DNA of 64,000 bases from Clostridia bacterium (GCA_017520505.1 JAFXFN010000006.1:172443-236442); one strand, 5' to 3'. Counted from the stretch's first letter, positions 1 through 64,000 are shown. Notes: generated from the sequence alone by a model not told the origin. Numbers and translations are program-made.

Positions 1-2658
1 TGACTTCAGGTATTGGCTGGAATCAAGCGGCACATCAAGAATGTAATCTACGTAAGGAAGAACGAAGGAGTTACCGCCGCTTACCATTACCTTACCGAAA
101 TCATTCTTCATCTTCGCAAGGAGATCTCTTACAAATTCCTTGCTTTCCTCTCTGTTGTAAGGATCGTCCTCGTTAAAGTCGGAGTTAAGATCCGAACCGA
201 GAGTAGAAACTGATATACCCGTAGGCTTTGTTTCAAGAAGATCCTCTGACATCTTGTCATAGAAGAACTCAAAAACAGAGGGAGAAATGGGGTTGTAGCC
301 TGTTTTGTAGAACTGCTGGTATGCAGGGTTGTATTCACGCTGTGACGGATATCTGCCGTCCATTGTCTGAACAGCGTGCTTCTTATAGTTGAAGCCGTCA
401 AAGAGCGAAACGCTCTGCAGGTAAGAGAATTCGAATTCGGGATATACGCCGATATCCTTTTCGTCAGCAAACGCCATAAGATCCTTGAATCCGTCAGCGC
501 CGCCTACTTTCTTTTCCCACTTAACCTTGTTGGGAACAGTCGATGTAACACCGCCGTTTGCATAACCGTTAAGCTTGAAGTTAATGTTTGTGATCTCTCT
601 TTCAGCAAGCATACCGTACATTGTCTTGACATCGTCAAATGTTGTAAGCGGTACTTTTACCTCAACAGGGATACTCAAGATCTTATCTGTAGACTGGATA
701 ACACCCATTGTTTCGATGCAAAGGGGAATATCATCCTTAATGTCTTCTGCTTTAAGTCTTGTAATGATGCCTTCGCCTTCAAGGTAATCACGGCACACAT
801 TTACCATACCCATATATGATGCGGGATAGTACTTATAGTTATCTACCTTAACATCGGGAATAAATATCTTTGATGTGTCAACATTACCGTCAGCGTCGGG
901 TGTGAGGCTCGAAATAAGATTATCTCTGTAGCCCTCGGGATCCTTCAGGAATTCATTATAATCTTCTGCCTTTGCTTCATCTGTAAGCATTGTGTACTTG
1001 ATTATGTAGCTTCCTGTGTATCTACGCTTTGATGTAACCGTCCACATTGCGTTTGCACCGACACTCGTTGCATCTGCAAGGTTATATGAGTCTGTAGGAC
1101 GGGGATAGAACGATGTTGCAACAGAGCTGTAGTCGTGAAGAACACCGCCGTGGTTTGTGGATATCTCAGCAAGTGCGTCACCTTCGAGAAGGATAGCAAA
1201 ATATCCTCTGTCTTCCTCGTATGTGGATGTTTCTGTAACGGACTTTGTGCTGATGATGTTTCCGTAGGAATCTCTGTATTCCATATCTTCAGGATACTGA
1301 TTATCCTTCATGGTATGAACGAGCTTACCGTCTTTGTCATAGAACTTGCCGTCAGCAGGATATGAGTAACCCTCATCTCCGGGCTTGAGCTTCAAATCCT
1401 GTGTTATTTCGTTTCCGTCAGCATCGTAATACTTGTTGAGCGGAACATTTACTCTGTATGTGCTGGACTCTACATAATTTTCAACTACGCCAAACACGGG
1501 CAAGCGCATAGGCTGACGGTGCTGGGGATCGTCTGTGTGGTATGCGAAGTCAGAGCCGTACATTTTAGCACTGAGGGACAGCTGTGTATCAACGTCCTCA
1601 AATCTTGTCAGAGTACCGCTACCGTCGGGAATAAACGTGTAGCCTTCGTTGTCCTTACTGTTGCCTGCGCCGAAGTAAGGCAGGATAGTAAGCTTTTTAA
1701 GCTTGTAGTTTGTTTCGTTGAAGCGGATACCGTTTGCAGCAAGTCTTGCTGTGAGTCCCTGCTCATCAAGTGTGTACTCGATGGAAAGACGGAACAAGGG
1801 GGGAGCTGTATCAGTTACGCTGTATTCAACGAGGTCATGGTCCTCATCAAGCTTTTCGTATGTGTATTCAGGGCAGTACTTCTTGATCTGCTCTTCTATC
1901 CAGTTGAACTCTCTGTCCTTTGTATCGTTGGAGAGAACGTAGATAGGATACTTTTTAGTAATAGGCCACTGGTTATACATCGCATTGAGCGTTGTCTGTG
2001 TAACACCGGGCGCTGTGGGGTCTTTAAGCAGATAATAAGCTGTAAACTTATTCAAAAGCCAGCTTGAAACGCCTGCTTCCTTAAGCTTTTCAAGAATGTT
2101 GTTTTCAAAGCTTTCCTTTGTTATCTGACGCGGAACAAGCTTTCTTGTTTCCGTACGTCCGATCGCATATTCAACTCTCAGACCGTTCTGGATATTCTTA
2201 ACGATTATCTGGTCACGGAGAGCTGCTTCTGTGTAGCTGTAATACGTCTGGTTCTTGGAACCGTTTGTAAATTCAACCACTACCTGCGAAAGAAGCATTT
2301 CCTTTGTGTCAGCAGAACCTGTCGTTTTGCCGAGATCGTAGGGGTTAGAGAAAAGTATCTGACCCGATCTTCTGTCACGAACAGCAACCTCACCCGTTCT
2401 TGCGAATGAGTAAAGCTCATAATTCTGATTCTGAACACGAAGTGTCATTGATTTGAGCTTAGCTTCCGGTGAATCGTACTCAACTCTCGTGTAGTCGATA
2501 TTGCCGGACTGCTCTTCTTCTTCCTCGCCTTCATTTTCGGTATCACCCGTTTCGGGGTTTTCCTCATCAGCGGAAACCGTTACCACAAAGGAAGTTGTGA
2601 GTGTACCTACTACCATCATTATAGCAAGGAGCATAGATAAAAGTTTTTTCAAAGCCAT
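1..2658 (-). CDS. Large secreted DUF5696-like protein (3' end outside window)
   Basis: Absent from the ORF track, probably because its stop lies outside the window. ATG at 2658 follows an AGGAGG RBS; N-terminus MALKKLLSMLLAIMMVVG... is a signal peptide. The window edge reads in the same frame as DFNEDDPYNREESK...GGNSFVLPYVDYILDVPLDSSQY, typical of the DUF5696 proteins found in such operons. Only both ends were translated by hand. Confidence 0.75.
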   Translation of the reverse strand, partial: MALKKLLSMLLAIMMVVGTLTTSFVVTVSADEENPETGDTENEGEEEEEQSGNIDYTRVEYDSPEAKLKSMTLRVQNQNYELYSFARTGEVAVRDRRSGQILFSNPYDLGKTTGSADTKEMLLSQVVVEFTNGSKNQTYYSYTEAALRDQIIVKNIQNGLRVEYAIGRTETRKLVPRQITKESFENNILEKLKEAGVSSWLLNKFTAYYLLKDPTAPGVTQTTLNAMYNQWPITKKYPIYVLSNDTKDREFNWIEEQIKKYCPEYTYEKLDEDHDLVEYSVTDTAPPLFRLSIEYTLDEQGLTARLAANGIRFNETNYKLKKLTILPYFGAGNSKDNEGYTFIPDGSGTLTRFEDVDTQLSLSAKMYGSDFAYHTDDPQHRQPMRLPVFGVVENYVESSTYRVNVPLNKYYDADGNEITQDLKLKPGDEGYSYPADGKFYDKDGKLVHTMKDNQYPEDMEYRDSYGNIISTKSVTETSTYEEDRGYFAILLEGDALAEISTNHGGVLHDYSSVATSFYPRPTDSYNLADATSVGANAMWTVTSKRRYTGSYIIKYTMLTDEAKAEDYNEFLKDPEGYRDNLISSLTPDADGNVDTSKIFIPDVKVDNYKYYPASYMGMVNVCRDYLEGEGIITRLKAEDIKDDIPLCIETMGVIQSTDKILSIPVEVKVPLTTFDDVKTMYGMLAEREITNINFKLNGYANGGVTSTVPNKVKWEKKVGGADGFKDLMAFADEKDIGVYPEFEFSYLQSVSLFDGFNYKKHAVQTMDGRYPSQREYNPAYQQFYKTGYNPISPSVFEFFYDKMSEDLLETKPTGISVSTLGSDLNSDFNEDDPYNREESKEFVRDLLAKMKNDFGKVMVSGGNSFVLPYVDYILDVPLDSSQYLKS

Positions 2659-2675
2659 TATAATTTACCTCCTTA

Positions 2676-4826
2676 CTAAATTCTGTACGAAATTTCGACC
2701 ACGATACTCGTAATGAAGCTTATGATCTTTGTCATAAGGCTGGAGAACAAGAGTGCAATAAACATAATTGCCGCCATACCAACAATAGTGCTTATGCTGA
2801 TGATAAGGTTCTTTCCGAGTGAATAGTCGTGTGTTATCATTGAACCGAAGAACACGAGCAAGCCTACCCAGATCCACATAATGGTCGTGAGAAGTGTTAT
2901 GATCTGCGATTCGTTAAGTGTGAATATGTTTGTCAAAAGTGTTGCGGGTATCATCAACAGCGGGATAGGAGCAAGCGCATAGGATGATGCTATAAAGATA
3001 TCCTTGAAGCTTCCTTCACCCTCGAACAGTGTTGTAAGACACCAGTTTGCAAGACACCAGAGGAAAAGCGGAACGAGAATTGAAATGATCTGTCCGAAGA
3101 TGCTTATATATTCGCCCTGCGGATTGAACAGATAAGCAGAACCGATTCCGTTATAAGTAAATGCCGCTATTGCCAATACGATATATACGATAGCACCTCT
3201 TACAGAGCCTCGTCTTTCGTATTTCAGATCCCAGAAGCCGTCAAACGGGTGCATAATTACGTGCATACCGTAAAGAACCTCTTCCCAGAACGTTCTTGAG
3301 CCGTCCGGTCTTGTTGCAACCTCTTTGTTCTTTCTTCCCGCATAACCGAAGAAGAAGTATATCGCAACTGCGATCACTACAACAACTATCGGTACTACAA
3401 GGGCATATTTAGCAACCCATTCCTGTCTGTAATACTTGAATGCTGTTGAGTAGTTGTCTGTATCGTATGCGAACTTATACATTTCCATAGCATCTTCGTA
3501 TCTGCCGTCACGGTAGTACGCTCTGCCAAGTCCGACGTAAGCCGCATCGAAGTTGTTATTACGCTTGAGAATTTCAAGCCAGTCAGCCTCAGCCTCGTCA
3601 TAACGGCGTTCACGCTGATTCTGAATAGCATTGATAAGTGTATCACCGTAGTCTGTACGCTTCATAACCGTGATGTTATCAGCAGTCTTGTCAAGAAGAA
3701 GCATATCATCGCCCATATAAGTGATAGCCTGAATGCTCTGGAGGTTACCGAGCTGTGTACCCTGGTCACCGAATACGAAAAGCAAACGACCTTCTTCATC
3801 ATAAGTGAAGACCTTGTTTCTCTTTTCGTCGATAATGCTCCATGTTCCCTGCGGACCGAGAGCAACGTCGATGATCTTTGAAGGACCTGTGATAGCTGTC
3901 GAGCTTGATACCATATCCTGGTCATTGACCTCAACTTCACCTGACGGAGGCCAGAAGCCGTTACGGTCAAGAATTTCGTCACCGGCTGTATTCAGCTTCT
4001 TTACAGGAGCGTAGTCACCGGATTTATCCTTTGTCTTGATCGCATTCTGCTGTGCAGCTTCATCAACTGACGATGTGGTAACGTAGATAAGTCCCATATC
4101 GTCGATGGTGATATTGTTATACTCTGTAGATACGACTGTATCGGAGTATTTTCTCTGTTCTTCTGTCTGGAACTTTCTCCAGAATATCTCCCAAGCTGTA
4201 AGCGAGGACTTCTGAGCACCGATAAATCCCTGAAAGTTACCTTCCTTGTTTATCGCAATGATACCTCTGTACGTCGTTGAAGAAACGATATACATACGGC
4301 CTGCGGCGTCGACCGCAAGTGCTACAGGACGGTAAAGGTCGTCAACGCTGATTTCCTTCGAGATAGGCTTGCCGATAGTTTCAAGGAATTTACCTTCCTT
4401 GTCAAACACAACGATACGTCCGTTGTCTGTGTCGGCAACATAGATCTTTTCATCTGTTACAAATACACCGTTGGGGTTTGTAAGAGCATCGTTTACACCG
4501 TGCTCGTTAACAAACTTATCAATGATGAATCTCTGCTTGAAACGGTTGTTAAGAACTATGATTCTGTGATTTGTCGCATCGGCGATATACACGTTGTTAT
4601 CGCTGTCGACTGTTATATCCTTGGGGTCATCCATATCAACTACAAGAGCCATGGAATCGCTGTCAATGATCTCCGACGGAACGTAAGCATCGGGAGAGTT
4701 CATCGGATGTCCTTCGAGTGAATAGGTATACGTATCATAAGAATAATACGCAGATGCCGTGATAGGCGAAAGAACCGTAAGTACACCTATAAGGACAGTA
4801 AGCATTCTGAAAAGTATTTTTTTCAT
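2676..4826 (-). CDS. NHL-repeat beta-propeller + TPR + C-terminal YIP1-like membrane domain fusion
   Basis: Signal peptide; NHL motifs (VYIADATNHRI, IYVADTDNGRI, PVALAVD); TPR (AAYVGLGRAYYRDGRYEDA); HPFDGFWDLK followed by about 5 TM helices. Confidence 0.85.
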   Translation of the reverse strand: MKKILFRMLTVLIGVLTVLSPITASAYYSYDTYTYSLEGHPMNSPDAYVPSEIIDSDSMALVVDMDDPKDITVDSDNNVYIADATNHRIIVLNNRFKQRFIIDKFVNEHGVNDALTNPNGVFVTDEKIYVADTDNGRIVVFDKEGKFLETIGKPISKEISVDDLYRPVALAVDAAGRMYIVSSTTYRGIIAINKEGNFQGFIGAQKSSLTAWEIFWRKFQTEEQRKYSDTVVSTEYNNITIDDMGLIYVTTSSVDEAAQQNAIKTKDKSGDYAPVKKLNTAGDEILDRNGFWPPSGEVEVNDQDMVSSSTAITGPSKIIDVALGPQGTWSIIDEKRNKVFTYDEEGRLLFVFGDQGTQLGNLQSIQAITYMGDDMLLLDKTADNITVMKRTDYGDTLINAIQNQRERRYDEAEADWLEILKRNNNFDAAYVGLGRAYYRDGRYEDAMEMYKFAYDTDNYSTAFKYYRQEWVAKYALVVPIVVVVIAVAIYFFFGYAGRKNKEVATRPDGSRTFWEEVLYGMHVIMHPFDGFWDLKYERRGSVRGAIVYIVLAIAAFTYNGIGSAYLFNPQGEYISIFGQIISILVPLFLWCLANWCLTTLFEGEGSFKDIFIASSYALAPIPLLMIPATLLTNIFTLNESQIITLLTTIMWIWVGLLVFFGSMITHDYSLGKNLIISISTIVGMAAIMFIALLFSSLMTKIISFITSIVVEISYRI

Positions 4827-4835
4827 ATTTCCTCC

Positions 4836-5711
4836 TTAATCCTTCATACCCGATGTACCCATCGTTTCAATAATGTTACTCTGTGTGATGACGAATACCG
4901 TAACAGGAACTATCATCATGATTACCATCGCCGCTGTACTTGCGCCGGCACGTACGATACCTGCGGACAAGATCTGGTTGATGGCGTAGTTAAATGTTTT
5001 CCACTGTTCACTCTGAATATAGATAGATGAACCTGTGTTCCAAAGTCCCTGGAACGAATACACGATAAGTGTAAGCCAAGCGGGCTTAACCATCGGCATT
5101 GCGATCGTCCAGAACACCTTGAATTCACCCGCACCGTCAAGACGTGCGGATTCAAGAACCTGGTCAGATACCGAGGACTCCATAAACTGCTTCATAAGGT
5201 AAAGACCGAGTGTGGAGCAGAATGCAGGAATGATTATCGCAAGAATATTGTCGATAAGTCCGAGGAATCTCATTGTGATGAAGTTCGCAACACCTGTGAT
5301 CGTTGACACGAACATAAGTGAGAGAACGACCATCTTGAACATACCATTTCTGCCGGGGAACGGAATTTTAGCAAGCGCATACGCTGCCAAAGAACCGAGC
5401 GCCAGGTTACCGAACGTACCGCAAACCGTAATAAGAACGGTGTTGAATATGTAACGGGAGAAAGGAACCCAAGATGTGCTCATCAATTTGAACAGGTCGG
5501 AATAGTTTTTGATCGTGGGGTTGATAACGTAAAACTTCGGAGGGAATATCCAAAGCTCATCAAGAGGCTTGAATGACTGCATTACCGCAAAATACATCGG
5601 CAAGAACATCATTGCGCCGAGAATGACAAGCATTATTGTGATACCCGCGTCACCGCCGGCGGAGCGGTTGAGGACGACTTTATGATTACGAACTCTTAAC
5701 TTCTTAGCCAT
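4836..5711 (-). CDS. Carbohydrate ABC transporter permease (MalG-like)
   Basis: EAA loop ESARLDGAGEFKVFWTIAMPMVKP; about 6 TM helices. Confidence 0.93.
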   Translation of the reverse strand: MAKKLRVRNHKVVLNRSAGGDAGITIMLVILGAMMFLPMYFAVMQSFKPLDELWIFPPKFYVINPTIKNYSDLFKLMSTSWVPFSRYIFNTVLITVCGTFGNLALGSLAAYALAKIPFPGRNGMFKMVVLSLMFVSTITGVANFITMRFLGLIDNILAIIIPAFCSTLGLYLMKQFMESSVSDQVLESARLDGAGEFKVFWTIAMPMVKPAWLTLIVYSFQGLWNTGSSIYIQSEQWKTFNYAINQILSAGIVRAGASTAAMVIMMIVPVTVFVITQSNIIETMGTSGMKD

Positions 5712-5712
5712 A

Positions 5713-6672
5713 TTATTCGCCCACCTTCGAGAGTAATTTCTGAATAAGCATATTTGAACCGATCATCATCAAGAACAATATCGTAGCAATTGCCGATGAA
5801 TAACCAACCTCGAAACGCTGACCGCCGTAGTCTTCAAGGTGGTGCATGATCGTGTGTGCGCAGTAGTCAACAGACGGGAAGCCTGCCAAAGCGGTAACGA
5901 TACCACCAAAGCTGAATGCGCCCGTAATAGCCATAACTGCACCGAACAAAAGCTGAGGACGCATCGTAGGAAGTGTGATGTACCAAAGCTCCTGCCATCT
6001 GTTACGTATACCGTCGATCGCACCTGCCTCATAAAGGCTGTTGTCAATGGTCTGAAGACCTGCGATGAACGAAAGGAACGTAACACCGAGTGACGTCCAG
6101 AGGGCAACCACTATGCAAAGAGGCATAACGTACGTTGCATCCTGGAAGAACTGTATAGGCTCTGTTCTGATATTGAGTGAAATGAGAAGTGCGTTAACGT
6201 ATCCGTAACGGTCGGAGGAGAAGAAGATAGAAAAGATCGAATACATAGCACCCGATATACTCGGAGCGTAGAATATAAGTGTAACGATAGCTCTCGTTCT
6301 AGGGGAAAGCTCGTTGATAAACCACGCAACGAAAAGTGACATTATGTACGATACAGGACCCGTAACGATAGCGAATATAAGTGTATTCTTAACCGCTGTA
6401 AGGAATATATCGTCATCAAGGAATAATCTTAAGTAATTGTCAAAACCCAACCACTTAGGCCATTCAAGCAAGTTGAAGGATGTAAAGCTGAGCACCATCG
6501 ACAAAAGAACGGGAACGACAGTGAAGATAAAGAACAGAATGAAGAACGGAGCAATCATGACGTAGCCCATCTTGTGCTTCTTCATTTCTTTCCATGTCCA
6601 CTGCAATTTCGACATATCTTTGCGAGATACGGGCTTTACACTCTCGGTTTTAACTGCCGTATTTTCTGACAT
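5713..6672 (-). CDS. Carbohydrate ABC transporter permease (MalF-like)
   Basis: EAA loop LYEAGAIDG..RWQELWYITLP; GFDNYLRLF motif. Confidence 0.93.
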   Translation of the reverse strand: MSENTAVKTESVKPVSRKDMSKLQWTWKEMKKHKMGYVMIAPFFILFFIFTVVPVLLSMVLSFTSFNLLEWPKWLGFDNYLRLFLDDDIFLTAVKNTLIFAIVTGPVSYIMSLFVAWFINELSPRTRAIVTLIFYAPSISGAMYSIFSIFFSSDRYGYVNALLISLNIRTEPIQFFQDATYVMPLCIVVALWTSLGVTFLSFIAGLQTIDNSLYEAGAIDGIRNRWQELWYITLPTMRPQLLFGAVMAITGAFSFGGIVTALAGFPSVDYCAHTIMHHLEDYGGQRFEVGYSSAIATILFLMMIGSNMLIQKLLSKVGE

Positions 6673-6728
6673 GTGTGTACTCTCCTATATTAGTATTATA
6701 TAATGAATATCTTTTTTCTATTATATCA

Positions 6729-6764
6729 TCACATCGCCAAGCCACCGAGGGCTCGGCGGTGTGA
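6729..6764 (-). other. Intercistronic stem-loop after the SBP gene (probable mRNA stabiliser)
   Basis: TCACACCGCCGAGCC-loop-GGCTTGGCGATGTGA with no U-tract, between the SBP and permease genes. Confidence 0.55.
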
Positions 6765-6771
6765 CAACGGT

Positions 6772-9700
6772 TTATTCATTTCCGTATACTTCCTCGTATA
6801 TCGGCAGACCGAATTCCTGTCTCTTTCTCGAAAGCTCGCTGTTGATGTTTACAACATTGTCGAGAAGTGCGTCAACAGGGTCTGTACCGTTGTTGTACGC
6901 ATCGAGGAATGCAAAGTCAACATAACGTGTTATGATGTAACCGCCGGGATATTCAGGAGTACCTTTAAGGTTCTGGAACTGTGCCTCGAGGTTCTTCATT
7001 TCAGAAGACGTCCAAGGCATACTTCTGAGCGCTTCCATATTAGCTGTGTTATACTTAGCAGCCATACCGATGAGCGCTTCGTACTGTCTTGCATATTCAC
7101 TCTGTGCCGGAGCATCTGTCCACCACTTGATGAATTCCCAAGCATCGTTTCTTACCTTTTCGGATCTGTTTTCGTCAGCCATAAGGATAACTGCGGAAAC
7201 GGAACAAGGAACGGAGTTGTTAAGCTCGCCCGTTTCGGGATCTATCGTACCGGGAAGCGGAACGAATTCCCAAAGGCCCTTGATCTCAGTAGCGTAGATC
7301 GAGAAGTGGTTGTACGTAAGATAGTCTGCAACTGCGATAGGCATTTCACCCATTCTGAAGTATGTTGCAAGGTCAAATACTCTGGGGAAGTTGTAGGATG
7401 TGAACAGGTCACAAAGCTTCTTGAAGCAATCGAGCGAGGTATTGGAGTCAATATTGATTCTCATACCGTTTTCCTTGTAGAGGTCTTCGTCAAGCTGATA
7501 CATAAATATCTGAAGACCCGCAAGGCTCGATGCCATACCTACGTCACGGTAGTTCGTCTGGAGGTCGGGAACGATCTCATAAAGATCATCCCACGTTCTC
7601 GGAACTTCGATGTCAAGCTCAGCGAAGATGTCCTTACGGTAGAACATCATAACGAAGCCAAGACGTTCCGGAACACCGTAATAGTCATAATAGTGAGGAT
7701 CGTTTTCATCCGTTATTTCGGGATTCTGAAGTCTCAATCCTACGAGAGTTTCGGGATTGAAGCGGCTTGTGTTACCTACATAATCGAAGTAGTCATCAAA
7801 CTGTGAAAGCGGCTCAATAGCACTACGTATCGCATAGTTGATAACGTCAGCCTGACCTGTTGCCAAGGAAATGTCGGGACCTGTACCTGCAAGTGTTGCG
7901 GGAAGCAACGTACCGCCTGCAACAAGCTTAAGGTTAACCGTTACGGGACAATCCTTATCAACAAGCTCACGCATTACCTGCGCTTCATCACGGCTCGTTG
8001 CGATCCATACTTCAACAACGTTTTCTTCATCTATCTGTTCAGATGCACCGAGTGAGTTATAATCTGTAAAGAAGCTCTGGAAGAATGAGCTTACTTCAAA
8101 CCAAAGGCTCTGCCAGAATGTTGCATTAGCTTCGGGGATCTCTGCTTCTGCAGGCTGGATAAGCAAATAGTCAAGCGTCAGAGGCTGAAGCTTTGTATTC
8201 ATTATCCACGTACCGAGTGTACCGGAGTTTACCTTGAGGTTTTCAAGGTTCTTCGCTATCTCGTCTTCATCCGTACACATCTTATTAAGAATGAATATGA
8301 TCTTTTCAAGTGTTGCTATGTTCTCTGCCGATTTACCCTCGGATATTTCAAGGAACATATTAACGATAGACTGAAGCTCATCTCTGGTCTGCTGCATAAG
8401 AATGATCGTATCATATATCTGTTCAGCGAAACCGTAGTCCATATTTTCATCAGGTGAAGGACCTGTAATTCTCAATATGGAGTTATATATTTCGTTCATA
8501 TTTGTCAAGGATGTTTCGCAGCGGCGAAGTGCATCTGACAAATTACCGTAAACAACTTCAAGTCGGATTGTGTACTCTTTGTTTGCCTCAAGATAGAACT
8601 TGAACTCCTGCTCGCCGTTGTTAAGGGGAGCTGTCGCCCAGTCATCGGCATAGTTGAACTGCAAGTAGCTTGCTTCTTCAAACGGTATCTCGCCGTTTAT
8701 CATTATACGTCTTGAAACGTAAAGACCTGCAAGAGTATTCTGCAAATAACGGGGAATGATGTTATAAAGTCCCGACTGCGTTACTGCGCCTGCAGGAATT
8801 GTCCACTCTATCCACTGACCGATATTCTGCCATTTGCTTCCGCCGATGGTGTTCAGCTTCTGCTTTGCAGGGTCCTGCGGCTCTGTGATAGGTGACGTTC
8901 TGTCGTTAAGAGCGTATATCGTAAGATCAGATGTGAATACGGGATACTCAGCCTGGATCTTATATGAAGCGGAAGCATCAACAGCAGGCAATGAAGCATA
9001 CTGCTCGATGTACTTTTCGTATGATATACGTGATTCTGCCTTCTCTACGGTTATATCGTAAAGATACATATCGTTCATCGTAGCTTCGAGAGCTATCGTA
9101 TGTTCACCCGCTTCAAAAACGAATTTGAACGGATCAACGTGGAAGCCTGCGGAGTCACAAAGGCTGTACTCGCTCCACGAATAAGACTGCTTCTTTTCGG
9201 GCTTCTTATCGTTGCCGTTAAAGTCAAGCTTAAACGTAGGATTTCCTTTGTCGTCCTGCTCTGTGTAAACATCCTTGAACGAACGTGTCATTTCGAAATA
9301 GTTGGCTTCCTTGAAAGGAACCTTGCCGTCTATTCTGAGCACACGTTCAATAGTCGAGGTGTTTGCAGAGCCGGAATCATCTTCAACCGGTCTGTAAGTG
9401 AGTTTAACTGTGTAATAACCGGTAGTGGGAATAGATACTTTCCACGAAACAGTACCTGTCGCCGGAACGTAAAGAACGTTGCCCTTTTCGCCGTCAGGGT
9501 CGGTCACCTTTTTCGCAATATCCCCTTCCTTACCGTATTCCTCGTCCTTCGCAAACTCGAAGTTTTCCGCCGCCTTGATGGTTACGGAGCCTTCACCGTC
9601 CTTGATTCCGAGGTTGTTGTTCTCCTGGAGATAGTCATAATACGTCTGTGCCTCAAGCAGCTCACGCACTTCTTCGATACTTGTCGTAGTCGACGTGCCT

Positions 9701-9786
9701 TCAGCGGCATTGATACCCACGGGCGATATGGCCGTCAGCAGGGCGAGAAAAACAATCAAAGCTCTTGACAATTTTGATTTTCTCAT
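6772..9786 (-). CDS. Very large extracellular solute-binding protein with N-terminal CBM-like beta-sandwich domains
   Basis: Start reassigned to ATG 9786 (GGAGG RBS, MRKSKL... signal peptide). C-terminal SBP family 1 motifs: YGVPE..FVMMFYRKDIF, PRTWDDL, AWEFIKWW. Confidence 0.85.
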   Translation of the reverse strand: MRKSKLSRALIVFLALLTAISPVGINAAEGTSTTTSIEEVRELLEAQTYYDYLQENNNLGIKDGEGSVTIKAAENFEFAKDEEYGKEGDIAKKVTDPDGEKGNVLYVPATGTVSWKVSIPTTGYYTVKLTYRPVEDDSGSANTSTIERVLRIDGKVPFKEANYFEMTRSFKDVYTEQDDKGNPTFKLDFNGNDKKPEKKQSYSWSEYSLCDSAGFHVDPFKFVFEAGEHTIALEATMNDMYLYDITVEKAESRISYEKYIEQYASLPAVDASASYKIQAEYPVFTSDLTIYALNDRTSPITEPQDPAKQKLNTIGGSKWQNIGQWIEWTIPAGAVTQSGLYNIIPRYLQNTLAGLYVSRRIMINGEIPFEEASYLQFNYADDWATAPLNNGEQEFKFYLEANKEYTIRLEVVYGNLSDALRRCETSLTNMNEIYNSILRITGPSPDENMDYGFAEQIYDTIILMQQTRDELQSIVNMFLEISEGKSAENIATLEKIIFILNKMCTDEDEIAKNLENLKVNSGTLGTWIMNTKLQPLTLDYLLIQPAEAEIPEANATFWQSLWFEVSSFFQSFFTDYNSLGASEQIDEENVVEVWIATSRDEAQVMRELVDKDCPVTVNLKLVAGGTLLPATLAGTGPDISLATGQADVINYAIRSAIEPLSQFDDYFDYVGNTSRFNPETLVGLRLQNPEITDENDPHYYDYYGVPERLGFVMMFYRKDIFAELDIEVPRTWDDLYEIVPDLQTNYRDVGMASSLAGLQIFMYQLDEDLYKENGMRINIDSNTSLDCFKKLCDLFTSYNFPRVFDLATYFRMGEMPIAVADYLTYNHFSIYATEIKGLWEFVPLPGTIDPETGELNNSVPCSVSAVILMADENRSEKVRNDAWEFIKWWTDAPAQSEYARQYEALIGMAAKYNTANMEALRSMPWTSSEMKNLEAQFQNLKGTPEYPGGYIITRYVDFAFLDAYNNGTDPVDALLDNVVNINSELSRKRQEFGLPIYEEVYGNE

Positions 9787-10440
9787 GGGTATTCCTCCTG
9801 TGAAATTTAACTGAAAACAAGTAAAAACTTGCAGGTATAAACAAAAAACCGACACAATCCGAGCGATTCTCTATTTAACCGATTTCATATTTATAAACAA
9901 TAATAACATACATTTATGCCGTTGTCAAGTGGAACTCTCTATTATATATAAAGCATTTTTTGACTTGATTATGAATTTTTTAGCCCTATTTTGTGGTGCT
10001 TTTTTGCGTTTTTTCAGCGGAAAAAGCGCATTTAAAACACAAAGCGATCTTACATTCGAAATAGGTAAATAAAATTCACCTTGTACACGTCTTTGAGGCT
10101 ATACAGTTGTATTTTGTGTGAACTAATGTTTAAAAAATGCACTGAATTTGGAAAATAATCTTCTATTTTCAGCTTGTCAGATGCGCTATGGTGAATTTAA
10201 TTTACCGTGTTTAAAGCCTCGGAATTTAACATCATCAGATAATTAAATCAAAGAATTGTACATTTTGCACAATTTTAAAGCCATTTTTTCTACTTTTTGA
10301 CGAAGTGAAATAAAGTTAACAAATTGTAACTTTTCTGTTTAAAGATGCTTTTTCAATAAATTTTTACGCTTCGTATTTACATTTTCATCCATTTTGAGTA
10401 TAATGTGATGTGTACAAAAACAAAGAAAAGAGTTCTTCGA

Positions 10441-11025
10441 ATGGAAAAGATCATACTTCGAAAATACTTCAAGCGTATACCGACGATCGAAACCGAAAAT
10501 CTGATATTGCGAAAGATAAAGGTTGCTGATTATAACGATATGTTCGAATATGCCAGACTTGAATCCGTCACAAGATTTCTGACGTGGCGTGCGCACGCAG
10601 ATGCGGATTATACAAGGCGGTATTTACAGCTCGTTCAGGATCAATACAGCGACGGCGAGTTTTACGATTGGGCTGTAACTTTGAAGGAATCCGGAAAAAT
10701 GATCGGCACTTGCGGTTTTACCTCCTTTGACGAAAACAACAACGCAGGCGAGGTCGGCTACGTTATAAATCCCGTCTATGCAGGGAGAGGATATGCCTCC
10801 GAAGCCCTCAGAGAGGTTATAAACGTGGGATTTATGACGCTCAACCTCCACCGCATTTATGCACGCTGTATGGACGGAAACCGTGCGAGCCTGCGTGTTA
10901 TGGAAAAATGCGGTATGACTTACGAGGGCTGTGCAAGGTCGAGTATGTACATAAAAGGAAAATATACCTCAATTCACACAAGCGCCATAATAAGCGATGA
11001 ATTTATAAGAAATTTAAAAAAGTAA
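10441..11025 (+). CDS. GNAT N-acetyltransferase (RimJ/RimL-like)
   Basis: IETENLILR, IGTCGF, EVGY...GRGYASEA and NRASLRVMEKCG motifs. A TTTACA-17-TATAAT promoter at 10376-10404 favours this start; the start is uncertain. Confidence 0.88.
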   Translation: MEKIILRKYFKRIPTIETENLILRKIKVADYNDMFEYARLESVTRFLTWRAHADADYTRRYLQLVQDQYSDGEFYDWAVTLKESGKMIGTCGFTSFDENNNAGEVGYVINPVYAGRGYASEALREVINVGFMTLNLHRIYARCMDGNRASLRVMEKCGMTYEGCARSSMYIKGKYTSIHTSAIISDEFIRNLKK

Positions 11026-11037
11026 ATGTACTTCAAG

Positions 11038-11125
11038 CGGGTTGTCGAGGCGCCAACGTGTAGTTGACTTGGTCAACTACGGTAGTTCGCTGTACAGCGA
11101 ACTACAAGGGGCGGGCACGGGCGCA
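11038..11125 (-). repeat. Structured intergenic repeat copy fused to a REP-like half element
   Basis: Minus strand GCGCCCGTGCCCGCCCC..two GTAG..CTAC hairpins..ACGTTGGCGC, homologous to the copies at 49608 and 50802. Confidence 0.65.
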
Positions 11126-11131
11126 AGCACA

Positions 11132-11167
11132 AAGGTCGGTTTGGAAAACCCAAACCGACCTTGTTTT
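11132..11167. terminator. Intrinsic terminator between convergent genes
   Basis: AAGGTCGGTTTGG-loop-CCAAACCGACCTT followed by a T-rich run. Confidence 0.75.
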
Positions 11168-13427
11168 AATTTATTCTTTTGTACATTTGTCTTATTCGGA
11201 AAACGACCTCGTCTTCACGCAGGCGGTCTTCAGCGTAGGCATCACGCAGAAGCTCGTGCGGGATATACTCATCGTATTTTTCAAATATCGGCACTTCGGC
11301 AGGAGATACAAGCTCTTTTTTGTCAAAGCCGTCACAAGTTAAGGCGCAAAGCTTATTTATCAGTTCTCTTTCGCTGTTGCCCTCATATTTAAAGGTCAGA
11401 TAACAGCATCCGTCATACTCAATATTCGATATTTGCAGATATTTCGCATTTTTCGCCATCAGCTTGCGAAGCGTTCTGAAGCTTCTTGTGCCGAGCCACG
11501 GGAACATACAGTACGTAAGGCCTCCGAGAGGTATAATAAACCTTTTGCAAACACCCGCATTCTGTGCTACACGGCGTGCAATATCAAGACGGCGACGCGC
11601 ATTCGGCTTCAAATACGGATATATCTTATCCTCGCACAACACCTGCTTCATTCTTTCAAGCACTCGTGTGTGTATTTCGCCGCTTTCTCCGGGCCACGTG
11701 ACCTCCATTTTACCCTTTACACCCTTGACGTAGATGAGCTTTCTCGGTATATCAAGCTCCGTTACCTCCCAGACTCTGCCTGCAAGTGCAAAACGGTCGC
11801 CGACAGGCGGCGGTGTGGTTATAGTTCCTATTTCATCGGATTCACATCTGACGGAGAAGTTTTCGCTATCCTTGAAAACAGCATAAAACTTAAAGCTGTT
11901 GACTATCCTCTCGCCTGCAAGACCTATAAGAAGTGTTTTTTCCTCGGTCATCTGCAAATAATCGCATTTCAGCATACTGACAAGAAGCGCCTTATACTCT
12001 TCCTTTGTCACCCTTTCAAATGCAGGCAGCGACAGAACACGCTCTGCAAGCGCCTTGGCGGTAAGCTCACCCGACGAAAACAGTATCGACAGCGTTTGCT
12101 GGAACAAAAGAGAAAACGGCAGTCTTTTTTCACTCGGCGGTTCGATAAATCTTTCCTCGATATAAAGCTGAACTATCGCTATTGCTCTTATAAGCTCCCA
12201 CGGAATAAGCTGCGGCATAGGTGTTTCGGGAAGCGGATTTTCCTCTCTGAAAACCATAAACATTTCAGGCGGTGCGCCACGGCGTCCGCTTCTGCCGAGT
12301 CTTTGCAAAAAGCTCGAAACGGTATTCGGCGAGCCATTCTGCACTACCCTTTCAAGTCTGCCTATGTCAACACCAAGCTCAAGTGTTACGGTTGCACACG
12401 TTACGGCATTGTATTCGTCGTTTTTCATTTTAAACTCCGCTTCCTCACGAAGCGAAGCGGAAAGATTGCCGTGATGTATCAGAAAAATGTCCTGCTCGTG
12501 CCTGTTGTCGGCAATTTGCCTGAGCGTTGCCGTTATATACTCCGTTTCTTCTCTCGAATTTGAAAAAACAAGACTTTTTTTATCCTTGACACAGTCGTAA
12601 ATATATTCGTACCCTGCATCGATTCTTGCACGTGCGGGTATCGGATCTTCTTTCTTTTCTTCGGTAAACTGCGTTACGTCTTTATTGGCAAATGCATCTG
12701 TTCCCGATTGGTCGAATTTTTCGTTTTGTATATAAAAATGCTCAAGTGCAAGCCGCCAGGACGTTTTGCCCTCATTAAGTATCGGCGCTTCACATATCCT
12801 GTTTGAACCGCCGCCAAGCCACTTTTTCGCTATATCAACGTCGCCGATGGTCGCCGAAAGTCCCACACGTCTTACATCCCTGCCGATTATCCTTGCTATT
12901 CTGTTAAGCTGACAGATTATCTGATTTCCTCTGTCGGTGCCCGTCAGTATGTGTATTTCGTCAATGACGACAAAACGCAGGTCACAGAAAAGACGCACGA
13001 TGTCATTCGATCTGTTCATCAGCATACTTTCAAGCGATTCGGGTGTTATCTGAAGTATTCCCTTAGGATTTTTCAGAAGCTTGTTTTTGTGCGACGATGA
13101 CACATCGCCGTGCCAATGGAACACGGGAATATCGCACTCCTTCAATATTTCGTCAAGCCTTAAAAACTGGTCGTTTATAAGGCTTTTCAAGGGGGCGATA
13201 TAAAGCACGCCCACGCTTTGCGGCGGATCCTCCGTAAGCATTGAGATTATCGGAAAAAATGCCGCCTCGGTCTTGCCCGATGCCGTTGATGACGTAAGCA
13301 AAAGGTTATGCTCCGTTTCAAAAAGCACCTGTGCGGCGGCATTTTGAACCGCACGGAGCGACTCCCAATTATTTCTGTATATATATTCTTGTATAAACGG
13401 GGAAAATCTGTAAAATATATCCGACAT
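11166..13427 (-). CDS. Lhr-like DEAD/DEAH-box SF2 helicase
   Basis: TASGKT, YIAPLKSL, DEIH, SAT, HHG, TLELGVDIG and QRLGRSGRR motifs. Confidence 0.9.
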   Translation of the reverse strand: MSDIFYRFSPFIQEYIYRNNWESLRAVQNAAAQVLFETEHNLLLTSSTASGKTEAAFFPIISMLTEDPPQSVGVLYIAPLKSLINDQFLRLDEILKECDIPVFHWHGDVSSSHKNKLLKNPKGILQITPESLESMLMNRSNDIVRLFCDLRFVVIDEIHILTGTDRGNQIICQLNRIARIIGRDVRRVGLSATIGDVDIAKKWLGGGSNRICEAPILNEGKTSWRLALEHFYIQNEKFDQSGTDAFANKDVTQFTEEKKEDPIPARARIDAGYEYIYDCVKDKKSLVFSNSREETEYITATLRQIADNRHEQDIFLIHHGNLSASLREEAEFKMKNDEYNAVTCATVTLELGVDIGRLERVVQNGSPNTVSSFLQRLGRSGRRGAPPEMFMVFREENPLPETPMPQLIPWELIRAIAIVQLYIEERFIEPPSEKRLPFSLLFQQTLSILFSSGELTAKALAERVLSLPAFERVTKEEYKALLVSMLKCDYLQMTEEKTLLIGLAGERIVNSFKFYAVFKDSENFSVRCESDEIGTITTPPPVGDRFALAGRVWEVTELDIPRKLIYVKGVKGKMEVTWPGESGEIHTRVLERMKQVLCEDKIYPYLKPNARRRLDIARRVAQNAGVCKRFIIPLGGLTYCMFPWLGTRSFRTLRKLMAKNAKYLQISNIEYDGCCYLTFKYEGNSERELINKLCALTCDGFDKKELVSPAEVPIFEKYDEYIPHELLRDAYAEDRLREDEVVFRIRQMYKRIN

Positions 13428-13518
13428 ATTTCGTTCCTTATCTATCTGCTATATTTTATTTATTTTATCACATTTATCTTTTTTATTCAACCGCTTTACA
13501 AGAAAATTAACAGAAAAA

Positions 13519-13543
13519 GGGACGTCGAGGCGCCGTCCCCTGC
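13519..13543 (-). repeat. REP-like palindrome (GCAG-GGGACGGCGCCTCGACGTCCC)
   Basis: Tetranucleotide followed by an imperfect GC hairpin, beside a terminator; resembles GTAG-type REPs. Confidence 0.55.
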
Positions 13544-13551
13544 AAAACAAC

Positions 13552-13579
13552 AAAAGAGTCGGTACAAACCGACTCTTTT
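13552..13579 (-). terminator. purC terminator
   Basis: AAAAGAGTCGGT-ACAA-ACCGACTCTTTT. Confidence 0.8.
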
Positions 13580-13588
13580 AAAATGCAA

Positions 13589-14272
13589 TTATCTGTTAAG
13601 GATAAGCTTTGTAAGCTCAACAGGTTCAACTATCTTGTCGCCCTTATATACACGCATATTGCCCGATGCAATTTCGTCAATAAGGATAACCTCGCCGTTG
13701 TTGTAACCGAATTCAAACTTGATGTCCCAAAGGTCAAGACCGATCTCTTTAAGGTCGTCAGCAACGATCTTTGTTATCTTGAGTGTCTGTTCCTTCATGC
13801 TTGCAAACATTTCGGGAGTCATTACGTTAAGTGCGGCAAGACCTTCGCCTGTTACAAGCGGATCGCCCTTTTCGTCATTCTTGAATGTACATTCAACGTA
13901 ACCGCCTTCAAGAGGTGTACCGTCCTTGATATATTCGCCGTATCTGCGGATAAAGCTTCCCGTTGCAACAAGTCTGCAAATTACTTCAAGTCCGTGACCG
14001 AACACGGTTGCGGGAAGAACCTCCATTGTTACGTTGTCAAGGTCTGCACTTACATAGTGTGTCTTGATTCCTGCATTTTTAAGCAGTTCAAAATAACGGA
14101 TAGACGTTTCAAGATTTGCACGGCCGATACCTTCGATAGTAAGTCCGACTGTATTTTCACCGGGATCGAACACGCCGTCCTTACCTGTGCAGTCGTCCTT
14201 GAACTTCAGCATTACATTGCCGTTTTCAAGCGAGTAAACATCTTTTGTTTTGCCTTCATAAATCTTTTTCAT
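13589..14272 (-). CDS. purC: SAICAR synthetase
   Basis: [25 protein letters not shown] and LIDEI...NMRVY motifs. Confidence 0.92.
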
Positions 14273-14383
14273 AACGCAAGACTCCTTTAAGTAACAAAAA
14301 TTACATTCAATATCTTACCACATTTTTTTCCTTTTGTATAGTATTTTTTCAAAAAAAATTTGCTTCAAATGAATTTTTTTCTG

Positions 14384-14432
14384 TTGACAAAAGCAAAAAA
14401 CGGGAGTATAATTAAGTTAGCATACACTAACT
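14384..14432 (+). promoter_or_regulatory. Consensus sigma-A promoter plus palindromic operator AGTTAG-N6-CTAACT
   Basis: TTGACA(14384)-17-TATAAT(14407); palindrome at 14415-14432 over the expected transcription start. Confidence 0.7.
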
Positions 14433-14452
14433 GCAATGAGGGAGAAAATAAA

Positions 14453-14713
14453 ATGGAAAAAATAACGCTCAAAATAGAAGGAATGATGTGTCCGATGTGT
14501 GAGGCTCACATGAACGATGCCGTACGAAACGGCTTTGACGTCAAAAAGGTCGTTTCATCTCATAAGGACAAGCAAACGATTATACTGACAGAATCGAAAA
14601 TAACGGATGAACAGCTTAAAGCCACCGTTGAAAAAACGGGATATAAGCTTCTCGGAATTACCCGTGCGCCTTACGAGAAAAAGGGAATACTTTCCATTTT
14701 GAAAAAGAAATGA
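14453..14713 (+). CDS. Heavy-metal-associated (HMA/CopZ-like) domain protein
   Basis: IEGMMCPMC metal-binding motif; GGAG RBS supports ATG 14453. Confidence 0.88.
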   Translation: MEKITLKIEGMMCPMCEAHMNDAVRNGFDVKKVVSSHKDKQTIILTESKITDEQLKATVEKTGYKLLGITRAPYEKKGILSILKKK

Positions 14714-14716
14714 ATA

Positions 14717-14746
14717 AAGAGGTCGGATTGCTCCGACCTCTTGTTT
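14717..14746. terminator. Bidirectional terminator
   Basis: AAGAGGTCGGA-TTGC-TCCGACCTCTT between convergent genes. Confidence 0.75.
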
Positions 14747-15417
14747 TATAAAATATAGAATATTATTCCAAAAAACTGCAACACGCTTCCCGCAATTACA
14801 AACAAATGAAAAACGGAATGCATATAGCGCACCTTGTTTCCTATACCGTACAGCACCGCACCGACGGTATAAGCAATACCGCCTATGAGTATGAACATAA
14901 TGCCCCTCATAGGAATCGATGCCAATGCAGGCTTCGCCGCAAAGACGATGCACCAGCCCATACCGAGATAGCATATCATCGAAAGCACCGCATATTTATC
15001 AAGGTCTATTGCCGTAAATACCGTTGCAACGGCGGCACATCCCCACACGATACCGAACAAAGCCCAAGCCCAACCGGGATGCTCAGGGCGTATTCCGCAA
15101 AGAAGAACGGGGGTGTAAGTCCCTGCAATGAGAAAGTTTATCATACAATGGTCAAGCACCTGCATGACTCTTTTACCCATATTTGGGTGAAGTCCGTGAT
15201 ACACGCTTGACGTTGTATAAAGCACCACCATCGATGCGCCGTATATTGAGCCGCTGACCACCGCCCACGCATCGCTGTTTATTGCCGAATAGACGATGCA
15301 CAAAACAAGCACTGCAACGCCGAGTGTCGCACCGACGATGTGGCTGACAGTATTAAATATTTCTTCGCCTTTGGTATAGTCGGGCAAAAGTCTGTCCGAC
15401 AGTTTTGTTCTTTTCAC
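14746..15417 (-). CDS. Hemolysin III / PAQR family membrane protein
   Basis: EEIFNTVSH, SSVYH, LDHCMI..LIAGTYTP and HSVFHLFV motifs. Confidence 0.92.
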   Translation of the reverse strand: MKRTKLSDRLLPDYTKGEEIFNTVSHIVGATLGVAVLVLCIVYSAINSDAWAVVSGSIYGASMVVLYTTSSVYHGLHPNMGKRVMQVLDHCMINFLIAGTYTPVLLCGIRPEHPGWAWALFGIVWGCAAVATVFTAIDLDKYAVLSMICYLGMGWCIVFAAKPALASIPMRGIMFILIGGIAYTVGAVLYGIGNKVRYMHSVFHLFVIAGSVLQFFGIIFYIL

Positions 15418-15423
15418 TTTGAA

Positions 15424-16251
15424 TTATTTTTCAAGCATCGATATAAGCTTGCCGAGCACAGGCTCGAACTTTGCTCCATACCAATGATTCTCCTCTTCTG
15501 CCGTTGCTTTTATACATTCAACGGTGTAATCTGCCGCAATCTTTGCGCTTTCGTAAGCACTCTTTCCTCTTACAAGCGAGCCGACAAAAGCCGATGCGTA
15601 TATATCTCCCGTACCATGACAGCTATTCGGGAGCATATCGTGCTCATAATAGCTGTACTTTTCGTTTTCATAAACGACAACGCCCGTTTTGCCCTCATTG
15701 TATCTGACACCTGTAAGGATGACGTTCTTACATCCGATAGACGTAAGCTTTTCGATGATAAGGTCAATATATGCTCTGTCGTATTCCGTTTTGTATTCAA
15801 CACCCGTTAAGAAGCAAGCCTCTGTTATGTTGGGAACAACGTAATCAGCCGCAGCACAAAGCTTCTTCATTTCTTCAACGAAAGCTTCGTCAAATCCGGG
15901 GTAAAGCTTGCCGTTGTCAGCCATTGCAGGGTCAACGATAAGCGCACCCTTTACCGTTGCATTGTAAATATCGCAGACGTACTGTATCTGCTGTGCTGAG
16001 CCGAGATAGCCTGTATAAAGCGCATCAAAGGAAATATTCTCCTTCACCCAATGATCCTTTATCTTCGGCATATCCTCCGTCAGATCATTGAACGTATATC
16101 CCGAAAAGCCTGCTGTGTGCGTTGAAAGCACAGCGGACGGCAAAACGCACGTTTCAATTCCGCAAGCGGAAATTACGGGAAGCGCAACGGTCAACGAGCA
16201 CTGACCGAGGCAGGAAATATCCTGAATAGTTAAAACTCTCTTATAAGCCAT
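15424..16251 (-). CDS. pdxK: Pyridoxal/pyridoxamine kinase
   Basis: QDISCLGQCS, LSTHT, YTGYLG, VDPAMADNG, PNITEA and HGTGD motifs. Confidence 0.88.
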   Translation of the reverse strand: MAYKRVLTIQDISCLGQCSLTVALPVISACGIETCVLPSAVLSTHTAGFSGYTFNDLTEDMPKIKDHWVKENISFDALYTGYLGSAQQIQYVCDIYNATVKGALIVDPAMADNGKLYPGFDEAFVEEMKKLCAAADYVVPNITEACFLTGVEYKTEYDRAYIDLIIEKLTSIGCKNVILTGVRYNEGKTGVVVYENEKYSYYEHDMLPNSCHGTGDIYASAFVGSLVRGKSAYESAKIAADYTVECIKATAEEENHWYGAKFEPVLGKLISMLEK

Positions 16252-16343
16252 AATAAACACCTCTACATTTGATTAAGTAAATTATACACGGTTTTGATAT
16301 GATTTAAATAGCCAAACAGTAGCTTTTTTTTATAACCAGATGC

Positions 16344-17714
16344 TTATTTTTTCTTTGTTGCACTGGCAACGATCGCTGACAGCGCAAAGAGCGCGATGAC
16401 GTTGGGAATTACCATAAGGTTATTGAACATATCCGCAAGCTCCCAAACAAGGTCGTTTGAAAGAATAGAGCCGAGAAAGATGAACACGATGGCAATCAAT
16501 GAATATATAAGCACGGGAAGCTTTTTGCCGAAAAGCGATTCAACGTTAAGCTTTCCGAAGAAGTTCCAGCTCAAGATCGTAGAAAAAGCGAAGAACAGCA
16601 AGCAAACAGCAACGAAAATACCGCCGAGATTTTCACCGAATACGGTTGAAAATGCGTTCTGCATAAGGTTTGACTTTGTAAATCCGTCCTCGCTTCCGTC
16701 AGCCAAGGGGCCGCCGTTTGCGTAGAGTGTGGAAATAACAACGAGCGCTGTCATTGTAAGAACAACGAATGTGTCGATAAACACGCCTATCATAGCAACA
16801 ACGCCCTGATCGTGGGGCTTTTCAACGTTTGCCATTGCGTGTGCGTGAGGTGTTGAACCCATACCTGCTTCGTTAGAGAAAAGACCTCTCTTTGCACCCT
16901 GGCTTATTGCCGCTTTAAGTGCCGCACCGACACCGCCGCCGAGGATAGCCTGAGGAACAAACGCATACTTGAATATCATTCCGAATGCTTCGGGAACGTT
17001 TTTGATGTTAACGCCGAGAACGATAAGACCGAAAACGATATACAAAACAGCCATAACGGGAACTATCTTTTCAGTAACCGATGCAATACGCTGAATACCG
17101 CCGATGAAAATAAATGCGGATACAAGCACGAGCGTAACACCTATAGCCCAAGTGGGAATACCGAAGGCGTTATTGCAGGACTCTGCAATGGAGTTTGACT
17201 GTACCATCGTACCCATAAAGCCGAGTGCAAGGATAAGTGTAACGGAGAATATAGCAGACAAAACCTTGCCGAATTTGCCCTTGAACGCTTCTCTTATGTA
17301 GTAAACAGGACCGCCGGAGATGCTGCCGTCAGCATTCTCAACACGTGTCTTCTGCGCCAAAACAGCCTCGGCATATATCGTTGCCATACCAAAGAATGCG
17401 ATAAACCACATCCAGAATATAGCACCGGGACCGCCTACGAGTATAGCACTGCACGCACCGACAATGTTACCTGTACCGACCTGTGCGGCAATAGCCGTGG
17501 AAAGAGCCTGGAACGACGAAAGACCGCCCTTCTGCTTTCCGCCCTTCATGGAGAAGTTACCGAAAACCTTCTTCATACCTTCGCCAAAGCAGCGAACCTG
17601 AACGAATCTTGTCTTGATCGTATAGAAAAGACCTATACCGACAAGCAAGAAAATAAGAATGTAGTCAGACATATATGCATTTATAGTCTGAACAATTTTT
17701 AAAACCGTGTCCAT
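16344..17714 (-). CDS. Alanine/glycine:cation symporter (AGCS family)
   Basis: AAQVGTGNI, GGPGAIFWMW and KRGLFSNEAGMG motifs. The likely start is ATG 17714 with a GGAGG RBS; the ORF track extends through the riboswitch. Confidence 0.93.
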   Translation of the reverse strand: MDTVLKIVQTINAYMSDYILIFLLVGIGLFYTIKTRFVQVRCFGEGMKKVFGNFSMKGGKQKGGLSSFQALSTAIAAQVGTGNIVGACSAILVGGPGAIFWMWFIAFFGMATIYAEAVLAQKTRVENADGSISGGPVYYIREAFKGKFGKVLSAIFSVTLILALGFMGTMVQSNSIAESCNNAFGIPTWAIGVTLVLVSAFIFIGGIQRIASVTEKIVPVMAVLYIVFGLIVLGVNIKNVPEAFGMIFKYAFVPQAILGGGVGAALKAAISQGAKRGLFSNEAGMGSTPHAHAMANVEKPHDQGVVAMIGVFIDTFVVLTMTALVVISTLYANGGPLADGSEDGFTKSNLMQNAFSTVFGENLGGIFVAVCLLFFAFSTILSWNFFGKLNVESLFGKKLPVLIYSLIAIVFIFLGSILSNDLVWELADMFNNLMVIPNVIALFALSAIVASATKKK

Positions 17715-17734
17715 AGCACGACCTCCAAAAAAAT

Positions 17735-17759
17735 AAAAATCCGCTGAAAGACAGCGGAG
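17735..17759 (-). terminator. Riboswitch expression-platform terminator
   Basis: Minus strand TCCGCTG-TCTTT-CAGCGGA-TTTTT between aptamer and RBS. Confidence 0.7.
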
Positions 17760-17790
17760 AACAAAGAAATATACCAGACATAGAAGTGAA

Positions 17791-17918
17791 ATGCCTGCCC
17801 TGTCCTTTTGCCTGAGAGATTCGGCTTGCGCCTTGCACCTTCGGCACCCGCACGGCTTGCGGGATTCTCCAGAGCCTCCTCCGCCCTCGGTCTTTAAAAT
17901 TCCAAGAGCCTCAACGGT
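17791..17918 (-). ncRNA. Glycine riboswitch (singlet aptamer with upstream ghost-aptamer-like hairpin)
   Basis: Minus strand CTCTGGAGA...GCCGAAGGTGCAA...AATCTCTCAGGCAAAAGGACAG upstream of the Ala/Gly symporter. Confidence 0.9.
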
Positions 17919-18097
17919 TGCAAACGCTATTCTATCATAACACCGACCGAAATTCAATGACAATATTGCACAAATATCGACATACGGTTTTGTGTATATT
18001 CTACATACAAATAGAATTTATTATTTATTTAATGATTATGCAAATGCTTTGTTCATATTTTTCGGGTATCATAAGCATATATATCTTCGGAGGAATT

Positions 18098-18346
18098 ATG
18101 GAAACAAGAGTAGCACTTATAAGCATAATCGTTGAAAAATTCGATTCGGCGGAGGAAATAAACTCACTTCTTCACAAATACGGTGAATACGTCATCGGCA
18201 GAATGGGACTTCCCTACCGCAAGAAAAATATAAATATTATAAGTGTCGCAGTAGATGCTCCGCAGGATATTATATCGGCTCTTTCGGGAAAGATAGGCAA
18301 GCTTGACGGTGTAAGCGTCAAGACTGTGTATTCCGGAGGTATCTGA
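18098..18346 (+). CDS. Iron-only hydrogenase system regulator (TM1266 family, ACT-like)
   Basis: METRVALISIIV...IGRMGLPY...ALSGKIGKLDGVSVK; GGAGG RBS; translationally coupled to hydE. Confidence 0.85.
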   Translation: METRVALISIIVEKFDSAEEINSLLHKYGEYVIGRMGLPYRKKNINIISVAVDAPQDIISALSGKIGKLDGVSVKTVYSGGI

Positions 18347-19389
18347 TGTTCACGTTTGAACTTATTGACAAGCTTGAAAAAGAACACTCGCTCACCCTTG
18401 AGGAATACGAATATCTTATATCGAATTTTTACGACGATACCTATGACTATGCACGCAGAAAAGCGGTCGAAGCAAGGAAAAAGATATACTCAAACAAGGT
18501 CTTTATCCGTGGGCTTATTGAAATATCAAACATCTGCAAAAACGATTGTTATTACTGCGGAATCAGAAAAAGCAATACTCTTTGCTCTCGCTACAGACTG
18601 ACAAAGGAAGAAATACTCACCTGCTGCGAGGAGGGGTATTCCCTCGGCTTCCGCACGTTCGTTTTACAGGGCGGTGAGGACGGATATTTCACCGACGACG
18701 TGCTTTGCGACATAGTAAAGTCGATAAAAGCAAAATATCCCGAATGTGCCGTAACGCTTTCCCTCGGTGAGCGTTCTTATGACAGCTATAAAAGGCTGAA
18801 AGAGGCAGGGGCTGACAGGTATCTGCTCCGACACGAAAGCATCACACGTGAGCATTACGAAATGCTCCACCCCGAAAATATGTCGTACGACGAAAGGGTA
18901 AGATGTCTGAATGACTTGAAATCACTCGGCTTTCAGGTCGGATGCGGATTTATGGTATCATCTCCGTTTATGACACTCAAGCACATAGCAAACGATTTAA
19001 AATTCATTGAAGAATTCAAGCCGCAGATGTGCGGAATCGGCCCGTTCATACCGCACGTTGACACACCGTTCGGTGAATTTGAAGCAGGAAGTGCCGACTT
19101 CACCTGCTATCTTCTGTCAATTATCAGACTTATCCACCCGAATATCCTTTTGCCTGCAACAACAGCGCTTGGTTCACTTGCCGTAGGCGGACGTGAAAAG
19201 GGTATAATGTCGGGAGCAAACGTCATTATGCCGAACCTTTCACCGTCAAGCGTGCGTGAAAAATATATGCTTTACAACGGAAAAGCATTCACGGGAAGTG
19301 AGGCAGGCGAAAACCTTGCAAACATTATGGCAAGCCTTGCGGAAATAGGCTACGAAACGGTCGTTGACCGAGGAGATTACGTAAAATAA
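18346..19389 (+). CDS. hydE: [FeFe]-hydrogenase maturase HydE (radical SAM)
   Basis: CKNDCYYC, YRL, RYLLRHE, GIGPFIPH, PATTAL and GANVIMPN motifs. Confidence 0.92.
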   Translation: MFTFELIDKLEKEHSLTLEEYEYLISNFYDDTYDYARRKAVEARKKIYSNKVFIRGLIEISNICKNDCYYCGIRKSNTLCSRYRLTKEEILTCCEEGYSLGFRTFVLQGGEDGYFTDDVLCDIVKSIKAKYPECAVTLSLGERSYDSYKRLKEAGADRYLLRHESITREHYEMLHPENMSYDERVRCLNDLKSLGFQVGCGFMVSSPFMTLKHIANDLKFIEEFKPQMCGIGPFIPHVDTPFGEFEAGSADFTCYLLSIIRLIHPNILLPATTALGSLAVGGREKGIMSGANVIMPNLSPSSVREKYMLYNGKAFTGSEAGENLANIMASLAEIGYETVVDRGDYVK

Positions 19390-19439
19390 AATTTATCTAA
19401 AGGGGAAGAAGCTCTGACCCTAAAGAAAGGAAAAATAAA

Positions 19440-20888
19440 ATGGCAAAATACGATCCCAAATCACTCAAAGCAGAAGAATTTATAAGCGATGAGGAAATAA
19501 GAGAAACTCTTGCGTATGCAGAGGAAAACAAAAACAATATTGAGCTTATTGACTCAATAATCGAAAAGGCACGCCCTGTCAAGACTGAAACGGGCTACAC
19601 GTGCCGTGGACTTTCTCACAGAGAGGCATCCGTGCTTCTTGCGTGCGAGGACCAAAAGATGATAGAAAAAATATATAAGGTCGCAGAGGAGATAAAGCTT
19701 GCGTTTTACGGTAACAGAATCGTTATCTTCGCACCGCTTTACCTTTCAAATTACTGTGTAAACGGCTGTGTTTACTGTCCTTATCATCTTAAAAACAAGA
19801 CTATTCCGAGAAAGAAACTGACACAAGAGGAAGTACGTGCTGAGGTTATCGCACTTCAGGATATGGGTCACAAGCGTCTGGCAATAGAATCGGGAGAGGA
19901 CCCCGTAAACAACCCCATAGAATACATTCTTGAATGTATCAACACTATCTACAGCGTAAACCACAAAAACGGTGCGATACGCAGAGTAAACGTAAACATC
20001 GCCGCAACGACGGTTGAAAACTATAAAAAGCTCAAGGATGCGGGAATCGGTACGTATATTCTCTTCCAGGAAACGTATCACAAGGAAAGCTATTTGAAGC
20101 TCCACCCCACGGGCCCGAAGCACGATTATGCGTACCACACGGAAGCGCACGACAGAGCAATGCAGGGAGGAATCGACGACGTCGGTCTCGGTGTTTTGTT
20201 CGGTCTTGAGCTTTACAAATACGAATTTGCAGGTCTTCTTATGCACGCAGAGCATCTTGAGGCTGTCCACGGTGTCGGCCCTCACACAATAAGCGTACCG
20301 AGAATCAAGCGTGCTGACGACGTTGACCCCACGCAGTTTGATAACTCCATAAGCGACGAAATATTTGAAAAGATAACTGCTTGCATCCGTCTTGCAGTAC
20401 CCTACACGGGCATTATAATCTCCACAAGAGAAACGGAGCAAGTGCGTTCAAAGCTTCTCAAGCTCGGTGTTTCGCAGGTCAGCGGCGGCTCACGTACGTC
20501 TGTCGGCGGTTACGCTTGCGAGGAACGTCCCCACGATACGGAGCAGTTTGATGTTTCAGACCAGAGAACACTTGACGAGGTCGTGCATTGGCTTATCGAC
20601 AACGGACATATTCCTTCTTTCTGTACGGCTTGCTACCGTGAGGGCAGAACGGGCGACAGATTTATGAGCCTTTGCAAAACAGGTCAGATAATCAACTGCT
20701 GTCACCCGAATGCACTTATGACGCTTACAGAATATCTCGTTGACTACGGCAGTGAAGAAACGAAAAAAGCGGGTTACGCAATGATAGAAAAAGAGCTTAC
20801 AAAGATACCGAAGGAAAAGGTACGCAATATTGCGGAATCGAATATTGAGGATATAAAGAACTCCAACAGACGTGATTTCAGATTTTAA
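19440..20888 (+). CDS. hydG: [FeFe]-hydrogenase maturase HydG
   Basis: APLYLSNYCVNGCVYC, GPHTISVPR and the C-terminal CTAC-X22-C auxiliary cluster motif. Confidence 0.95.
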   Translation: MAKYDPKSLKAEEFISDEEIRETLAYAEENKNNIELIDSIIEKARPVKTETGYTCRGLSHREASVLLACEDQKMIEKIYKVAEEIKLAFYGNRIVIFAPLYLSNYCVNGCVYCPYHLKNKTIPRKKLTQEEVRAEVIALQDMGHKRLAIESGEDPVNNPIEYILECINTIYSVNHKNGAIRRVNVNIAATTVENYKKLKDAGIGTYILFQETYHKESYLKLHPTGPKHDYAYHTEAHDRAMQGGIDDVGLGVLFGLELYKYEFAGLLMHAEHLEAVHGVGPHTISVPRIKRADDVDPTQFDNSISDEIFEKITACIRLAVPYTGIIISTRETEQVRSKLLKLGVSQVSGGSRTSVGGYACEERPHDTEQFDVSDQRTLDEVVHWLIDNGHIPSFCTACYREGRTGDRFMSLCKTGQIINCCHPNALMTLTEYLVDYGSEETKKAGYAMIEKELTKIPKEKVRNIAESNIEDIKNSNRRDFRF

Positions 20889-20897
20889 GAGGTAATT

Positions 20898-22091
20898 ATG
20901 GGACTTAACGATACACCGTCGGGCGAAAGGCTGACCATCGGATTTTTCGGCGCACGAAACGCAGGAAAATCAAGTGTGGCAAACGCCGTGACGGGACAAA
21001 TAATTTCCGTTGTTTCAGATACTCCCGGTACGACGACGGACCCTGTAAAAAAATCAATGGAACTTTTACCCCTCGGCCCCGTTACAATAATCGACACACC
21101 GGGGCTTGACGACGTCGGTGAGCTTGGAGAAGAACGTGTAAAGGTTTCACTTCGTGTTCTGGCATCTGTCGATGCGGCAGTTATCGTTATCGATGCCGCA
21201 CGTGGAACAACTGAATTCGACGAAAAGCTTTTAAAAACCGTCAAGGAAAGAAATCTGCCGTACGTATGCGTATACAACAAGTCGGAAAATGTCAAAATTC
21301 CCGATAATATCCCCGATGACACGGTATACGTAAGTGCAAAAAGCGGCTACAACATCGATGTTCTGAAAGAAAAAATAGCAACGTCATTTGCAAAAGCCGA
21401 AAATAACAAACGCCTTATTTCCGACATTTTGCCTCAAAATGCATTAACCGTGCTCGTTGTGCCGATAGATGAAGCAGCCCCGAAAGGCAGGCTTATTCTT
21501 CCACAGCAGCAGACAATACGTGATATACTTGACAGCCACGGCACATGCATTTGCTGTCAGCCTGATGAGCTGACGGGCGTGCTTTCCTCCCTTTGCAAAA
21601 AGCCCGACGTTGTCATTACAGATTCGCAGGTGTTCGGCAAGGTTTCTTCCCTTTTGCCAAACGACGTAAAGCTTACGTCATTTTCAATTCTTTTTGCAAG
21701 ATATAAGGGCGATCTGCCGACGCTTGTAAAGGGTGCCTCTGCAATATCACAGCTTAAAGACGGTGACACGGTGCTCATTTCCGAGGGCTGTACGCACAGA
21801 CGAAGCTGTAAGGACATAGGAACTGTCAAGATCCCTGCACTGATGCGCAAGTTTACAGGCAAGGAGCTGAACTTCAAATTCACCTCTGGCGGTGATTTTG
21901 AAAGCGATCTATCCGACGTTGCCCTCGTGCTTCACTGCGGCGGCTGTGTACTGACCGAAAAGGAAATGCGCTACCGTATGCGGATATGTGAGGAATATGG
22001 CACTCCCATCGTAAACTACGGTGTTGCCATCGCCCACATGAACGGCATTTTAAAAAGAAGCATCGAAATTTTCCCCGATATAAATATGTAA
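20898..22091 (+). CDS. hydF: [FeFe]-hydrogenase maturation GTPase HydF
   Basis: GARNAGKS, GTTTD, DTPG, GRLILPQ and the CxH...HCGGC cluster motif. Confidence 0.95.
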   Translation: MGLNDTPSGERLTIGFFGARNAGKSSVANAVTGQIISVVSDTPGTTTDPVKKSMELLPLGPVTIIDTPGLDDVGELGEERVKVSLRVLASVDAAVIVIDAARGTTEFDEKLLKTVKERNLPYVCVYNKSENVKIPDNIPDDTVYVSAKSGYNIDVLKEKIATSFAKAENNKRLISDILPQNALTVLVVPIDEAAPKGRLILPQQQTIRDILDSHGTCICCQPDELTGVLSSLCKKPDVVITDSQVFGKVSSLLPNDVKLTSFSILFARYKGDLPTLVKGASAISQLKDGDTVLISEGCTHRRSCKDIGTVKIPALMRKFTGKELNFKFTSGGDFESDLSDVALVLHCGGCVLTEKEMRYRMRICEEYGTPIVNYGVAIAHMNGILKRSIEIFPDINM

Positions 22092-22096
22092 AATAC

Positions 22097-22129
22097 AAAC
22101 ACCCGAGAGAACTACTCTTCGGGTGTTTT
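22097..22129. terminator. Terminator after hydF
   Basis: AAACACCCGA...TCGGGTGTTT hairpin. Confidence 0.7.
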
Positions 22130-22153
22130 ACATGACTTTTATAACTTAAACTA

Positions 22154-22981
22154 TTATAACCATTCCCATGCCAACTTATATCGATAAAATAATTTTGGAT
22201 TTCTTATCACATATCTATACACAGTTACAGAAGAATCGTCTTTTTTCTTCTTGGAAGGACAATCCTCTTTGCTGACATAGCCATATTCATTTATAGCATC
22301 TCCATATTCTGTAGAAATTTGCTTGCAAACATCTTTCAATCTAACACCATTTTGAACCTCGAGTTCCAGCACTATTTTTCTTATCGGCCTACAAACATCT
22401 ATGTAATATTCGGGTTTCATTATATTGGAATCATAATTAAATTCAATTTGCACATGAAAATCCGCAGGTTTTTTATCATCAAATTTCACTTCATAATCAG
22501 CATGCGTAGCGGCAAATCCGTCCGTTTTACTATCAATTTTCCTTTCATTTCCTTCGGAATCAATAGCAGTAAATTGTTTTTCTGATACATTCGCAAAATC
22601 CGGATCTATTGATGTAACAACAATATCATCCCAACAATAATCTCCTTTGACACTTACACTTGTTTTTATTTTACCATCTGATTTAAAAAAAATATTTTTA
22701 ACCGTACGTACTTCTTGAAACTCTATTCCCTTGTTTCCCTGTCGTAAAATCATCGTATGCTTTTCATATGAATGGAAGTATCCCCAATTAAATCTAGTTG
22801 TGCCAAATATTCTAATCTTATAAAATACAATAAAACAAAAAAATATCACCATCGGTGCAATAACAATAGGAAAAATATCAGGTTTAAACCACTTTGCAAG
22901 TAAAGCACTAAGTATACCCCAAATAGCGATAATCACTGTTGCTACAACATTAGACAAAATATTTTCAAATAGATTTCTCAT
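22154..22981 (-). CDS. Hypothetical AT-rich protein with 2 N-terminal TM helices and a beta-rich domain
   Basis: 275 aa ORF, GGGGG RBS-like run, visibly lower GC than its neighbours; no family recognised. Confidence 0.7.
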   Translation of the reverse strand: MRNLFENILSNVVATVIIAIWGILSALLAKWFKPDIFPIVIAPMVIFFCFIVFYKIRIFGTTRFNWGYFHSYEKHTMILRQGNKGIEFQEVRTVKNIFFKSDGKIKTSVSVKGDYCWDDIVVTSIDPDFANVSEKQFTAIDSEGNERKIDSKTDGFAATHADYEVKFDDKKPADFHVQIEFNYDSNIMKPEYYIDVCRPIRKIVLELEVQNGVRLKDVCKQISTEYGDAINEYGYVSKEDCPSKKKKDDSSVTVYRYVIRNPKLFYRYKLAWEWL

Positions 22982-23228
22982 GACAAACCCCCAAAAATAT
23001 TTGATTTAATCAAATTATAACATATGTCGTCAAAATTTGTCAAGGGGGTGATTTTCAAAAAATTCATTTGACATTTAATCTGCTACTCAACGACTACACA
23101 ATGTTAATTTGTGTTTGCATGAGCACTTTTCTGTGCAGTATATTGAATGAATTGAGATTAAAACAATGCGGTAAATTACAAAAAACTTTGCAATTTACCG
23201 CATTATAGATTATTGTGTTTAAATTCCG

Positions 23229-24131
23229 TTATATCTTCGCCAAAAGCTCGCTGAATGCAAGTATAAGGAGTGCACAAAGGGCAATTATCATACCGACAAG
23301 ACGGCGTCCGCTTACCTTTTCACGGAACAAGGTCATAGCAACCACGACCGACATCATTGTTGTTCCGCCGTTTTGTATCGGGAATAATACTGCACTGTCA
23401 AGCACACCCGAAAGATAGAGGTTGACCTTGTTCAAAAATGCGATAAACGCACCGCAAATAACTGTCAAAAGGAGCAGTTTTTTTGTATCTATTCCCTTTT
23501 CTTCCGCTTTTTCCTTCTTGCCTCTTGAGCTTACAAAATAGCTTACCGTGCAAAGAATTGCCGCAGATACAAAGGCGATCGCAAGAAACGCACCTGTTTC
23601 AGAAGCAAATGACGACTTCTGCTGTGTCTTTTGCATAATTCCGATAGAACCCATAAAGAGGAACGCCAAAAAGCAGAAAATGAGCCATTTTGCACTCGCC
23701 CCTTTGCTGTCTTTTTTCTTTTCCGTCGAAAAATATGCGGCAACTATCATAAGAACCGTTCCGACTATTTTCCAGACCGACAGCGATTCATCCCAGATGA
23801 TATATCCCGAAAATGCAGGAAGTATCATTGACGAGGTAATAAGCAGAATGGTAAAGGACATCGGTCCGCAGTTAAGCGCATTGAGCTTGAAAATACCGCT
23901 GAGTGCCGTCACAGCACCGAACGCTATACCGAATAAAACCGTAAAGAGCGATGCTTTAAAGCCCGAAATTATGCTTATTGCAACAAGAATAACTGCCGCA
24001 ACGGAATAAATGCACATATTTATTCTGTAGTTATCGGAGCGCTCCTTTACGGCTTTTTTGCCGAAATAATTGTAAAATGACGAATACGCAACGTTAGCGC
24101 ATACGGAAAGCGCAAGCAAAAAATAATTCAT
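23229..24131 (-). CDS. DMT/EamA family transporter
   Basis: About 10 TM helices with two EamA-like halves (ALNCGPMS; LFREKVS). Confidence 0.85.
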   Translation of the reverse strand: MNYFLLALSVCANVAYSSFYNYFGKKAVKERSDNYRINMCIYSVAAVILVAISIISGFKASLFTVLFGIAFGAVTALSGIFKLNALNCGPMSFTILLITSSMILPAFSGYIIWDESLSVWKIVGTVLMIVAAYFSTEKKKDSKGASAKWLIFCFLAFLFMGSIGIMQKTQQKSSFASETGAFLAIAFVSAAILCTVSYFVSSRGKKEKAEEKGIDTKKLLLLTVICGAFIAFLNKVNLYLSGVLDSAVLFPIQNGGTTMMSVVVAMTLFREKVSGRRLVGMIIALCALLILAFSELLAKI

Positions 24132-24144
24132 TTATATCACGACC

Positions 24145-24924
24145 TTATCTGATTATATCGCCGACACCGTTAAGAATGTATTTCGGACGGTACGGGAAGA
24201 GGCTCACGTCTTCTCTCGATGTAACACCCGAAAGGACGAGAACTGTATCAAGCTCACTTTCAATACCCGAAATGATATCAGTATCCATTCTGTCACCGAT
24301 TATGGCTGTATCTTCTCTTAAGCAATCTATCTTTTTAAGAGCGTGGCGCATAATAAGGGGGTTGGGCTTACCTATGTAATACGCTTTTTTACCCGTTGTA
24401 AGCTCAATAGGGGAAATAAGCGCACGGCAAGCGGGGATTATTCCGTTTTCGCCCGGAGCCGTCAGGTCGGTATTCGTACCGATAAGCTTTGCGCCTTTCT
24501 GAATAAGCTTTACGGCGTGCTCTATCTTTTCATAGTTAAACGAGCGTGTTTCGCCGAATACAACGTAATCGGGATTCTGGTCATTCATCGAAAATCCCGC
24601 ATCGTAAAGTGCATTTACAAGTCCCGGCTCACCTATTGCGTAAACGCTTCCGCCGGGGCACTGTGTTGCAAGGAAAGATGCCGTTGCAAGAGCTGACGTG
24701 TAGAAATTGTCGGGGGACACGGTAAGTCCCATTCTCTGAAGCTTCTGCGCAAGCTCACGGGGTGAACGCTCACTGGAGTTGGTCAAGAAAAGAAATTTCT
24801 TTCCGGACTCAATAAGCCAGTTGACAAATTCGGGAACATCGGGCAAAAGTCTGTTTCCGTGGTAGATAACTCCGTCCATATCACAGATGAACGCTTTTTT
24901 GTTTCTCAATTCTTCAATATTCAT
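24145..24924 (-). CDS. HAD-IIA hydrolase (NagD-like)
   Basis: DMDGV, LTNSS, GKPNP, IGDRMDTDI and LVLSG motifs. Confidence 0.92.
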   Translation of the reverse strand: MNIEELRNKKAFICDMDGVIYHGNRLLPDVPEFVNWLIESGKKFLFLTNSSERSPRELAQKLQRMGLTVSPDNFYTSALATASFLATQCPGGSVYAIGEPGLVNALYDAGFSMNDQNPDYVVFGETRSFNYEKIEHAVKLIQKGAKLIGTNTDLTAPGENGIIPACRALISPIELTTGKKAYYIGKPNPLIMRHALKKIDCLREDTAIIGDRMDTDIISGIESELDTVLVLSGVTSREDVSLFPYRPKYILNGVGDIIR

Positions 24925-24947
24925 TTTGTTCTCCTATATCAGTATGT

Positions 24948-25505
24948 TCATTTTTTATCATTCTTTTTAAATATTACAAGCTTGCTGAAAACGTAATTTA
25001 TGATAATTATTATGATTGCCGCCACAGCCTTGATGACGTACTGATTCATATTCAGCCACGTTACGAACGTGAGGAATATAAGCTCCTCAACACCGAGTGA
25101 GAATACACGTGCGCCTGTAAAGGAAATTATCTCGTGAACGAGCACGTCTTTTTTAAAGCTTTTGCTTTGGAAAACCCACAGCTTGTTCACTATGTATGCG
25201 AATATGACTGCGAAAAACCATGCTATAAAAACGATAACAAGCTCGTGCAGCTTCGTTAACTCCACAAGTCCTATATGAATTACCATATTTATAACCGTGG
25301 TAATACCGCCGACGATAACGTAAACGATTATCTCACGGTATTTTTTTATAAGCGCATTAATCTTTTTGTAAAAGCATAAATATATGACAGCGCAGACAGC
25401 TATGCCGATACCGGCAATAATTGCCAGAAGCCCTATGTTGTCAAGCGCCCAATCAACAAGAGTATCGATGACCGAATTTTCAGTTGAAGACAAAAAATTC
25501 AACAT
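24948..25505 (-). CDS. GtrA family membrane protein
   Basis: YVIVGGITTVIN, FAYIVNKLWVF and NYVFSKLVIF motifs. Confidence 0.88.
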   Translation of the reverse strand: MLNFLSSTENSVIDTLVDWALDNIGLLAIIAGIGIAVCAVIYLCFYKKINALIKKYREIIVYVIVGGITTVINMVIHIGLVELTKLHELVIVFIAWFFAVIFAYIVNKLWVFQSKSFKKDVLVHEIISFTGARVFSLGVEELIFLTFVTWLNMNQYVIKAVAAIIIIIINYVFSKLVIFKKNDKK

Positions 25506-26080
25506 TTTACATCCTCCAGAATTTTATAAAAGGTTTCCTCATCAAACAAAAGGTTTACCGCTTCAAGCAGTGCATTTGCTGACATTTCAGCGGGAAGTCC
25601 TGCCGCAGTACAGAATTTTCTTCGTAAATATGAGGAGTTATCTCCGCCCGACAGTCCCAAAATAAAGAAGTCTGTCTTTTTAAGCGAAAGCTTGTTTTTG
25701 ATTTCGCCCGTATACGGCAGAAATATTTTGTGAAGCAGCTCCGCTGTCATTCCCTCAACACCGAGAGTTCCTTCTGCCGACGGCTTTTCTTTTCTTTTTT
25801 CCTTGCCCTTTATCTGCGGAATATAGAGATTTACTATTTTCTCGGCAGGTATTATGCCCCTTATGAAATTTCGTATTACCCTGCCTGCTCCGTCACTGTC
25901 TGTGACAACTATTATCTTTTCTTCGCTTGCAAGCTTTCTTAAAAGCGAAGCCTTTTCGTCGTTTTTGAACACGCCGAAGCCGTCGGTCGTTATTATCACG
26001 CCGTCAATTACCGACGAAAGCTTGATCTTATCGTATTTTCCCTCACATATAACGGGATATTTTATTTTCAGCTTTTCCAT
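25499..26080 (-). CDS. rnmV: Ribonuclease M5-like Toprim protein (DUF4093 C-terminus)
   Basis: ICEGKYD, TDSDGAGRVIR, LGVEG and LGLSGG motifs. Confidence 0.78.
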   Translation of the reverse strand: MEKLKIKYPVICEGKYDKIKLSSVIDGVIITTDGFGVFKNDEKASLLRKLASEEKIIVVTDSDGAGRVIRNFIRGIIPAEKIVNLYIPQIKGKEKRKEKPSAEGTLGVEGMTAELLHKIFLPYTGEIKNKLSLKKTDFFILGLSGGDNSSYLRRKFCTAAGLPAEMSANALLEAVNLLFDEETFYKILEDVKC

Positions 26081-26081
26081 A

Positions 26082-27113
26082 TCACAAGTCCGTTATAAGG
26101 GAAATAAGCTCGCCCTTGACGTCAGCGCCCGTGCTTTTCACGGCAAGGTCAGCAAGATAGCATCTTGAAAGAAGCTCCGAAAGATATTTTCCCGTTATAC
26201 CAGTCAAAGCTTGAGCACGCACCTTGACCGCATACTCGTGCATACCTATGCTTGATGCTATTTCAGGTGCTTTCATTCCCGATTTCATAGCTGATTTGAT
26301 TCTGTAAAGCTTTTCGACCTCTGAGGTTATCTCCGCTAACAGCAGCATAGGCTCGTGTCCTTTTTTAAGGGCATCGGTGACGTATGCAAGCACCGCCTCA
26401 CCATCACGTTTGAGTATTTTATTTGAAACGTAAAACGCTTCAAACACGTTCTTTTTGCCCGTTACACGCTGCACTGTGTCATCGTCAAGCTCGGTCATTC
26501 CGTTTTGACGCATATATGCGCAAAGCTTGGCAATTTCATTTGATATTACGCTCATATCACACGCCGCACGCTCAGCTATAAGCGTTGCCGTATGTACGGA
26601 TATATTGAAGCCCTCTGAAACGAAATGGCGGTTTATCCATTTTAAGAGCTTTTCCTGCGGAAGAAAATCAAAGTACACGACGGACGATGCACGTGACAGC
26701 TTCGCGAGCTTTGATTTTGAATCGGCATCGCCCTCCTCAAGCTGTGTTGCGTAAAGATATATGACAAACGTCAGATAGTCGTATTTTTCCGCTTCCTTGC
26801 AAAGCGTGCAAAGGATTTCAACGGGCTCTTTTCCGCCTTTTTTCAAGTCTGCGCCGTACAGTATCACAAGACGTCTGTCGGCAAACTGGGGAAGCGTTGC
26901 AAATGCGGACAAAATATCCTCTTTATCCTCAAGAGAATCAAACACGTTGACGTTAAAATCACGAAGCTCCTCATCGGGGCAGACGTGCTTTTTGACATCG
27001 GACAAAAAAGCTCTTTTCAGATACTCCTCACCGCCGTACAGGAAATATGCACCCTGCATTGTGCCGCCCAGCAGCTCTTTTGTTTGCTTCATAACATCAA
27101 TTTTAGCAGCCAT
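26082..27113 (-). CDS. holA: DNA polymerase III delta subunit
   Basis: YFLYGGEEYL, LPQFADRRLV, NEIAKL and DLAVKS motifs. Confidence 0.87.
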   Translation of the reverse strand: MAAKIDVMKQTKELLGGTMQGAYFLYGGEEYLKRAFLSDVKKHVCPDEELRDFNVNVFDSLEDKEDILSAFATLPQFADRRLVILYGADLKKGGKEPVEILCTLCKEAEKYDYLTFVIYLYATQLEEGDADSKSKLAKLSRASSVVYFDFLPQEKLLKWINRHFVSEGFNISVHTATLIAERAACDMSVISNEIAKLCAYMRQNGMTELDDDTVQRVTGKKNVFEAFYVSNKILKRDGEAVLAYVTDALKKGHEPMLLLAEITSEVEKLYRIKSAMKSGMKAPEIASSIGMHEYAVKVRAQALTGITGKYLSELLSRCYLADLAVKSTGADVKGELISLITDL

Positions 27114-27211
27114 AACGGCACCCCCTTTGGTAAAATATCGTAATATTATAACACACAGTTTTGAATTTTATTTAAATCATATCGTAAGTTTTTGTATAAA
27201 TAATTTTTAAT

Positions 27212-28192
27212 ATGGATTTTTTTAACGGATTTTTTTCTCAAATCGGATATTTTTCATCTGTTTTAATATTCATCACAGTTTTTTTCAACGGTGCAACAGA
27301 TGCATCCAATGCCGTTGCAACGTGTGTCGGAACGAAGTGTATGAAGATTTCGCACGCAACGATAATGTCTGCCGTTTTCAACTTTTTGGGTGTACTTATT
27401 ATGGGTACTTTTGCAGGGAAGGTGGCGTTCACCGTCAAGGAGCTTGCCGTTTTTCCGAGCGAAAGCTCGGTCAAGACCGCCGTGTGCGCTTCAATGCTGT
27501 CTGTGATAATATGGGCGGGCGGTGCGTGGCTTTTCGGCATTCCGACAAGCGAAAGCCACGCATTAACGGCAAGCCTCACAGGGACGGCACTCGCCTGTGG
27601 CGGTGCGTATATAAATACTGCACAGTACGCACGGGTGCTGTACGGTCTGCTTGTTTCAAGTGCGCTTGGGTTTGCCGTTGGTGTTATAATATCGCTTTTG
27701 ACGGATATTTTTCTTAAAAAATGCTCCGATACATTTTTCCGATATGCGCAAATTTTCGGTGCTTGCTGTACCTCCTTTGCCCACGGCGGTCAGGACGGGG
27801 TGAAATTTCTCGGTCTGTTCTTACTTTTCACAAACGGCGGTGAAGTTGGTACACCGCTTATATTTGCAGTATCTGCCGTAATGCTTTTCGGCACCGCCGT
27901 CGGCGGAAAAAAGATAATAAAATCAGTCGGCGAAAATATGGTGGAAATAAATAAAAAAGACGGCTTTGCCTCCGATATTGCAAGTGCTTTGTGTCTTTTG
28001 TTTGCAAGCATTATGGGGATTCCCGCAAGCACAACACAAACAAAAACCTCGTCCATTCTCGGTGTCGGCGCACTGTCATCAGGTAAAATAAACGCAAAAA
28101 CCACCCTCAGCATCGTCACAGCCTGGATATTCACCTTCCCTGCCTGCACACTTTTGGGATATATGATAATGAAAATTATGATAAAGTGGTAA
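27212..28192 (+). CDS. Inorganic phosphate transporter (PiT family)
   Basis: NGATDASNAVAT, GIPTSESHA, FAHGGQD and GIPASTT motifs. Confidence 0.9.
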   Translation: MDFFNGFFSQIGYFSSVLIFITVFFNGATDASNAVATCVGTKCMKISHATIMSAVFNFLGVLIMGTFAGKVAFTVKELAVFPSESSVKTAVCASMLSVIIWAGGAWLFGIPTSESHALTASLTGTALACGGAYINTAQYARVLYGLLVSSALGFAVGVIISLLTDIFLKKCSDTFFRYAQIFGACCTSFAHGGQDGVKFLGLFLLFTNGGEVGTPLIFAVSAVMLFGTAVGGKKIIKSVGENMVEINKKDGFASDIASALCLLFASIMGIPASTTQTKTSSILGVGALSSGKINAKTTLSIVTAWIFTFPACTLLGYMIMKIMIKW

Positions 28193-28194
28193 GC

Positions 28195-28230
28195 AAAATG
28201 CTCCCTGTAATTTAGGACAGGGAGCGTTTT
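28195..28230. terminator. Bidirectional terminator
   Basis: AAAATGCTCCCTGT...ACAGGGAGCGTTTT. Confidence 0.72.
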
Positions 28231-28246
28231 GTAATACTATCATTTT

Positions 28247-29074
28247 TCAGCTTTCATAACCGATAAGGATACCGCCTCGTTCGGCATAAAATCCGCAAAG
28301 ACCGCCGACGGTGGATATAACAACTGATGTTTCGGGGAACGTTTCCTTTATGAGTGCTTCAAGCTTTTCGGAAACAGCGGGATTTTCGCAATGGTGTATG
28401 CGGACTTTACCGCCACAGCCCGTTTTTTTCATATTGTCGATTATGTCCTCAAGCATTCTTTTAGCCCCTCTTGATTTATTCATTATTTCAAGAGTTCCCT
28501 CGTCACTTGCCTTTCCGACTATCCTTATACCGATAACTCCTGCAAGCTTTGCGACAATGGGGCTTACCCTGCCGTTATTGGCAAGGTTGTGCATCGATTC
28601 AAGCGCAAAAATAAGGTGTGTATGCTTTTGATATTCCTTTATTTCAGCGGATATTTCATCAAAGCTTTTACCTTCGCTTATAAGCTGTCCGAGCTTTTCG
28701 ATAACAAGCGCACACTCCGGTCCCGTTGAAAGTGAGTCGATAACAAGCACGTGGCGTTCGGGATATTTTTCCATATATTCCTTTGCCGCACCGTATGCGG
28801 AATTGTAGCTTCCCGAAAGCGAGCTTGTAATGGTCACGCAGAAAATATTCTCATAACCTTCAAACGCTTCAAGCCATTCGGCGGTGTTTGGACAGGCTGA
28901 GCTGGACTTGCCTTTATATTTTTCAAGATACGTAAGCATTTCGGAAAGATTCAGAGTATCATCGTCGCAAAATTCTCTTTCATCCGTTCTTATTTTAAGC
29001 GGTACGGATGAAAAGGCGGCGGAAAATTCACGTATATCCGACGAGGAATCACTTACTATTTTAAAAGTTGACAT
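28247..29074 (-). CDS. DegV family fatty-acid-binding protein (FakB-like)
   Basis: IVSDSSSD, SSACP, ITSSLSGSYNSA, IDSLS and NLANNGRV motifs. Confidence 0.92.
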   Translation of the reverse strand: MSTFKIVSDSSSDIREFSAAFSSVPLKIRTDEREFCDDDTLNLSEMLTYLEKYKGKSSSACPNTAEWLEAFEGYENIFCVTITSSLSGSYNSAYGAAKEYMEKYPERHVLVIDSLSTGPECALVIEKLGQLISEGKSFDEISAEIKEYQKHTHLIFALESMHNLANNGRVSPIVAKLAGVIGIRIVGKASDEGTLEIMNKSRGAKRMLEDIIDNMKKTGCGGKVRIHHCENPAVSEKLEALIKETFPETSVVISTVGGLCGFYAERGGILIGYES

Positions 29075-29225
29075 AATTCGTTCTCCGATATTTTATTATC
29101 TGTTTTTGAAAACCATAACCATTATATCAGTTTTTGAAAACTATGTCAAGCGTTTTTGTAAAAAATATTGACAAACACGCCTCATTATTGTAAAATATTC
29201 TTATAAAAATAAGGGGAAAGCATCA

Positions 29226-29927
29226 ATGAAGAAATACCAAGCAATACTTTTTGACCTTGACGGAACACTTCTGCCTATGGATATGGATACCTTTTCAAAA
29301 GGATACTTACACACTCTTGCCGACGAAATGAAAAAATACGGTTATTCGGAGCAAACACTTTTACCCGCAATGTGGCGAGGCGTTGACTCAATGGTTAAAA
29401 ACGACGGTGAAAAAACAAATTGCGATGTATTTTGGGAAACATTCGCAAGCATTTTAGGACAGCAGGTATACGGTGATATACCTCATTTCGATGATTTTTA
29501 CGCAGGTCGCTTCAATGATGCCGTAAAATACACCTCCCCGACAGAAAACGCAAAAAGGGCTGTTGAATATGCAAGGGCGTGTGCGGACAAGGTCATTCTT
29601 GCAACGAATCCGATGTTCCCCACCGATGCCGTTAAAGCACGGTTACAGTGGTCAGGGCTGAAATATGAGGATTTTGACTATGCAACCGACTACACAAACT
29701 CACATTTCTGCAAGCCGAACCCAAAATATTTCGAAGAAATTGCCGAAAAATTTTCGCTTGATCCCCAAAACTGCCTTATGGTGGGAAACAACGCACTTGA
29801 AGATGCAAAAGCATCAATGGCTGCAGGCTTTTCATCATTTCTGCTTACGGAGTGCCTTATATGTGACGGCGATATGCCAAGCTGTCACGTCGGCACGTTT
29901 GATGATTTATTTGAATTTTTAAAATAA
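29226..29927 (+). CDS. HAD family hydrolase
   Basis: FDLDGTL, ATNP, KPNP and MVGN motifs. Confidence 0.9.
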   Translation: MKKYQAILFDLDGTLLPMDMDTFSKGYLHTLADEMKKYGYSEQTLLPAMWRGVDSMVKNDGEKTNCDVFWETFASILGQQVYGDIPHFDDFYAGRFNDAVKYTSPTENAKRAVEYARACADKVILATNPMFPTDAVKARLQWSGLKYEDFDYATDYTNSHFCKPNPKYFEEIAEKFSLDPQNCLMVGNNALEDAKASMAAGFSSFLLTECLICDGDMPSCHVGTFDDLFEFLK

Positions 29928-29939
29928 CGGAGGTAAATT

Positions 29940-31052
29940 ATGAAAAAATTAGCATTCGGACTTATGCGCTTGCCTATGACGGAAAACACGGAAAAGCCTG
30001 AAATAGATTTAAACCGTGTCTGCGGAATGGTTGACACGTTTATGGAAAACGGATTTACATATTTTGACACAGCCGCACCGTATCACGGCGGTATGAGTGA
30101 GGTCATATTCAAAAAAGCAGTTGCTGACAGATACCCCAGAGATGCATACACAATCACGGATAAATTAAGCCTTTTTATGATAGAAAAGGCAGAGGATATG
30201 CAGGGATTTTTCGACCGTCAGCTTGAAAAGCTCGGCGTTGATTACGTTGACATTTATCTTATTCATTCGCTTTCAAGAAACTCATACAAGAAAGCGCAGG
30301 AATTCGGCGCATTTGAGTTTGCCGCAAGACTCAAACAAGAGGGCAAGGTGAAGCACGTCGGATTTTCATTCCACGACACGGCAGATATACTTGACACGAT
30401 TCTGACAGACCACCCCGAAATCGAGTACGTTCAGCTTCAGATAAACTATCTTGACTGGGAAGACGACGTTATCCAATCACGTCAATGCTATGAGGTTGCC
30501 GTAAAGCACGGCAAGCCCGTGCTTGTAATGGAGCCCGTTAAGGGCGGTGCGCTCGTTGACATATCAGAAAACGCAAAGAAGCTTTTGAAGGATAAAGAGC
30601 CTGAAATGTCGATTCCCTCCTGGGCGATACGCTTCGCCGCATCGCTTGACAAGGTCGTTATGGTGCTTTCGGGTATGAGCAACGAAGAACAGATAAGCGA
30701 CAACATCAGCTATATGAAGGATTTTGTACCGCTTACAGATGACGAAATGAAGCTGACGCTTGAATGTGCTGAAATAATCAGAAAAGATATACCTATAAAG
30801 TGCACATCTTGCCGTTACTGCGTTGACGACTGTCCTATGAATATCGCAATTCCCGAATACTTCAGCATATACAATGACAGCAAGCGCTTTGGGCTTCCCA
30901 AAATGGGACATTTAAAGGAAAAATACAGAAAAACGGCAGAAACAAACGGAAAAGCCTCCGTGTGCATTGAATGCGGTATGTGCGAGGAGCATTGTCCGCA
31001 AAAGCTTCCGATAAGAGAATTTTTGAAAACCGTTTCCGAAGTATTTGATTAA
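29940..31052 (+). CDS. Aldo/keto reductase with C-terminal 4Fe-4S dicluster
   Basis: FGLMRLP, YFDTA, GFSFH and MEPVKGG; CTSCRYC..CP and CIECGMCEEHCPQ. Confidence 0.92.
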   Translation: MKKLAFGLMRLPMTENTEKPEIDLNRVCGMVDTFMENGFTYFDTAAPYHGGMSEVIFKKAVADRYPRDAYTITDKLSLFMIEKAEDMQGFFDRQLEKLGVDYVDIYLIHSLSRNSYKKAQEFGAFEFAARLKQEGKVKHVGFSFHDTADILDTILTDHPEIEYVQLQINYLDWEDDVIQSRQCYEVAVKHGKPVLVMEPVKGGALVDISENAKKLLKDKEPEMSIPSWAIRFAASLDKVVMVLSGMSNEEQISDNISYMKDFVPLTDDEMKLTLECAEIIRKDIPIKCTSCRYCVDDCPMNIAIPEYFSIYNDSKRFGLPKMGHLKEKYRKTAETNGKASVCIECGMCEEHCPQKLPIREFLKTVSEVFD

Positions 31053-31063
31053 GGAGAATAATT

Positions 31064-31603
31064 ATGAAAAATTCAGTTTTGACAAAACAGACGATGTCTG
31101 TAAAAAGAAAGACGTTATTAACACTTGCCGCTGTTGCCGTATCAGTTGCTTTACCGTGGCTTTTGCACGCAGCAGGACACGTTTTGCATATAGGAACGAG
31201 TGTCGGTGAAATATTTTTGCCGATGCACATCTTTGTAATGACCGCAGGCTTTGTGCTCGGCCCTGCATACGGTGCTGTCGCAGGAATTGCATCTCCCGTT
31301 CTGAGCTTTATGATAACAAGTATGCCCACAGCGCTTATGCTTCCTTTTATGATAGTTGAGCTTTGTGCATACGGATTTTTTGCAGGTGCTGTACGAAATA
31401 TGCGTTTTAATTCCGTTTTAAAGGTCGGCGCCGTTCAGCTTTTGGGACGTCTTGTAAAGGCTGTTGCAATACTTACAGCTATAGGATTTTTCAATTCACC
31501 CTTACAGGCAAAAATTATCTATACAAGCGTAATTATGGGGCTTCCCGGTATTGCTTTACAGCTCCTTATCGTTCCCTTTATCGTTAAAAAGATAAATGAA
31601 TAA
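31064..31603 (+). CDS. ECF transporter S component
   Basis: LPMHIFV..GFVLGP.YG, MPT..MLPFMIVEL and GLPGIALQL motifs. Confidence 0.82.
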   Translation: MKNSVLTKQTMSVKRKTLLTLAAVAVSVALPWLLHAAGHVLHIGTSVGEIFLPMHIFVMTAGFVLGPAYGAVAGIASPVLSFMITSMPTALMLPFMIVELCAYGFFAGAVRNMRFNSVLKVGAVQLLGRLVKAVAILTAIGFFNSPLQAKIIYTSVIMGLPGIALQLLIVPFIVKKINE

Positions 31604-32027
31604 GCTTGACATTTCACATGCCAAGGCGATACTTTCAGAGGGCTTCACGTTCGTCGGTGTATGCGGTGACGAAATAAAAACAAGCAACGAAAGAGGCGTA
31701 AGACCGCTTTTATCTCTGCTTGATTCGGGTGTAAGTCTTGAAGACTTTTCCTGCGCTGACAAGGTTGTTGGTAAAGGTGCGGCGCACTTGTACGTGCTTT
31801 TAAAGGTGAAGCATCTGTATGCCGACGTCATAAGCGCCCCTGCGCTTGATTTGCTTGTAAAAAACAACGTCAGCATTGAATACGGCACGTTGTGCGATGA
31901 AATAAAGAACCGCACAAAAATGGGCAGATGCCCGATAGAAACAGCAACGCTTGATATCGATGACAGCACTTGTGCGCTTGAAGCAATAAGGATTACACTT
32001 GAAAATTTATCAAAAAATAACACTTGA
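31596..32027 (+). CDS. DUF1893 (TM1506-like) protein
   Basis: RGVRPL, ADKVVGKGAA and IKNR..GRCPIE motifs. Confidence 0.85.
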   Translation: MNKLDISHAKAILSEGFTFVGVCGDEIKTSNERGVRPLLSLLDSGVSLEDFSCADKVVGKGAAHLYVLLKVKHLYADVISAPALDLLVKNNVSIEYGTLCDEIKNRTKMGRCPIETATLDIDDSTCALEAIRITLENLSKNNT

Positions 32028-32063
32028 TATTTAATCTTGATTATCTGAATCTTTACAGTAAAG

Positions 32064-32157
32064 GCGCCATGCCTGCACCCCCCACGGCTCGTAGGCGTTA
32101 CAGCGGTACGCCTCGAGCCGCCCTGCAGGCGTGGCGCATATTTCCTTGCGGAAATAT
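32064..32157 (+). repeat. Structured intergenic repeat, long copy
   Basis: GCGCCATGCCTGCA-CCCCCCA-CGGCTCG...CGAGCCG-CCC-TGCAGGCGTGGCGC followed by ATATTTCC-TTGC-GGAAATAT. Confidence 0.8.
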
Positions 32158-32254
32158 ATTTTGTAAATTTTTAAGTAAAACAAGTAAAGACACGTTTCGG
32201 CATATAATCATCCGACACCGTTAATTATTATTTTACAAAAATTAAAGATAAATG

Positions 32255-32283
32255 TTGACTTTTACAAAAAGGTATTATATAAT
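32255..32283 (+). promoter_or_regulatory. sigma-A promoter of purF
   Basis: TTGACT-17-TATAAT. Confidence 0.65.
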
Positions 32284-32320
32284 GTTAACATTAAAAATTA
32301 TATAAAGGCAGGGCAAGCTT

Positions 32321-33727
32321 ATGGGCGGTTTTTTTGGTGTAGTTTCAAAAGAGGATTGTGTTTTTGAGCTTTTCTACGGTACTGACTATCATTCACATTT
32401 GGGCACACGCCGCGCAGGTATGGCTACATACGATGAAAAGGCAGGCTTTGACAGGTCGATACACAACATAGAAAATTCTCCTTTCAGAACAAAGTTCGCC
32501 TCGGAATCCACTTCGATGAAGGGCACAATGGGAATCGGATGCATTTCGGATTATGAACCGCAGCCCATACTTGTCCGTTCTCACCACGGCACGTTTGCCA
32601 TAACCACGGTCGGAAAAATAAACAACGCAAACGAGATCGTTGACGAAATAATCGCAGGTAAAACGCACTTTTTCGAGATGAGAAGCGGAGATATAAACCC
32701 GACGGAGCTTGTTGCCGCAATCATCAATCAAAAGGACAACTTTATCGACGGTATCAAATATGCGCAGGAAATAATCGACGGCTCTGTCAGTATGCTGATA
32801 CTGACACCGAAGGGGGTTTATGCCGCACGTGACAAACTCGGCAGAACACCGATATCGATAGGTGAGCGTGCAGACGGCTACTGTGCAAGCTTTGAAAGCT
32901 TTGCCTACCTTAATCTCGGATATAAAAGCTATAAGGAGCTGGGACCTGGTGAAATAGTCGTTATGACCAAAGACGGGGTGAAAACTCTCGCAGAGGCGGG
33001 AAAGAATATGAAGATATGCACATTTTTGTGGATATACTACGGCTATCCGTCATCGTCATACGAGGGCATCAGCGTTGAAAAGGTACGTTACAAATGCGGC
33101 GAGCTTTTATCAAGACGTGACAATGCGAAGCCCGACATCGTTGCAGGTATTCCCGACTCGGGAATTGCCCACGCAATAGGGTATGCAGGCGAATCGGGAA
33201 TTCCCTACGCAAGACCTTTTATCAAATATACACCTACGTGGCCCCGTTCATTTATGCCTCCGAATCAAGTCAAGCGAAATCTTATTGCAAAGATGAAGCT
33301 TATCGCCATTCACGACCTTATAGACAAGAAAAAGCTGCTTCTTATCGATGACTCCATCGTAAGAGGTACACAGCTTGGCGAAACGACTGAATTCCTTTAC
33401 GAAAGCGGTGCTGAGGAGGTTCACATAAGACTTGGCTGTCCGCCCATTCTTTTCAGCTGTAAATATCTCAATTTCTCACGCTCGACATCGGAAATGGAGC
33501 TTATAACAAGACGTGTTATAAGAGAGCTTGAGGGCGGTGAGCCGTCACGTGAAATACTTGAAGAATACACTGACCCCGAATCGGAAAGATACGCAAAAAT
33601 GATAGAGGTCATACGATCTGAGCTTCACTTCACTTCTCTGCGTTATCACAGACTTGACGATATGATAGAAGCAACGGGATTGCCCGCTGACCGTCTTTGC
33701 ACATACTGCTGGAACGGAAAAGAATAA
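32321..33727 (+). CDS. purF: Amidophosphoribosyltransferase, MGGFFG variant lacking Cys1
   Basis: PRT loop LLIDDSIVRGT, IPDSG, ARDKLGRTP; Fe-S cysteines ICTF, CPP..SC and CTYCW. Confidence 0.9.
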   Translation: MGGFFGVVSKEDCVFELFYGTDYHSHLGTRRAGMATYDEKAGFDRSIHNIENSPFRTKFASESTSMKGTMGIGCISDYEPQPILVRSHHGTFAITTVGKINNANEIVDEIIAGKTHFFEMRSGDINPTELVAAIINQKDNFIDGIKYAQEIIDGSVSMLILTPKGVYAARDKLGRTPISIGERADGYCASFESFAYLNLGYKSYKELGPGEIVVMTKDGVKTLAEAGKNMKICTFLWIYYGYPSSSYEGISVEKVRYKCGELLSRRDNAKPDIVAGIPDSGIAHAIGYAGESGIPYARPFIKYTPTWPRSFMPPNQVKRNLIAKMKLIAIHDLIDKKKLLLIDDSIVRGTQLGETTEFLYESGAEEVHIRLGCPPILFSCKYLNFSRSTSEMELITRRVIRELEGGEPSREILEEYTDPESERYAKMIEVIRSELHFTSLRYHRLDDMIEATGLPADRLCTYCWNGKE

Positions 33728-33732
33728 AACAA

Positions 33733-33763
33733 AAACCCTGTCCAAATTTTTTGGACAGGGTTT
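33733..33763. terminator. Bidirectional terminator
   Basis: AAACCCTGTCCAAA-TTT-TTTGGACAGGGTTT. Confidence 0.8.
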
Positions 33764-33769
33764 AAATTT

Positions 33770-34675
33770 TCACATCAAAAACGCATCCGTGAGAAGATCT
33801 GCATAAGCCATAGCATCGAAGTGACGGGTTTCTGCGGAAAATCTGTGCGATGTCTTCGACTTCGGCACAAACACTTTAAGCGTTGTTTCATCTTTCGGGG
33901 CATTATACATAAGCTCCGTATTCCAATAATTCAAGCAGGAAATACGTGATAAAAACATCCCCGAAAATCCGCAGGACGATATATCTCCCATAAATCTTCT
34001 TTGTTTAAGAACAAGAGTAAATACATATCTGTCAAGCGTTTCTGTAACCGTTATGACCGCCTCGCCGTTTGAAAGCATCATACCGAGTGCTGCAAGCGAA
34101 ACGGATAATGAGGTTATACCCTCATCTGTTTTTATATCGGACACATTACATTGAAACACAAGTGTTCTGTCTGAAGCCTTTTCAAAACGCTTTTTGTAGC
34201 TTTCAGCCGTATATTCAACTATACGCTCAAGCGGTATATCGCTTTTTTCGTCATCTGTACGTGAGATCATCATCAGCCTTTGAAGCTTTTTCAAGGGCGC
34301 ACCGTCTGTCAGAGGAATATTTGAATGAAGCTCCATATACTTTTGTTCAATAATAAATCTCGACGTCAGAAGTGCATCTGCACCGTCACATCTTGTATTA
34401 CTGAAATAGATATGCTTATATTCATCCGACCTCGGCTTTGCAAGACAAACACAGGCAAGATATTCTGTATTTTTCAACGTAAGGACCGCAGTATACGGAA
34501 AGCTTTTTTGTTTTGAATCAACAAGCGGTCTTATCTCTATTTCAAGTCCTATATCGGTATATCCGACGTCAGGCGAGCATTTTTCGTTGAAATCAACTAT
34601 CTCGTTCAAGGAATTGACTGTTATCATCGGCAATTCCGTTTCGGTATAATATTCCGAAAAGAAATCATATTTCAT
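33770..34675 (-). CDS. Hypothetical protein (possibly a degenerate PAS/HATPase-like sensor fold)
   Basis: Long ORF; probable ATG 34675 just after the NYN gene stop; no catalytic motifs recognised. Confidence 0.65.
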   Translation of the reverse strand: MKYDFFSEYYTETELPMITVNSLNEIVDFNEKCSPDVGYTDIGLEIEIRPLVDSKQKSFPYTAVLTLKNTEYLACVCLAKPRSDEYKHIYFSNTRCDGADALLTSRFIIEQKYMELHSNIPLTDGAPLKKLQRLMMISRTDDEKSDIPLERIVEYTAESYKKRFEKASDRTLVFQCNVSDIKTDEGITSLSVSLAALGMMLSNGEAVITVTETLDRYVFTLVLKQRRFMGDISSCGFSGMFLSRISCLNYWNTELMYNAPKDETTLKVFVPKSKTSHRFSAETRHFDAMAYADLLTDAFLM

Positions 34676-34679
34676 AATT

Positions 34680-35495
34680 CTATTTGCCGTTTTCTTTGCG
34701 TATTTTTTCGTTGGGAACAAGCTTTTCCTCGGGGATTATATCAAAGCCCGAAAGCTTTTCTTCATCAAGATACAATGCTTTGAGCTGCTTGCCGCCCGGC
34801 AGGAATTTTCTTTCCTGTCGGATAATACCGCCATCAAGCATTTTTGTCATCGTTTCTCTTATATTTTCCTTATCCTCGCCGTATCTTGCGGCAACAGCCT
34901 CCATAGCGGACAAGAACGTGATATATCTTCGGCTTTTCGCATTCTTTTGCTTTTTAAGGTAATTTACGACCATTGAAATGCGCATATTTTCAATTTCTTC
35001 ACTCGTCGGTATTTCAATGTATTTCGATGCTGCGCTTTTAAGCATACCCGAAAGACAATCCCTTACAGCATAAACGATAACTTCTTTTTTACACGTATTT
35101 GTAAGAAACTTCACGACCGATGTAAAATGACCGTCGCCGGTAAAAATAATAAAGGTATCAATATCCTTTGCAAACATCGCTCTTTGATATATGCTGTCAA
35201 GCATAATGAAGTCCGTAAAATCTTTTTTATAATGCTGGCTTGTGTTCTGCGTTTCTATGACGTTGTTTGAAACTTCACGTATTTTGGAAATTTCATAACG
35301 CATACCGGGATTTGAAAAATCACCGAAGAAAAACATATCGGATATATTATATTTTTTGTCAAGCTCATTTTTCCATTTTTTAATTTCGGGACGGCTTGAA
35401 TAATTTTTGTACATTGAAACGTGCCAATGCTCGTAATCGACGAAAACAAGTGCTTTTTTTCTCTTTTTCCCGAATAAATTTCCTAAAAGTCCTAT
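34680..35495 (-). CDS. NYN (PIN-like) domain protein, probable ATA start
   Basis: VFVDYEH, KDFTDFIMLD and FTGDGHF motifs; the first motif lies upstream of the first ATG (35414). Confidence 0.85.
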   Translation of the reverse strand: MGLLGNLFGKKRKKALVFVDYEHWHVSMYKNYSSRPEIKKWKNELDKKYNISDMFFFGDFSNPGMRYEISKIREVSNNVIETQNTSQHYKKDFTDFIMLDSIYQRAMFAKDIDTFIIFTGDGHFTSVVKFLTNTCKKEVIVYAVRDCLSGMLKSAASKYIEIPTSEEIENMRISMVVNYLKKQKNAKSRRYITFLSAMEAVAARYGEDKENIRETMTKMLDGGIIRQERKFLPGGKQLKALYLDEEKLSGFDIIPEEKLVPNEKIRKENGK

Positions 35496-35605
35496 TTCTC
35501 CTTACCTCCCTTCCACCGCTTTCCGCCTGCGAATTATACCATACAAGCCGTTGTTTGTCAAGTAAGATAAAAGGCAAGCGGACACATCATCCGCTTGCCT
35601 TGGTA

Positions 35606-36481
35606 TCATTTAAGTATACTTGAAAGATTATCCTTTATTTTTCTTGCAACCTCGGGGCGGTTCATACAGTAGACGTGTATACAGTTGACACCGTTTGCAA
35701 GCAGGTCTATAATTTGGTCTGTAGCGTAAGCGATCCCCGCCTGCTTCATCGATTCGGGGTTTGAGCCGAATTTATCCGTTATCGCCTTGAAGCGTTGGGG
35801 TAAGAAGTTACCCGATATTTTGCATATTCTTTCGGTCTGCTTTGCATTTGTAACGGGCATAATACCTGCGACAACGGGGACGGTGATGCCTGCCTCACGA
35901 ATTTTGTAAAGGTAATTGTAAAGGATGTTATTGTCGAAAAACATCTGCGTGGTGAGAAAATCGCACCCTGCATCGACCTTTTCCTTAATGTGCATTATAT
36001 CCTCTTTGAGCGTCTTTGCCTCCGGATGCTTTTCGGGATAGCACGCACCGCCGATACAAAAATCACCGTGTCTTTTTATCTCTCTTATAAGCTCGGAAGC
36101 ATAGCGGTAGGGCGCATTTTCGGGAAAGGTCCAGCCCTCGGGAATGTCCCCCCGCAAAGCGAGTATATTATTCATCCCCGCAGACTTTATTTTTTCTATC
36201 TGATTTTTAACGGCATCCTCGGTTGAGGAAACACAGGTAAGATGGACAATAGGCGTGATACCGCAGTTTTTTATATTTTCCGCAACCGATACGGTATAGT
36301 CGCTCGTGCCGCCGCCTGCACCGTATGTAACGCTCATAAAAGCAGGATTAAGCTTTGCAATTTCCGACGTTGCATTCATCACCGTATCTATTGAATCCGA
36401 CGTTTTAGGCGGAAATACCTCAAATGACAGAGTGGGTGCATCTTTTGCAATATTTGCATTTATTATATCGATTATTTTCAA
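35606..36481 (-). CDS. metF: 5,10-methylenetetrahydrofolate reductase
   Basis: SFEVFPPK, SVTYGAGG, HLTC, LALRGD, YPEKH and TQMFFD motifs; TTG start after AAGGAG. Confidence 0.95.
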   Translation of the reverse strand: MKIIDIINANIAKDAPTLSFEVFPPKTSDSIDTVMNATSEIAKLNPAFMSVTYGAGGGTSDYTVSVAENIKNCGITPIVHLTCVSSTEDAVKNQIEKIKSAGMNNILALRGDIPEGWTFPENAPYRYASELIREIKRHGDFCIGGACYPEKHPEAKTLKEDIMHIKEKVDAGCDFLTTQMFFDNNILYNYLYKIREAGITVPVVAGIMPVTNAKQTERICKISGNFLPQRFKAITDKFGSNPESMKQAGIAYATDQIIDLLANGVNCIHVYCMNRPEVARKIKDNLSSILK

Positions 36482-36604
36482 AATTCTCACTCCTTTTTGA
36501 TAATTATATACCCTTTTAATTTTTTTGTCAATACCGACTGTGTACTATTGAAATTTCATTAAATATGTGATAGAATAAAAAAAGTCTATCAAGGAGGCTT
36601 AATT

Positions 36605-37141
36605 ATGGACGATTCATCCTTCAACAGTATAACACATACGGTCGAAAAAAAGGTAGAGGGAAAATACAGACTTCAAAGAGTTATGTATATCGTCGGCGCC
36701 GTGCTTGCATCGATACTTCTTTGCGCATTGTGCGTGGCGGTTAAAATGCTTATCTACTTTACTCCCGTTATGTTTATGCTTTGCTTGATCTTATTCAAGT
36801 ATCTTTTTATCTATTTTCAGATAGAGTACCGTTACACCATTGAACGTGGTGTATTTACAATGGAAAAGGTATTCGGGGCAAAAAAATGCAAGAAATATTA
36901 TCAGGTAACGCTTTCCGAGCTTGACAGCATAGTTCCCCACACGGACGTTACGGTAAACAAAGGGGACGTTGTTTTCCCGTCTTGTATAAGTCTTGCCGAG
37001 CCGACACCCGACCTTTATGCGATGATTGCAGATGACGGAGATAAAAAGACCGTTTTATATTTTGAAGCGACGAAAAAAACGCTTAAAATAATGAGATATC
37101 ACAACAAAAACACGGTTGTTATCGATACACTCAGGCATTAA
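36605..37141 (+). CDS. Hypothetical 2-TM membrane protein (DUF6106-like)
   Basis: Two TM helices, then IEYRYT..G.FTMEKVFG; AGGAGG RBS. Confidence 0.65.
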   Translation: MDDSSFNSITHTVEKKVEGKYRLQRVMYIVGAVLASILLCALCVAVKMLIYFTPVMFMLCLILFKYLFIYFQIEYRYTIERGVFTMEKVFGAKKCKKYYQVTLSELDSIVPHTDVTVNKGDVVFPSCISLAEPTPDLYAMIADDGDKKTVLYFEATKKTLKIMRYHNKNTVVIDTLRH

Positions 37142-37193
37142 AACAGCTTCTCTTGCATAAATTTAACCAAAAAGGTTAAAGGAGTGCAAGCTT

Positions 37194-37739
37194 ATGAAAA
37201 AAACACTGTTTACTGTATTGCTTATAATTTCAGTCCTGATAACGGGCTGCGGTCAAAAGGAAAATCCCGATGACTATATTTCATCATTCAAAAATGAATA
37301 TACCGCAAATGTAACCGTTGAAGAAGACGGCGCATCATATACCGTGCGTGTCACAAAAGACGCTGAAGGCACGGTGGATATGGTATTTGCCGCCCCGTCG
37401 GTGCTTTGGGGAATGGGCTACAGCTTCGAGGGCGAGGACAGCTATCTTATCTACAACGATATGAGCATCGAGCTTGATATACAGGAGCTTCCCACGTCCT
37501 CCGAGGGCGGTGTTTACCGTTGGCACAGACTTCTTGAATGTGCGGGAGATTTCACGGTAAGCTCACAGAATTTGAACGGTGAAAAGGCAGTAAAGCTTAC
37601 AAACGGTGAATGTGAGATATTTTTTGACAAGGAAACAAATTCGCCCCTTATGATCAAGTCGGGCGGTACAGTCATAACATTTGATGAATGGAACGGAAAA
37701 AATACTGATGATAAAACCACGGACGTATCTACAAATTGA
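37194..37739 (+). CDS. Putative lipoprotein (possibly LolA-like fold)
   Basis: Lipobox LITGC; beta-rich sequence; lies upstream of alr. Confidence 0.7.
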   Translation: MKKTLFTVLLIISVLITGCGQKENPDDYISSFKNEYTANVTVEEDGASYTVRVTKDAEGTVDMVFAAPSVLWGMGYSFEGEDSYLIYNDMSIELDIQELPTSSEGGVYRWHRLLECAGDFTVSSQNLNGEKAVKLTNGECEIFFDKETNSPLMIKSGGTVITFDEWNGKNTDDKTTDVSTN

Positions 37740-38787
37740 CTCAAAGGCTCTCGTTTCAAATTTTAATTTTATAAAATCAAAGCTCCCCTATGACGTTGCG
37801 CTTATGTGCGTAGTCAAGGCTGATTGCTACGGCCACGGGGGCGAATGTATAAAAATACTGTCAGATGCGGGTGCTGAGCATTTCGCCGTATCTTCTCTTG
37901 ACGAAGCACTTGAAGCACGCACGCACACAGACGGCGACATTCTGATATTAAGCTACACAAACCCCGATGATATTTCTTACGTAATTGACGGAAATATCAT
38001 ACAAACGGTATATTCAGTTGAATATGCAGAGCTTTTGTCAGCGTGTATTCCCGATGGCAAAAGGCTTCGCGTTCACATAAAAATAGAAACGGGAATGAAC
38101 CGTCTCGGCTTCGGTTGTGATGACAAAGACGGTTTAAGCTATGTCATAAATAGCCCTAAATTCAAAGTCGAGGGTATATTTACACACTTTGCACGTGCAG
38201 ACGAGCGTGACAAAACGGAATGCTCTCACCAGCTTGAAAAATTCGAAAAAGCCAAAAAGCTTATATCATCTTTAACGGATAAAGCTCTCGTTTACCACTG
38301 CGCAAACAGCGGTGCGATACTTGATCTGCCATCGTCGCTCGTCGGTATGGCACGTGCAGGCATAGTGCTTTACGGATTTCCTCCGTCAGACGAGGTAAGC
38401 GGAGAGGGACTTTCCCCTGTTATGAAATTCGTATCGACCGTCGTGCACATACACGAGCTTGAAAAGGGCGACGCCGTATCGTACGGCGGTGACTTCAAGG
38501 CAGATAAAAAAATGACCGTTGCGACCGTTGCCTGCGGCTACGGCGACGGCATTTCACGCCGCTTTACAGGCGCATACATCAAAATAAACGGTCACCGTGT
38601 CCGTGTTATCGGCCGTGTATGTATGGACCATTTTATGGTCGACGTAACTGACATGGAAGAAAAGCCGAGGGTTGGTGACGAGGCTGTCGTTTTTGACGAT
38701 GCCGCTGAATATGCAGAGCATATAGGCACTATTCCCTATGAATGTATGTGTGCCGTAAGCAAAAGAGTAAAAAGGATATACATATAA
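37708..38787 (+). CDS. alr: Alanine racemase
   Basis: VVKADCYGHG (PLP lysine), KIETGMNRLG, THFA, CANS, GYGDG and GRVCMD motifs. Confidence 0.95.
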   Translation: MIKPRTYLQIDSKALVSNFNFIKSKLPYDVALMCVVKADCYGHGGECIKILSDAGAEHFAVSSLDEALEARTHTDGDILILSYTNPDDISYVIDGNIIQTVYSVEYAELLSACIPDGKRLRVHIKIETGMNRLGFGCDDKDGLSYVINSPKFKVEGIFTHFARADERDKTECSHQLEKFEKAKKLISSLTDKALVYHCANSGAILDLPSSLVGMARAGIVLYGFPPSDEVSGEGLSPVMKFVSTVVHIHELEKGDAVSYGGDFKADKKMTVATVACGYGDGISRRFTGAYIKINGHRVRVIGRVCMDHFMVDVTDMEEKPRVGDEAVVFDDAAEYAEHIGTIPYECMCAVSKRVKRIYI

Positions 38788-38809
38788 AATTCACCCTTTC
38801 GGAGGCAAA

Positions 38810-39364
38810 TTGTATATATACCTATCAAGGAATATAAAAATAAGCGTCATAACTGCTGTGACGCTTATTATTTTTTCCCTTACATACACGACACTTGACA
38901 CGTTTTTTATGCTTTCATCATCGGTTTTGCACGAGCTCGGACACATTATAAGCGCAAAAATATGTAAAGCAAAAATCACCTCTGTTACCGTTGGCATCGG
39001 CGGTGCCGACATAAAGATGAACGGTATCACCTCATACCGTGACGATGCCGTAATATCATCGGGCGGTATCGTATTTAATCTTTTCTTTTTCGCCTTGTTT
39101 CCTCATCACCCGTTCGGTATTTACAACCTTATTTATGCGATACTTAACGGTCTTCCGATATGCACGCTTGACGGCGGAAGAACGCTTCATTCTCTTCTTA
39201 TGATGCGTTTTTCGGAAAAATGCGAGGCGCTTTGTAATATCATCTCGTGTACTGCTCTTTTCGTTTTGTGGCAGTTTTCCGTTTATGTGCTTTTCAAAAC
39301 GGGTGCAAACATTTCCCTCTTTTTGTTTTGCGTGTGTATTTTTTCGTCACTGCCCGACAGATAA
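38810..39364 (+). CDS. M50 site-2 protease (SpoIVFB-like)
   Basis: HELGH and NGLP..LDGGR motifs; TTG start after GGAGG. Confidence 0.82.
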   Translation: MYIYLSRNIKISVITAVTLIIFSLTYTTLDTFFMLSSSVLHELGHIISAKICKAKITSVTVGIGGADIKMNGITSYRDDAVISSGGIVFNLFFFALFPHHPFGIYNLIYAILNGLPICTLDGGRTLHSLLMMRFSEKCEALCNIISCTALFVLWQFSVYVLFKTGANISLFLFCVCIFSSLPDR

Positions 39365-39441
39365 AAATATACAAAACTTCTATTGATTTAATTAAACGTG
39401 TGTGATATAATTATAAAGATAAAAAGCCTTGAGGGATATAT

Positions 39442-39648
39442 ATGGAAATACCGAAGATAGATGTGGGCGACGTGCTCACGATGAAAAAACAGCATCCGTG
39501 CGGCGGAAACACATTCCGTGTGCTTCGTGTCGGCTCGGACATAAGGATAGTATGCGAAAAATGCGGACACGACGTCACCGTTGCCCGTGTAAAGCTTGAA
39601 AAAAACATAAAGAAGATAAAAAAGGCGGAGGACTGTAACAATGCTTGA
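39442..39648 (+). CDS. DUF951 family protein
   Basis: MKKQHPCG...RVGSDIRIVC..CGH. Confidence 0.88.
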   Translation: MEIPKIDVGDVLTMKKQHPCGGNTFRVLRVGSDIRIVCEKCGHDVTVARVKLEKNIKKIKKAEDCNNA

Positions 39649-40702
39649 TAAGCTTAAAGAAGCGGAAGAAAAATATATTGCAATAGAAAAAGACCTCTCC
39701 GACAGCGAGATAATTGCAGACCAGACGAAATACACCGCCTTGATGAAGGAATACAAGCGTTTATCGCCAATCATTGAAAAATACCGTGAGTATAAAAATT
39801 TTGTCAAAATGCAAAAGGATGCCGAGGAGCTTTTGTCCGACAAGCCCGACGAGGAAATGAAAGCGTTGGCGCAAGAGGAGCTGGCAGAAGCAAAGGAAGG
39901 CATTGAAAAATGCACGAATGAGCTTAAAATACTGCTTTTACCGAGAGATGAAAACGACGATAAAAACGTCGTTATAGAAATCCGTGCAGGGGCAGGCGGT
40001 GACGAAGCGGCACTCTTTTCATACGTTTTGTACAGAATGTACACGATGTACGCCGAATCCGTAGGCTGGAAAACGGAGCTTTTGAGTGTAAACGAAACGG
40101 GGCTCGGCGGTTTTAAGGAGGTATCGTTCACCGTTATGGGTGACGGCGCATACTCAAAGCTGAAATTTGAGTCGGGCGTTCACCGTGTTCAGCGTGTACC
40201 CGAAACAGAGGCTCAGGGCAGAATTCACACCTCGACCGTTACGGTCGCCGTGCTCCCCGAAGCCGAAGACGTTGAAGTTGAAATAAACCCCGCAGACATA
40301 AAATTTGAAACGTGTAAGAGCAGCGGCGCAGGCGGTCAGCACATAAACAAAACCGAATCCGCAATAAGGCTTTACCATAAGCCCACGGGCATCGTCATAG
40401 AATGTCAGGACGAGCGAAGCCAGTTCAAAAACAAGGACAAAGCGATGAAGCTTTTGCGTGCGAAGCTTTACGATATGAAAACACAGGAACAGCACGACAA
40501 AATTGCAAACGAAAGGAAAAGTCAGGTCGGCACAGGCGACAGAAGCGAGCGCATAAGAACGTATAACTATCCGCAGGGACGTGTTACCGATCACAGAGTC
40601 GGATATACCTCATATACACTTGAAAGCTTCTTGAACGGAAACATTTCCGAGATGATTGATTACATCATCAACGTCGATACAGCCGAAAAGCTTAAATCAT
40701 AA
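39641..40702 (+). CDS. prfA: Peptide chain release factor 1
   Basis: GAGGDEA, VQRVPET (PxT), GAGGQH and RIRTYNYPQ motifs. Confidence 0.97.
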   Translation: MLDKLKEAEEKYIAIEKDLSDSEIIADQTKYTALMKEYKRLSPIIEKYREYKNFVKMQKDAEELLSDKPDEEMKALAQEELAEAKEGIEKCTNELKILLLPRDENDDKNVVIEIRAGAGGDEAALFSYVLYRMYTMYAESVGWKTELLSVNETGLGGFKEVSFTVMGDGAYSKLKFESGVHRVQRVPETEAQGRIHTSTVTVAVLPEAEDVEVEINPADIKFETCKSSGAGGQHINKTESAIRLYHKPTGIVIECQDERSQFKNKDKAMKLLRAKLYDMKTQEQHDKIANERKSQVGTGDRSERIRTYNYPQGRVTDHRVGYTSYTLESFLNGNISEMIDYIINVDTAEKLKS

Positions 40703-41733
40703 TGAACACCATAATCACGAAGCTTGATCCTGAAAATATAGATACCGCCGTAATTGAAAAGGCGGCTGAAATCATCGGTATGGGCGGTCTTGTGGCATTT
40801 CCTACGGAAACCGTTTACGGTCTCGGGGCTGATGCCGAGCGTGCCGACGTTGCCGAGAAAATATATAAAGCAAAGGGACGTCCGTCTGACAATCCTTTGA
40901 TAATACACATTGCAAAAGCCGAGGATGCGGAGAAATACGCATATACAAACGAGCTTTATTATAAGCTGACAAACGCTTTTTCCCCGGGGCCTCTTACGGT
41001 AATTCTGCCAAAGAAGGACACCGTGCCCGACACGGTCACGGGTGGGCTTGATACGGTAGCAATAAGAATACCGTCGAATAAGATCGCACGTGCGCTTATA
41101 GAGCGTGCAGGCGTTGCCATCGCCGCACCGTCGGCAAACACCTCGGGAAAGCCTTCACCGACGGAGGCATCGCACGTAATTGAGGACCTTTCGGGCAAAG
41201 CTGATATGATAATTGACGGCGGAGCATCTGAAATAGGGCTTGAATCGACCGTTGTGAAGGTCGATGAAAGCAGTATTCTGCTTTTACGTCCCGGTGCGGT
41301 AGACGTTGAAATGCTCAGGGCTGTATGCGAAAACGTGACGGTATCCTCTGCAATACTTGAAAAGCTTAAAGCAGGGCAAAAGGCTGAATCTCCGGGAATG
41401 ATGTATAAGCACTACGCTCCCGACATTCCCGTTTATCTCGTTGAGGGGGATGAAAGCAAGGTCGTTGAGTTTTTCAGACAAAAGCTTGAAAATAACCCCA
41501 AAACGGGAATTTTATGCTACATAGACAGCCGTGACACGGTATTCGGCGAAAACGTAAAATATCTTGACCGTTCGCCCATAAAGCAAGCAAACGTGTTGTT
41601 TGCTTATCTGCGTGATTACAACAGCTCAACGGCGTCAGAGGTCTACTCTGTCATTCCCGACTCCGACGGTGTCGGACTTGCCGTACTCAACAGACTTATG
41701 CGTGCGGCGGGATTTCAGATAATAAAGGTGTAA
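40702..41733 (+). CDS. sua5: Threonylcarbamoyl-AMP synthase (Sua5/TsaC)
   Basis: FPTETVYGLG, KGRPSDNPLI, APSAN, GLESTV and SPGM.YKHYAP motifs. Confidence 0.95.
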   Translation: MNTIITKLDPENIDTAVIEKAAEIIGMGGLVAFPTETVYGLGADAERADVAEKIYKAKGRPSDNPLIIHIAKAEDAEKYAYTNELYYKLTNAFSPGPLTVILPKKDTVPDTVTGGLDTVAIRIPSNKIARALIERAGVAIAAPSANTSGKPSPTEASHVIEDLSGKADMIIDGGASEIGLESTVVKVDESSILLLRPGAVDVEMLRAVCENVTVSSAILEKLKAGQKAESPGMMYKHYAPDIPVYLVEGDESKVVEFFRQKLENNPKTGILCYIDSRDTVFGENVKYLDRSPIKQANVLFAYLRDYNSSTASEVYSVIPDSDGVGLAVLNRLMRAAGFQIIKV

Positions 41734-41734
41734 T

Positions 41735-42340
41735 ATGAAGATAATAGGCATCACAGGTCAAAGCGGTGCGGGCAAAAGCACCGTGTGCAAGATTTTCGAA
41801 AAATACGGAATTCCCTGCGTAAATACAGACGAAATATACCACTCGATGCTTTGCAAAAATTCGTCGCTTGTATGTGAGCTTGTACGGGAATTCGGTATTG
41901 AAATAACGGATTGGCAAGGCGGAATACACCGTCCTGCGCTTGCTAAAATCGTTTTTTCGTCAAAGGAAAAGCTTAACAGATTAAACAAAATCGCTCACTT
42001 TCACATTCTGAACAGCTCACGTGAAATGATAAGCGAATACGAAAGCAAGGGCTGTGACACGGTCATGGTCGATGCATCTCAGCTTTTTGAAAGCGGATTT
42101 GACAAGGAATGTGACGTAACTATTGCCGTTGTGGGCGAATACGAAACGCTTATCAAAAGAATAACGGAGCGTGACGGAATCAGCCGACAGGAGGCTGAAA
42201 AAAGGCTTGTCAATCAGTATTCGAAGGAATATTTCAAAGAAAAATGCACTTATGTCATTGAAAACTCTTCTGATATAAATGCGCTTGAAGCATCTGTAAA
42301 AAATATCGTTGATGTTATAAAAGGAGAAACAAATGGCTGA
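41735..42340 (+). CDS. coaE: Dephospho-CoA kinase
   Basis: GITGQSGAGKST, R..LAKIVF, LFESG and RITERDG motifs. Confidence 0.9.
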   Translation: MKIIGITGQSGAGKSTVCKIFEKYGIPCVNTDEIYHSMLCKNSSLVCELVREFGIEITDWQGGIHRPALAKIVFSSKEKLNRLNKIAHFHILNSSREMISEYESKGCDTVMVDASQLFESGFDKECDVTIAVVGEYETLIKRITERDGISRQEAEKRLVNQYSKEYFKEKCTYVIENSSDINALEASVKNIVDVIKGETNG

Positions 42341-42908
42341 TGCTGTAAAAAGAAGCGTTATTGCTATACTTCTTATAGTTGCATCTGTTTTGCTCGGATA
42401 TACCGTAGACATCGCACTTGACAAACGTGAAAAAGCAAATTACCCGACGAAATACAGCGAATACGTTGAAAAATATTCCGAAATGTACGGTGTACCGAGT
42501 GACGTCGTATATGCCGTGATAAAAACAGAAAGCGACTTCAACCCTGATGCAAAGTCCGACAAGGGTGCTTTCGGTCTTATGCAGCTTATGCCCGCCACCT
42601 TTGAATGGGCGTGCGGAAAAACGGGAATACCTTATAACAAGGACAAGATAACCGATCCTGAAATGAACATTCAGTGCGGTGTTTATTACCTTTCGTACTG
42701 TTACGATCAATTCTTGATCTGGGACACCGTATATGCGGCGTATAATGCAGGTCACGGACAGGTGAAAAAATGGCTTTCCGATGAAACACTTTCCAAAAAC
42801 GGCAGACTTACGGATATACCGTTTGCCGAAACGAAAGCATACGTCAGCCGTGTATCACAGGCGAGAGAAAAGTATATAAAGCTTATGGAGGTAGATACAA
42901 ATGAGTGA
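42333..42908 (+). CDS. Lytic transglycosylase (SLT/GH23)
   Basis: KTESDF, GLMQLMP, AAYNAG and ETKAYV motifs. Confidence 0.93.
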   Translation: MADAVKRSVIAILLIVASVLLGYTVDIALDKREKANYPTKYSEYVEKYSEMYGVPSDVVYAVIKTESDFNPDAKSDKGAFGLMQLMPATFEWACGKTGIPYNKDKITDPEMNIQCGVYYLSYCYDQFLIWDTVYAAYNAGHGQVKKWLSDETLSKNGRLTDIPFAETKAYVSRVSQAREKYIKLMEVDTNE

Positions 42909-44298
42909 AAAAACAAAAGGCCAGCTTTTATCAGAAAAGCTGACGTACAAAAAATTGACTGCTTATGAAAAATATCCGAACGAAGCAGATGCGGCTTACG
43001 CCTACTGCGAGGGCTACAAAAGCTTTCTCAATACAGGCAAGACGGCACGTGAAGCGTCTGACGAAGCCGTAAGACTTGCAAAGCTTAACGGATTTGAGGA
43101 ATTCACTTTCGGCAAGGCTGTCAAGGCAGGAGAAAAATATTACTATATCAACAGAAACAGAAGCGTATTTCTGTTCGTGATAGGCTCAGAGGACATCGAA
43201 AACGGCATACGCATCTGCGCATCGCACATCGATTCCCCCGCAATAGATATACGTGCTGTTCCCCTTTATGAAAACGGAGGAATGGCGTTTTTCAGAACGC
43301 ACTACTACGGCGGTATCAAAAAATATCAGTGGACGGCAATACCGCTTTCACTTCACGGCATCATCACAAAGAAAGACGGCGAGACTGTAAATATCTGTGT
43401 GGGTGAGGACGAAAGCGATCCCATTTTCTATATAAATGATCTTCTTCCCCACTTGGCAAAGGAACAGTATACGAAGCTTTTGCACGAGGGTATTGACGGG
43501 GAAACTCTCAACATTCTTCTCGGCTCTGTTCCCTATCCCGACGATGCGGTAAGTGAAAAAATAAAGCTCAACGTTCTGTCTATTCTCTACGAAAAGTACG
43601 GAATTACAGAGGAAGATTTTATATCTGCAGAGCTTCAGATAGTTCCCGCACTTAAAGCACGTGACGTCGGCTTTGACAGAAGCCTTATCGCTTCCTACGG
43701 CCACGATGACAGAGTATGCGCATATCCCTCGTTGACGGCTATGTTTGAAGTAAACGCTCCCGTTCATACGCTTATGGCGGTGCTTGCGGATAAAGAGGAA
43801 ACAGGCTCAAACGGCGCTACCGGTATGAAAGGCGCTTTGCTTGATGACATCATCACGGACATCTGCGTAACGCTCGGCAAAAACGAGCGCACGGTACGTG
43901 CAAATTCAATGTGTCTTTCCGCTGACGTTTGCGCTGCATACGATCCCAATTTTGCAAACGCTTATGAAAAGAACAACTCCGCAATCGTCGGCTGCGGTGT
44001 AGGTCTTTGTAAGTACACGGGCGCAAGAGGAAAATCCGACACAAACGATGCAACGGGCGAATATACGGCGAAGATCGCACGTATTTTCAACGAAGCTGAC
44101 GTCGTATGGCAAATGTGTGAAATGGGCAAGGTCGATTTCGGCGGCGGCGGTACTGTCGCAAAGTATATTGCCGAAAGAAACATCGACACGATCGACGCAG
44201 GCGTTCCCGTCATCTCAATGCACGCACCGTATGAGGTAGTTTCAAAAGCAGACGTTTATAATATGCACAAGGCAACAAAGGCATTTTACGAAAAATAA
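42901..44298 (+). CDS. M18 family aminopeptidase
   Basis: SHIDSP, YYGGIKKYQW, GHDDR, DKEETGS and SMHAP motifs. Confidence 0.93.
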   Translation: MSEKTKGQLLSEKLTYKKLTAYEKYPNEADAAYAYCEGYKSFLNTGKTAREASDEAVRLAKLNGFEEFTFGKAVKAGEKYYYINRNRSVFLFVIGSEDIENGIRICASHIDSPAIDIRAVPLYENGGMAFFRTHYYGGIKKYQWTAIPLSLHGIITKKDGETVNICVGEDESDPIFYINDLLPHLAKEQYTKLLHEGIDGETLNILLGSVPYPDDAVSEKIKLNVLSILYEKYGITEEDFISAELQIVPALKARDVGFDRSLIASYGHDDRVCAYPSLTAMFEVNAPVHTLMAVLADKEETGSNGATGMKGALLDDIITDICVTLGKNERTVRANSMCLSADVCAAYDPNFANAYEKNNSAIVGCGVGLCKYTGARGKSDTNDATGEYTAKIARIFNEADVVWQMCEMGKVDFGGGGTVAKYIAERNIDTIDAGVPVISMHAPYEVVSKADVYNMHKATKAFYEK

Positions 44299-44307
44299 AA
44301 ATATAAC

Positions 44308-44340
44308 ACAAAAATCGGTGGAAATTCCACCGATTTTTGT
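44308..44340. terminator. Bidirectional terminator
   Basis: ACAAAAATCGGTGGAA-A-TTCCACCGATTTTTGT. Confidence 0.82.
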
Positions 44341-44347
44341 AGTTTTA

Positions 44348-45664
44348 TCAAGCATTTAAAAATCTGCGTTTACCAAGCATAATACAGAGTCCTGCAGCTG
44401 ACAAAAGCAAGCATACCGTAACACCGATTGCACTATCGCCCGTTTCGGGATTTTTCGCATTATCATCCAAAGCCCAACGTATAAAAATATCAGCATCATC
44501 GCCGCCGCAAATACGCCAGCCATCTTCGGTATATTCGCATTTTATGTTCAATTCTTTATCTACACCCGGAGACACTTCAGCAGAAAAAATTACTATATTC
44601 GGCCCAACGCCTATAACACAATTTTCCAATGGAGCGGCGCTGAAAAAGGGGCCGTTATGTAACACCCTGTATGAAATTTCCTCGGCAGCGTATACCAAAC
44701 CGTCAAGCTCAATAAGTCCGTGCTTTAATACAATATTATTTTCAACAAAATCATCTGTAAGAAACGTTTTTAGATAATCTTTCCAATATGAAAGCTTGCC
44801 GTAATCACCGTCAAGTAATTTGTAATTAATGATTTGCCCGTCTGCTTGCTGATAACCGAGTCTCTTTTCGTCAAGACGTTTTATGAGTTCTTTGTCAGTT
44901 ACTATCTTGCCCGGAAGATTTTCGAGAAATATATCACCATCAATATCGGTTATGATCTGTTTGAAATTGTACAGTTTACTTACAAGTGCTTGCGCTTCAT
45001 TATCAGACATTCCCAAAGAGGTGGGTAGAACTCCGAAATATCCGTTCGTTCCGGTACCGCCCGATATGCGCCACCCTGCTTCCGTATACTTGAATTCGAA
45101 CTTTATTTTAGTCTTACCGAACTGAAACGGCAGCTCGTAAAGACAAGTAAGCTGTGCTGTATCACCGTTTACGGTGAGGTTCTTATCTTCAAAATCATCA
45201 AACGACTCCTCACTTATATGATTTTGACCTACAACACCGCATCTTTCGTAAACCTTACCGTCATAATATGCTATGCCCTCGTCAAATATCTTTCCGAAAT
45301 TTTCATCCACGTATTCATCAGTTAAAATTTTCGTAAGTTTATTGCGCCAATATTCGGGGGAGCTGTATTCTCCGATCGCATTGCGCACATGCCCTTCGAC
45401 CATATGTTCTTCCCACTCATAGTCAGGCTCGATCGAACGAAGCAAAGCCAACGCAGTGTCCATCGGGGGATTACTTACATTTCCGTCTTTATCGATATAA
45501 AACTCACCGACATTTCCACAAGAAAATATTCGCCCGTATTCGGCAAGAGATTCAACAAGGGACTTTGCATCATCCATTGTAAATTCGGCAGCAGCCGATG
45601 GAAAAAGCGCAAGCGAAGATGCAAGCACCGCAAAACAAATAATAACTGACAATAACTTTTTCAT
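44348..45664 (-). CDS. Surface protein with two tandem IseA-like domains and an NPETG sortase-type anchor
   Basis: Signal peptide; internal ~190 aa duplication (YW..L...LTD..V..N..G....DG.VY; YTE.GWRI.GG); C-terminal NPETGD + TM + KRR. Confidence 0.7.
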   Translation of the reverse strand: MKKLLSVIICFAVLASSLALFPSAAAEFTMDDAKSLVESLAEYGRIFSCGNVGEFYIDKDGNVSNPPMDTALALLRSIEPDYEWEEHMVEGHVRNAIGEYSSPEYWRNKLTKILTDEYVDENFGKIFDEGIAYYDGKVYERCGVVGQNHISEESFDDFEDKNLTVNGDTAQLTCLYELPFQFGKTKIKFEFKYTEAGWRISGGTGTNGYFGVLPTSLGMSDNEAQALVSKLYNFKQIITDIDGDIFLENLPGKIVTDKELIKRLDEKRLGYQQADGQIINYKLLDGDYGKLSYWKDYLKTFLTDDFVENNIVLKHGLIELDGLVYAAEEISYRVLHNGPFFSAAPLENCVIGVGPNIVIFSAEVSPGVDKELNIKCEYTEDGWRICGGDDADIFIRWALDDNAKNPETGDSAIGVTVCLLLSAAGLCIMLGKRRFLNA

Positions 45665-45780
45665 AATGATCTTCCTTTCTTTATATGTTTTGTTCTTCCG
45701 GTTTTATACAAGCTTTCGTTGATCTCTTATCTTTAATTTGATTATACCATAAAACAAATTGACTGTCAATAAATCCCTCA

Positions 45781-45967
45781 TTGTGATATTAGACAAAATT
45801 TCACATTTTTTGTACAATATGACAACCCCTTTTATTTTTTATTACGGCGCAAACAGTTAAACATCGTATCTTTTTTTACCCTCTTTGGCATCTTTTGAAA
45901 ACAATTTTAGAAGTATAAGAAAATTTTGTATTTTTATATTTACATTTTCGTTATTTTGTTGTATAAT
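45781..45967 (+). promoter_or_regulatory. pduL operon promoter and two upstream TTGT-N8-ACAA palindromes
   Basis: TTTACA(45939)-17-TATAAT(45962); palindromes at 45781-45796 and 45810-45825. Confidence 0.55.
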
Positions 45968-46003
45968 ACTCAGAGTTAATAAATAAATTAAGGAGATAGA
46001 TCA

Positions 46004-46576
46004 ATGGCAAACAAAATTTTAGTTGAAACATCTGCACGCCACGTTCATCTTACAAGAGAACACGTTGAGATCCTTTTCGGTAAGGGTGCAACACTTACAC
46101 ACAAGAAGGACTTGAGCCAGCCCGGCCAGTTCGCTTGCGAAGAAAGAGTAACTGTTTCAGGCCCCAAGAAGGATATTCCCAACGTAATCATCCTCGGTCC
46201 TGAAAGACCTGCTTCCCAGGTTGAAATTTCATTCACAGACGCTCGTACACTCGGCGTTACAGCTCCCGTTAAGGAAAGCGGCGACGTTGCAGGTACACCC
46301 GGTGTTAAGCTTGTAGGCCCCTGCGGCGAGGTTGAGCTTAACGAAGGCGTTATCATCGCAAAGCGTCACATCCATATGACACCCGAAGACGCTGCGGCTC
46401 TCGGTGTTGAGGACAAGCAGATCGTAAGCGTTAAGGTTGATTCCGAGCGTACAACGATATTCGGTGATACAGTTGTTCGTGTAAGCCCCAAGTTTGCACT
46501 TGCAATGCACATCGACACAGATGAATCAAATGCTGCATGCGCTTTCGGCACATGCTACGGTGAGATCGTAAAATAA
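46004..46576 (+). CDS. pduL: PduL-type phosphotransacylase without encapsulation peptide
   Basis: SARHVHL, LSQPGQFA, QVEISFTDA, AKRHIHM and HIDTDESNA motifs. Confidence 0.93.
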   Translation: MANKILVETSARHVHLTREHVEILFGKGATLTHKKDLSQPGQFACEERVTVSGPKKDIPNVIILGPERPASQVEISFTDARTLGVTAPVKESGDVAGTPGVKLVGPCGEVELNEGVIIAKRHIHMTPEDAAALGVEDKQIVSVKVDSERTTIFGDTVVRVSPKFALAMHIDTDESNAACAFGTCYGEIVK

Positions 46577-46600
46577 TCATCTTAAAAGGAGATATATAAA

Positions 46601-47302
46601 ATGGCTGAATTACAGTATTCAAATGAAGTACAGCATATGTGTAAGGTCGCTAAAGGCCCCCACCACGGTCCCGCTCCCATTCCCGAAGAAGGCAAATGGG
46701 TAAAGGTTTATGAGATCAAGGATATTTCCGGTCTTTCCCACGGTATCGGCTGGTGCGCTCCTCAGCAGGGTACATGTAAGCTTACACTTAACGTAAAAGA
46801 AGGTATCATTGAGGAAGCTCTCGTTGAAACACTCGGTTGCTCAGGTATGACACACTCTGCGGCTATGGCTGCTGAAATTCTCCAGGGCAAGACACTTCTC
46901 GAGGCTCTTAATACTGACCTTGTTTGTGATGCTATCAACGTTGCTATGCGTGAGATCTTCAAGCAGCTCGTTTACGGTAGATCACAGACAGCTTTCTCCG
47001 AAAACGGTCTTCCCGTCGGTGCTTCTCTTGAAGACCTCGGCAAGGGACTTCGTTCACAGGTTGGTACGATCTTCGCTACAAAGGAAAAGGGCGTACGTTA
47101 CCTCGAAATGGCAGAAGGTTATATACTTTCCCTCGCACTTGACGCAAACGACGAGGTTTGCGGATACAAGTTCGTTCACCTCGGCAAGATGATGGAAGCT
47201 ATATCCAACGGTACAGATGCCGCTGAAGCTTATGAAAAGAACATTAAGACTTACGGCAGATACGACGGTGCGGCTAAATACATCAACCCCAGAAAGCAGT
47301 AA
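46601..47302 (+). CDS. NifU/IscU-like Cys-containing protein (GGGtGRT partner)
   Basis: GWCAPQQGTCKL, GCSGMTHSAAMA and LVCDAIN motifs. Confidence 0.82.
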   Translation: MAELQYSNEVQHMCKVAKGPHHGPAPIPEEGKWVKVYEIKDISGLSHGIGWCAPQQGTCKLTLNVKEGIIEEALVETLGCSGMTHSAAMAAEILQGKTLLEALNTDLVCDAINVAMREIFKQLVYGRSQTAFSENGLPVGASLEDLGKGLRSQVGTIFATKEKGVRYLEMAEGYILSLALDANDEVCGYKFVHLGKMMEAISNGTDAAEAYEKNIKTYGRYDGAAKYINPRKQ

Positions 47303-47316
47303 TGGAGGGCAGACAA

Positions 47317-48315
47317 ATGATAAGATTTGAAGGATATGAAAGAAGAATCGCCGGAATCGAAGCTTGCATGGCTGAATACGGCATTAAGGATCTTGAAGAA
47401 GCAAGAGACATCTGCCTTGCAAAGGGTATCAACGTTGAAGATATCGTTAAAGGCGTTCAGCCCATCGCATTTGAAAACGCTGTTTGGGCTTATACACTCG
47501 GTTGCGCTGTTGCAATCAAAAAGGGAGTAAAAAATGCTGCTGATGCTGCTGAAGCTATCGGTATCGGTCTTCAGGCATTCTGTATCCCCGGCTCTGTTGC
47601 CGCTAACCGTAAGGTTGGTCTCGGCCACGGTAACCTCGGCGCAATGCTTCTGCGCGAAGAAACAAAGTGCTTCTGCTTCTTGGCAGGCCACGAATCATTT
47701 GCGGCTGCTGAAGGTGCTATCGGTATCGCAAGAAGCGCAAACAAGGTAAGAAAAGAACCCCTCCAGGTTATTCTTAACGGTCTTGGCAAGGATGCCGCTT
47801 ATATCATCTCCAGAATCAACGGCTTCACATACGTTGAAACTGATTATGATTTCTACTCTGATGAGCTTACGGTTAAGCGCACTATCGCTTATTCCGACGG
47901 CGAACGCTCCAAGGTAAGATGCTACGGCGCTAACGACGTTCTCGAAGGCGTTGCAATCATGAAGAAGGAAGCTGTTGACGTTTCCATCACAGGTAACTCA
48001 ACTAACCCCACAAGATTCCAGCACCTCGTTGCAGGCACATACAAGAAGTGGGCTATTGAAAACGGTAAGAAGTACTTCTCCGTTGCATCAGGCGGCGGTA
48101 CAGGCAGAACACTTCACCCCGATAACATGGCTGCAGGCCCTGCTTCCTACGGTCTTACAGACTCTATGGGACGTATGCACGGCGATGCGCAGTTCGCAGG
48201 TTCTTCCTCCGTTCCCGCACACGTTGAAATGATGGGTCTCATCGGCGCAGGTAACAACCCCATGGTTGGTATGACAGTTGCTTGTGCTGTTGCTATCGAA
48301 GAAGCAAGCAAATAA
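47317..48315 (+). CDS. GGGtGRT family protein, function unknown
   Basis: Literal SGGGTGRTLHPDN motif; GGAGG RBS supports ATG 47317. Confidence 0.92.
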   Translation: MIRFEGYERRIAGIEACMAEYGIKDLEEARDICLAKGINVEDIVKGVQPIAFENAVWAYTLGCAVAIKKGVKNAADAAEAIGIGLQAFCIPGSVAANRKVGLGHGNLGAMLLREETKCFCFLAGHESFAAAEGAIGIARSANKVRKEPLQVILNGLGKDAAYIISRINGFTYVETDYDFYSDELTVKRTIAYSDGERSKVRCYGANDVLEGVAIMKKEAVDVSITGNSTNPTRFQHLVAGTYKKWAIENGKKYFSVASGGGTGRTLHPDNMAAGPASYGLTDSMGRMHGDAQFAGSSSVPAHVEMMGLIGAGNNPMVGMTVACAVAIEEASK

Positions 48316-48418
48316 TTGAATAAAAAAGTAAACATTTGCAAGAACTTTGAGTATCATTGAAAAAAGCTTTCATGAAAGCTCAAAGCAGATTCAGATCGAC
48401 TTTTTAACAACATTCGAT

Positions 48419-48478
48419 AAAAAAAGAGTTAGACACATCGTTTTGAGCAATATTCAATGATGTGTCTAACTTTTTTTG
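48419..48478 (+). terminator. Long hairpin terminator of the pduL operon
   Basis: AAAAAGAGTTAGACACATCGTT...AATGATGTGTCTAACTTTTTTT. Confidence 0.72.
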
Positions 48479-48515
48479 CAAATGAAGAAATTTAAAATAA
48501 TAAGGTTAAGAGGAC

Positions 48516-49571
48516 TTGATTCTAATGATAACATCCATCGATTCCAATAATCTTCCGCAAGCGGTAGATTACCTTAATTCCAGAATATTCAAGTTTTTTC
48601 AATTAAAAAGGGCTTATAAAATCGCCATACCGATTTGGGCAACATTATATTTTTTCTTTTTCTGTATATTTACATACGGAGCTGTAGAGCTTTTTATATT
48701 TCAAGGACATGCAAAAATCGAATTTCCTGTTCTTTCAAATATTTGGCATTGGTTTTATGATTCAATTCTGCCTATTGTCGATTTAGGTATATGGTATTTT
48801 TTTGCCGTATTAGTCATTATCCACGTTTGTGTTTTGCCTTTAATCGTAGGTTTGAGCGTTAAATTAGCTGTATCTAAAACATACAGTCCCGATATTTCCG
48901 AACTGACACTTGATATAAACGACAAATATCTCCCTGATAAACTCTCACACAACGCACGGAAATTTGAATACGCTAAATATGTTCTTAACACTTCGAAATT
49001 ATGTATTCCATTTGATATTGTTTATGTTATTGGAATAATCGCAAACTATCTTTATATGAATTGGAACGAATTATCGATAGAAGTCTCGACTTCGATTTCT
49101 ACATTTATCACAAAAATTCTATTGACTATTCTCATTCTTGCAGTTGCCTTTTTCGCATTTTGGGGTTTGATGGCGTTATCTTGCCTGATATGCAAAGCAC
49201 CCGTTTCCATTAAGACAAACACAAACTTCGTTGCGGCTTGTTGCAGTTATTCGTTAGAACTCGAGAGGGTAGAGAGATGCCGCTATGCATCAAGTGAATT
49301 TGATATAGCAAAATACAGAAAGCATATGGGAATATCTCCAGAAAAAAGGGCATATCCCAATAACCCCATTAGAAATACCATTCCCAATCAAACAAATTTC
49401 AACAATAGCAGCGTTACAACAACACCTTATGTTTCTATCGAAGAAAAAATTGCCGCCGAAAATGCGTACTTTTCAGGCGAATTGAGTGCAGAAGAGCTTA
49501 ATAAAACCATATCATCGTATTGGGAAAATCATACCATAGACGAGCATTGGCCTGATGTCGGCGATGGTTAA
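48516..49571 (+). CDS. Hypothetical AT-rich 4-TM membrane protein with polar C-terminal tail
   Basis: 351 aa ORF, four hydrophobic segments, low GC, own terminator at 49574-49608. Confidence 0.7.
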   Translation: MILMITSIDSNNLPQAVDYLNSRIFKFFQLKRAYKIAIPIWATLYFFFFCIFTYGAVELFIFQGHAKIEFPVLSNIWHWFYDSILPIVDLGIWYFFAVLVIIHVCVLPLIVGLSVKLAVSKTYSPDISELTLDINDKYLPDKLSHNARKFEYAKYVLNTSKLCIPFDIVYVIGIIANYLYMNWNELSIEVSTSISTFITKILLTILILAVAFFAFWGLMALSCLICKAPVSIKTNTNFVAACCSYSLELERVERCRYASSEFDIAKYRKHMGISPEKRAYPNNPIRNTIPNQTNFNNSSVTTTPYVSIEEKIAAENAYFSGELSAEELNKTISSYWENHTIDEHWPDVGDG

Positions 49572-49607
49572 TTACAAAAGAGCTTTGGATTTTCCAAGGC
49601 TCTTTTG

Positions 49608-49695
49608 TATGCGCCGTCGCACGGTGCCGCCCCTTTACCAGAGGCAGACGGCACGCAGTTTGCGTGTCGTCTGTGGGGGGCGGGCACGGGGTGCC
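49608..49695 (-). repeat. Structured intergenic repeat copy
   Basis: Minus strand CCGTGCCCG-CCCCCCA-CAGACGACACGCA-AAC-TGCGTGCCGTCTG-CC...GGCGCATA. Confidence 0.68.
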
Positions 49696-49808
49696 GTTTT
49701 TCGGATCATATTCTTTTTTTTACATTTTTACAAAACACCTCCGATTTTTATTGACATAACGAAACTTTTGTAGTATAAAAATAGTAGGCTACAAACAGGA
49801 GGATCAAT

Positions 49809-50699
49809 ATGGTTATTTCAACTGCAATTTCAATTATACGTGACCGTTTCGGAAACAAAAAGGCGATAAAAATGCTATCGGATGCGGGATTTAAAACGCT
49901 TGACTGTTCCCTTTTTGAAATGGCTTATTACGACAGCCCTTTCAACTCGGAAAATTGGGAAGAAGAAGCAAAAAAGATGAAGGCTTATTCAGACTCACTC
50001 GGAGTTACGTACAATCAGGCGCACTTACCTTTCAATTTCAAGTGGAACGAGGAGGGCGAATGGGAGCGTTTTATCGGCCCTGCACATTACAGAGCACTTG
50101 ACATTTGCGGAATTATGGGCGTAAAATACGTTGTTGCGCACCCTATACATCACATGGAATATCTCGGACACGAGGAAGAAGTGTTCGAATACAATATGCG
50201 TTTTTTCCGCACGATGATACCGTATTGCGATAAGTACGGCTACAAGATATGTATTGAAAATATGTGGCAGCACGAAGCGAAAACAAGGCGCATCGGACAC
50301 GATTCCTGCTCACACATGGAAGAACTCATTCGTTATATAGACGGTCTTGGCGGAACGGAGCATTTTGCGGCTTGTCTTGACCTCGGTCACACAACGATCG
50401 TCGGCTTTGAGCCGGAAAATTGCATAAGAAAGCTCGGTCATAAGTATCTGTATGCTCTGCACATTCACGATAACGATTATATGAGCGACAGACACGACCT
50501 GCCCGGTCAAGGAAAAATAAACTGGGAAGAGGTCTGCCGTGCGCTCGGCGAGATAGACTACGTCGGCGACTTCACCTACGAATCAAGTAATTTCCAAAGA
50601 CACGTGCCTGAGGATATGCTCCCCATATCGTTTAAATATATGCTCGATGTTGCTAAGCATCTTACAAACAAAATCGACAGCTACAGACCGAAAAAATAA
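49809..50699 (+). CDS. Sugar phosphate isomerase/epimerase (AP endonuclease 2 TIM barrel)
   Basis: QAHLPF, ICIENM, CLDLGH, LHIHDND..DRHDLPG.G and FTYE motifs; TTGACA-17-TATAAA promoter at 49751. Confidence 0.9.
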   Translation: MVISTAISIIRDRFGNKKAIKMLSDAGFKTLDCSLFEMAYYDSPFNSENWEEEAKKMKAYSDSLGVTYNQAHLPFNFKWNEEGEWERFIGPAHYRALDICGIMGVKYVVAHPIHHMEYLGHEEEVFEYNMRFFRTMIPYCDKYGYKICIENMWQHEAKTRRIGHDSCSHMEELIRYIDGLGGTEHFAACLDLGHTTIVGFEPENCIRKLGHKYLYALHIHDNDYMSDRHDLPGQGKINWEEVCRALGEIDYVGDFTYESSNFQRHVPEDMLPISFKYMLDVAKHLTNKIDSYRPKK

Positions 50700-50801
50700 A
50701 CTGTAAATTATAAAATCAGCAGGCTCATTTTGAAAACGAGCCTGCTCCTTTTATTTATATTGTAAGACACCCTCGACTGTCCCTGCCGCCTTTTTAGAAA
50801 A

Positions 50802-50880
50802 CATATTTCCGCAAGGAAATATGCGCCCAACGTCCGCAGGCGGTTCGTATACGAACCGTGGGGGGTGCGGACGGGCGCAG
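50802..50880 (-). repeat. Structured intergenic repeat copy
   Basis: Minus strand TGCGCCCGTCCGCA-CCCCCCA-CGGTTCG-TATA-CGAACCG-CC-TGCGGACGTTGGGCGC-ATATTTCCTTGCGGAAATAT. Confidence 0.8.
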
Positions 50881-51061
50881 AAAGTTATAAAATTAAAGGT
50901 CTGCTAATGTAATATGTACCGTTTACAGCGGGCACTGGGTGCTATTTTTCAGGCTGTATAAACATTGTTTATACACGTTTTTCATTGAAATCTTGTTAGC
51001 GACACTACTAAAAAGGATCGATAAAACCGCATCACTCAAATGTGAAGCGGTTTTATTATTA

Positions 51062-52357
51062 TCAAAAATCATTCATTGCAAGCGGCATCGGGGTTTTGGC
51101 TGTGACCTCTTTGGCAACAAAGACAAAGTACACAAGCGTTAAAAGCTCGCAGGCCGATTTTAAATGCGCTAACACGTTCGGGTGTAATACGCCGTCTAAG
51201 CATATTGAGCACACAAAAAGCAGTACCCACACAACGACCGAGATCACATTTAAGGGACTTATCATTTTGTCCTTTATAAGCGATATTATAACGAGTGCCA
51301 AGCCGAGTATCGCCATGGCGTAACAAATAAGCGAAATCAGAATTTCAATCCACGTTGTCAGAATGAGCATTTCGTATCCGTCGGGTGTTTCCACGATTCT
51401 TGGCATGGAGATATATCTTACCGTCTCCATCAGCTCACATATAACGATATTTGCAATTTTTGCAAACGAAAAAACGTAACAGCCTATCGCAAGCAGACGG
51501 TTTTCGTTAATTTTTCTGTATTCGTACACAAAATATATCATATATATCACAAGCGCAACAGTTATGAAAATATCAACGTATTCAGGAATCTTTCCTGCAA
51601 AAAAAGCACTGACCCATCCATTGAACACGTACGGAATTACAAACGTGAATATCTTATTCAAAGCACTTGCCAAAGCTACCGCTGTTAATGCCATAACAGT
51701 TTTTCTTGACAGTCCTATATAAAGTGACGAGCTTTCCTTTTCCAAAACCGAATAGAGGAAATATAAAAGCGACGTCAAGACATACGAGCTGACATAAATA
51801 TATATCGTTTTATATACGTACCACTTCATCAAGGCAAGCGGTATTATCAAAAACGCAAGGCTCACGGAAACGATCAGGCAGACGGCAACGTATATTCCCG
51901 CCTTTCCTATCCTTTTAAGCACACGTTTTTTATAGCTTTCGCTTTCTGAAAACGAAGCATTAAAACATATTCCGTGACGTCTGAACGAGCATATCATATA
52001 CACAGAGGCTGTGCAAAATATACAAAATGCGCTTTTATAAAGCTCCGTTTCCAAGAAAGTTCTGTTTATATTGTTCAGATAATGCACAAACGGCATAATT
52101 ACCGAAAAATACGCAAGAACAATTTTGCACACCGCACCGAATGCTTTTTCAAAAAACGATGCGCTTTTTTTAGCACCCACAACAAGGCACACAGCGCACG
52201 AAATGAACACAAGTGCTTCAAACGATACGCTCAATAAATATCTCGGAAGCTCTGCATTTTTCAAAACATTTATAAGCTTGACCGCACCGAATACAAAGGA
52301 AACGAGTGCCGAAATTATAAATGCATTTCGGTAAATTTTTTCTTTTAAAGATTCCAT
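51062..52357 (-). CDS. Hypothetical polytopic membrane protein (~12 TM)
   Basis: Start MESLKEK after AAGGAG; highly hydrophobic; terminator at 51021-51056. Confidence 0.72.
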   Translation of the reverse strand: MESLKEKIYRNAFIISALVSFVFGAVKLINVLKNAELPRYLLSVSFEALVFISCAVCLVVGAKKSASFFEKAFGAVCKIVLAYFSVIMPFVHYLNNINRTFLETELYKSAFCIFCTASVYMICSFRRHGICFNASFSESESYKKRVLKRIGKAGIYVAVCLIVSVSLAFLIIPLALMKWYVYKTIYIYVSSYVLTSLLYFLYSVLEKESSSLYIGLSRKTVMALTAVALASALNKIFTFVIPYVFNGWVSAFFAGKIPEYVDIFITVALVIYMIYFVYEYRKINENRLLAIGCYVFSFAKIANIVICELMETVRYISMPRIVETPDGYEMLILTTWIEILISLICYAMAILGLALVIISLIKDKMISPLNVISVVVWVLLFVCSICLDGVLHPNVLAHLKSACELLTLVYFVFVAKEVTAKTPMPLAMNDF

Positions 52358-52370
52358 AAATTTCTCCTTA

Positions 52371-52577
52371 TCAGAAATAAAACAGCTCTTCAAATTTTTT
52401 GTCAAGTGCGATACAAAGAATAAGCGCAAGCTTTGCCGTCGGGTTGAACTGACCGACCTCAATGGAGCTTATCGTATTACGTGACACACCGACCATATCG
52501 GCAAGCTGCTGCTGTGACAGCCCCTTTTCACCTCTCGCCGCCTTGAGGTTATTTTTTAATACGAGCTTGTCATCCAT
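52371..52577 (-). CDS. XRE-family HTH regulator
   Basis: LSQQQLADMVGVSRNTISSIEVGQFNPT. Confidence 0.92.
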   Translation of the reverse strand: MDDKLVLKNNLKAARGEKGLSQQQLADMVGVSRNTISSIEVGQFNPTAKLALILCIALDKKFEELFYF

Positions 52578-52891
52578 AAATACACCAAAGCACCAACTGC
52601 CGTAATTGCCGAACAACAGCAAATAATACCGAAAATCAAATCAATTTTTTCTTTGATATGTGAAAACATTGAAAGATACAATCCTGCCTGCATTGAAAAC
52701 AATACTATTAAACCTGCAAATGCAACCTCAGGTTTATGCAAGTATCTTGCAACAACAGCAAGCGCCAAACATACGGCGAAGCCTACGTAACGGCTTGTTT
52801 TCGTGGATTTTGCAAATAAGCTTCTTTCGTATTCACCGTCTCGGCCTTCATTTTCTTCTCTGCTCTTTTTGAGTATTTCTTCTTTATCCAT
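52556..52891 (-). CDS. DUF6442-like small membrane protein
   Basis: MDKEEILKKSREEN...D.E.E followed by 3 TM helices; usual XRE partner. Confidence 0.75.
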   Translation of the reverse strand: MDKEEILKKSREENEGRDGEYERSLFAKSTKTSRYVGFAVCLALAVVARYLHKPEVAFAGLIVLFSMQAGLYLSMFSHIKEKIDLIFGIICCCSAITAVGALVYLWMTSSY

Positions 52892-52902
52892 AGCAAACCT
52901 CT

Positions 52903-52953
52903 TTGACAAGTTTTATTTGCAAACATTATACACTTGCCAAGTTTTATTGTCAA
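52903..52953 (-). promoter_or_regulatory. Consensus promoter overlapped by two 20 bp operator repeats
   Basis: Minus strand TTGACA-17-TATAAT; sites TTGACAAGTTTTATTTGCAA (52903) and TTGCCAAGTTTTATTGTCAA (52934). Confidence 0.78.
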
Positions 52954-53009
52954 TAGATATTTCGCAATAGTTACATTTTATTCATATTCTGCTTTGTAAC
53001 TTTCAATTA

Positions 53010-53059
53010 CATATTTCCTCAGGAAATATCTGCGCCCGCCGAGGGTGGCGGGGCGCAGA
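53010..53059 (-). repeat. Structured intergenic repeat, minimal copy
   Basis: Minus strand TCTGCGCCCCGCC-ACCCTC-GGCGGGCGCAG-ATATTTCC-TGA-GGAAATATG. Confidence 0.7.
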
Positions 53060-53130
53060 AGAACACGAGAGACTTTCAAACATTACAGACATATCAAAAC
53101 AGGTGACACATCAGCATCACCTGTTTTTGT

Positions 53131-55569
53131 TTATTCAAACACACACCCGTCGTACATACCCGAAAACCACACCATTTCAGATGATGTTTCAGCATCAAAG
53201 ACCATTTTGCCGTCCACCTCGTCAAAACAATAAACAAACCGTCCGTCATCTGTTTTTAGCGTAAGTCTGCCGTTTTCAAGGTCATATTCACCAACACCCA
53301 GATAACTGCTTATTCCCGAAAACGTAAACGTAAATTTGCCGTTATCAAACAGAGTAAAGTTAGGCTTTAAAAGCTTTTCCTCCGATTCTTTAAACGTATA
53401 TTGCTTTATTGCCGTGGCAGTTGATGTTCCGCTGTCGGGATAATGAAATGAACTGACATATGCTTCTATGCCATACACATCTTTGATATTTTTATTTTCC
53501 ACATTCATACATACAAACCAGCCGCTTTTCACCGTATCGCCTGCGCTGTACACATCTCTCATTACACCGAGGGACAAAACACCGAGGGATTTTCGTGCGT
53601 ATTCAATGGAAAATCTGTCAGAAGACGTATTTCCCGAAGCATAGATAAGTAAGAGCGTATTATTTTCAAAATACTCATCGGTAAACTCCCGAATTATCTC
53701 GTTAAACGACGGTGTATCGTCATAGGACAAATCAAAATTCATAAATGGGTCCATTTTATTTACAAAATCGGCAAGCTGTTTTGTGCCTGTTATTTTGACT
53801 GTCGGCAAGGCTCCCGTGCCATTAGCCGTAATACCGCCCATTTCAAACATCTTTTGAAAATTATCGCTGTTGTCAACGGGACAGCATCTGAAGCTGTAGC
53901 CGACGTTTTTGACAACGGGGTTGTTTTTGTGTTGGTTTATGAAGCGTTCAACGTTTCCCTCTCTGATATCTATGCGGTCATCATATCCATCGCTTGCTTC
54001 CAGATAAATATACAAAGGCTTTCCTGCCTCGGGCAAGCCGCCGCTGCCTATATACAAAGAAAACATTTCATCTATCTCATAACATCGTATATAAAGTCCG
54101 GAGCCTGTGACAAAATACGAATAATTTTCATAATCCTCCCACGAAAGCGCATCGCCCTTTTGTGAAAGCTCCTTGACGTCATCAAGTGTAAGGCGTTTAC
54201 CTATCACCACAGGAGGGTCATCGACACCGCCGACATCAGATTCGGTAAAATTGTAATGCTTTATTTTTTCGTATATTTCCATTGCATCGTCGGGGCTTTT
54301 GACCTTGTAGCTTAACGTCACACCGTAGCTCTTCTGTGCCACCCAGACGGACTTAAAATCTGCATCAAAGTGGATATAAAGCCCCTGTAAATATGAAAGC
54401 GGAGGATTTATGTCCTCTTTTGTTTGCAGTACAAGTGTATGACTTCTGTCTCTGTATTTGTCACGGCTTTCTGAAATTTCTTTTTCTGATATTTTTATAT
54501 CAAAAAGCTCGGAAAGCAGCTCGTCGTCTACATCGCCTATTATGCTGTATCTTTCGCCGTCGGATACCCAAACGACCTCTGTATTTTCAACAGCATCCGC
54601 AAGTGTCAGTCCCTCGATATTTTTAAGCCGTGCCGATGCAGGATCGGTCAAAAAACACACGGCTGTGACAATGCTTAAAAGCACAGCGGCAATTATCACC
54701 CAAAAAGCAGGCTTTTTGTAGTTAAGCACTGACTTTACTCTGTTTTTGACATCCGTTTCGCCGAAGGCTATAGGGCAAGCCGTAATCGCACGGTGACTGA
54801 TGCTGCAGTTTAAAAGCGCCTCGGAATAGTTTGCTTTTTGCTCTGCATCAAAGCCACAGACTGCCTTTTCGTCACACGCAAGCTCAATATCACGGCAAAG
54901 AAGCACGTATGCCACCCACATCAGAGGATTGAACCAATGAAGCGAAAGAATAAGAAATCCTATCGGCTTCCACAAATAATCACGGCGGTGAACGTGCGCA
55001 CGCTCGTGAAAGATCACATAGGAAACATCATCCTCGCAAATTGCAAACGGCAAATATATTTTAGGCTTTATTATACCGAACACAAAGGGAGATGACACGT
55101 TTTCACTTTGAAAAATGTTATCACGAAGAAGAACGGCAGTGCCTATCCTCATTTTAAGACGCGCAGAGCTTACAAGCGCATACAAAAGCATACACAAGAC
55201 GCCTATAACCCAGACAACCGACAATATCGGTATCCACACCTGAAGCGGATTTACGCTTGCGCCTGCATCGGGTGCAAGCGACGTGGAGAGTGATGGGTTT
55301 ACCGCATTATTCAAAAGAGGAAAGCCCGTGTTTACCGTGGGAAGCTTATCCGTCATAATTTCGGGTGATACGGTTTCGGTGCTCGGCACAAGGCTTACCA
55401 CACTTTCAAATGACACAGGGCAAACAAGCCTTACGGCAACGATTACCCAAAGCAGGACCGACAGCCATTTCGGAGCTTTTTTCAGCAACAGTCTTAAAAC
55501 GAACACCGCCAAAAATGCCCAGCTTGCCGATATGCTCATATTCAGAACGGTCAGGAAAAATTCACTCAT
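53131..55569 (-). CDS. BlaR1/MecR1-like M56 metallopeptidase sensor with non-PBP extracellular domains
   Basis: SPFVFG..KPKIYLP, HERAH, HWFNPL, ELACDE and RVKSVLNYKKP motifs. Confidence 0.92.
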   Translation of the reverse strand: MSEFFLTVLNMSISASWAFLAVFVLRLLLKKAPKWLSVLLWVIVAVRLVCPVSFESVVSLVPSTETVSPEIMTDKLPTVNTGFPLLNNAVNPSLSTSLAPDAGASVNPLQVWIPILSVVWVIGVLCMLLYALVSSARLKMRIGTAVLLRDNIFQSENVSSPFVFGIIKPKIYLPFAICEDDVSYVIFHERAHVHRRDYLWKPIGFLILSLHWFNPLMWVAYVLLCRDIELACDEKAVCGFDAEQKANYSEALLNCSISHRAITACPIAFGETDVKNRVKSVLNYKKPAFWVIIAAVLLSIVTAVCFLTDPASARLKNIEGLTLADAVENTEVVWVSDGERYSIIGDVDDELLSELFDIKISEKEISESRDKYRDRSHTLVLQTKEDINPPLSYLQGLYIHFDADFKSVWVAQKSYGVTLSYKVKSPDDAMEIYEKIKHYNFTESDVGGVDDPPVVIGKRLTLDDVKELSQKGDALSWEDYENYSYFVTGSGLYIRCYEIDEMFSLYIGSGGLPEAGKPLYIYLEASDGYDDRIDIREGNVERFINQHKNNPVVKNVGYSFRCCPVDNSDNFQKMFEMGGITANGTGALPTVKITGTKQLADFVNKMDPFMNFDLSYDDTPSFNEIIREFTDEYFENNTLLLIYASGNTSSDRFSIEYARKSLGVLSLGVMRDVYSAGDTVKSGWFVCMNVENKNIKDVYGIEAYVSSFHYPDSGTSTATAIKQYTFKESEEKLLKPNFTLFDNGKFTFTFSGISSYLGVGEYDLENGRLTLKTDDGRFVYCFDEVDGKMVFDAETSSEMVWFSGMYDGCVFE

Positions 55570-55936
55570 TTTTATTTTCCTTTCTGTATCTGTCTATCAT
55601 TTTCTGTATCTCGTCAAGCTCACCGTCTGATATTTTACGGTGCTTTGTAAATGCGGCAATAAATGCCGGCATTGAGCCTTCAAAGGTTCTATCCACCATT
55701 TCGTTAATTTCCGACGCCTGCACCTCATCCTTGCTTACAAGCGATGTCACAACGGTATTTTCGTTTTTCAGAACGCCTCTTTCTGACAGCCGTTTTATAA
55801 CGGTATACGTCGTTGTGGGCTTCCAGCCGAGGTGTTCACGGCAGAGTTCAACGAGCTTACTGCTTTTGACAGGCTCATTTTCCCACAGTATAAGACAAAA
55901 TCTGTATTCACTTTCAAAGATTTTAGGTGTATTCAT
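55562..55936 (-). CDS. BlaI/MecI/CopY family repressor
   Basis: SEYRFCLILWE, WKPTTTYTVIKRL.ERG and FEGS motifs; start at 55936 or 55942. Confidence 0.92.
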   Translation of the reverse strand: MNTPKIFESEYRFCLILWENEPVKSSKLVELCREHLGWKPTTTYTVIKRLSERGVLKNENTVVTSLVSKDEVQASEINEMVDRTFEGSMPAFIAAFTKHRKISDGELDEIQKMIDRYRKENKNE

Positions 55937-55950
55937 AATCATCCTCCGTT

Positions 55951-56004
55951 CTCTAATGCGTTAGAGTTCATATATACTCTAACACATTAGAGCTGTTTTG
56001 TCAA
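55951..56004 (-). promoter_or_regulatory. BlaI-type autoregulated promoter with twin CTCTAA-N4-TTAGAG operators
   Basis: Palindromes at 55951-55966 and 55977-55992; TTGACA-17-TAGAGT on the minus strand overlaps site 2. Confidence 0.8.
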
Positions 56005-56019
56005 GAGGATTTGAAAATT

Positions 56020-56910
56020 TTAATGATGGTGATGCGTATGATGCGTTGTGTGAAAATGCTCTGTACTGCATGAGCTTTCACGGCATTCATCTGTGCTTTT
56101 CTCGATCTCCACCGTTGCGCATACAATACCGTGTTCGTAAAGCTCTGCCTTTGCTTTTTCTTTTATCTTATTCACTTCTTCATCTGTGACAATATGTAAT
56201 GACGCAAGATGGTTTACTCCGTCAATGCTCCACAAATGAACGTGGTGAACATCAACCACACCATCAATTTCTTCTATGTGCTTGCATATTTCGGCAATTT
56301 CCATACCGTTCGGTACTTTTCCGAGAAAAATATCCGCTATTCCCTTGAGATTTTTGGCGGCATTTGCAAAAATGAACAGCGAAACGCCGATGCACATAAG
56401 AGGATCGATAAGTGTAACATCGGTAAATTTCATAATGACCGCACCGATCAAGACGATTACCCATCCGAGAACGTCTTCAAGCATGTGCAGATTTACCGCC
56501 CTCTGGTTGACCGTTTCACCGCCGTGTGTAACGAGTGCCGCCGAGAAATTCACGACGACACCGATAACGGCAAATATTATCATTCCGTCATAGTTTATCT
56601 CAGTCGGGTTGAAAATTCTTAGTACAGCGTTGTATATCACCAAAGCAGAGCCGAGCAAAAGAATAATCAGCGTTATAAGTCCGCCCAACACCGAGTATCT
56701 GCCGTACCCGAAGGTATATTTTTCATCGGGTGCTTTTTTACTTTTTTTCTCAAGGAAATACGAAAGCCCTATGCTTACACCGTCACCGAGGTCGTGCACG
56801 GCATCGGAAACGATGGCAACGCTTCCCGTGAAAATACCGCCGATGAATTCAAAGATCGAAAACGATACGTTCAGAATAAATGCGATTAAAATATTTCTTT
56901 CACTTTTCAT
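56020..56910 (-). CDS. Cation diffusion facilitator (CzcD-like) with His-rich tail
   Basis: SDAVHD, TFGYGR, HMLED, DVHHVHLWS and C-terminal HTTHHTHHHH. Confidence 0.93.
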   Translation of the reverse strand: MKSERNILIAFILNVSFSIFEFIGGIFTGSVAIVSDAVHDLGDGVSIGLSYFLEKKSKKAPDEKYTFGYGRYSVLGGLITLIILLLGSALVIYNAVLRIFNPTEINYDGMIIFAVIGVVVNFSAALVTHGGETVNQRAVNLHMLEDVLGWVIVLIGAVIMKFTDVTLIDPLMCIGVSLFIFANAAKNLKGIADIFLGKVPNGMEIAEICKHIEEIDGVVDVHHVHLWSIDGVNHLASLHIVTDEEVNKIKEKAKAELYEHGIVCATVEIEKSTDECRESSCSTEHFHTTHHTHHHH

Positions 56911-57010
56911 AAGCTTCTCCATTGACTTATTTGATATTTCGTGATACGATATATTCGATACCGAACTCATTGTTCAATATCATTATATCATATGCACGTA
57001 TATATTCAAC

Positions 57011-57030
57011 ATACGATATTTTTATCGTAT
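57011..57030. promoter_or_regulatory. Candidate TetR operator
   Basis: Palindrome ATACGATA-TTTT-TATCGTAT between divergent CDF and TetR genes. Confidence 0.55.
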
Positions 57031-57070
57031 TCATTACTGAACAAAAACAGAAAATTGTACGGAGAATAAA

Positions 57071-57622
57071 ATGGACAGAAGACAAAAGAAAACACGTCAG
57101 GCGATATTCAATGCTTTTACGGAGTTACTTTCAAAAAAAGACTTTGACAAAATATCCGTCGGCGAGATAATAGACGAAGCTGACGTCGGCAGAGCGACGT
57201 TTTACGCGCATTTTGAAACAAAGGATTTTTTATTAAAAGAGCTTTGTAAAGAGCTGTTTTGCCACATATTCGACACCGAAAACGGCTGTAATACAGAACA
57301 CAGACACATTTTTGAATGTGATGGTGAAAGCTCTGTTTTTCTCCATCTGTTCCGCCATCTGCAGAAAAATGACAATAACATTCTGAAACTGCTGTCTTCA
57401 CCAAATAACGAATTATTTTTGGGATATTTCAAAGACCAGCTCGAAATTCTTGTTGTCGATCATATTTCTTTATTTGAAGCGAAAAAAAGAAAAACGATCC
57501 CCGATTCCCTTTTCAGGCATCATATAATCTCAACCTTTATAGGAACACTCCGCTGGTGGATAGATAACAAAATGAAAGAAACTCCCGAGCGTATAACGGA
57601 ATATTTCTTTGCGATACTTTAA
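57071..57622 (+). CDS. TetR/AcrR family regulator
   Basis: MDRRQKKTR...ISVGEII..ADVGRATFYAHF.TK. Confidence 0.93.
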   Translation: MDRRQKKTRQAIFNAFTELLSKKDFDKISVGEIIDEADVGRATFYAHFETKDFLLKELCKELFCHIFDTENGCNTEHRHIFECDGESSVFLHLFRHLQKNDNNILKLLSSPNNELFLGYFKDQLEILVVDHISLFEAKKRKTIPDSLFRHHIISTFIGTLRWWIDNKMKETPERITEYFFAIL

Positions 57623-57648
57623 AATAACAACAGAAAAGGATATATAAT

Positions 57649-58413
57649 ATGATATGGAATGATGAATTTGATTTAGTATATGACGATTGGATGATAATGG
57701 ACAATGTAGAACTTGAAAAATCATACGCTGCAAAAGAGCTTTTTCAATGTGTGATAAAAAAGTACGGTGATACCGCTGAGACAAAGAAAAAAGTCGATTA
57801 TCTTTACGAAAAAGCATTGGTTTTAAATCAAAAACTCTCAATGATGTTGTATGCAAAATATAATATATTCAAAGCAAAATCCGACTTCGAAAGCACACAA
57901 AACATGGAATTTCCCGCTTTATACGGCATCGGAAAAACAAGAATATTGTTTTATCTTGAAAGTATGATCGTGTTTGCACGCAATGCGCTTGACGTTGCAG
58001 CTACAGTATATTCAGACTTACTTTTAGATAAACGCCTCGATAGTTTCAACGATTTCAGCAAAAAAATAATGAAATCGACAAATACGCAGCTTCAATCATT
58101 GAAGGAATATTTTTTAAAAAATTCCGATGACGGACTGTGTGCATACAGACTCCTATGCGGTTTAGAAAAAGGCAGGGCGTTGAGAGACATAATAATCCAT
58201 CAGGCTAATGTTAACCTTATTTACAGCGAGTATAGAGAAAACAGTGAAAAGGAACGACTGTTTTTAATTTTAAAAAATGAACCGCTTGTAGACCTTGACG
58301 ATTTTGTATACAGCTTTATTTCAGAGGTCGATGAAATATTCAGTTTAACAACAAGATTCTGTGAACAATACATTATAAATAACTCAAGCTTTACACGCAA
58401 AAAAGCTGACTGA
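57649..58413 (+). CDS. Putative HEPN-domain protein (Cthe_2314-like)
   Basis: YLESMIVFARNALD helix and Rx4H motif RDIIIH; AT-rich. Confidence 0.62.
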   Translation: MIWNDEFDLVYDDWMIMDNVELEKSYAAKELFQCVIKKYGDTAETKKKVDYLYEKALVLNQKLSMMLYAKYNIFKAKSDFESTQNMEFPALYGIGKTRILFYLESMIVFARNALDVAATVYSDLLLDKRLDSFNDFSKKIMKSTNTQLQSLKEYFLKNSDDGLCAYRLLCGLEKGRALRDIIIHQANVNLIYSEYRENSEKERLFLILKNEPLVDLDDFVYSFISEVDEIFSLTTRFCEQYIINNSSFTRKKAD

Positions 58414-58436
58414 TTTGAATTTCAGTCAGCTTTTTT
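58400..58436. terminator. Bidirectional terminator
   Basis: AAAAAAGCTGACTGA...TCAGTCAGCTTTTTT. Confidence 0.8.
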
Positions 58437-58466
58437 GGCTTTAAGTTTAATGATATTTATCACAAT

Positions 58467-59294
58467 TCATACGAATCTCTGTGCATAACCGCACTTTTTA
58501 CATAGTTCTTCTGATGCCTTTCCGCATCTGAAGCCGTCAACAATATTTTTCGCTCTTTCACAAGATAAAATATTTTCTATATTTTCGCAGAAGATGTTAC
58601 CGAGGCGGATCACACCGTCGCTGTCGAGACAGCACGGAACAACAGTTCCGTCACAGAGGATTCCGAATTGGTCTTTCAGTCCGTAACAGAAAAATTTATT
58701 ACCTTTAACCTCTGCATTTATATCGGGCCACTCAAAACGCTCGCCCCATTCAAGATAGATCTTATCTCGTATCTTTATGCCACGGGTGTTTTCTTTCCAT
58801 TCTCCCGAGATATTTTCTTTGAGCAGTTGCATCGATATATCATTTTTGCCCTCGTCACAGCCTTTGTTCCAAAGGCGAAAAACGACGATCGTTCCCTTTT
58901 CTGCGGCTTCCTTTGCAAAATCAGCGGTCTCATTTACATATCTTTTATGAGTGTCGTCGGTTCCGTTTTCAAAGCTGTGTAATGATATATTCACCTTATG
59001 TAAGCCCGCATTTAAAAGCTCAGTTTTTCGCTTATTCAAAAGCGTGCCGTTTGTGGTTATTATCGACTTAAAGCCTCTTTCGCCCGCTGTTTTAATGAAT
59101 TCGGGAAACTCTGAATGTGTCAGCGGCTCGCCCATCAAATGATAATAAATATATTCCGTCTGTCCTTTTAATTTGTCAAGAACAATGGTAAACTCATCAA
59201 GGCTCATTTGCCTTTTTTCCCTCTTGTGCCCGTGACAAAACGAACAGTTCATATTGCATATATTTGTGATTTCTATATAAACCTTATTGTACAT
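58467..59294 (-). CDS. Radical SAM/SPASM domain protein
   Basis: CNMNCSFC, GEPL, TTNG; SPASM C..DGTVVPCC..LGNI..CKKC. Confidence 0.92.
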   Translation of the reverse strand: MYNKVYIEITNICNMNCSFCHGHKREKRQMSLDEFTIVLDKLKGQTEYIYYHLMGEPLTHSEFPEFIKTAGERGFKSIITTNGTLLNKRKTELLNAGLHKVNISLHSFENGTDDTHKRYVNETADFAKEAAEKGTIVVFRLWNKGCDEGKNDISMQLLKENISGEWKENTRGIKIRDKIYLEWGERFEWPDINAEVKGNKFFCYGLKDQFGILCDGTVVPCCLDSDGVIRLGNIFCENIENILSCERAKNIVDGFRCGKASEELCKKCGYAQRFV

Positions 59295-59298
59295 CTTT
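58995..59298. repeat. 304 bp direct repeat, copy A
   Basis: Matches 60809-61112 with about 7 transitions, counted by eye. Confidence 0.92.
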
Positions 59299-60480
59299 TT
59301 CCGTCTTTTTGCGTTTCACCCTGATAATAATTTCAAACACCAAGAAAATAAGCAGATATGCGCATAATATAAAGTAAATAACGTCTGCATTCCATTCATC
59401 ATATCTTACCGTACGATCATCTGCAAAATAATGTGTCCATCGAACATCGTGAGCCGCATCCGAAAGAAAGGCAGGAAAAACATACAGCATATTTCTGATT
59501 GCGGGAAAAAGTAATATTTCTCTTTCTTCTTTATATTTCACAATGAAATTTATGCCAATTATAATATCTGCAAGCATACACCCCAATGCCACACCGGCTA
59601 CGATATTATATACTGTATTGACACCGTCATATGTACGAAGATACCCACCCAGTAACCCAATTACCGATGCCGAAACTATCAGAATAAACTGGATCACGTT
59701 CATTTTCTTTAAATTTTTGCAAGTATACTTCTCCCTTTTTAAGAAAAATGTTCCTGTTGTTACCCATCTCATATAGGGCGATCTTAACACAATAAAAATA
59801 ATGACCAACGGCAAGAAAATGAACTTAGAGAAAACGGTAAAATAATAATCCGGTGCTGTGACGCTTTCAATATAGTCAGATTCAAACGGTATCAAAGGAA
59901 TCGATACCGCTATTGATGCAAATACAGTGAAAAATGTTATAAACGAATACGAGCCGAGCATCTTGCGAAATTTTTGTGCCGTTGTTTCATCAACGTCCTC
60001 AAAAAGCTCGTTATTCGCAACATCTCTAGCCTTATTCAAACCAATCACCGCAATAACGAATGAAGCCACTTCAAAAAGCATCATCACCGAAAAACCGATA
60101 ACCGGGCGGTAAAAACCGTATGATATTCCAAACATACATACAAGTCCGGCGACAGCCACCGCCATAGATATCCAGAACGACATTCTGAAGCCGGAAGCCG
60201 AACGGTTTATAATAGCTTTTAATTGTTTTTCCGCTTTTGGCGGATTCTTCTCGGGTACGGGCTCGCACGAAATACGCTCACCTTTTAAAAGCTCATCGCA
60301 AGTGACATCGAAAATTTCCGCAATGGCAGGAATCAATGATATGTCGGGAGCACATTCATTTCGCTCCCAACGACTGACAGCTTTGTTGGAAATATTAAGT
60401 TTGTCTGCCAGCTCCTGCTGTGTCATACCGTTCGCCTTACGCAAAACGGCAATAAATGTTCCTATAGTTTTTTTCTCCAT
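59284..60480 (-). CDS. XRE HTH regulator fused to a multi-TM membrane domain
   Basis: MTQQELADKLNISNKAVSRWE...PDI..DELLKGE followed by about 8 TM helices. Confidence 0.88.
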   Translation of the reverse strand: MEKKTIGTFIAVLRKANGMTQQELADKLNISNKAVSRWERNECAPDISLIPAIAEIFDVTCDELLKGERISCEPVPEKNPPKAEKQLKAIINRSASGFRMSFWISMAVAVAGLVCMFGISYGFYRPVIGFSVMMLFEVASFVIAVIGLNKARDVANNELFEDVDETTAQKFRKMLGSYSFITFFTVFASIAVSIPLIPFESDYIESVTAPDYYFTVFSKFIFLPLVIIFIVLRSPYMRWVTTGTFFLKREKYTCKNLKKMNVIQFILIVSASVIGLLGGYLRTYDGVNTVYNIVAGVALGCMLADIIIGINFIVKYKEEREILLFPAIRNMLYVFPAFLSDAAHDVRWTHYFADDRTVRYDEWNADVIYFILCAYLLIFLVFEIIIRVKRKKTEKDVQ

Positions 60481-60796
60481 AATGCCTCCGTGAAAACAGT
60501 AACCGCGTTACATTTGATGCTTTATTCTACCGTATGGCGACAAAAAATCAAAGACCGTAAATCGGGATTCTGTCTCGCAAAGCGAGAATTCGGCTATTTT
60601 CAGCCATTTTAAGAAATTTATCGCTTCACTTCATCATTCATTATACCAGAAATAAGAACAAATACAAGAGGCTGACAAGGATTTTTTGAAAGTTCATATC
60701 ACAGACGTGCGGAAAAGGCGAGCACAAAATATGCCCGCCCTACTCAATATTGGTATCAATTAACCCACTTCGTAAACATCCCCATAGTTTAGATGA

Positions 60797-61108
60797 TTAT
60801 CTTTTTGGCTTATGTAAGCTCGCATTTAAAAGCTCAGTTTTTCGCTTATTCAAAAGCGTGCCGTTTGTGGTTATTATCGACTTAAAGCCTCTTTCACCCG
60901 CTGTTTTAATGAATTCGGGAAGCTCTGAATGTGTCAGCGGCTCGCCTATCAAATGATAATAAATATATTCCGTCTGTCCTTTTAATTTGTCAAGAACGAT
61001 GGTAAACTCATCAAGGCTCATTTGCCTTTTTTCCCTCTTGTGTCCGTGACAAAACGAACAGTTCATATTACATATATTTGTGATTTCTATATAAACCTTA
61101 TTGTACAT
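60797..61108 (-). pseudogene. Truncated 5' duplicate of the radical SAM gene (direct repeat copy B, 60809-61112)
   Basis: About the first 100 codons are nearly identical to 58467..59294, then an abrupt stop. Confidence 0.88.
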
Positions 61109-61141
61109 CTTTCCCTCTGTGTGCAGTTGTTTACATTACTA

Positions 61142-61981
61142 TCATTTAAATGATAACTCGGAAAACCATTGTTCTGTAATTTTTTCGGGATCATATTTGA
61201 TATTTACAAGTACATCGCCGTAAACAAAAGCGATAATATTTTCGGTGTCCGCTTTAAGCTCACATATCATAGCTGTAACTTCACGGTCTGCAAGCTTGAT
61301 GTGCTTGTTATATACATTTTCGTATCCTTCACGGGTATTGTCTATATTGATGGCATCGGGCGCAATAGCCTTTATTGCTTCGGAAGCCGTCAAATTTTCA
61401 TCGGCAATACTTTCAGGTAAATACGTCACCCTTATAGAAAATTCTTGTCCGTTATATACGGGAAAATACCATACCCAAGGCAATCCGTAAAGCTCGCTGA
61501 CCAAAAAAATAATATTGAAAAAGCCTTCTCTATTTCGGTAAGTAATTTCCTCATTATTGATCATTGGTCTTGGAAAAGCTCTGTTTTTATTCACTTTATC
61601 AACAAAGTATGTATACTCCTCGCCTAAAACACTCTTTAATCCATTGATCGTATCACCGAAGCCTAAAAAATCACTTTTTCGAAATGCTCTTATCATATCC
61701 TCATAAGTATCAAAATCGAATGTGGTTTGATAAATCCCCGGGGAATCATTGCCAAACGAAGAATTGTTTGACGGTAATAAGCCCGCAAAACCGTCTTTTC
61801 TAACTTTTGGAATAACAACACTTATTATCAAAGCAACGCACGCCGCCAAGGACACCCATTTTATAAATATACGTTTATTTAACTTCTTTTTCCGCTCCAA
61901 ATCTTGCTTCATAACGAAGTATCTATCTAAAATATCGCCGTCGAGTTCGGTAATGGCACTTACTAATTTTTTCTCTGTCAT
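61142..61981 (-). CDS. Putative membrane anti-sigma factor
   Basis: Coupled to the ECF sigma gene; AITELDGDIL..KWVSLAACVALI single TM followed by an extracellular domain. Confidence 0.75.
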   Translation of the reverse strand: MTEKKLVSAITELDGDILDRYFVMKQDLERKKKLNKRIFIKWVSLAACVALIISVVIPKVRKDGFAGLLPSNNSSFGNDSPGIYQTTFDFDTYEDMIRAFRKSDFLGFGDTINGLKSVLGEEYTYFVDKVNKNRAFPRPMINNEEITYRNREGFFNIIFLVSELYGLPWVWYFPVYNGQEFSIRVTYLPESIADENLTASEAIKAIAPDAINIDNTREGYENVYNKHIKLADREVTAMICELKADTENIIAFVYGDVLVNIKYDPEKITEQWFSELSFK

Positions 61982-62559
61982 AATTTATATCCCTCACTTT
62001 CAAGCAATTTTAAAAGACCTTGCTTAATTTTTTTGATCTCGCGTTTTACCGTTGAAACACTGCAACCTAGTTCTTCGCTGATCTTGCCAAGAGAGTCGGA
62101 AATATAATATCGGCTGACGAAAATGTACATTTGCTTATCCGGTAAAGATCTGACGTAATTACTTATTATCTTTGCAAGCTCTTTCGTTTCCATTTCCGAC
62201 TGTGTATCGTCTTTGTCTGCTATAAAATCCTCAAGCTCCGAAAGTGATACCGCAAATTCCGACACGATGCGCTTTTGGGATTTGTTTACGTAAAAACGGT
62301 TAATTGCAACACGCCGCATAATTACGGTAAGGAACGATTTCAGAATAACGGGTCTTGCCTCCGGAATTGAATTCCATGCGCCCATATATGTGTCATTAAG
62401 ACACTCCTCACCGTCCCACGCATCGCATACAATGTTATTGGCAATAGAAAGCAGAAATTTTTTATACTTTATATCAGTTTGTTTTATTGCTTGCTCATCA
62501 CGCCGCCAATACAGCTCAACGATTTCCCCGTCGCTCATTATAATATTTTGGAGTTTCAT
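61978..62559 (-). CDS. ECF sigma-70 factor
   Basis: IVELYWRRDEQAI, EECLNDTY..AWNSIP and IFVSRYY..S..IS.ELGCS.STVK motifs; GGAGG RBS. Confidence 0.92.
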   Translation of the reverse strand: MKLQNIIMSDGEIVELYWRRDEQAIKQTDIKYKKFLLSIANNIVCDAWDGEECLNDTYMGAWNSIPEARPVILKSFLTVIMRRVAINRFYVNKSQKRIVSEFAVSLSELEDFIADKDDTQSEMETKELAKIISNYVRSLPDKQMYIFVSRYYISDSLGKISEELGCSVSTVKREIKKIKQGLLKLLESEGYKL

Positions 62560-62693
62560 AACATTCCTCCCTTTAAAGTTATTTATAAATCCCTTCATAA
62601 ATAACAGTCAGGTTTTTTTATAAAACAGCTCACGTTTTTTGAAAGTTTTTCGGATTTTTTATATTATAACATATTCTTGTGCAGATTTCAAAT

Positions 62694-62721
62694 AAGGCGA
62701 GCGCAAAAACGCTCGCCTTTT
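62694..62721 (-). terminator. Terminator after the last ORF
   Basis: AAGGCGAGCG-CAAAAA-CGCTCGCCTT. Confidence 0.72.
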
Positions 62722-62740
62722 GAATTATCACCGTGCTTTA

Positions 62741-64000
62741 TCAAAAGCACACTCTTACAAAATCCTTGCCGTATTCATTATACTCACCGGAATAGATATA
62801 CGTTGCTTCATAATCGCCTAACAGTTCAAGCAAAGCATCTCGATCGATAGCCTTGCACTCGTCAGATCCGTATTCAATGATATAGTAAGCATCATCGTAG
62901 TAATCTTGATATCCTTTGGTATAGAAACACCACGTCACTCTGACAACTCCGATAATACCGCTTTCCGTCTTGGCATACCAACCGAAAACTCCGCTTGTTG
63001 TATTTCGCAGCTTTTCTTGATTGTTAAAATGCGGCGGTGTTACCGATCCTCTTTTCAAAGCTCCTTTGACCGACTCAAAGGCAGAGGGAAGATCGGGCAA
63101 GCGATTCATATCTTCTTCGTTAAAGCGAGCCTTTGTAAAGGCATAGGTATCCTGATCTCCGTCGGTCCATTCTTTACACCATACGCTGACTTCTTCATTG
63201 GTTGCAAAACCGTTTATATATCTGACGGCGTGAAATTGAACCTTCGACGAAAGGAATAATTTGTCCGTTGAAAAAGCAGGAACAAATAACCCGTTTTCAA
63301 AAGATTTAATTGTTTCTAAAACGTTTGCAGCCTCACCCGATATATCATTCAATAAATTCACATAAAAAGCATTTCCCAAGCCATCATTTTCTTGCTGACT
63401 AATAGTTTCTGCCTGTGCAATGGTATTTGTAATCGGTGCGCGATTGGTTTCTTCAATCCAAGCTTTGTTGGCATTCCAAAGTCTTTCGTCAAAATTGCCA
63501 TCAGCATTATATGCCGCAAAGTTCTCACCCATAAGATAATAGCCGTATACCCGATATCCGAAAAGCGGCAGATTTAATTGTTCAGCCTTTCCTTGCGTTT
63601 TATTATACATTACCGAGTAGTCATAGGCAAACTGCGCCATGTTTTTGATTACAAAACTATCATATATCGAGAAATCAGTCATAAAAGCGACGGGAACCAT
63701 ATAATAGAATTCTTCTGTCATTTCCTGTCCTCTCAATAATTTGACGGTTTTCATTTTCAAAAGACGATATTCGTACTGATTCCAATCATCAAAAAAAGTA
63801 TACGTATCGGGAAGTGTTTCTATAAGTTGAGACGTCACGGAAATACCTGCCGGATTTGCTTCCAAATTGGCGCTTAACGGCATACCACTACTGCTTTCGT
63901 TACCATAATAGTGTGGTGCAGAAGATGGTGTCTGAATATTCACAACAGGAATATTGAAACCGTTATCGGGATCATCCTCTCTCAGCATCGGCACAACAAT
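62741..64000 (-). CDS. Hypothetical protein, 5' end outside window (possibly the extracellular part of an anti-sigma-like protein)
   Basis: Frame open to the window edge (IVVPMLRE...); no family recognised. Confidence 0.65.
   Translation of the reverse strand: MVVPMLREDDPDNGFNIPVVNIQTPSSAPHYYGNESSSGMPLSANLEANPAGISVTSQLIETLPDTYTFFDDWNQYEYRLLKMKTVKLLRGQEMTEEFYYMVPVAFMTDFSIYDSFVIKNMAQFAYDYSVMYNKTQGKAEQLNLPLFGYRVYGYYLMGENFAAYNADGNFDERLWNANKAWIEETNRAPITNTIAQAETISQQENDGLGNAFYVNLLNDISGEAANVLETIKSFENGLFVPAFSTDKLFLSSKVQFHAVRYINGFATNEEVSVWCKEWTDGDQDTYAFTKARFNEEDMNRLPDLPSAFESVKGALKRGSVTPPHFNNQEKLRNTTSGVFGWYAKTESGIIGVVRVTWCFYTKGYQDYYDDAYYIIEYGSDECKAIDRDALLELLGDYEATYIYSGEYNEYGKDFVRVCF

Follow-up and report, generated by a model that had tools for sequence, protein, structure and literature searches.

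Genus-Restricted Hairpin-Forming DNA Repeats of Gut Clostridia: A Probable Counterpart of REP/BIME Mosaics and MITEs

Structured Elements in the Window

The window analysed here is a stretch of 64,000 nucleotides from a Clostridia bacterium (GCA_017520505.1), in which five GC-rich structured elements lie between genes (Table 1). A first-pass annotation had placed copies in the same five gaps, and all of them are present there, with coordinates refined by a few nucleotides. Read on the C-rich strand, the parts of an element follow in the order outer stem (P1), stem P2, unpaired C-run, one or more variable apical hairpins (P3) and a second hairpin of 7-8 bp (P4). At least one gene 3' end adjoins every copy in the ORF list, four of the five copies follow a gene end in the sense orientation, and a separate canonical terminator hairpin stands beside four of the five, in agreement with the earlier remark that most copies are close to terminators.

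Table 1. Positions and parts of the elements in the window
Feature	Position	Strand	Parts or genome position	Basis
Copy 1	11050-11124	(-)	outer stem GCGCC/GGCGC, short second stem, broken C-run (CCCCTT), two apical hairpins, without P4	refined coordinates; read in sequence
Nested GTAG-tagged small hairpin in copy 1, GTAGTTCG..CGAACTAC	11082..11105		C1:183524-183547	
Second nested GTAG-tagged hairpin in copy 1, GTAGTTGAC..GTCAACTAC	11060..11080		C1:183502-183522	
Copy 2 (32064 copy)	32063-32157	(+)		refined coordinates; read in sequence
Copy 2, GC-rich core	32063..32137	(+)	P1, P2 (CCTGCA/TGCAGG), unpaired CCCCCCA, P3 (GGCTCG../..CGAGCC, plus a further apical stem)	
Copy 2, P4	32138..32157	(+)	ATATTTCC TTGC GGAAATAT	
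Copy 2 unit, left imperfect terminal inverted repeat	32036..32057	(+)		read in sequence
Copy 2 unit, right imperfect terminal inverted repeat	32162..32184	(+)		read in sequence
Copy 3 (49608 copy), degenerate	49611..49695	(-)	outer arm GCACCCC, CCCCCCA, P3 hairpin, decayed 3' arms	refined coordinates; read in sequence
Copy 4 (50802 copy)	50803-50880	(-)		refined coordinates; read in sequence
Copy 4, GC-rich core	50823..50880	(-)	P1, P2 (TCCGCA/TGCGGA), CCCCCCA, P3 (GGTTCG TATA CGAACC)	
Copy 4, P4	50803..50822	(-)		motif search
5' remnant of another copy	50928..50942	(-)	GCACCCAGTGCCCGC	read in sequence
Copy 5, short form	53011-53058	(-)		refined coordinates; read in sequence
Copy 5, core	53030..53058	(-)	one continuous stem CTGCGCCCCGCC / GGCGGGCGCAG, loop ACCCTC, without P3	
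Copy 5, P4	53011..53029	(-)		motif search

As single-stranded DNA, the five copies fold with z-scores from -4.7 to -8.6 (copy 1, -22.9 kcal/mol, z -6.3; copy 2, z -8.6; copy 3, z -4.7; copy 4, z -7.2; copy 5, z -5.9), and for each of them none of 200 shuffles folded as well. The parts that had been described from the first look at the sequence were found as described: the GCGCC..GGCGC outer stem, degenerate in copy 3, the exact CCCCCCA in copies 2, 3 and 4, the second hairpin with its two arms ATATTTCC and GGAAATAT separated by 3 or 4 nucleotides in three copies (three matches in the window versus 0.00 expected from 100 shuffles), and the compensatory pairs that distinguish copy 2 from copy 4 in P2 and P3. 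Copy 3 carries its own variant of P4 (CACCGT GCG ACGG). The covariance model R1, for which 13 copies were used, matches copy 2 at 32064-32157 with 64.7 bits, copy 4 with 77.8 bits and copy 5 with 34.2 bits (E 0.0004); copy 1 is missed at E<=0.001 because it has no P4.

A longer unit of ~149 bp, bounded by imperfect terminal inverted repeats, has copy 2 as its core, and similar flanks are found at the copies at C1:148920, C23:22956, C34:34575, C1:80225 and C8:69360. Such repeats (~22 bp, ~150 bp in total) characterise one subfamily, to which the 32064 copy belongs; most copies do not have them.

Conservation of Pairing and Nested Hairpins

Across the family, the outer element measures 30-125 nt, and the variable terminal structure takes up 0 to about 60 nt. 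The outer element begins with GCGCC, GTGCGC or GCACCC, and neither a GTAG nor a CGTC tag marks its end. The unpaired run contains at least 5 C in 63 of 68 copies, and an A/T-rich tail such as ATTTT often follows P4 on its 3' side. The architecture is one of nested stems plus a separate 3' hairpin, and an inverted doublet of the REPIN type is absent. Variants include internally deleted copies (e.g., C4:34031 and C14:25369) and a copy at C4:8060 in which the loop is inverted so that a G-run replaces the C-run; the copies at C34:57344 and C34:21959 look similar to the latter.

In the family alignment 96.6% of the cells at paired positions are paired, versus 81.2% in shuffles. Both sides have changed in 22 of the 26 pairs, compensatory changes occur in all four helices, and cells with changes on both sides number 392, versus 117 in shuffles. 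The proposal that pairing is conserved through compensatory change, which had been made from two copies, therefore holds for the family. In P1-P3 of 103 distinct aligned copies, about 1580 cells include 1478 Watson-Crick pairs, 18 G:T and 15 A:C.

The apical hairpins that had been called interchangeable proved to be small GTAG-tagged, REP-like hairpins, which are also nested in other modules and in one another. GTAG-tagged hairpins with a stem of at least 8 bp occur 68 times in the genome and 6 times in a shuffled genome. Hairpins of the GTAGTT/CAGTT kind lie inside R1 elements in 35 of 102 cases and others sit in a different module, GTAGGGG..CCC; at C22:1532-1592 a GTAG hairpin is nested in itself three deep. 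The intergenic gaps of contig C4 combine the element, GTAGGGG..CCC modules, GTAG hairpins and A/T-rich spacer motifs into mosaics.

The same genome contains Gut-1 (RF01706), described as an orphan structured RNA motif from gut metagenomes (Weinberg et al. 2010, PMC2864571), with 9 matches over the cut-off and 33 at E<=0.01. Gut-1 is likewise structured and multi-copy in this genome but differs in sequence and fold, and the elements give no match to RF01706; it behaves like another such repeat. Gut-1 matches sometimes adjoin the elements.

Distribution in the Genome and the Genus

In the 1.97-Mb genome (G000), R1 gives at least 94 matches at E<=1 and at least 68 at E<0.01; these totals are lower bounds, since 150 of 1099 first-look candidates were scored. 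An exact search for the hairpin motif returned 54 sites, and an independent perfect-stem descriptor returned 76 matches versus 13 in a shuffled genome. According to this descriptor, a script used in place of a P4-less model because the MAFFT alignment A3 put the outer stems out of register, few of the intact cores lack P4.

R1 also matches (E<=0.001) in eight of the ten other species of the genus: 61 copies in G008, 55 in G003, 53 in G006, 47 in G004, 45 in G009, 11 in G007, 4 in G005 and 1 in G002, with 0 in both G001 and G010. R1 matched nothing in 30 genomes that represent other genera of the same family and order. When 185,579 species genomes were scanned for the exact pattern, 90 stretches came back; among the 80 of these that were listed, nearly all belong to about ten uncultured Eubacteriales/Oscillospiraceae MAGs, and seven unrelated records have single matches. 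Carriage by phages or viruses was not seen: blastn against 50,697 phage records gave no match, and the exact pattern did not occur in viral contigs. The family is restricted to one genus of uncultured animal-gut Clostridia.

No finding of the kind that the first-pass annotation had named as speaking against an unnamed family (a match to a known family, lack of covariation or lack of further copies) was made. At the gathering score, the only Rfam match in the window was a glycine riboswitch located elsewhere than the elements; a permissive search placed nothing on the elements at E<=10, and a 19.5-kb locus with 7 copies matched by R1 likewise gave none on them at E<=1. This supports the description of the elements as non-coding, present in many copies, unnamed, similar in kind to REPs and MITEs, and outside the known Rfam families.

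Placement and Turnover

The copies are dispersed singly among housekeeping genes. Of the 68 R1 matches at E<0.01, 55 fall in intergenic gaps that could be classified, 8 fall within crude ORF calls and 5 are situated at the edges of contigs. Gaps between convergent genes hold 22 of the 55 copies versus 20% of intergenic length (p=4e-4), while gaps between divergent genes hold 8 of the 55 versus 26% of intergenic length (p=0.03). It had been claimed that all copies lie downstream of gene 3' ends; this is true of the window but not of the whole genome, as the 8 copies between divergent genes demonstrate. In tandem gaps, 11 copies are co-oriented with the flanking genes and 14 are opposite (p=0.69). 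By rough proxies in a draft genome, a replication-strand bias is absent as well (23 versus 24 by gene majority, 30 versus 23 by GC skew).

Comparison with related species reveals turnover at individual sites. A block at ~32031-32226 that contains the 32064 unit is present in G000 and G006; at this site G008, G009 and G004 carry an ordinary terminator-like hairpin and G003 has another short sequence. Copy 3 is kept in G004 with 91% identity, and G008 holds an intact copy of opposite orientation in the corresponding gap. Copy 4 is conserved in G004 and G008 at about 93%. At ~50930, G006 has a complete, different element exactly where G000, G004 and G008 keep a 5' remnant. Relatives also carry elements in gaps that are empty in G000 (e.g., C9:55330-55420 and ~23120-23230 of the window), and next to one gene end two relatives have different elements, which are oppositely oriented. 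The species compared, whose flanks are 10-25% diverged, did not provide a clean pair of filled and empty sites from which a target-site duplication could be read, and because of this divergence the "empty" sites represent replaced sequence and not precise footprints. The strain of run X13, about 97% identical, retains all three elements of 48300-54300, and therefore movement is not fast.

Nature of the Elements

The five elements are probably genus-restricted, non-coding, hairpin-forming DNA repeats, a Clostridial counterpart of REP/BIME mosaics and MITEs. The REP/BIME repeats of Enterobacteria and the REPINs of Pseudomonas are described as mobilised by RAYT (TnpA-REP) Y1 transposases (PMC3116915, PMC3337134, PMC3733652, PMC5581495), a REP palindrome as carrying a conserved GTAG (or CGTC) tag at one end (PMC3733652), and Group 1 RAYTs as occurring in Clostridia (PMC5581495). 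Like these repeats, the elements are extragenic, high-copy, hairpin-forming, non-coding, lineage-restricted and mostly vertically kept, and they form mosaics with other modules; as in BIMEs, palindromic units are combined with other short motifs in variable intergenic mosaics. The likeness to REPs extends to the GTAG tags of the inner nested hairpins and to the RAYT-like genes in the genome. Unlike a REP, the outer element is larger, untagged at its own end and without a doublet, and it has three stacked stems, a conserved unpaired C-run and a separate second hairpin. The 32064 subfamily resembles MITEs in its imperfect inverted repeats, its length and its presence or absence between species, but most copies do not have such ends, and a parent insertion sequence sharing them was not found.

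We infer that the elements spread by enzymatic transposition, with RAYT-like Y1 transposases as candidate enzymes. At least 8 RAYT-like matches, several of them broken, are present in G000, the best protein scoring 70.1 bits, below the NCBIfam cut-off of 80. The specific proposal of mobilisation by a HUH or RAYT enzyme is supported by the presence of RAYT-like genes but not by their surroundings: among the six RAYT-like loci whose flanks were read, the two intact genes, at C23:72009-72566 and C4:1972-2472, are unflanked by elements, and a copy adjoins only one, the broken paralogue at C7:38927. Whereas the RAYT of REP/REPIN systems is single-copy and flanked, the RAYT-like genes here are multi-copy, partly broken and unflanked. 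In the 11 genomes of the genus, RAYT presence and copy number are not cleanly correlated: the low-copy G005 and G007 have RAYT-like orthologues with stops and the zero-copy G001 has fragments only, and the open RAYT-like copies in the zero-copy congener G010 count against the link. Single-strand insertion of the IS200/IS605 type, which uses the lagging-strand template, predicts an orientation bias relative to replication. By the rough proxies given above, this bias, expected of palindrome-associated elements derived from IS200/IS605, is absent here.

An unlikely alternative, also raised by the first-pass annotation, is that the elements are a repeated structured RNA. Such an RNA could act in the 3'-UTR, by stopping transcription or protecting the ends of mRNAs, or the copies could supply many sRNAs whose C-run pairs with G-rich ribosome-binding sites, comparable to the C-rich seeds of Firmicute sRNAs. 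The strong covariation in all four helices and the conserved unpaired C-run would also fit a selected structure and in this respect count against a DNA repeat, as does the position of the 32064 unit at the site of a terminator-like hairpin of relatives, which a terminator-like function would explain; the A/T-rich tail behind P4 and the sense orientation of most window copies behind a gene end are likewise in keeping with an RNA. However, the helices of a genuine RNA usually accept G-U only on the strand that is transcribed, and in the elements G:T is no commoner than A:C; moreover, orientation in tandem gaps is unbiased, loop-inverted copies exist, and copy number ranges from 0 to 61 among congeners. 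Most window copies have a separate terminator beside them, and of the elements a terminator scan picked out no more than a sub-hairpin in copy 4. In the metatranscriptome runs X19 and X20, contigs cover parts of 48300-54300 and none bridges an element, which speaks neither for nor against an RNA, as contig ends at repeats are expected from assembly. The observations point to repeated, mobile-type DNA rather than functional RNA.

It is distinctly improbable, in our estimate, that the elements are structure-read single-stranded DNA sites, in which some enzyme recognises the folded palindrome by its shape and the C-run gives the strand and the place of cutting or insertion; the loop just 3' of the C-run may in that case serve specifically as the place where smaller hairpin elements insert, and, if this were true, it would represent attC-like logic outside integrons, in Firmicutes.

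Still less probable are attC-like sites for structure-specific recombination or protein binding, where a recombinase or nucleoid protein, and not a transposase, reads the folded strand by shape, the unpaired C-run marks the strand and the apical part is free to vary. The elements share with integron attC sites a conserved secondary structure with little sequence conservation, unpaired bases on one strand and a terminal structure of variable length; their stems are Watson-Crick-only, and the genome has five tyrosine-recombinase (PF00589) matches. They differ from attC in having no R/L core consensus (no conserved GTT/AAC core at the stem ends), no cassette arrays, the copies being single among housekeeping genes, and no integrase noted beside them; no recombinase is linked to the elements by this count of PF00589 matches, and a copy number that varies so unevenly among congeners is better explained by selfish spread than by a host function. 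An integron reading of element-dense contigs was rejected, as the genes there are ordinary housekeeping genes.

On the favoured reading of the elements as mobile-type DNA repeats, their basic module is a GC-rich palindrome with a C-run in its loop, followed by the small second hairpin. Longer copies probably arose by insertion of other small hairpins, many of them GTAG-tagged, into the loop just 3' of the C-run, and this would be the reason why the apical hairpin appears interchangeable. At the DNA level the modules are probably copied and recombined, and also truncated or lost, and they would accumulate where little harm is done, i.e., behind terminators and above all between convergent genes. 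The folded palindrome, as an extruded hairpin or as single-stranded DNA, is the proposed substrate of copying or maintenance, and pairing would be kept because these processes act on the folded form. The C-run is a putative recognition or insertion landmark.

Concluding Remarks

REP/BIME-kind repeats are well studied in Proteobacteria, and a taxon-directed literature search returned no description of them for Oscillospiraceae-type gut Clostridia. The family is a clear example, with its covarying multi-stem fold, conserved C-run, nested GTAG hairpins and 0 to about 60 copies per congener. Repeat families of this kind break metagenome assemblies and yield spurious small ORFs, and their covariation can lead to confusion with structured RNAs. 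If the copying enzyme is found, the genus will provide a natural contrast between high-copy and zero-copy species.

Structure of the element and its copies in the window

The five copies placed by the first-pass annotation were all present on reading the sequence, each as a GC-rich island on the strand given there (genome background 43% GC). On the C-rich strand, P1 (GCGCC/GGCGC in the window copies) forms the outer stem and encloses P2, the second stem, from which a short internal loop separates it. Inside P2, a run of C, unpaired and closed by A, T or G, precedes the apical part (P3). After P3 come two or three bases, in many cases CC, then the returning 3' arms, first of P2 and next of P1, and a single A. 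A separate 3' hairpin, P4 (ATATTTCC N3-4 GGAAATAT), is present in three window copies, against 0.00 expected occurrences of its motif in the window. Folded as single-stranded DNA, all five copies gave z-scores of -4.7 to -8.6 relative to dinucleotide shuffles, with 0 of 200 shuffles as good, and the compensatory pairs previously quoted for copies 32064 and 50802 read exactly as claimed. The block around copy 32064 that is specific to G000, the genome holding the window, exceeds the GC core in extent and has imperfect terminal inverted repeats of ~22 bp, and at least five other copies are flanked by such repeats too. The element matches no Rfam family, as had been supposed. A glycine riboswitch aptamer in the window is ordinary and bears no relation to the repeat family; a sub-threshold 6S RNA match was also recorded.

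Coordinates of the features discussed (window coordinates unless a contig, C, or an extracted locus, L, of G000 is named; gene context of the window copies from the ORF list)
Feature	Location	Strand	Remarks
Copy 11050	11050-11125	-	convergent gene gap
Copy 32064	32064-32157	+	behind a gene, sense orientation
G000-specific block of copy 32064	~32031-32226
Copy 49608	49608-49695	-	tandem gene gap, antisense; degenerate
Copy 50802	50802-50880	-	convergent gene gap
Copy 53010	53010-53059	-	behind a gene, sense orientation
Short copy with inverted loop	C4:8060
Copies similar in look to it	C34:57344; C34:21959
Three-deep nested hairpin	C22:1532-1592
Gut-1 examples	C12:60726-60909; C5:14652-14858; L008:13622-13684
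IS200-type transposase gene	L001:1468-1944 = C9:100596-101072	+	157.7 bits, NCBIfam IS200; very contig end
Intact RAYT-like gene	L002:1456-2016 = C23:72009-72566	-
Glycine riboswitch aptamer	17790-17882	-	RF00504, 61.8 bits; upstream of ORF ending at 16344
6S RNA, sub-threshold	L008:12376-12594 = C4:18875-19093	-	36.3 bits vs gathering score 46.4

Family size and covariation

G000 comprises 1.97 Mb in 35 contigs, its proteins are clostridial in look, and the P4 motif by itself occurs at 54 sites. A covariance model (R1), built from 13 clean aligned copies with the four helices supplied as the structure, found 94 matches at E<=1, 68 of these at E<0.01; these counts are a lower bound because only 150 of the 1099 first-look candidates went through scoring. 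A script whose sole requirement was a C-run enclosed by two perfect stems returned 76 hits (13 in a locally shuffled genome), the majority at the same places as the R1 matches, and intact cores therefore carry P4 nearly always. On the strand with P4 at its 3' side, 63 of the 68 R1 copies have a run of at least five C; window copy 53010 is among the five that lack it. The versions of P4 covary: ATATTTCC occurs 41 times, AGATTTCC 11 times and ACACCGC-type arms about 10 times, the remainder being rarer.

The R1 search for this test covered the window, 24 loci from G000 and 73 from related MAGs; its 114 matches were aligned to the model (103 distinct rows, 43 from G000). Standard pairs fill 96.6% of 2396 cells versus 81.2% in column shuffles; the alignment is itself fitted to the model, and the MAG loci, having been picked by the exact P4 pattern, leave no room for variation in P4 or in the final bases of P1. 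Both-sided changes occur in 22 of 26 pairs and in 392 cells versus 117 in shuffles, and pairing falls to 30-52% when partners are slid by 1 to 3 columns. The rows hold 31 distinct arms of P1, 26 of P2 and 23 of P3, with a few recombinant combinations.

Distribution and turnover

At E<=0.001, R1 matched only members of the same genus among the 40 relatives searched, with counts of 0, 1, 55, 47, 4, 53, 11, 61, 45 and 0 in genomes G001 to G010, several of which are 73-85% complete; the 30 genomes that represent other genera in the family and order had none. An exact-pattern scan of species-representative genomes yielded 90 stretches. Of the 80 listed, nearly all come from about ten MAGs of uncultured bacteria labelled 'Eubacteriales' or 'Oscillospiraceae bacterium', and seven unrelated records have a single hit each. 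The phage records and viral contigs searched contained no match to the element. The sequencing runs holding the stretch come from animal-gut metagenomes, goat, sheep and bovine included.

Orthologous sites differ in their content. G000 and G006 share copy 32064, with 91% identity between them. The flanks of this site are 29-90 nt apart in G008, G009, G003 and G004, versus ~194, and a terminator-like hairpin stands there in G008, G009 and G004. Behind gene 51062-52462, G006 has a complete but different element at the very position where no more than its first 15 bases are left in G000, G004 and G008, followed in these three by copy 50802. The sole copy of G002 is 93% identical to copy 50802 and has unrelated flanks. 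Where G000 has the degenerate copy 49608, the gap in G008 holds an intact copy facing the other way; gaps empty in G000 are filled by elements in relatives, and next to one gene end the elements of two relatives differ from each other. None of the pairs compared was close enough for a precise junction or target duplication to be read. In a ~97% identical strain (sequencing run X13), the three copies within 48300-54300 are all retained, and the loop of copy 53010 shows small indels. Separately, between gene 49809-50699 and the 50802 element (window 50700-50800), G004 and G006 are longer than G000 by ~1.8-2 kb, hence an indel beside this repeat; a small gene on the opposite strand is part of the additional sequence.

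Nested hairpins and module mosaics

Small hairpins beginning with GTAG, with stems of at least 8 bp, number 68 versus 6 in the shuffled genome and are mostly GTAGTTCG..CGAACTAC or GTAGTTGAC..GTCAACTAC; their CAGT-tagged relatives number 45 versus 4. GTAGTT/CAGTT hairpins lie inside R1 elements, as P3, in 35 of 102 cases, and further ones lie inside another module consisting of GTAGGGG...CCC and then an A/T-rich motif. The GTAGTTCG..CGAACTAC hairpin is in one place nested three deep within its own copies. Short copies devoid of P3 have the C-run itself as the hairpin loop. From this anatomy we infer that the longer copies may be short cores that took up another hairpin in their loop, immediately 3' to the C-run. 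In contigs C4, C6, C14, C22 and C32, the intergenic gaps are built as mosaics from these modules. Gut-1 (RF01706), published as a candidate non-coding RNA from human gut sequences only (PMC2864571), exceeds the gathering score at 9 places in G000 and reaches E<=0.01 at 33. The matches often form inverted pairs and sometimes adjoin GC-rich elements, and Gut-1 here behaves like another repeat family, unlike a single RNA gene.

DNA or RNA

The first-pass annotation left open a mobile element or a repeated structured RNA. Four results favour a DNA-level palindrome and disfavour the RNA. First, the P1-P3 cells comprise 1478 Watson-Crick, 18 G:T and 15 A:C pairs; an RNA could accept G-U in its helices, on its own strand alone, so the near-equal counts of G:T and A:C argue for DNA. 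Second, of the copies in tandem gene gaps, 11 run in the direction of the genes and 14 against it (p=0.69). Third, one short copy has the same stem with the loop inverted, a G-run replacing the C-run; two others look similar, and internal deletions in other copies take away one half. Fourth, a separate canonical terminator adjoins 4 of the 5 window copies, and the only mark of the terminator scan on the elements is a sub-hairpin of one copy. The mobile repeat is the favoured reading, and the structured RNA the less likely one.

Candidate enzymes

A PF01797 search found an IS200-type transposase and a 186-aa RAYT-like protein. On the NCBIfam model 'REP-associated tyrosine transposase' the RAYT-like protein reaches 70.1 bits, short of the cut-off of 80; its Pfam Y1_Tnp score is 26.9 bits. 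The IS200-type gene has its own flanking hairpins, unrelated in sequence to the GC-rich family. A protein search located at least eight RAYT-like places in G000, two of them open over most of the query length and the remaining ones partial or with stops; some RAYT-like sequences occur in 11 of 11 genus genomes. Within the coding part of the intact RAYT-like gene lie a palindromic unit of 26 nt (GTAGGGG...CCC) and, ~140 nt away, the reverse complement of this unit; units of this kind also make up the intergenic mosaics. One published survey reports Group 1 RAYTs in Clostridia, with abundant flanking 16-mers only weakly associated (PMC5581495). As to the earlier suggestion that a HUH transposase perhaps moves the element, elements frame none of the six RAYT-like loci whose flanks were examined, one fragment excepted, and show no bias with respect to the replication proxies; the link to a HUH enzyme as mobiliser is therefore a lead only.

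Comparison with known systems

The family works in a like manner to REP/BIME mosaics and MITEs, but the outer-element end tag, the doublet and the flanked RAYT of REP/REPIN systems are absent. With attC sites it shares the logic of conserved shape, variable sequence and variable tip, and it has neither their core sites nor their arrays. In the limited literature collection covered, we found no paper describing REPIN/RAYT-type repeats in Firmicutes, nor REP or MITE repeats in Oscillospiraceae, Ruminococcaceae or Clostridiales. With crude gene calls and clustered, non-independent copies, 22 of 55 classifiable copies lie in convergent gaps (20% of intergenic length, p=4e-4) and 8 in divergent gaps (26%, p=0.03). 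This placement fits tolerated selfish DNA, and we consider the family to be probably a mobile repeat.
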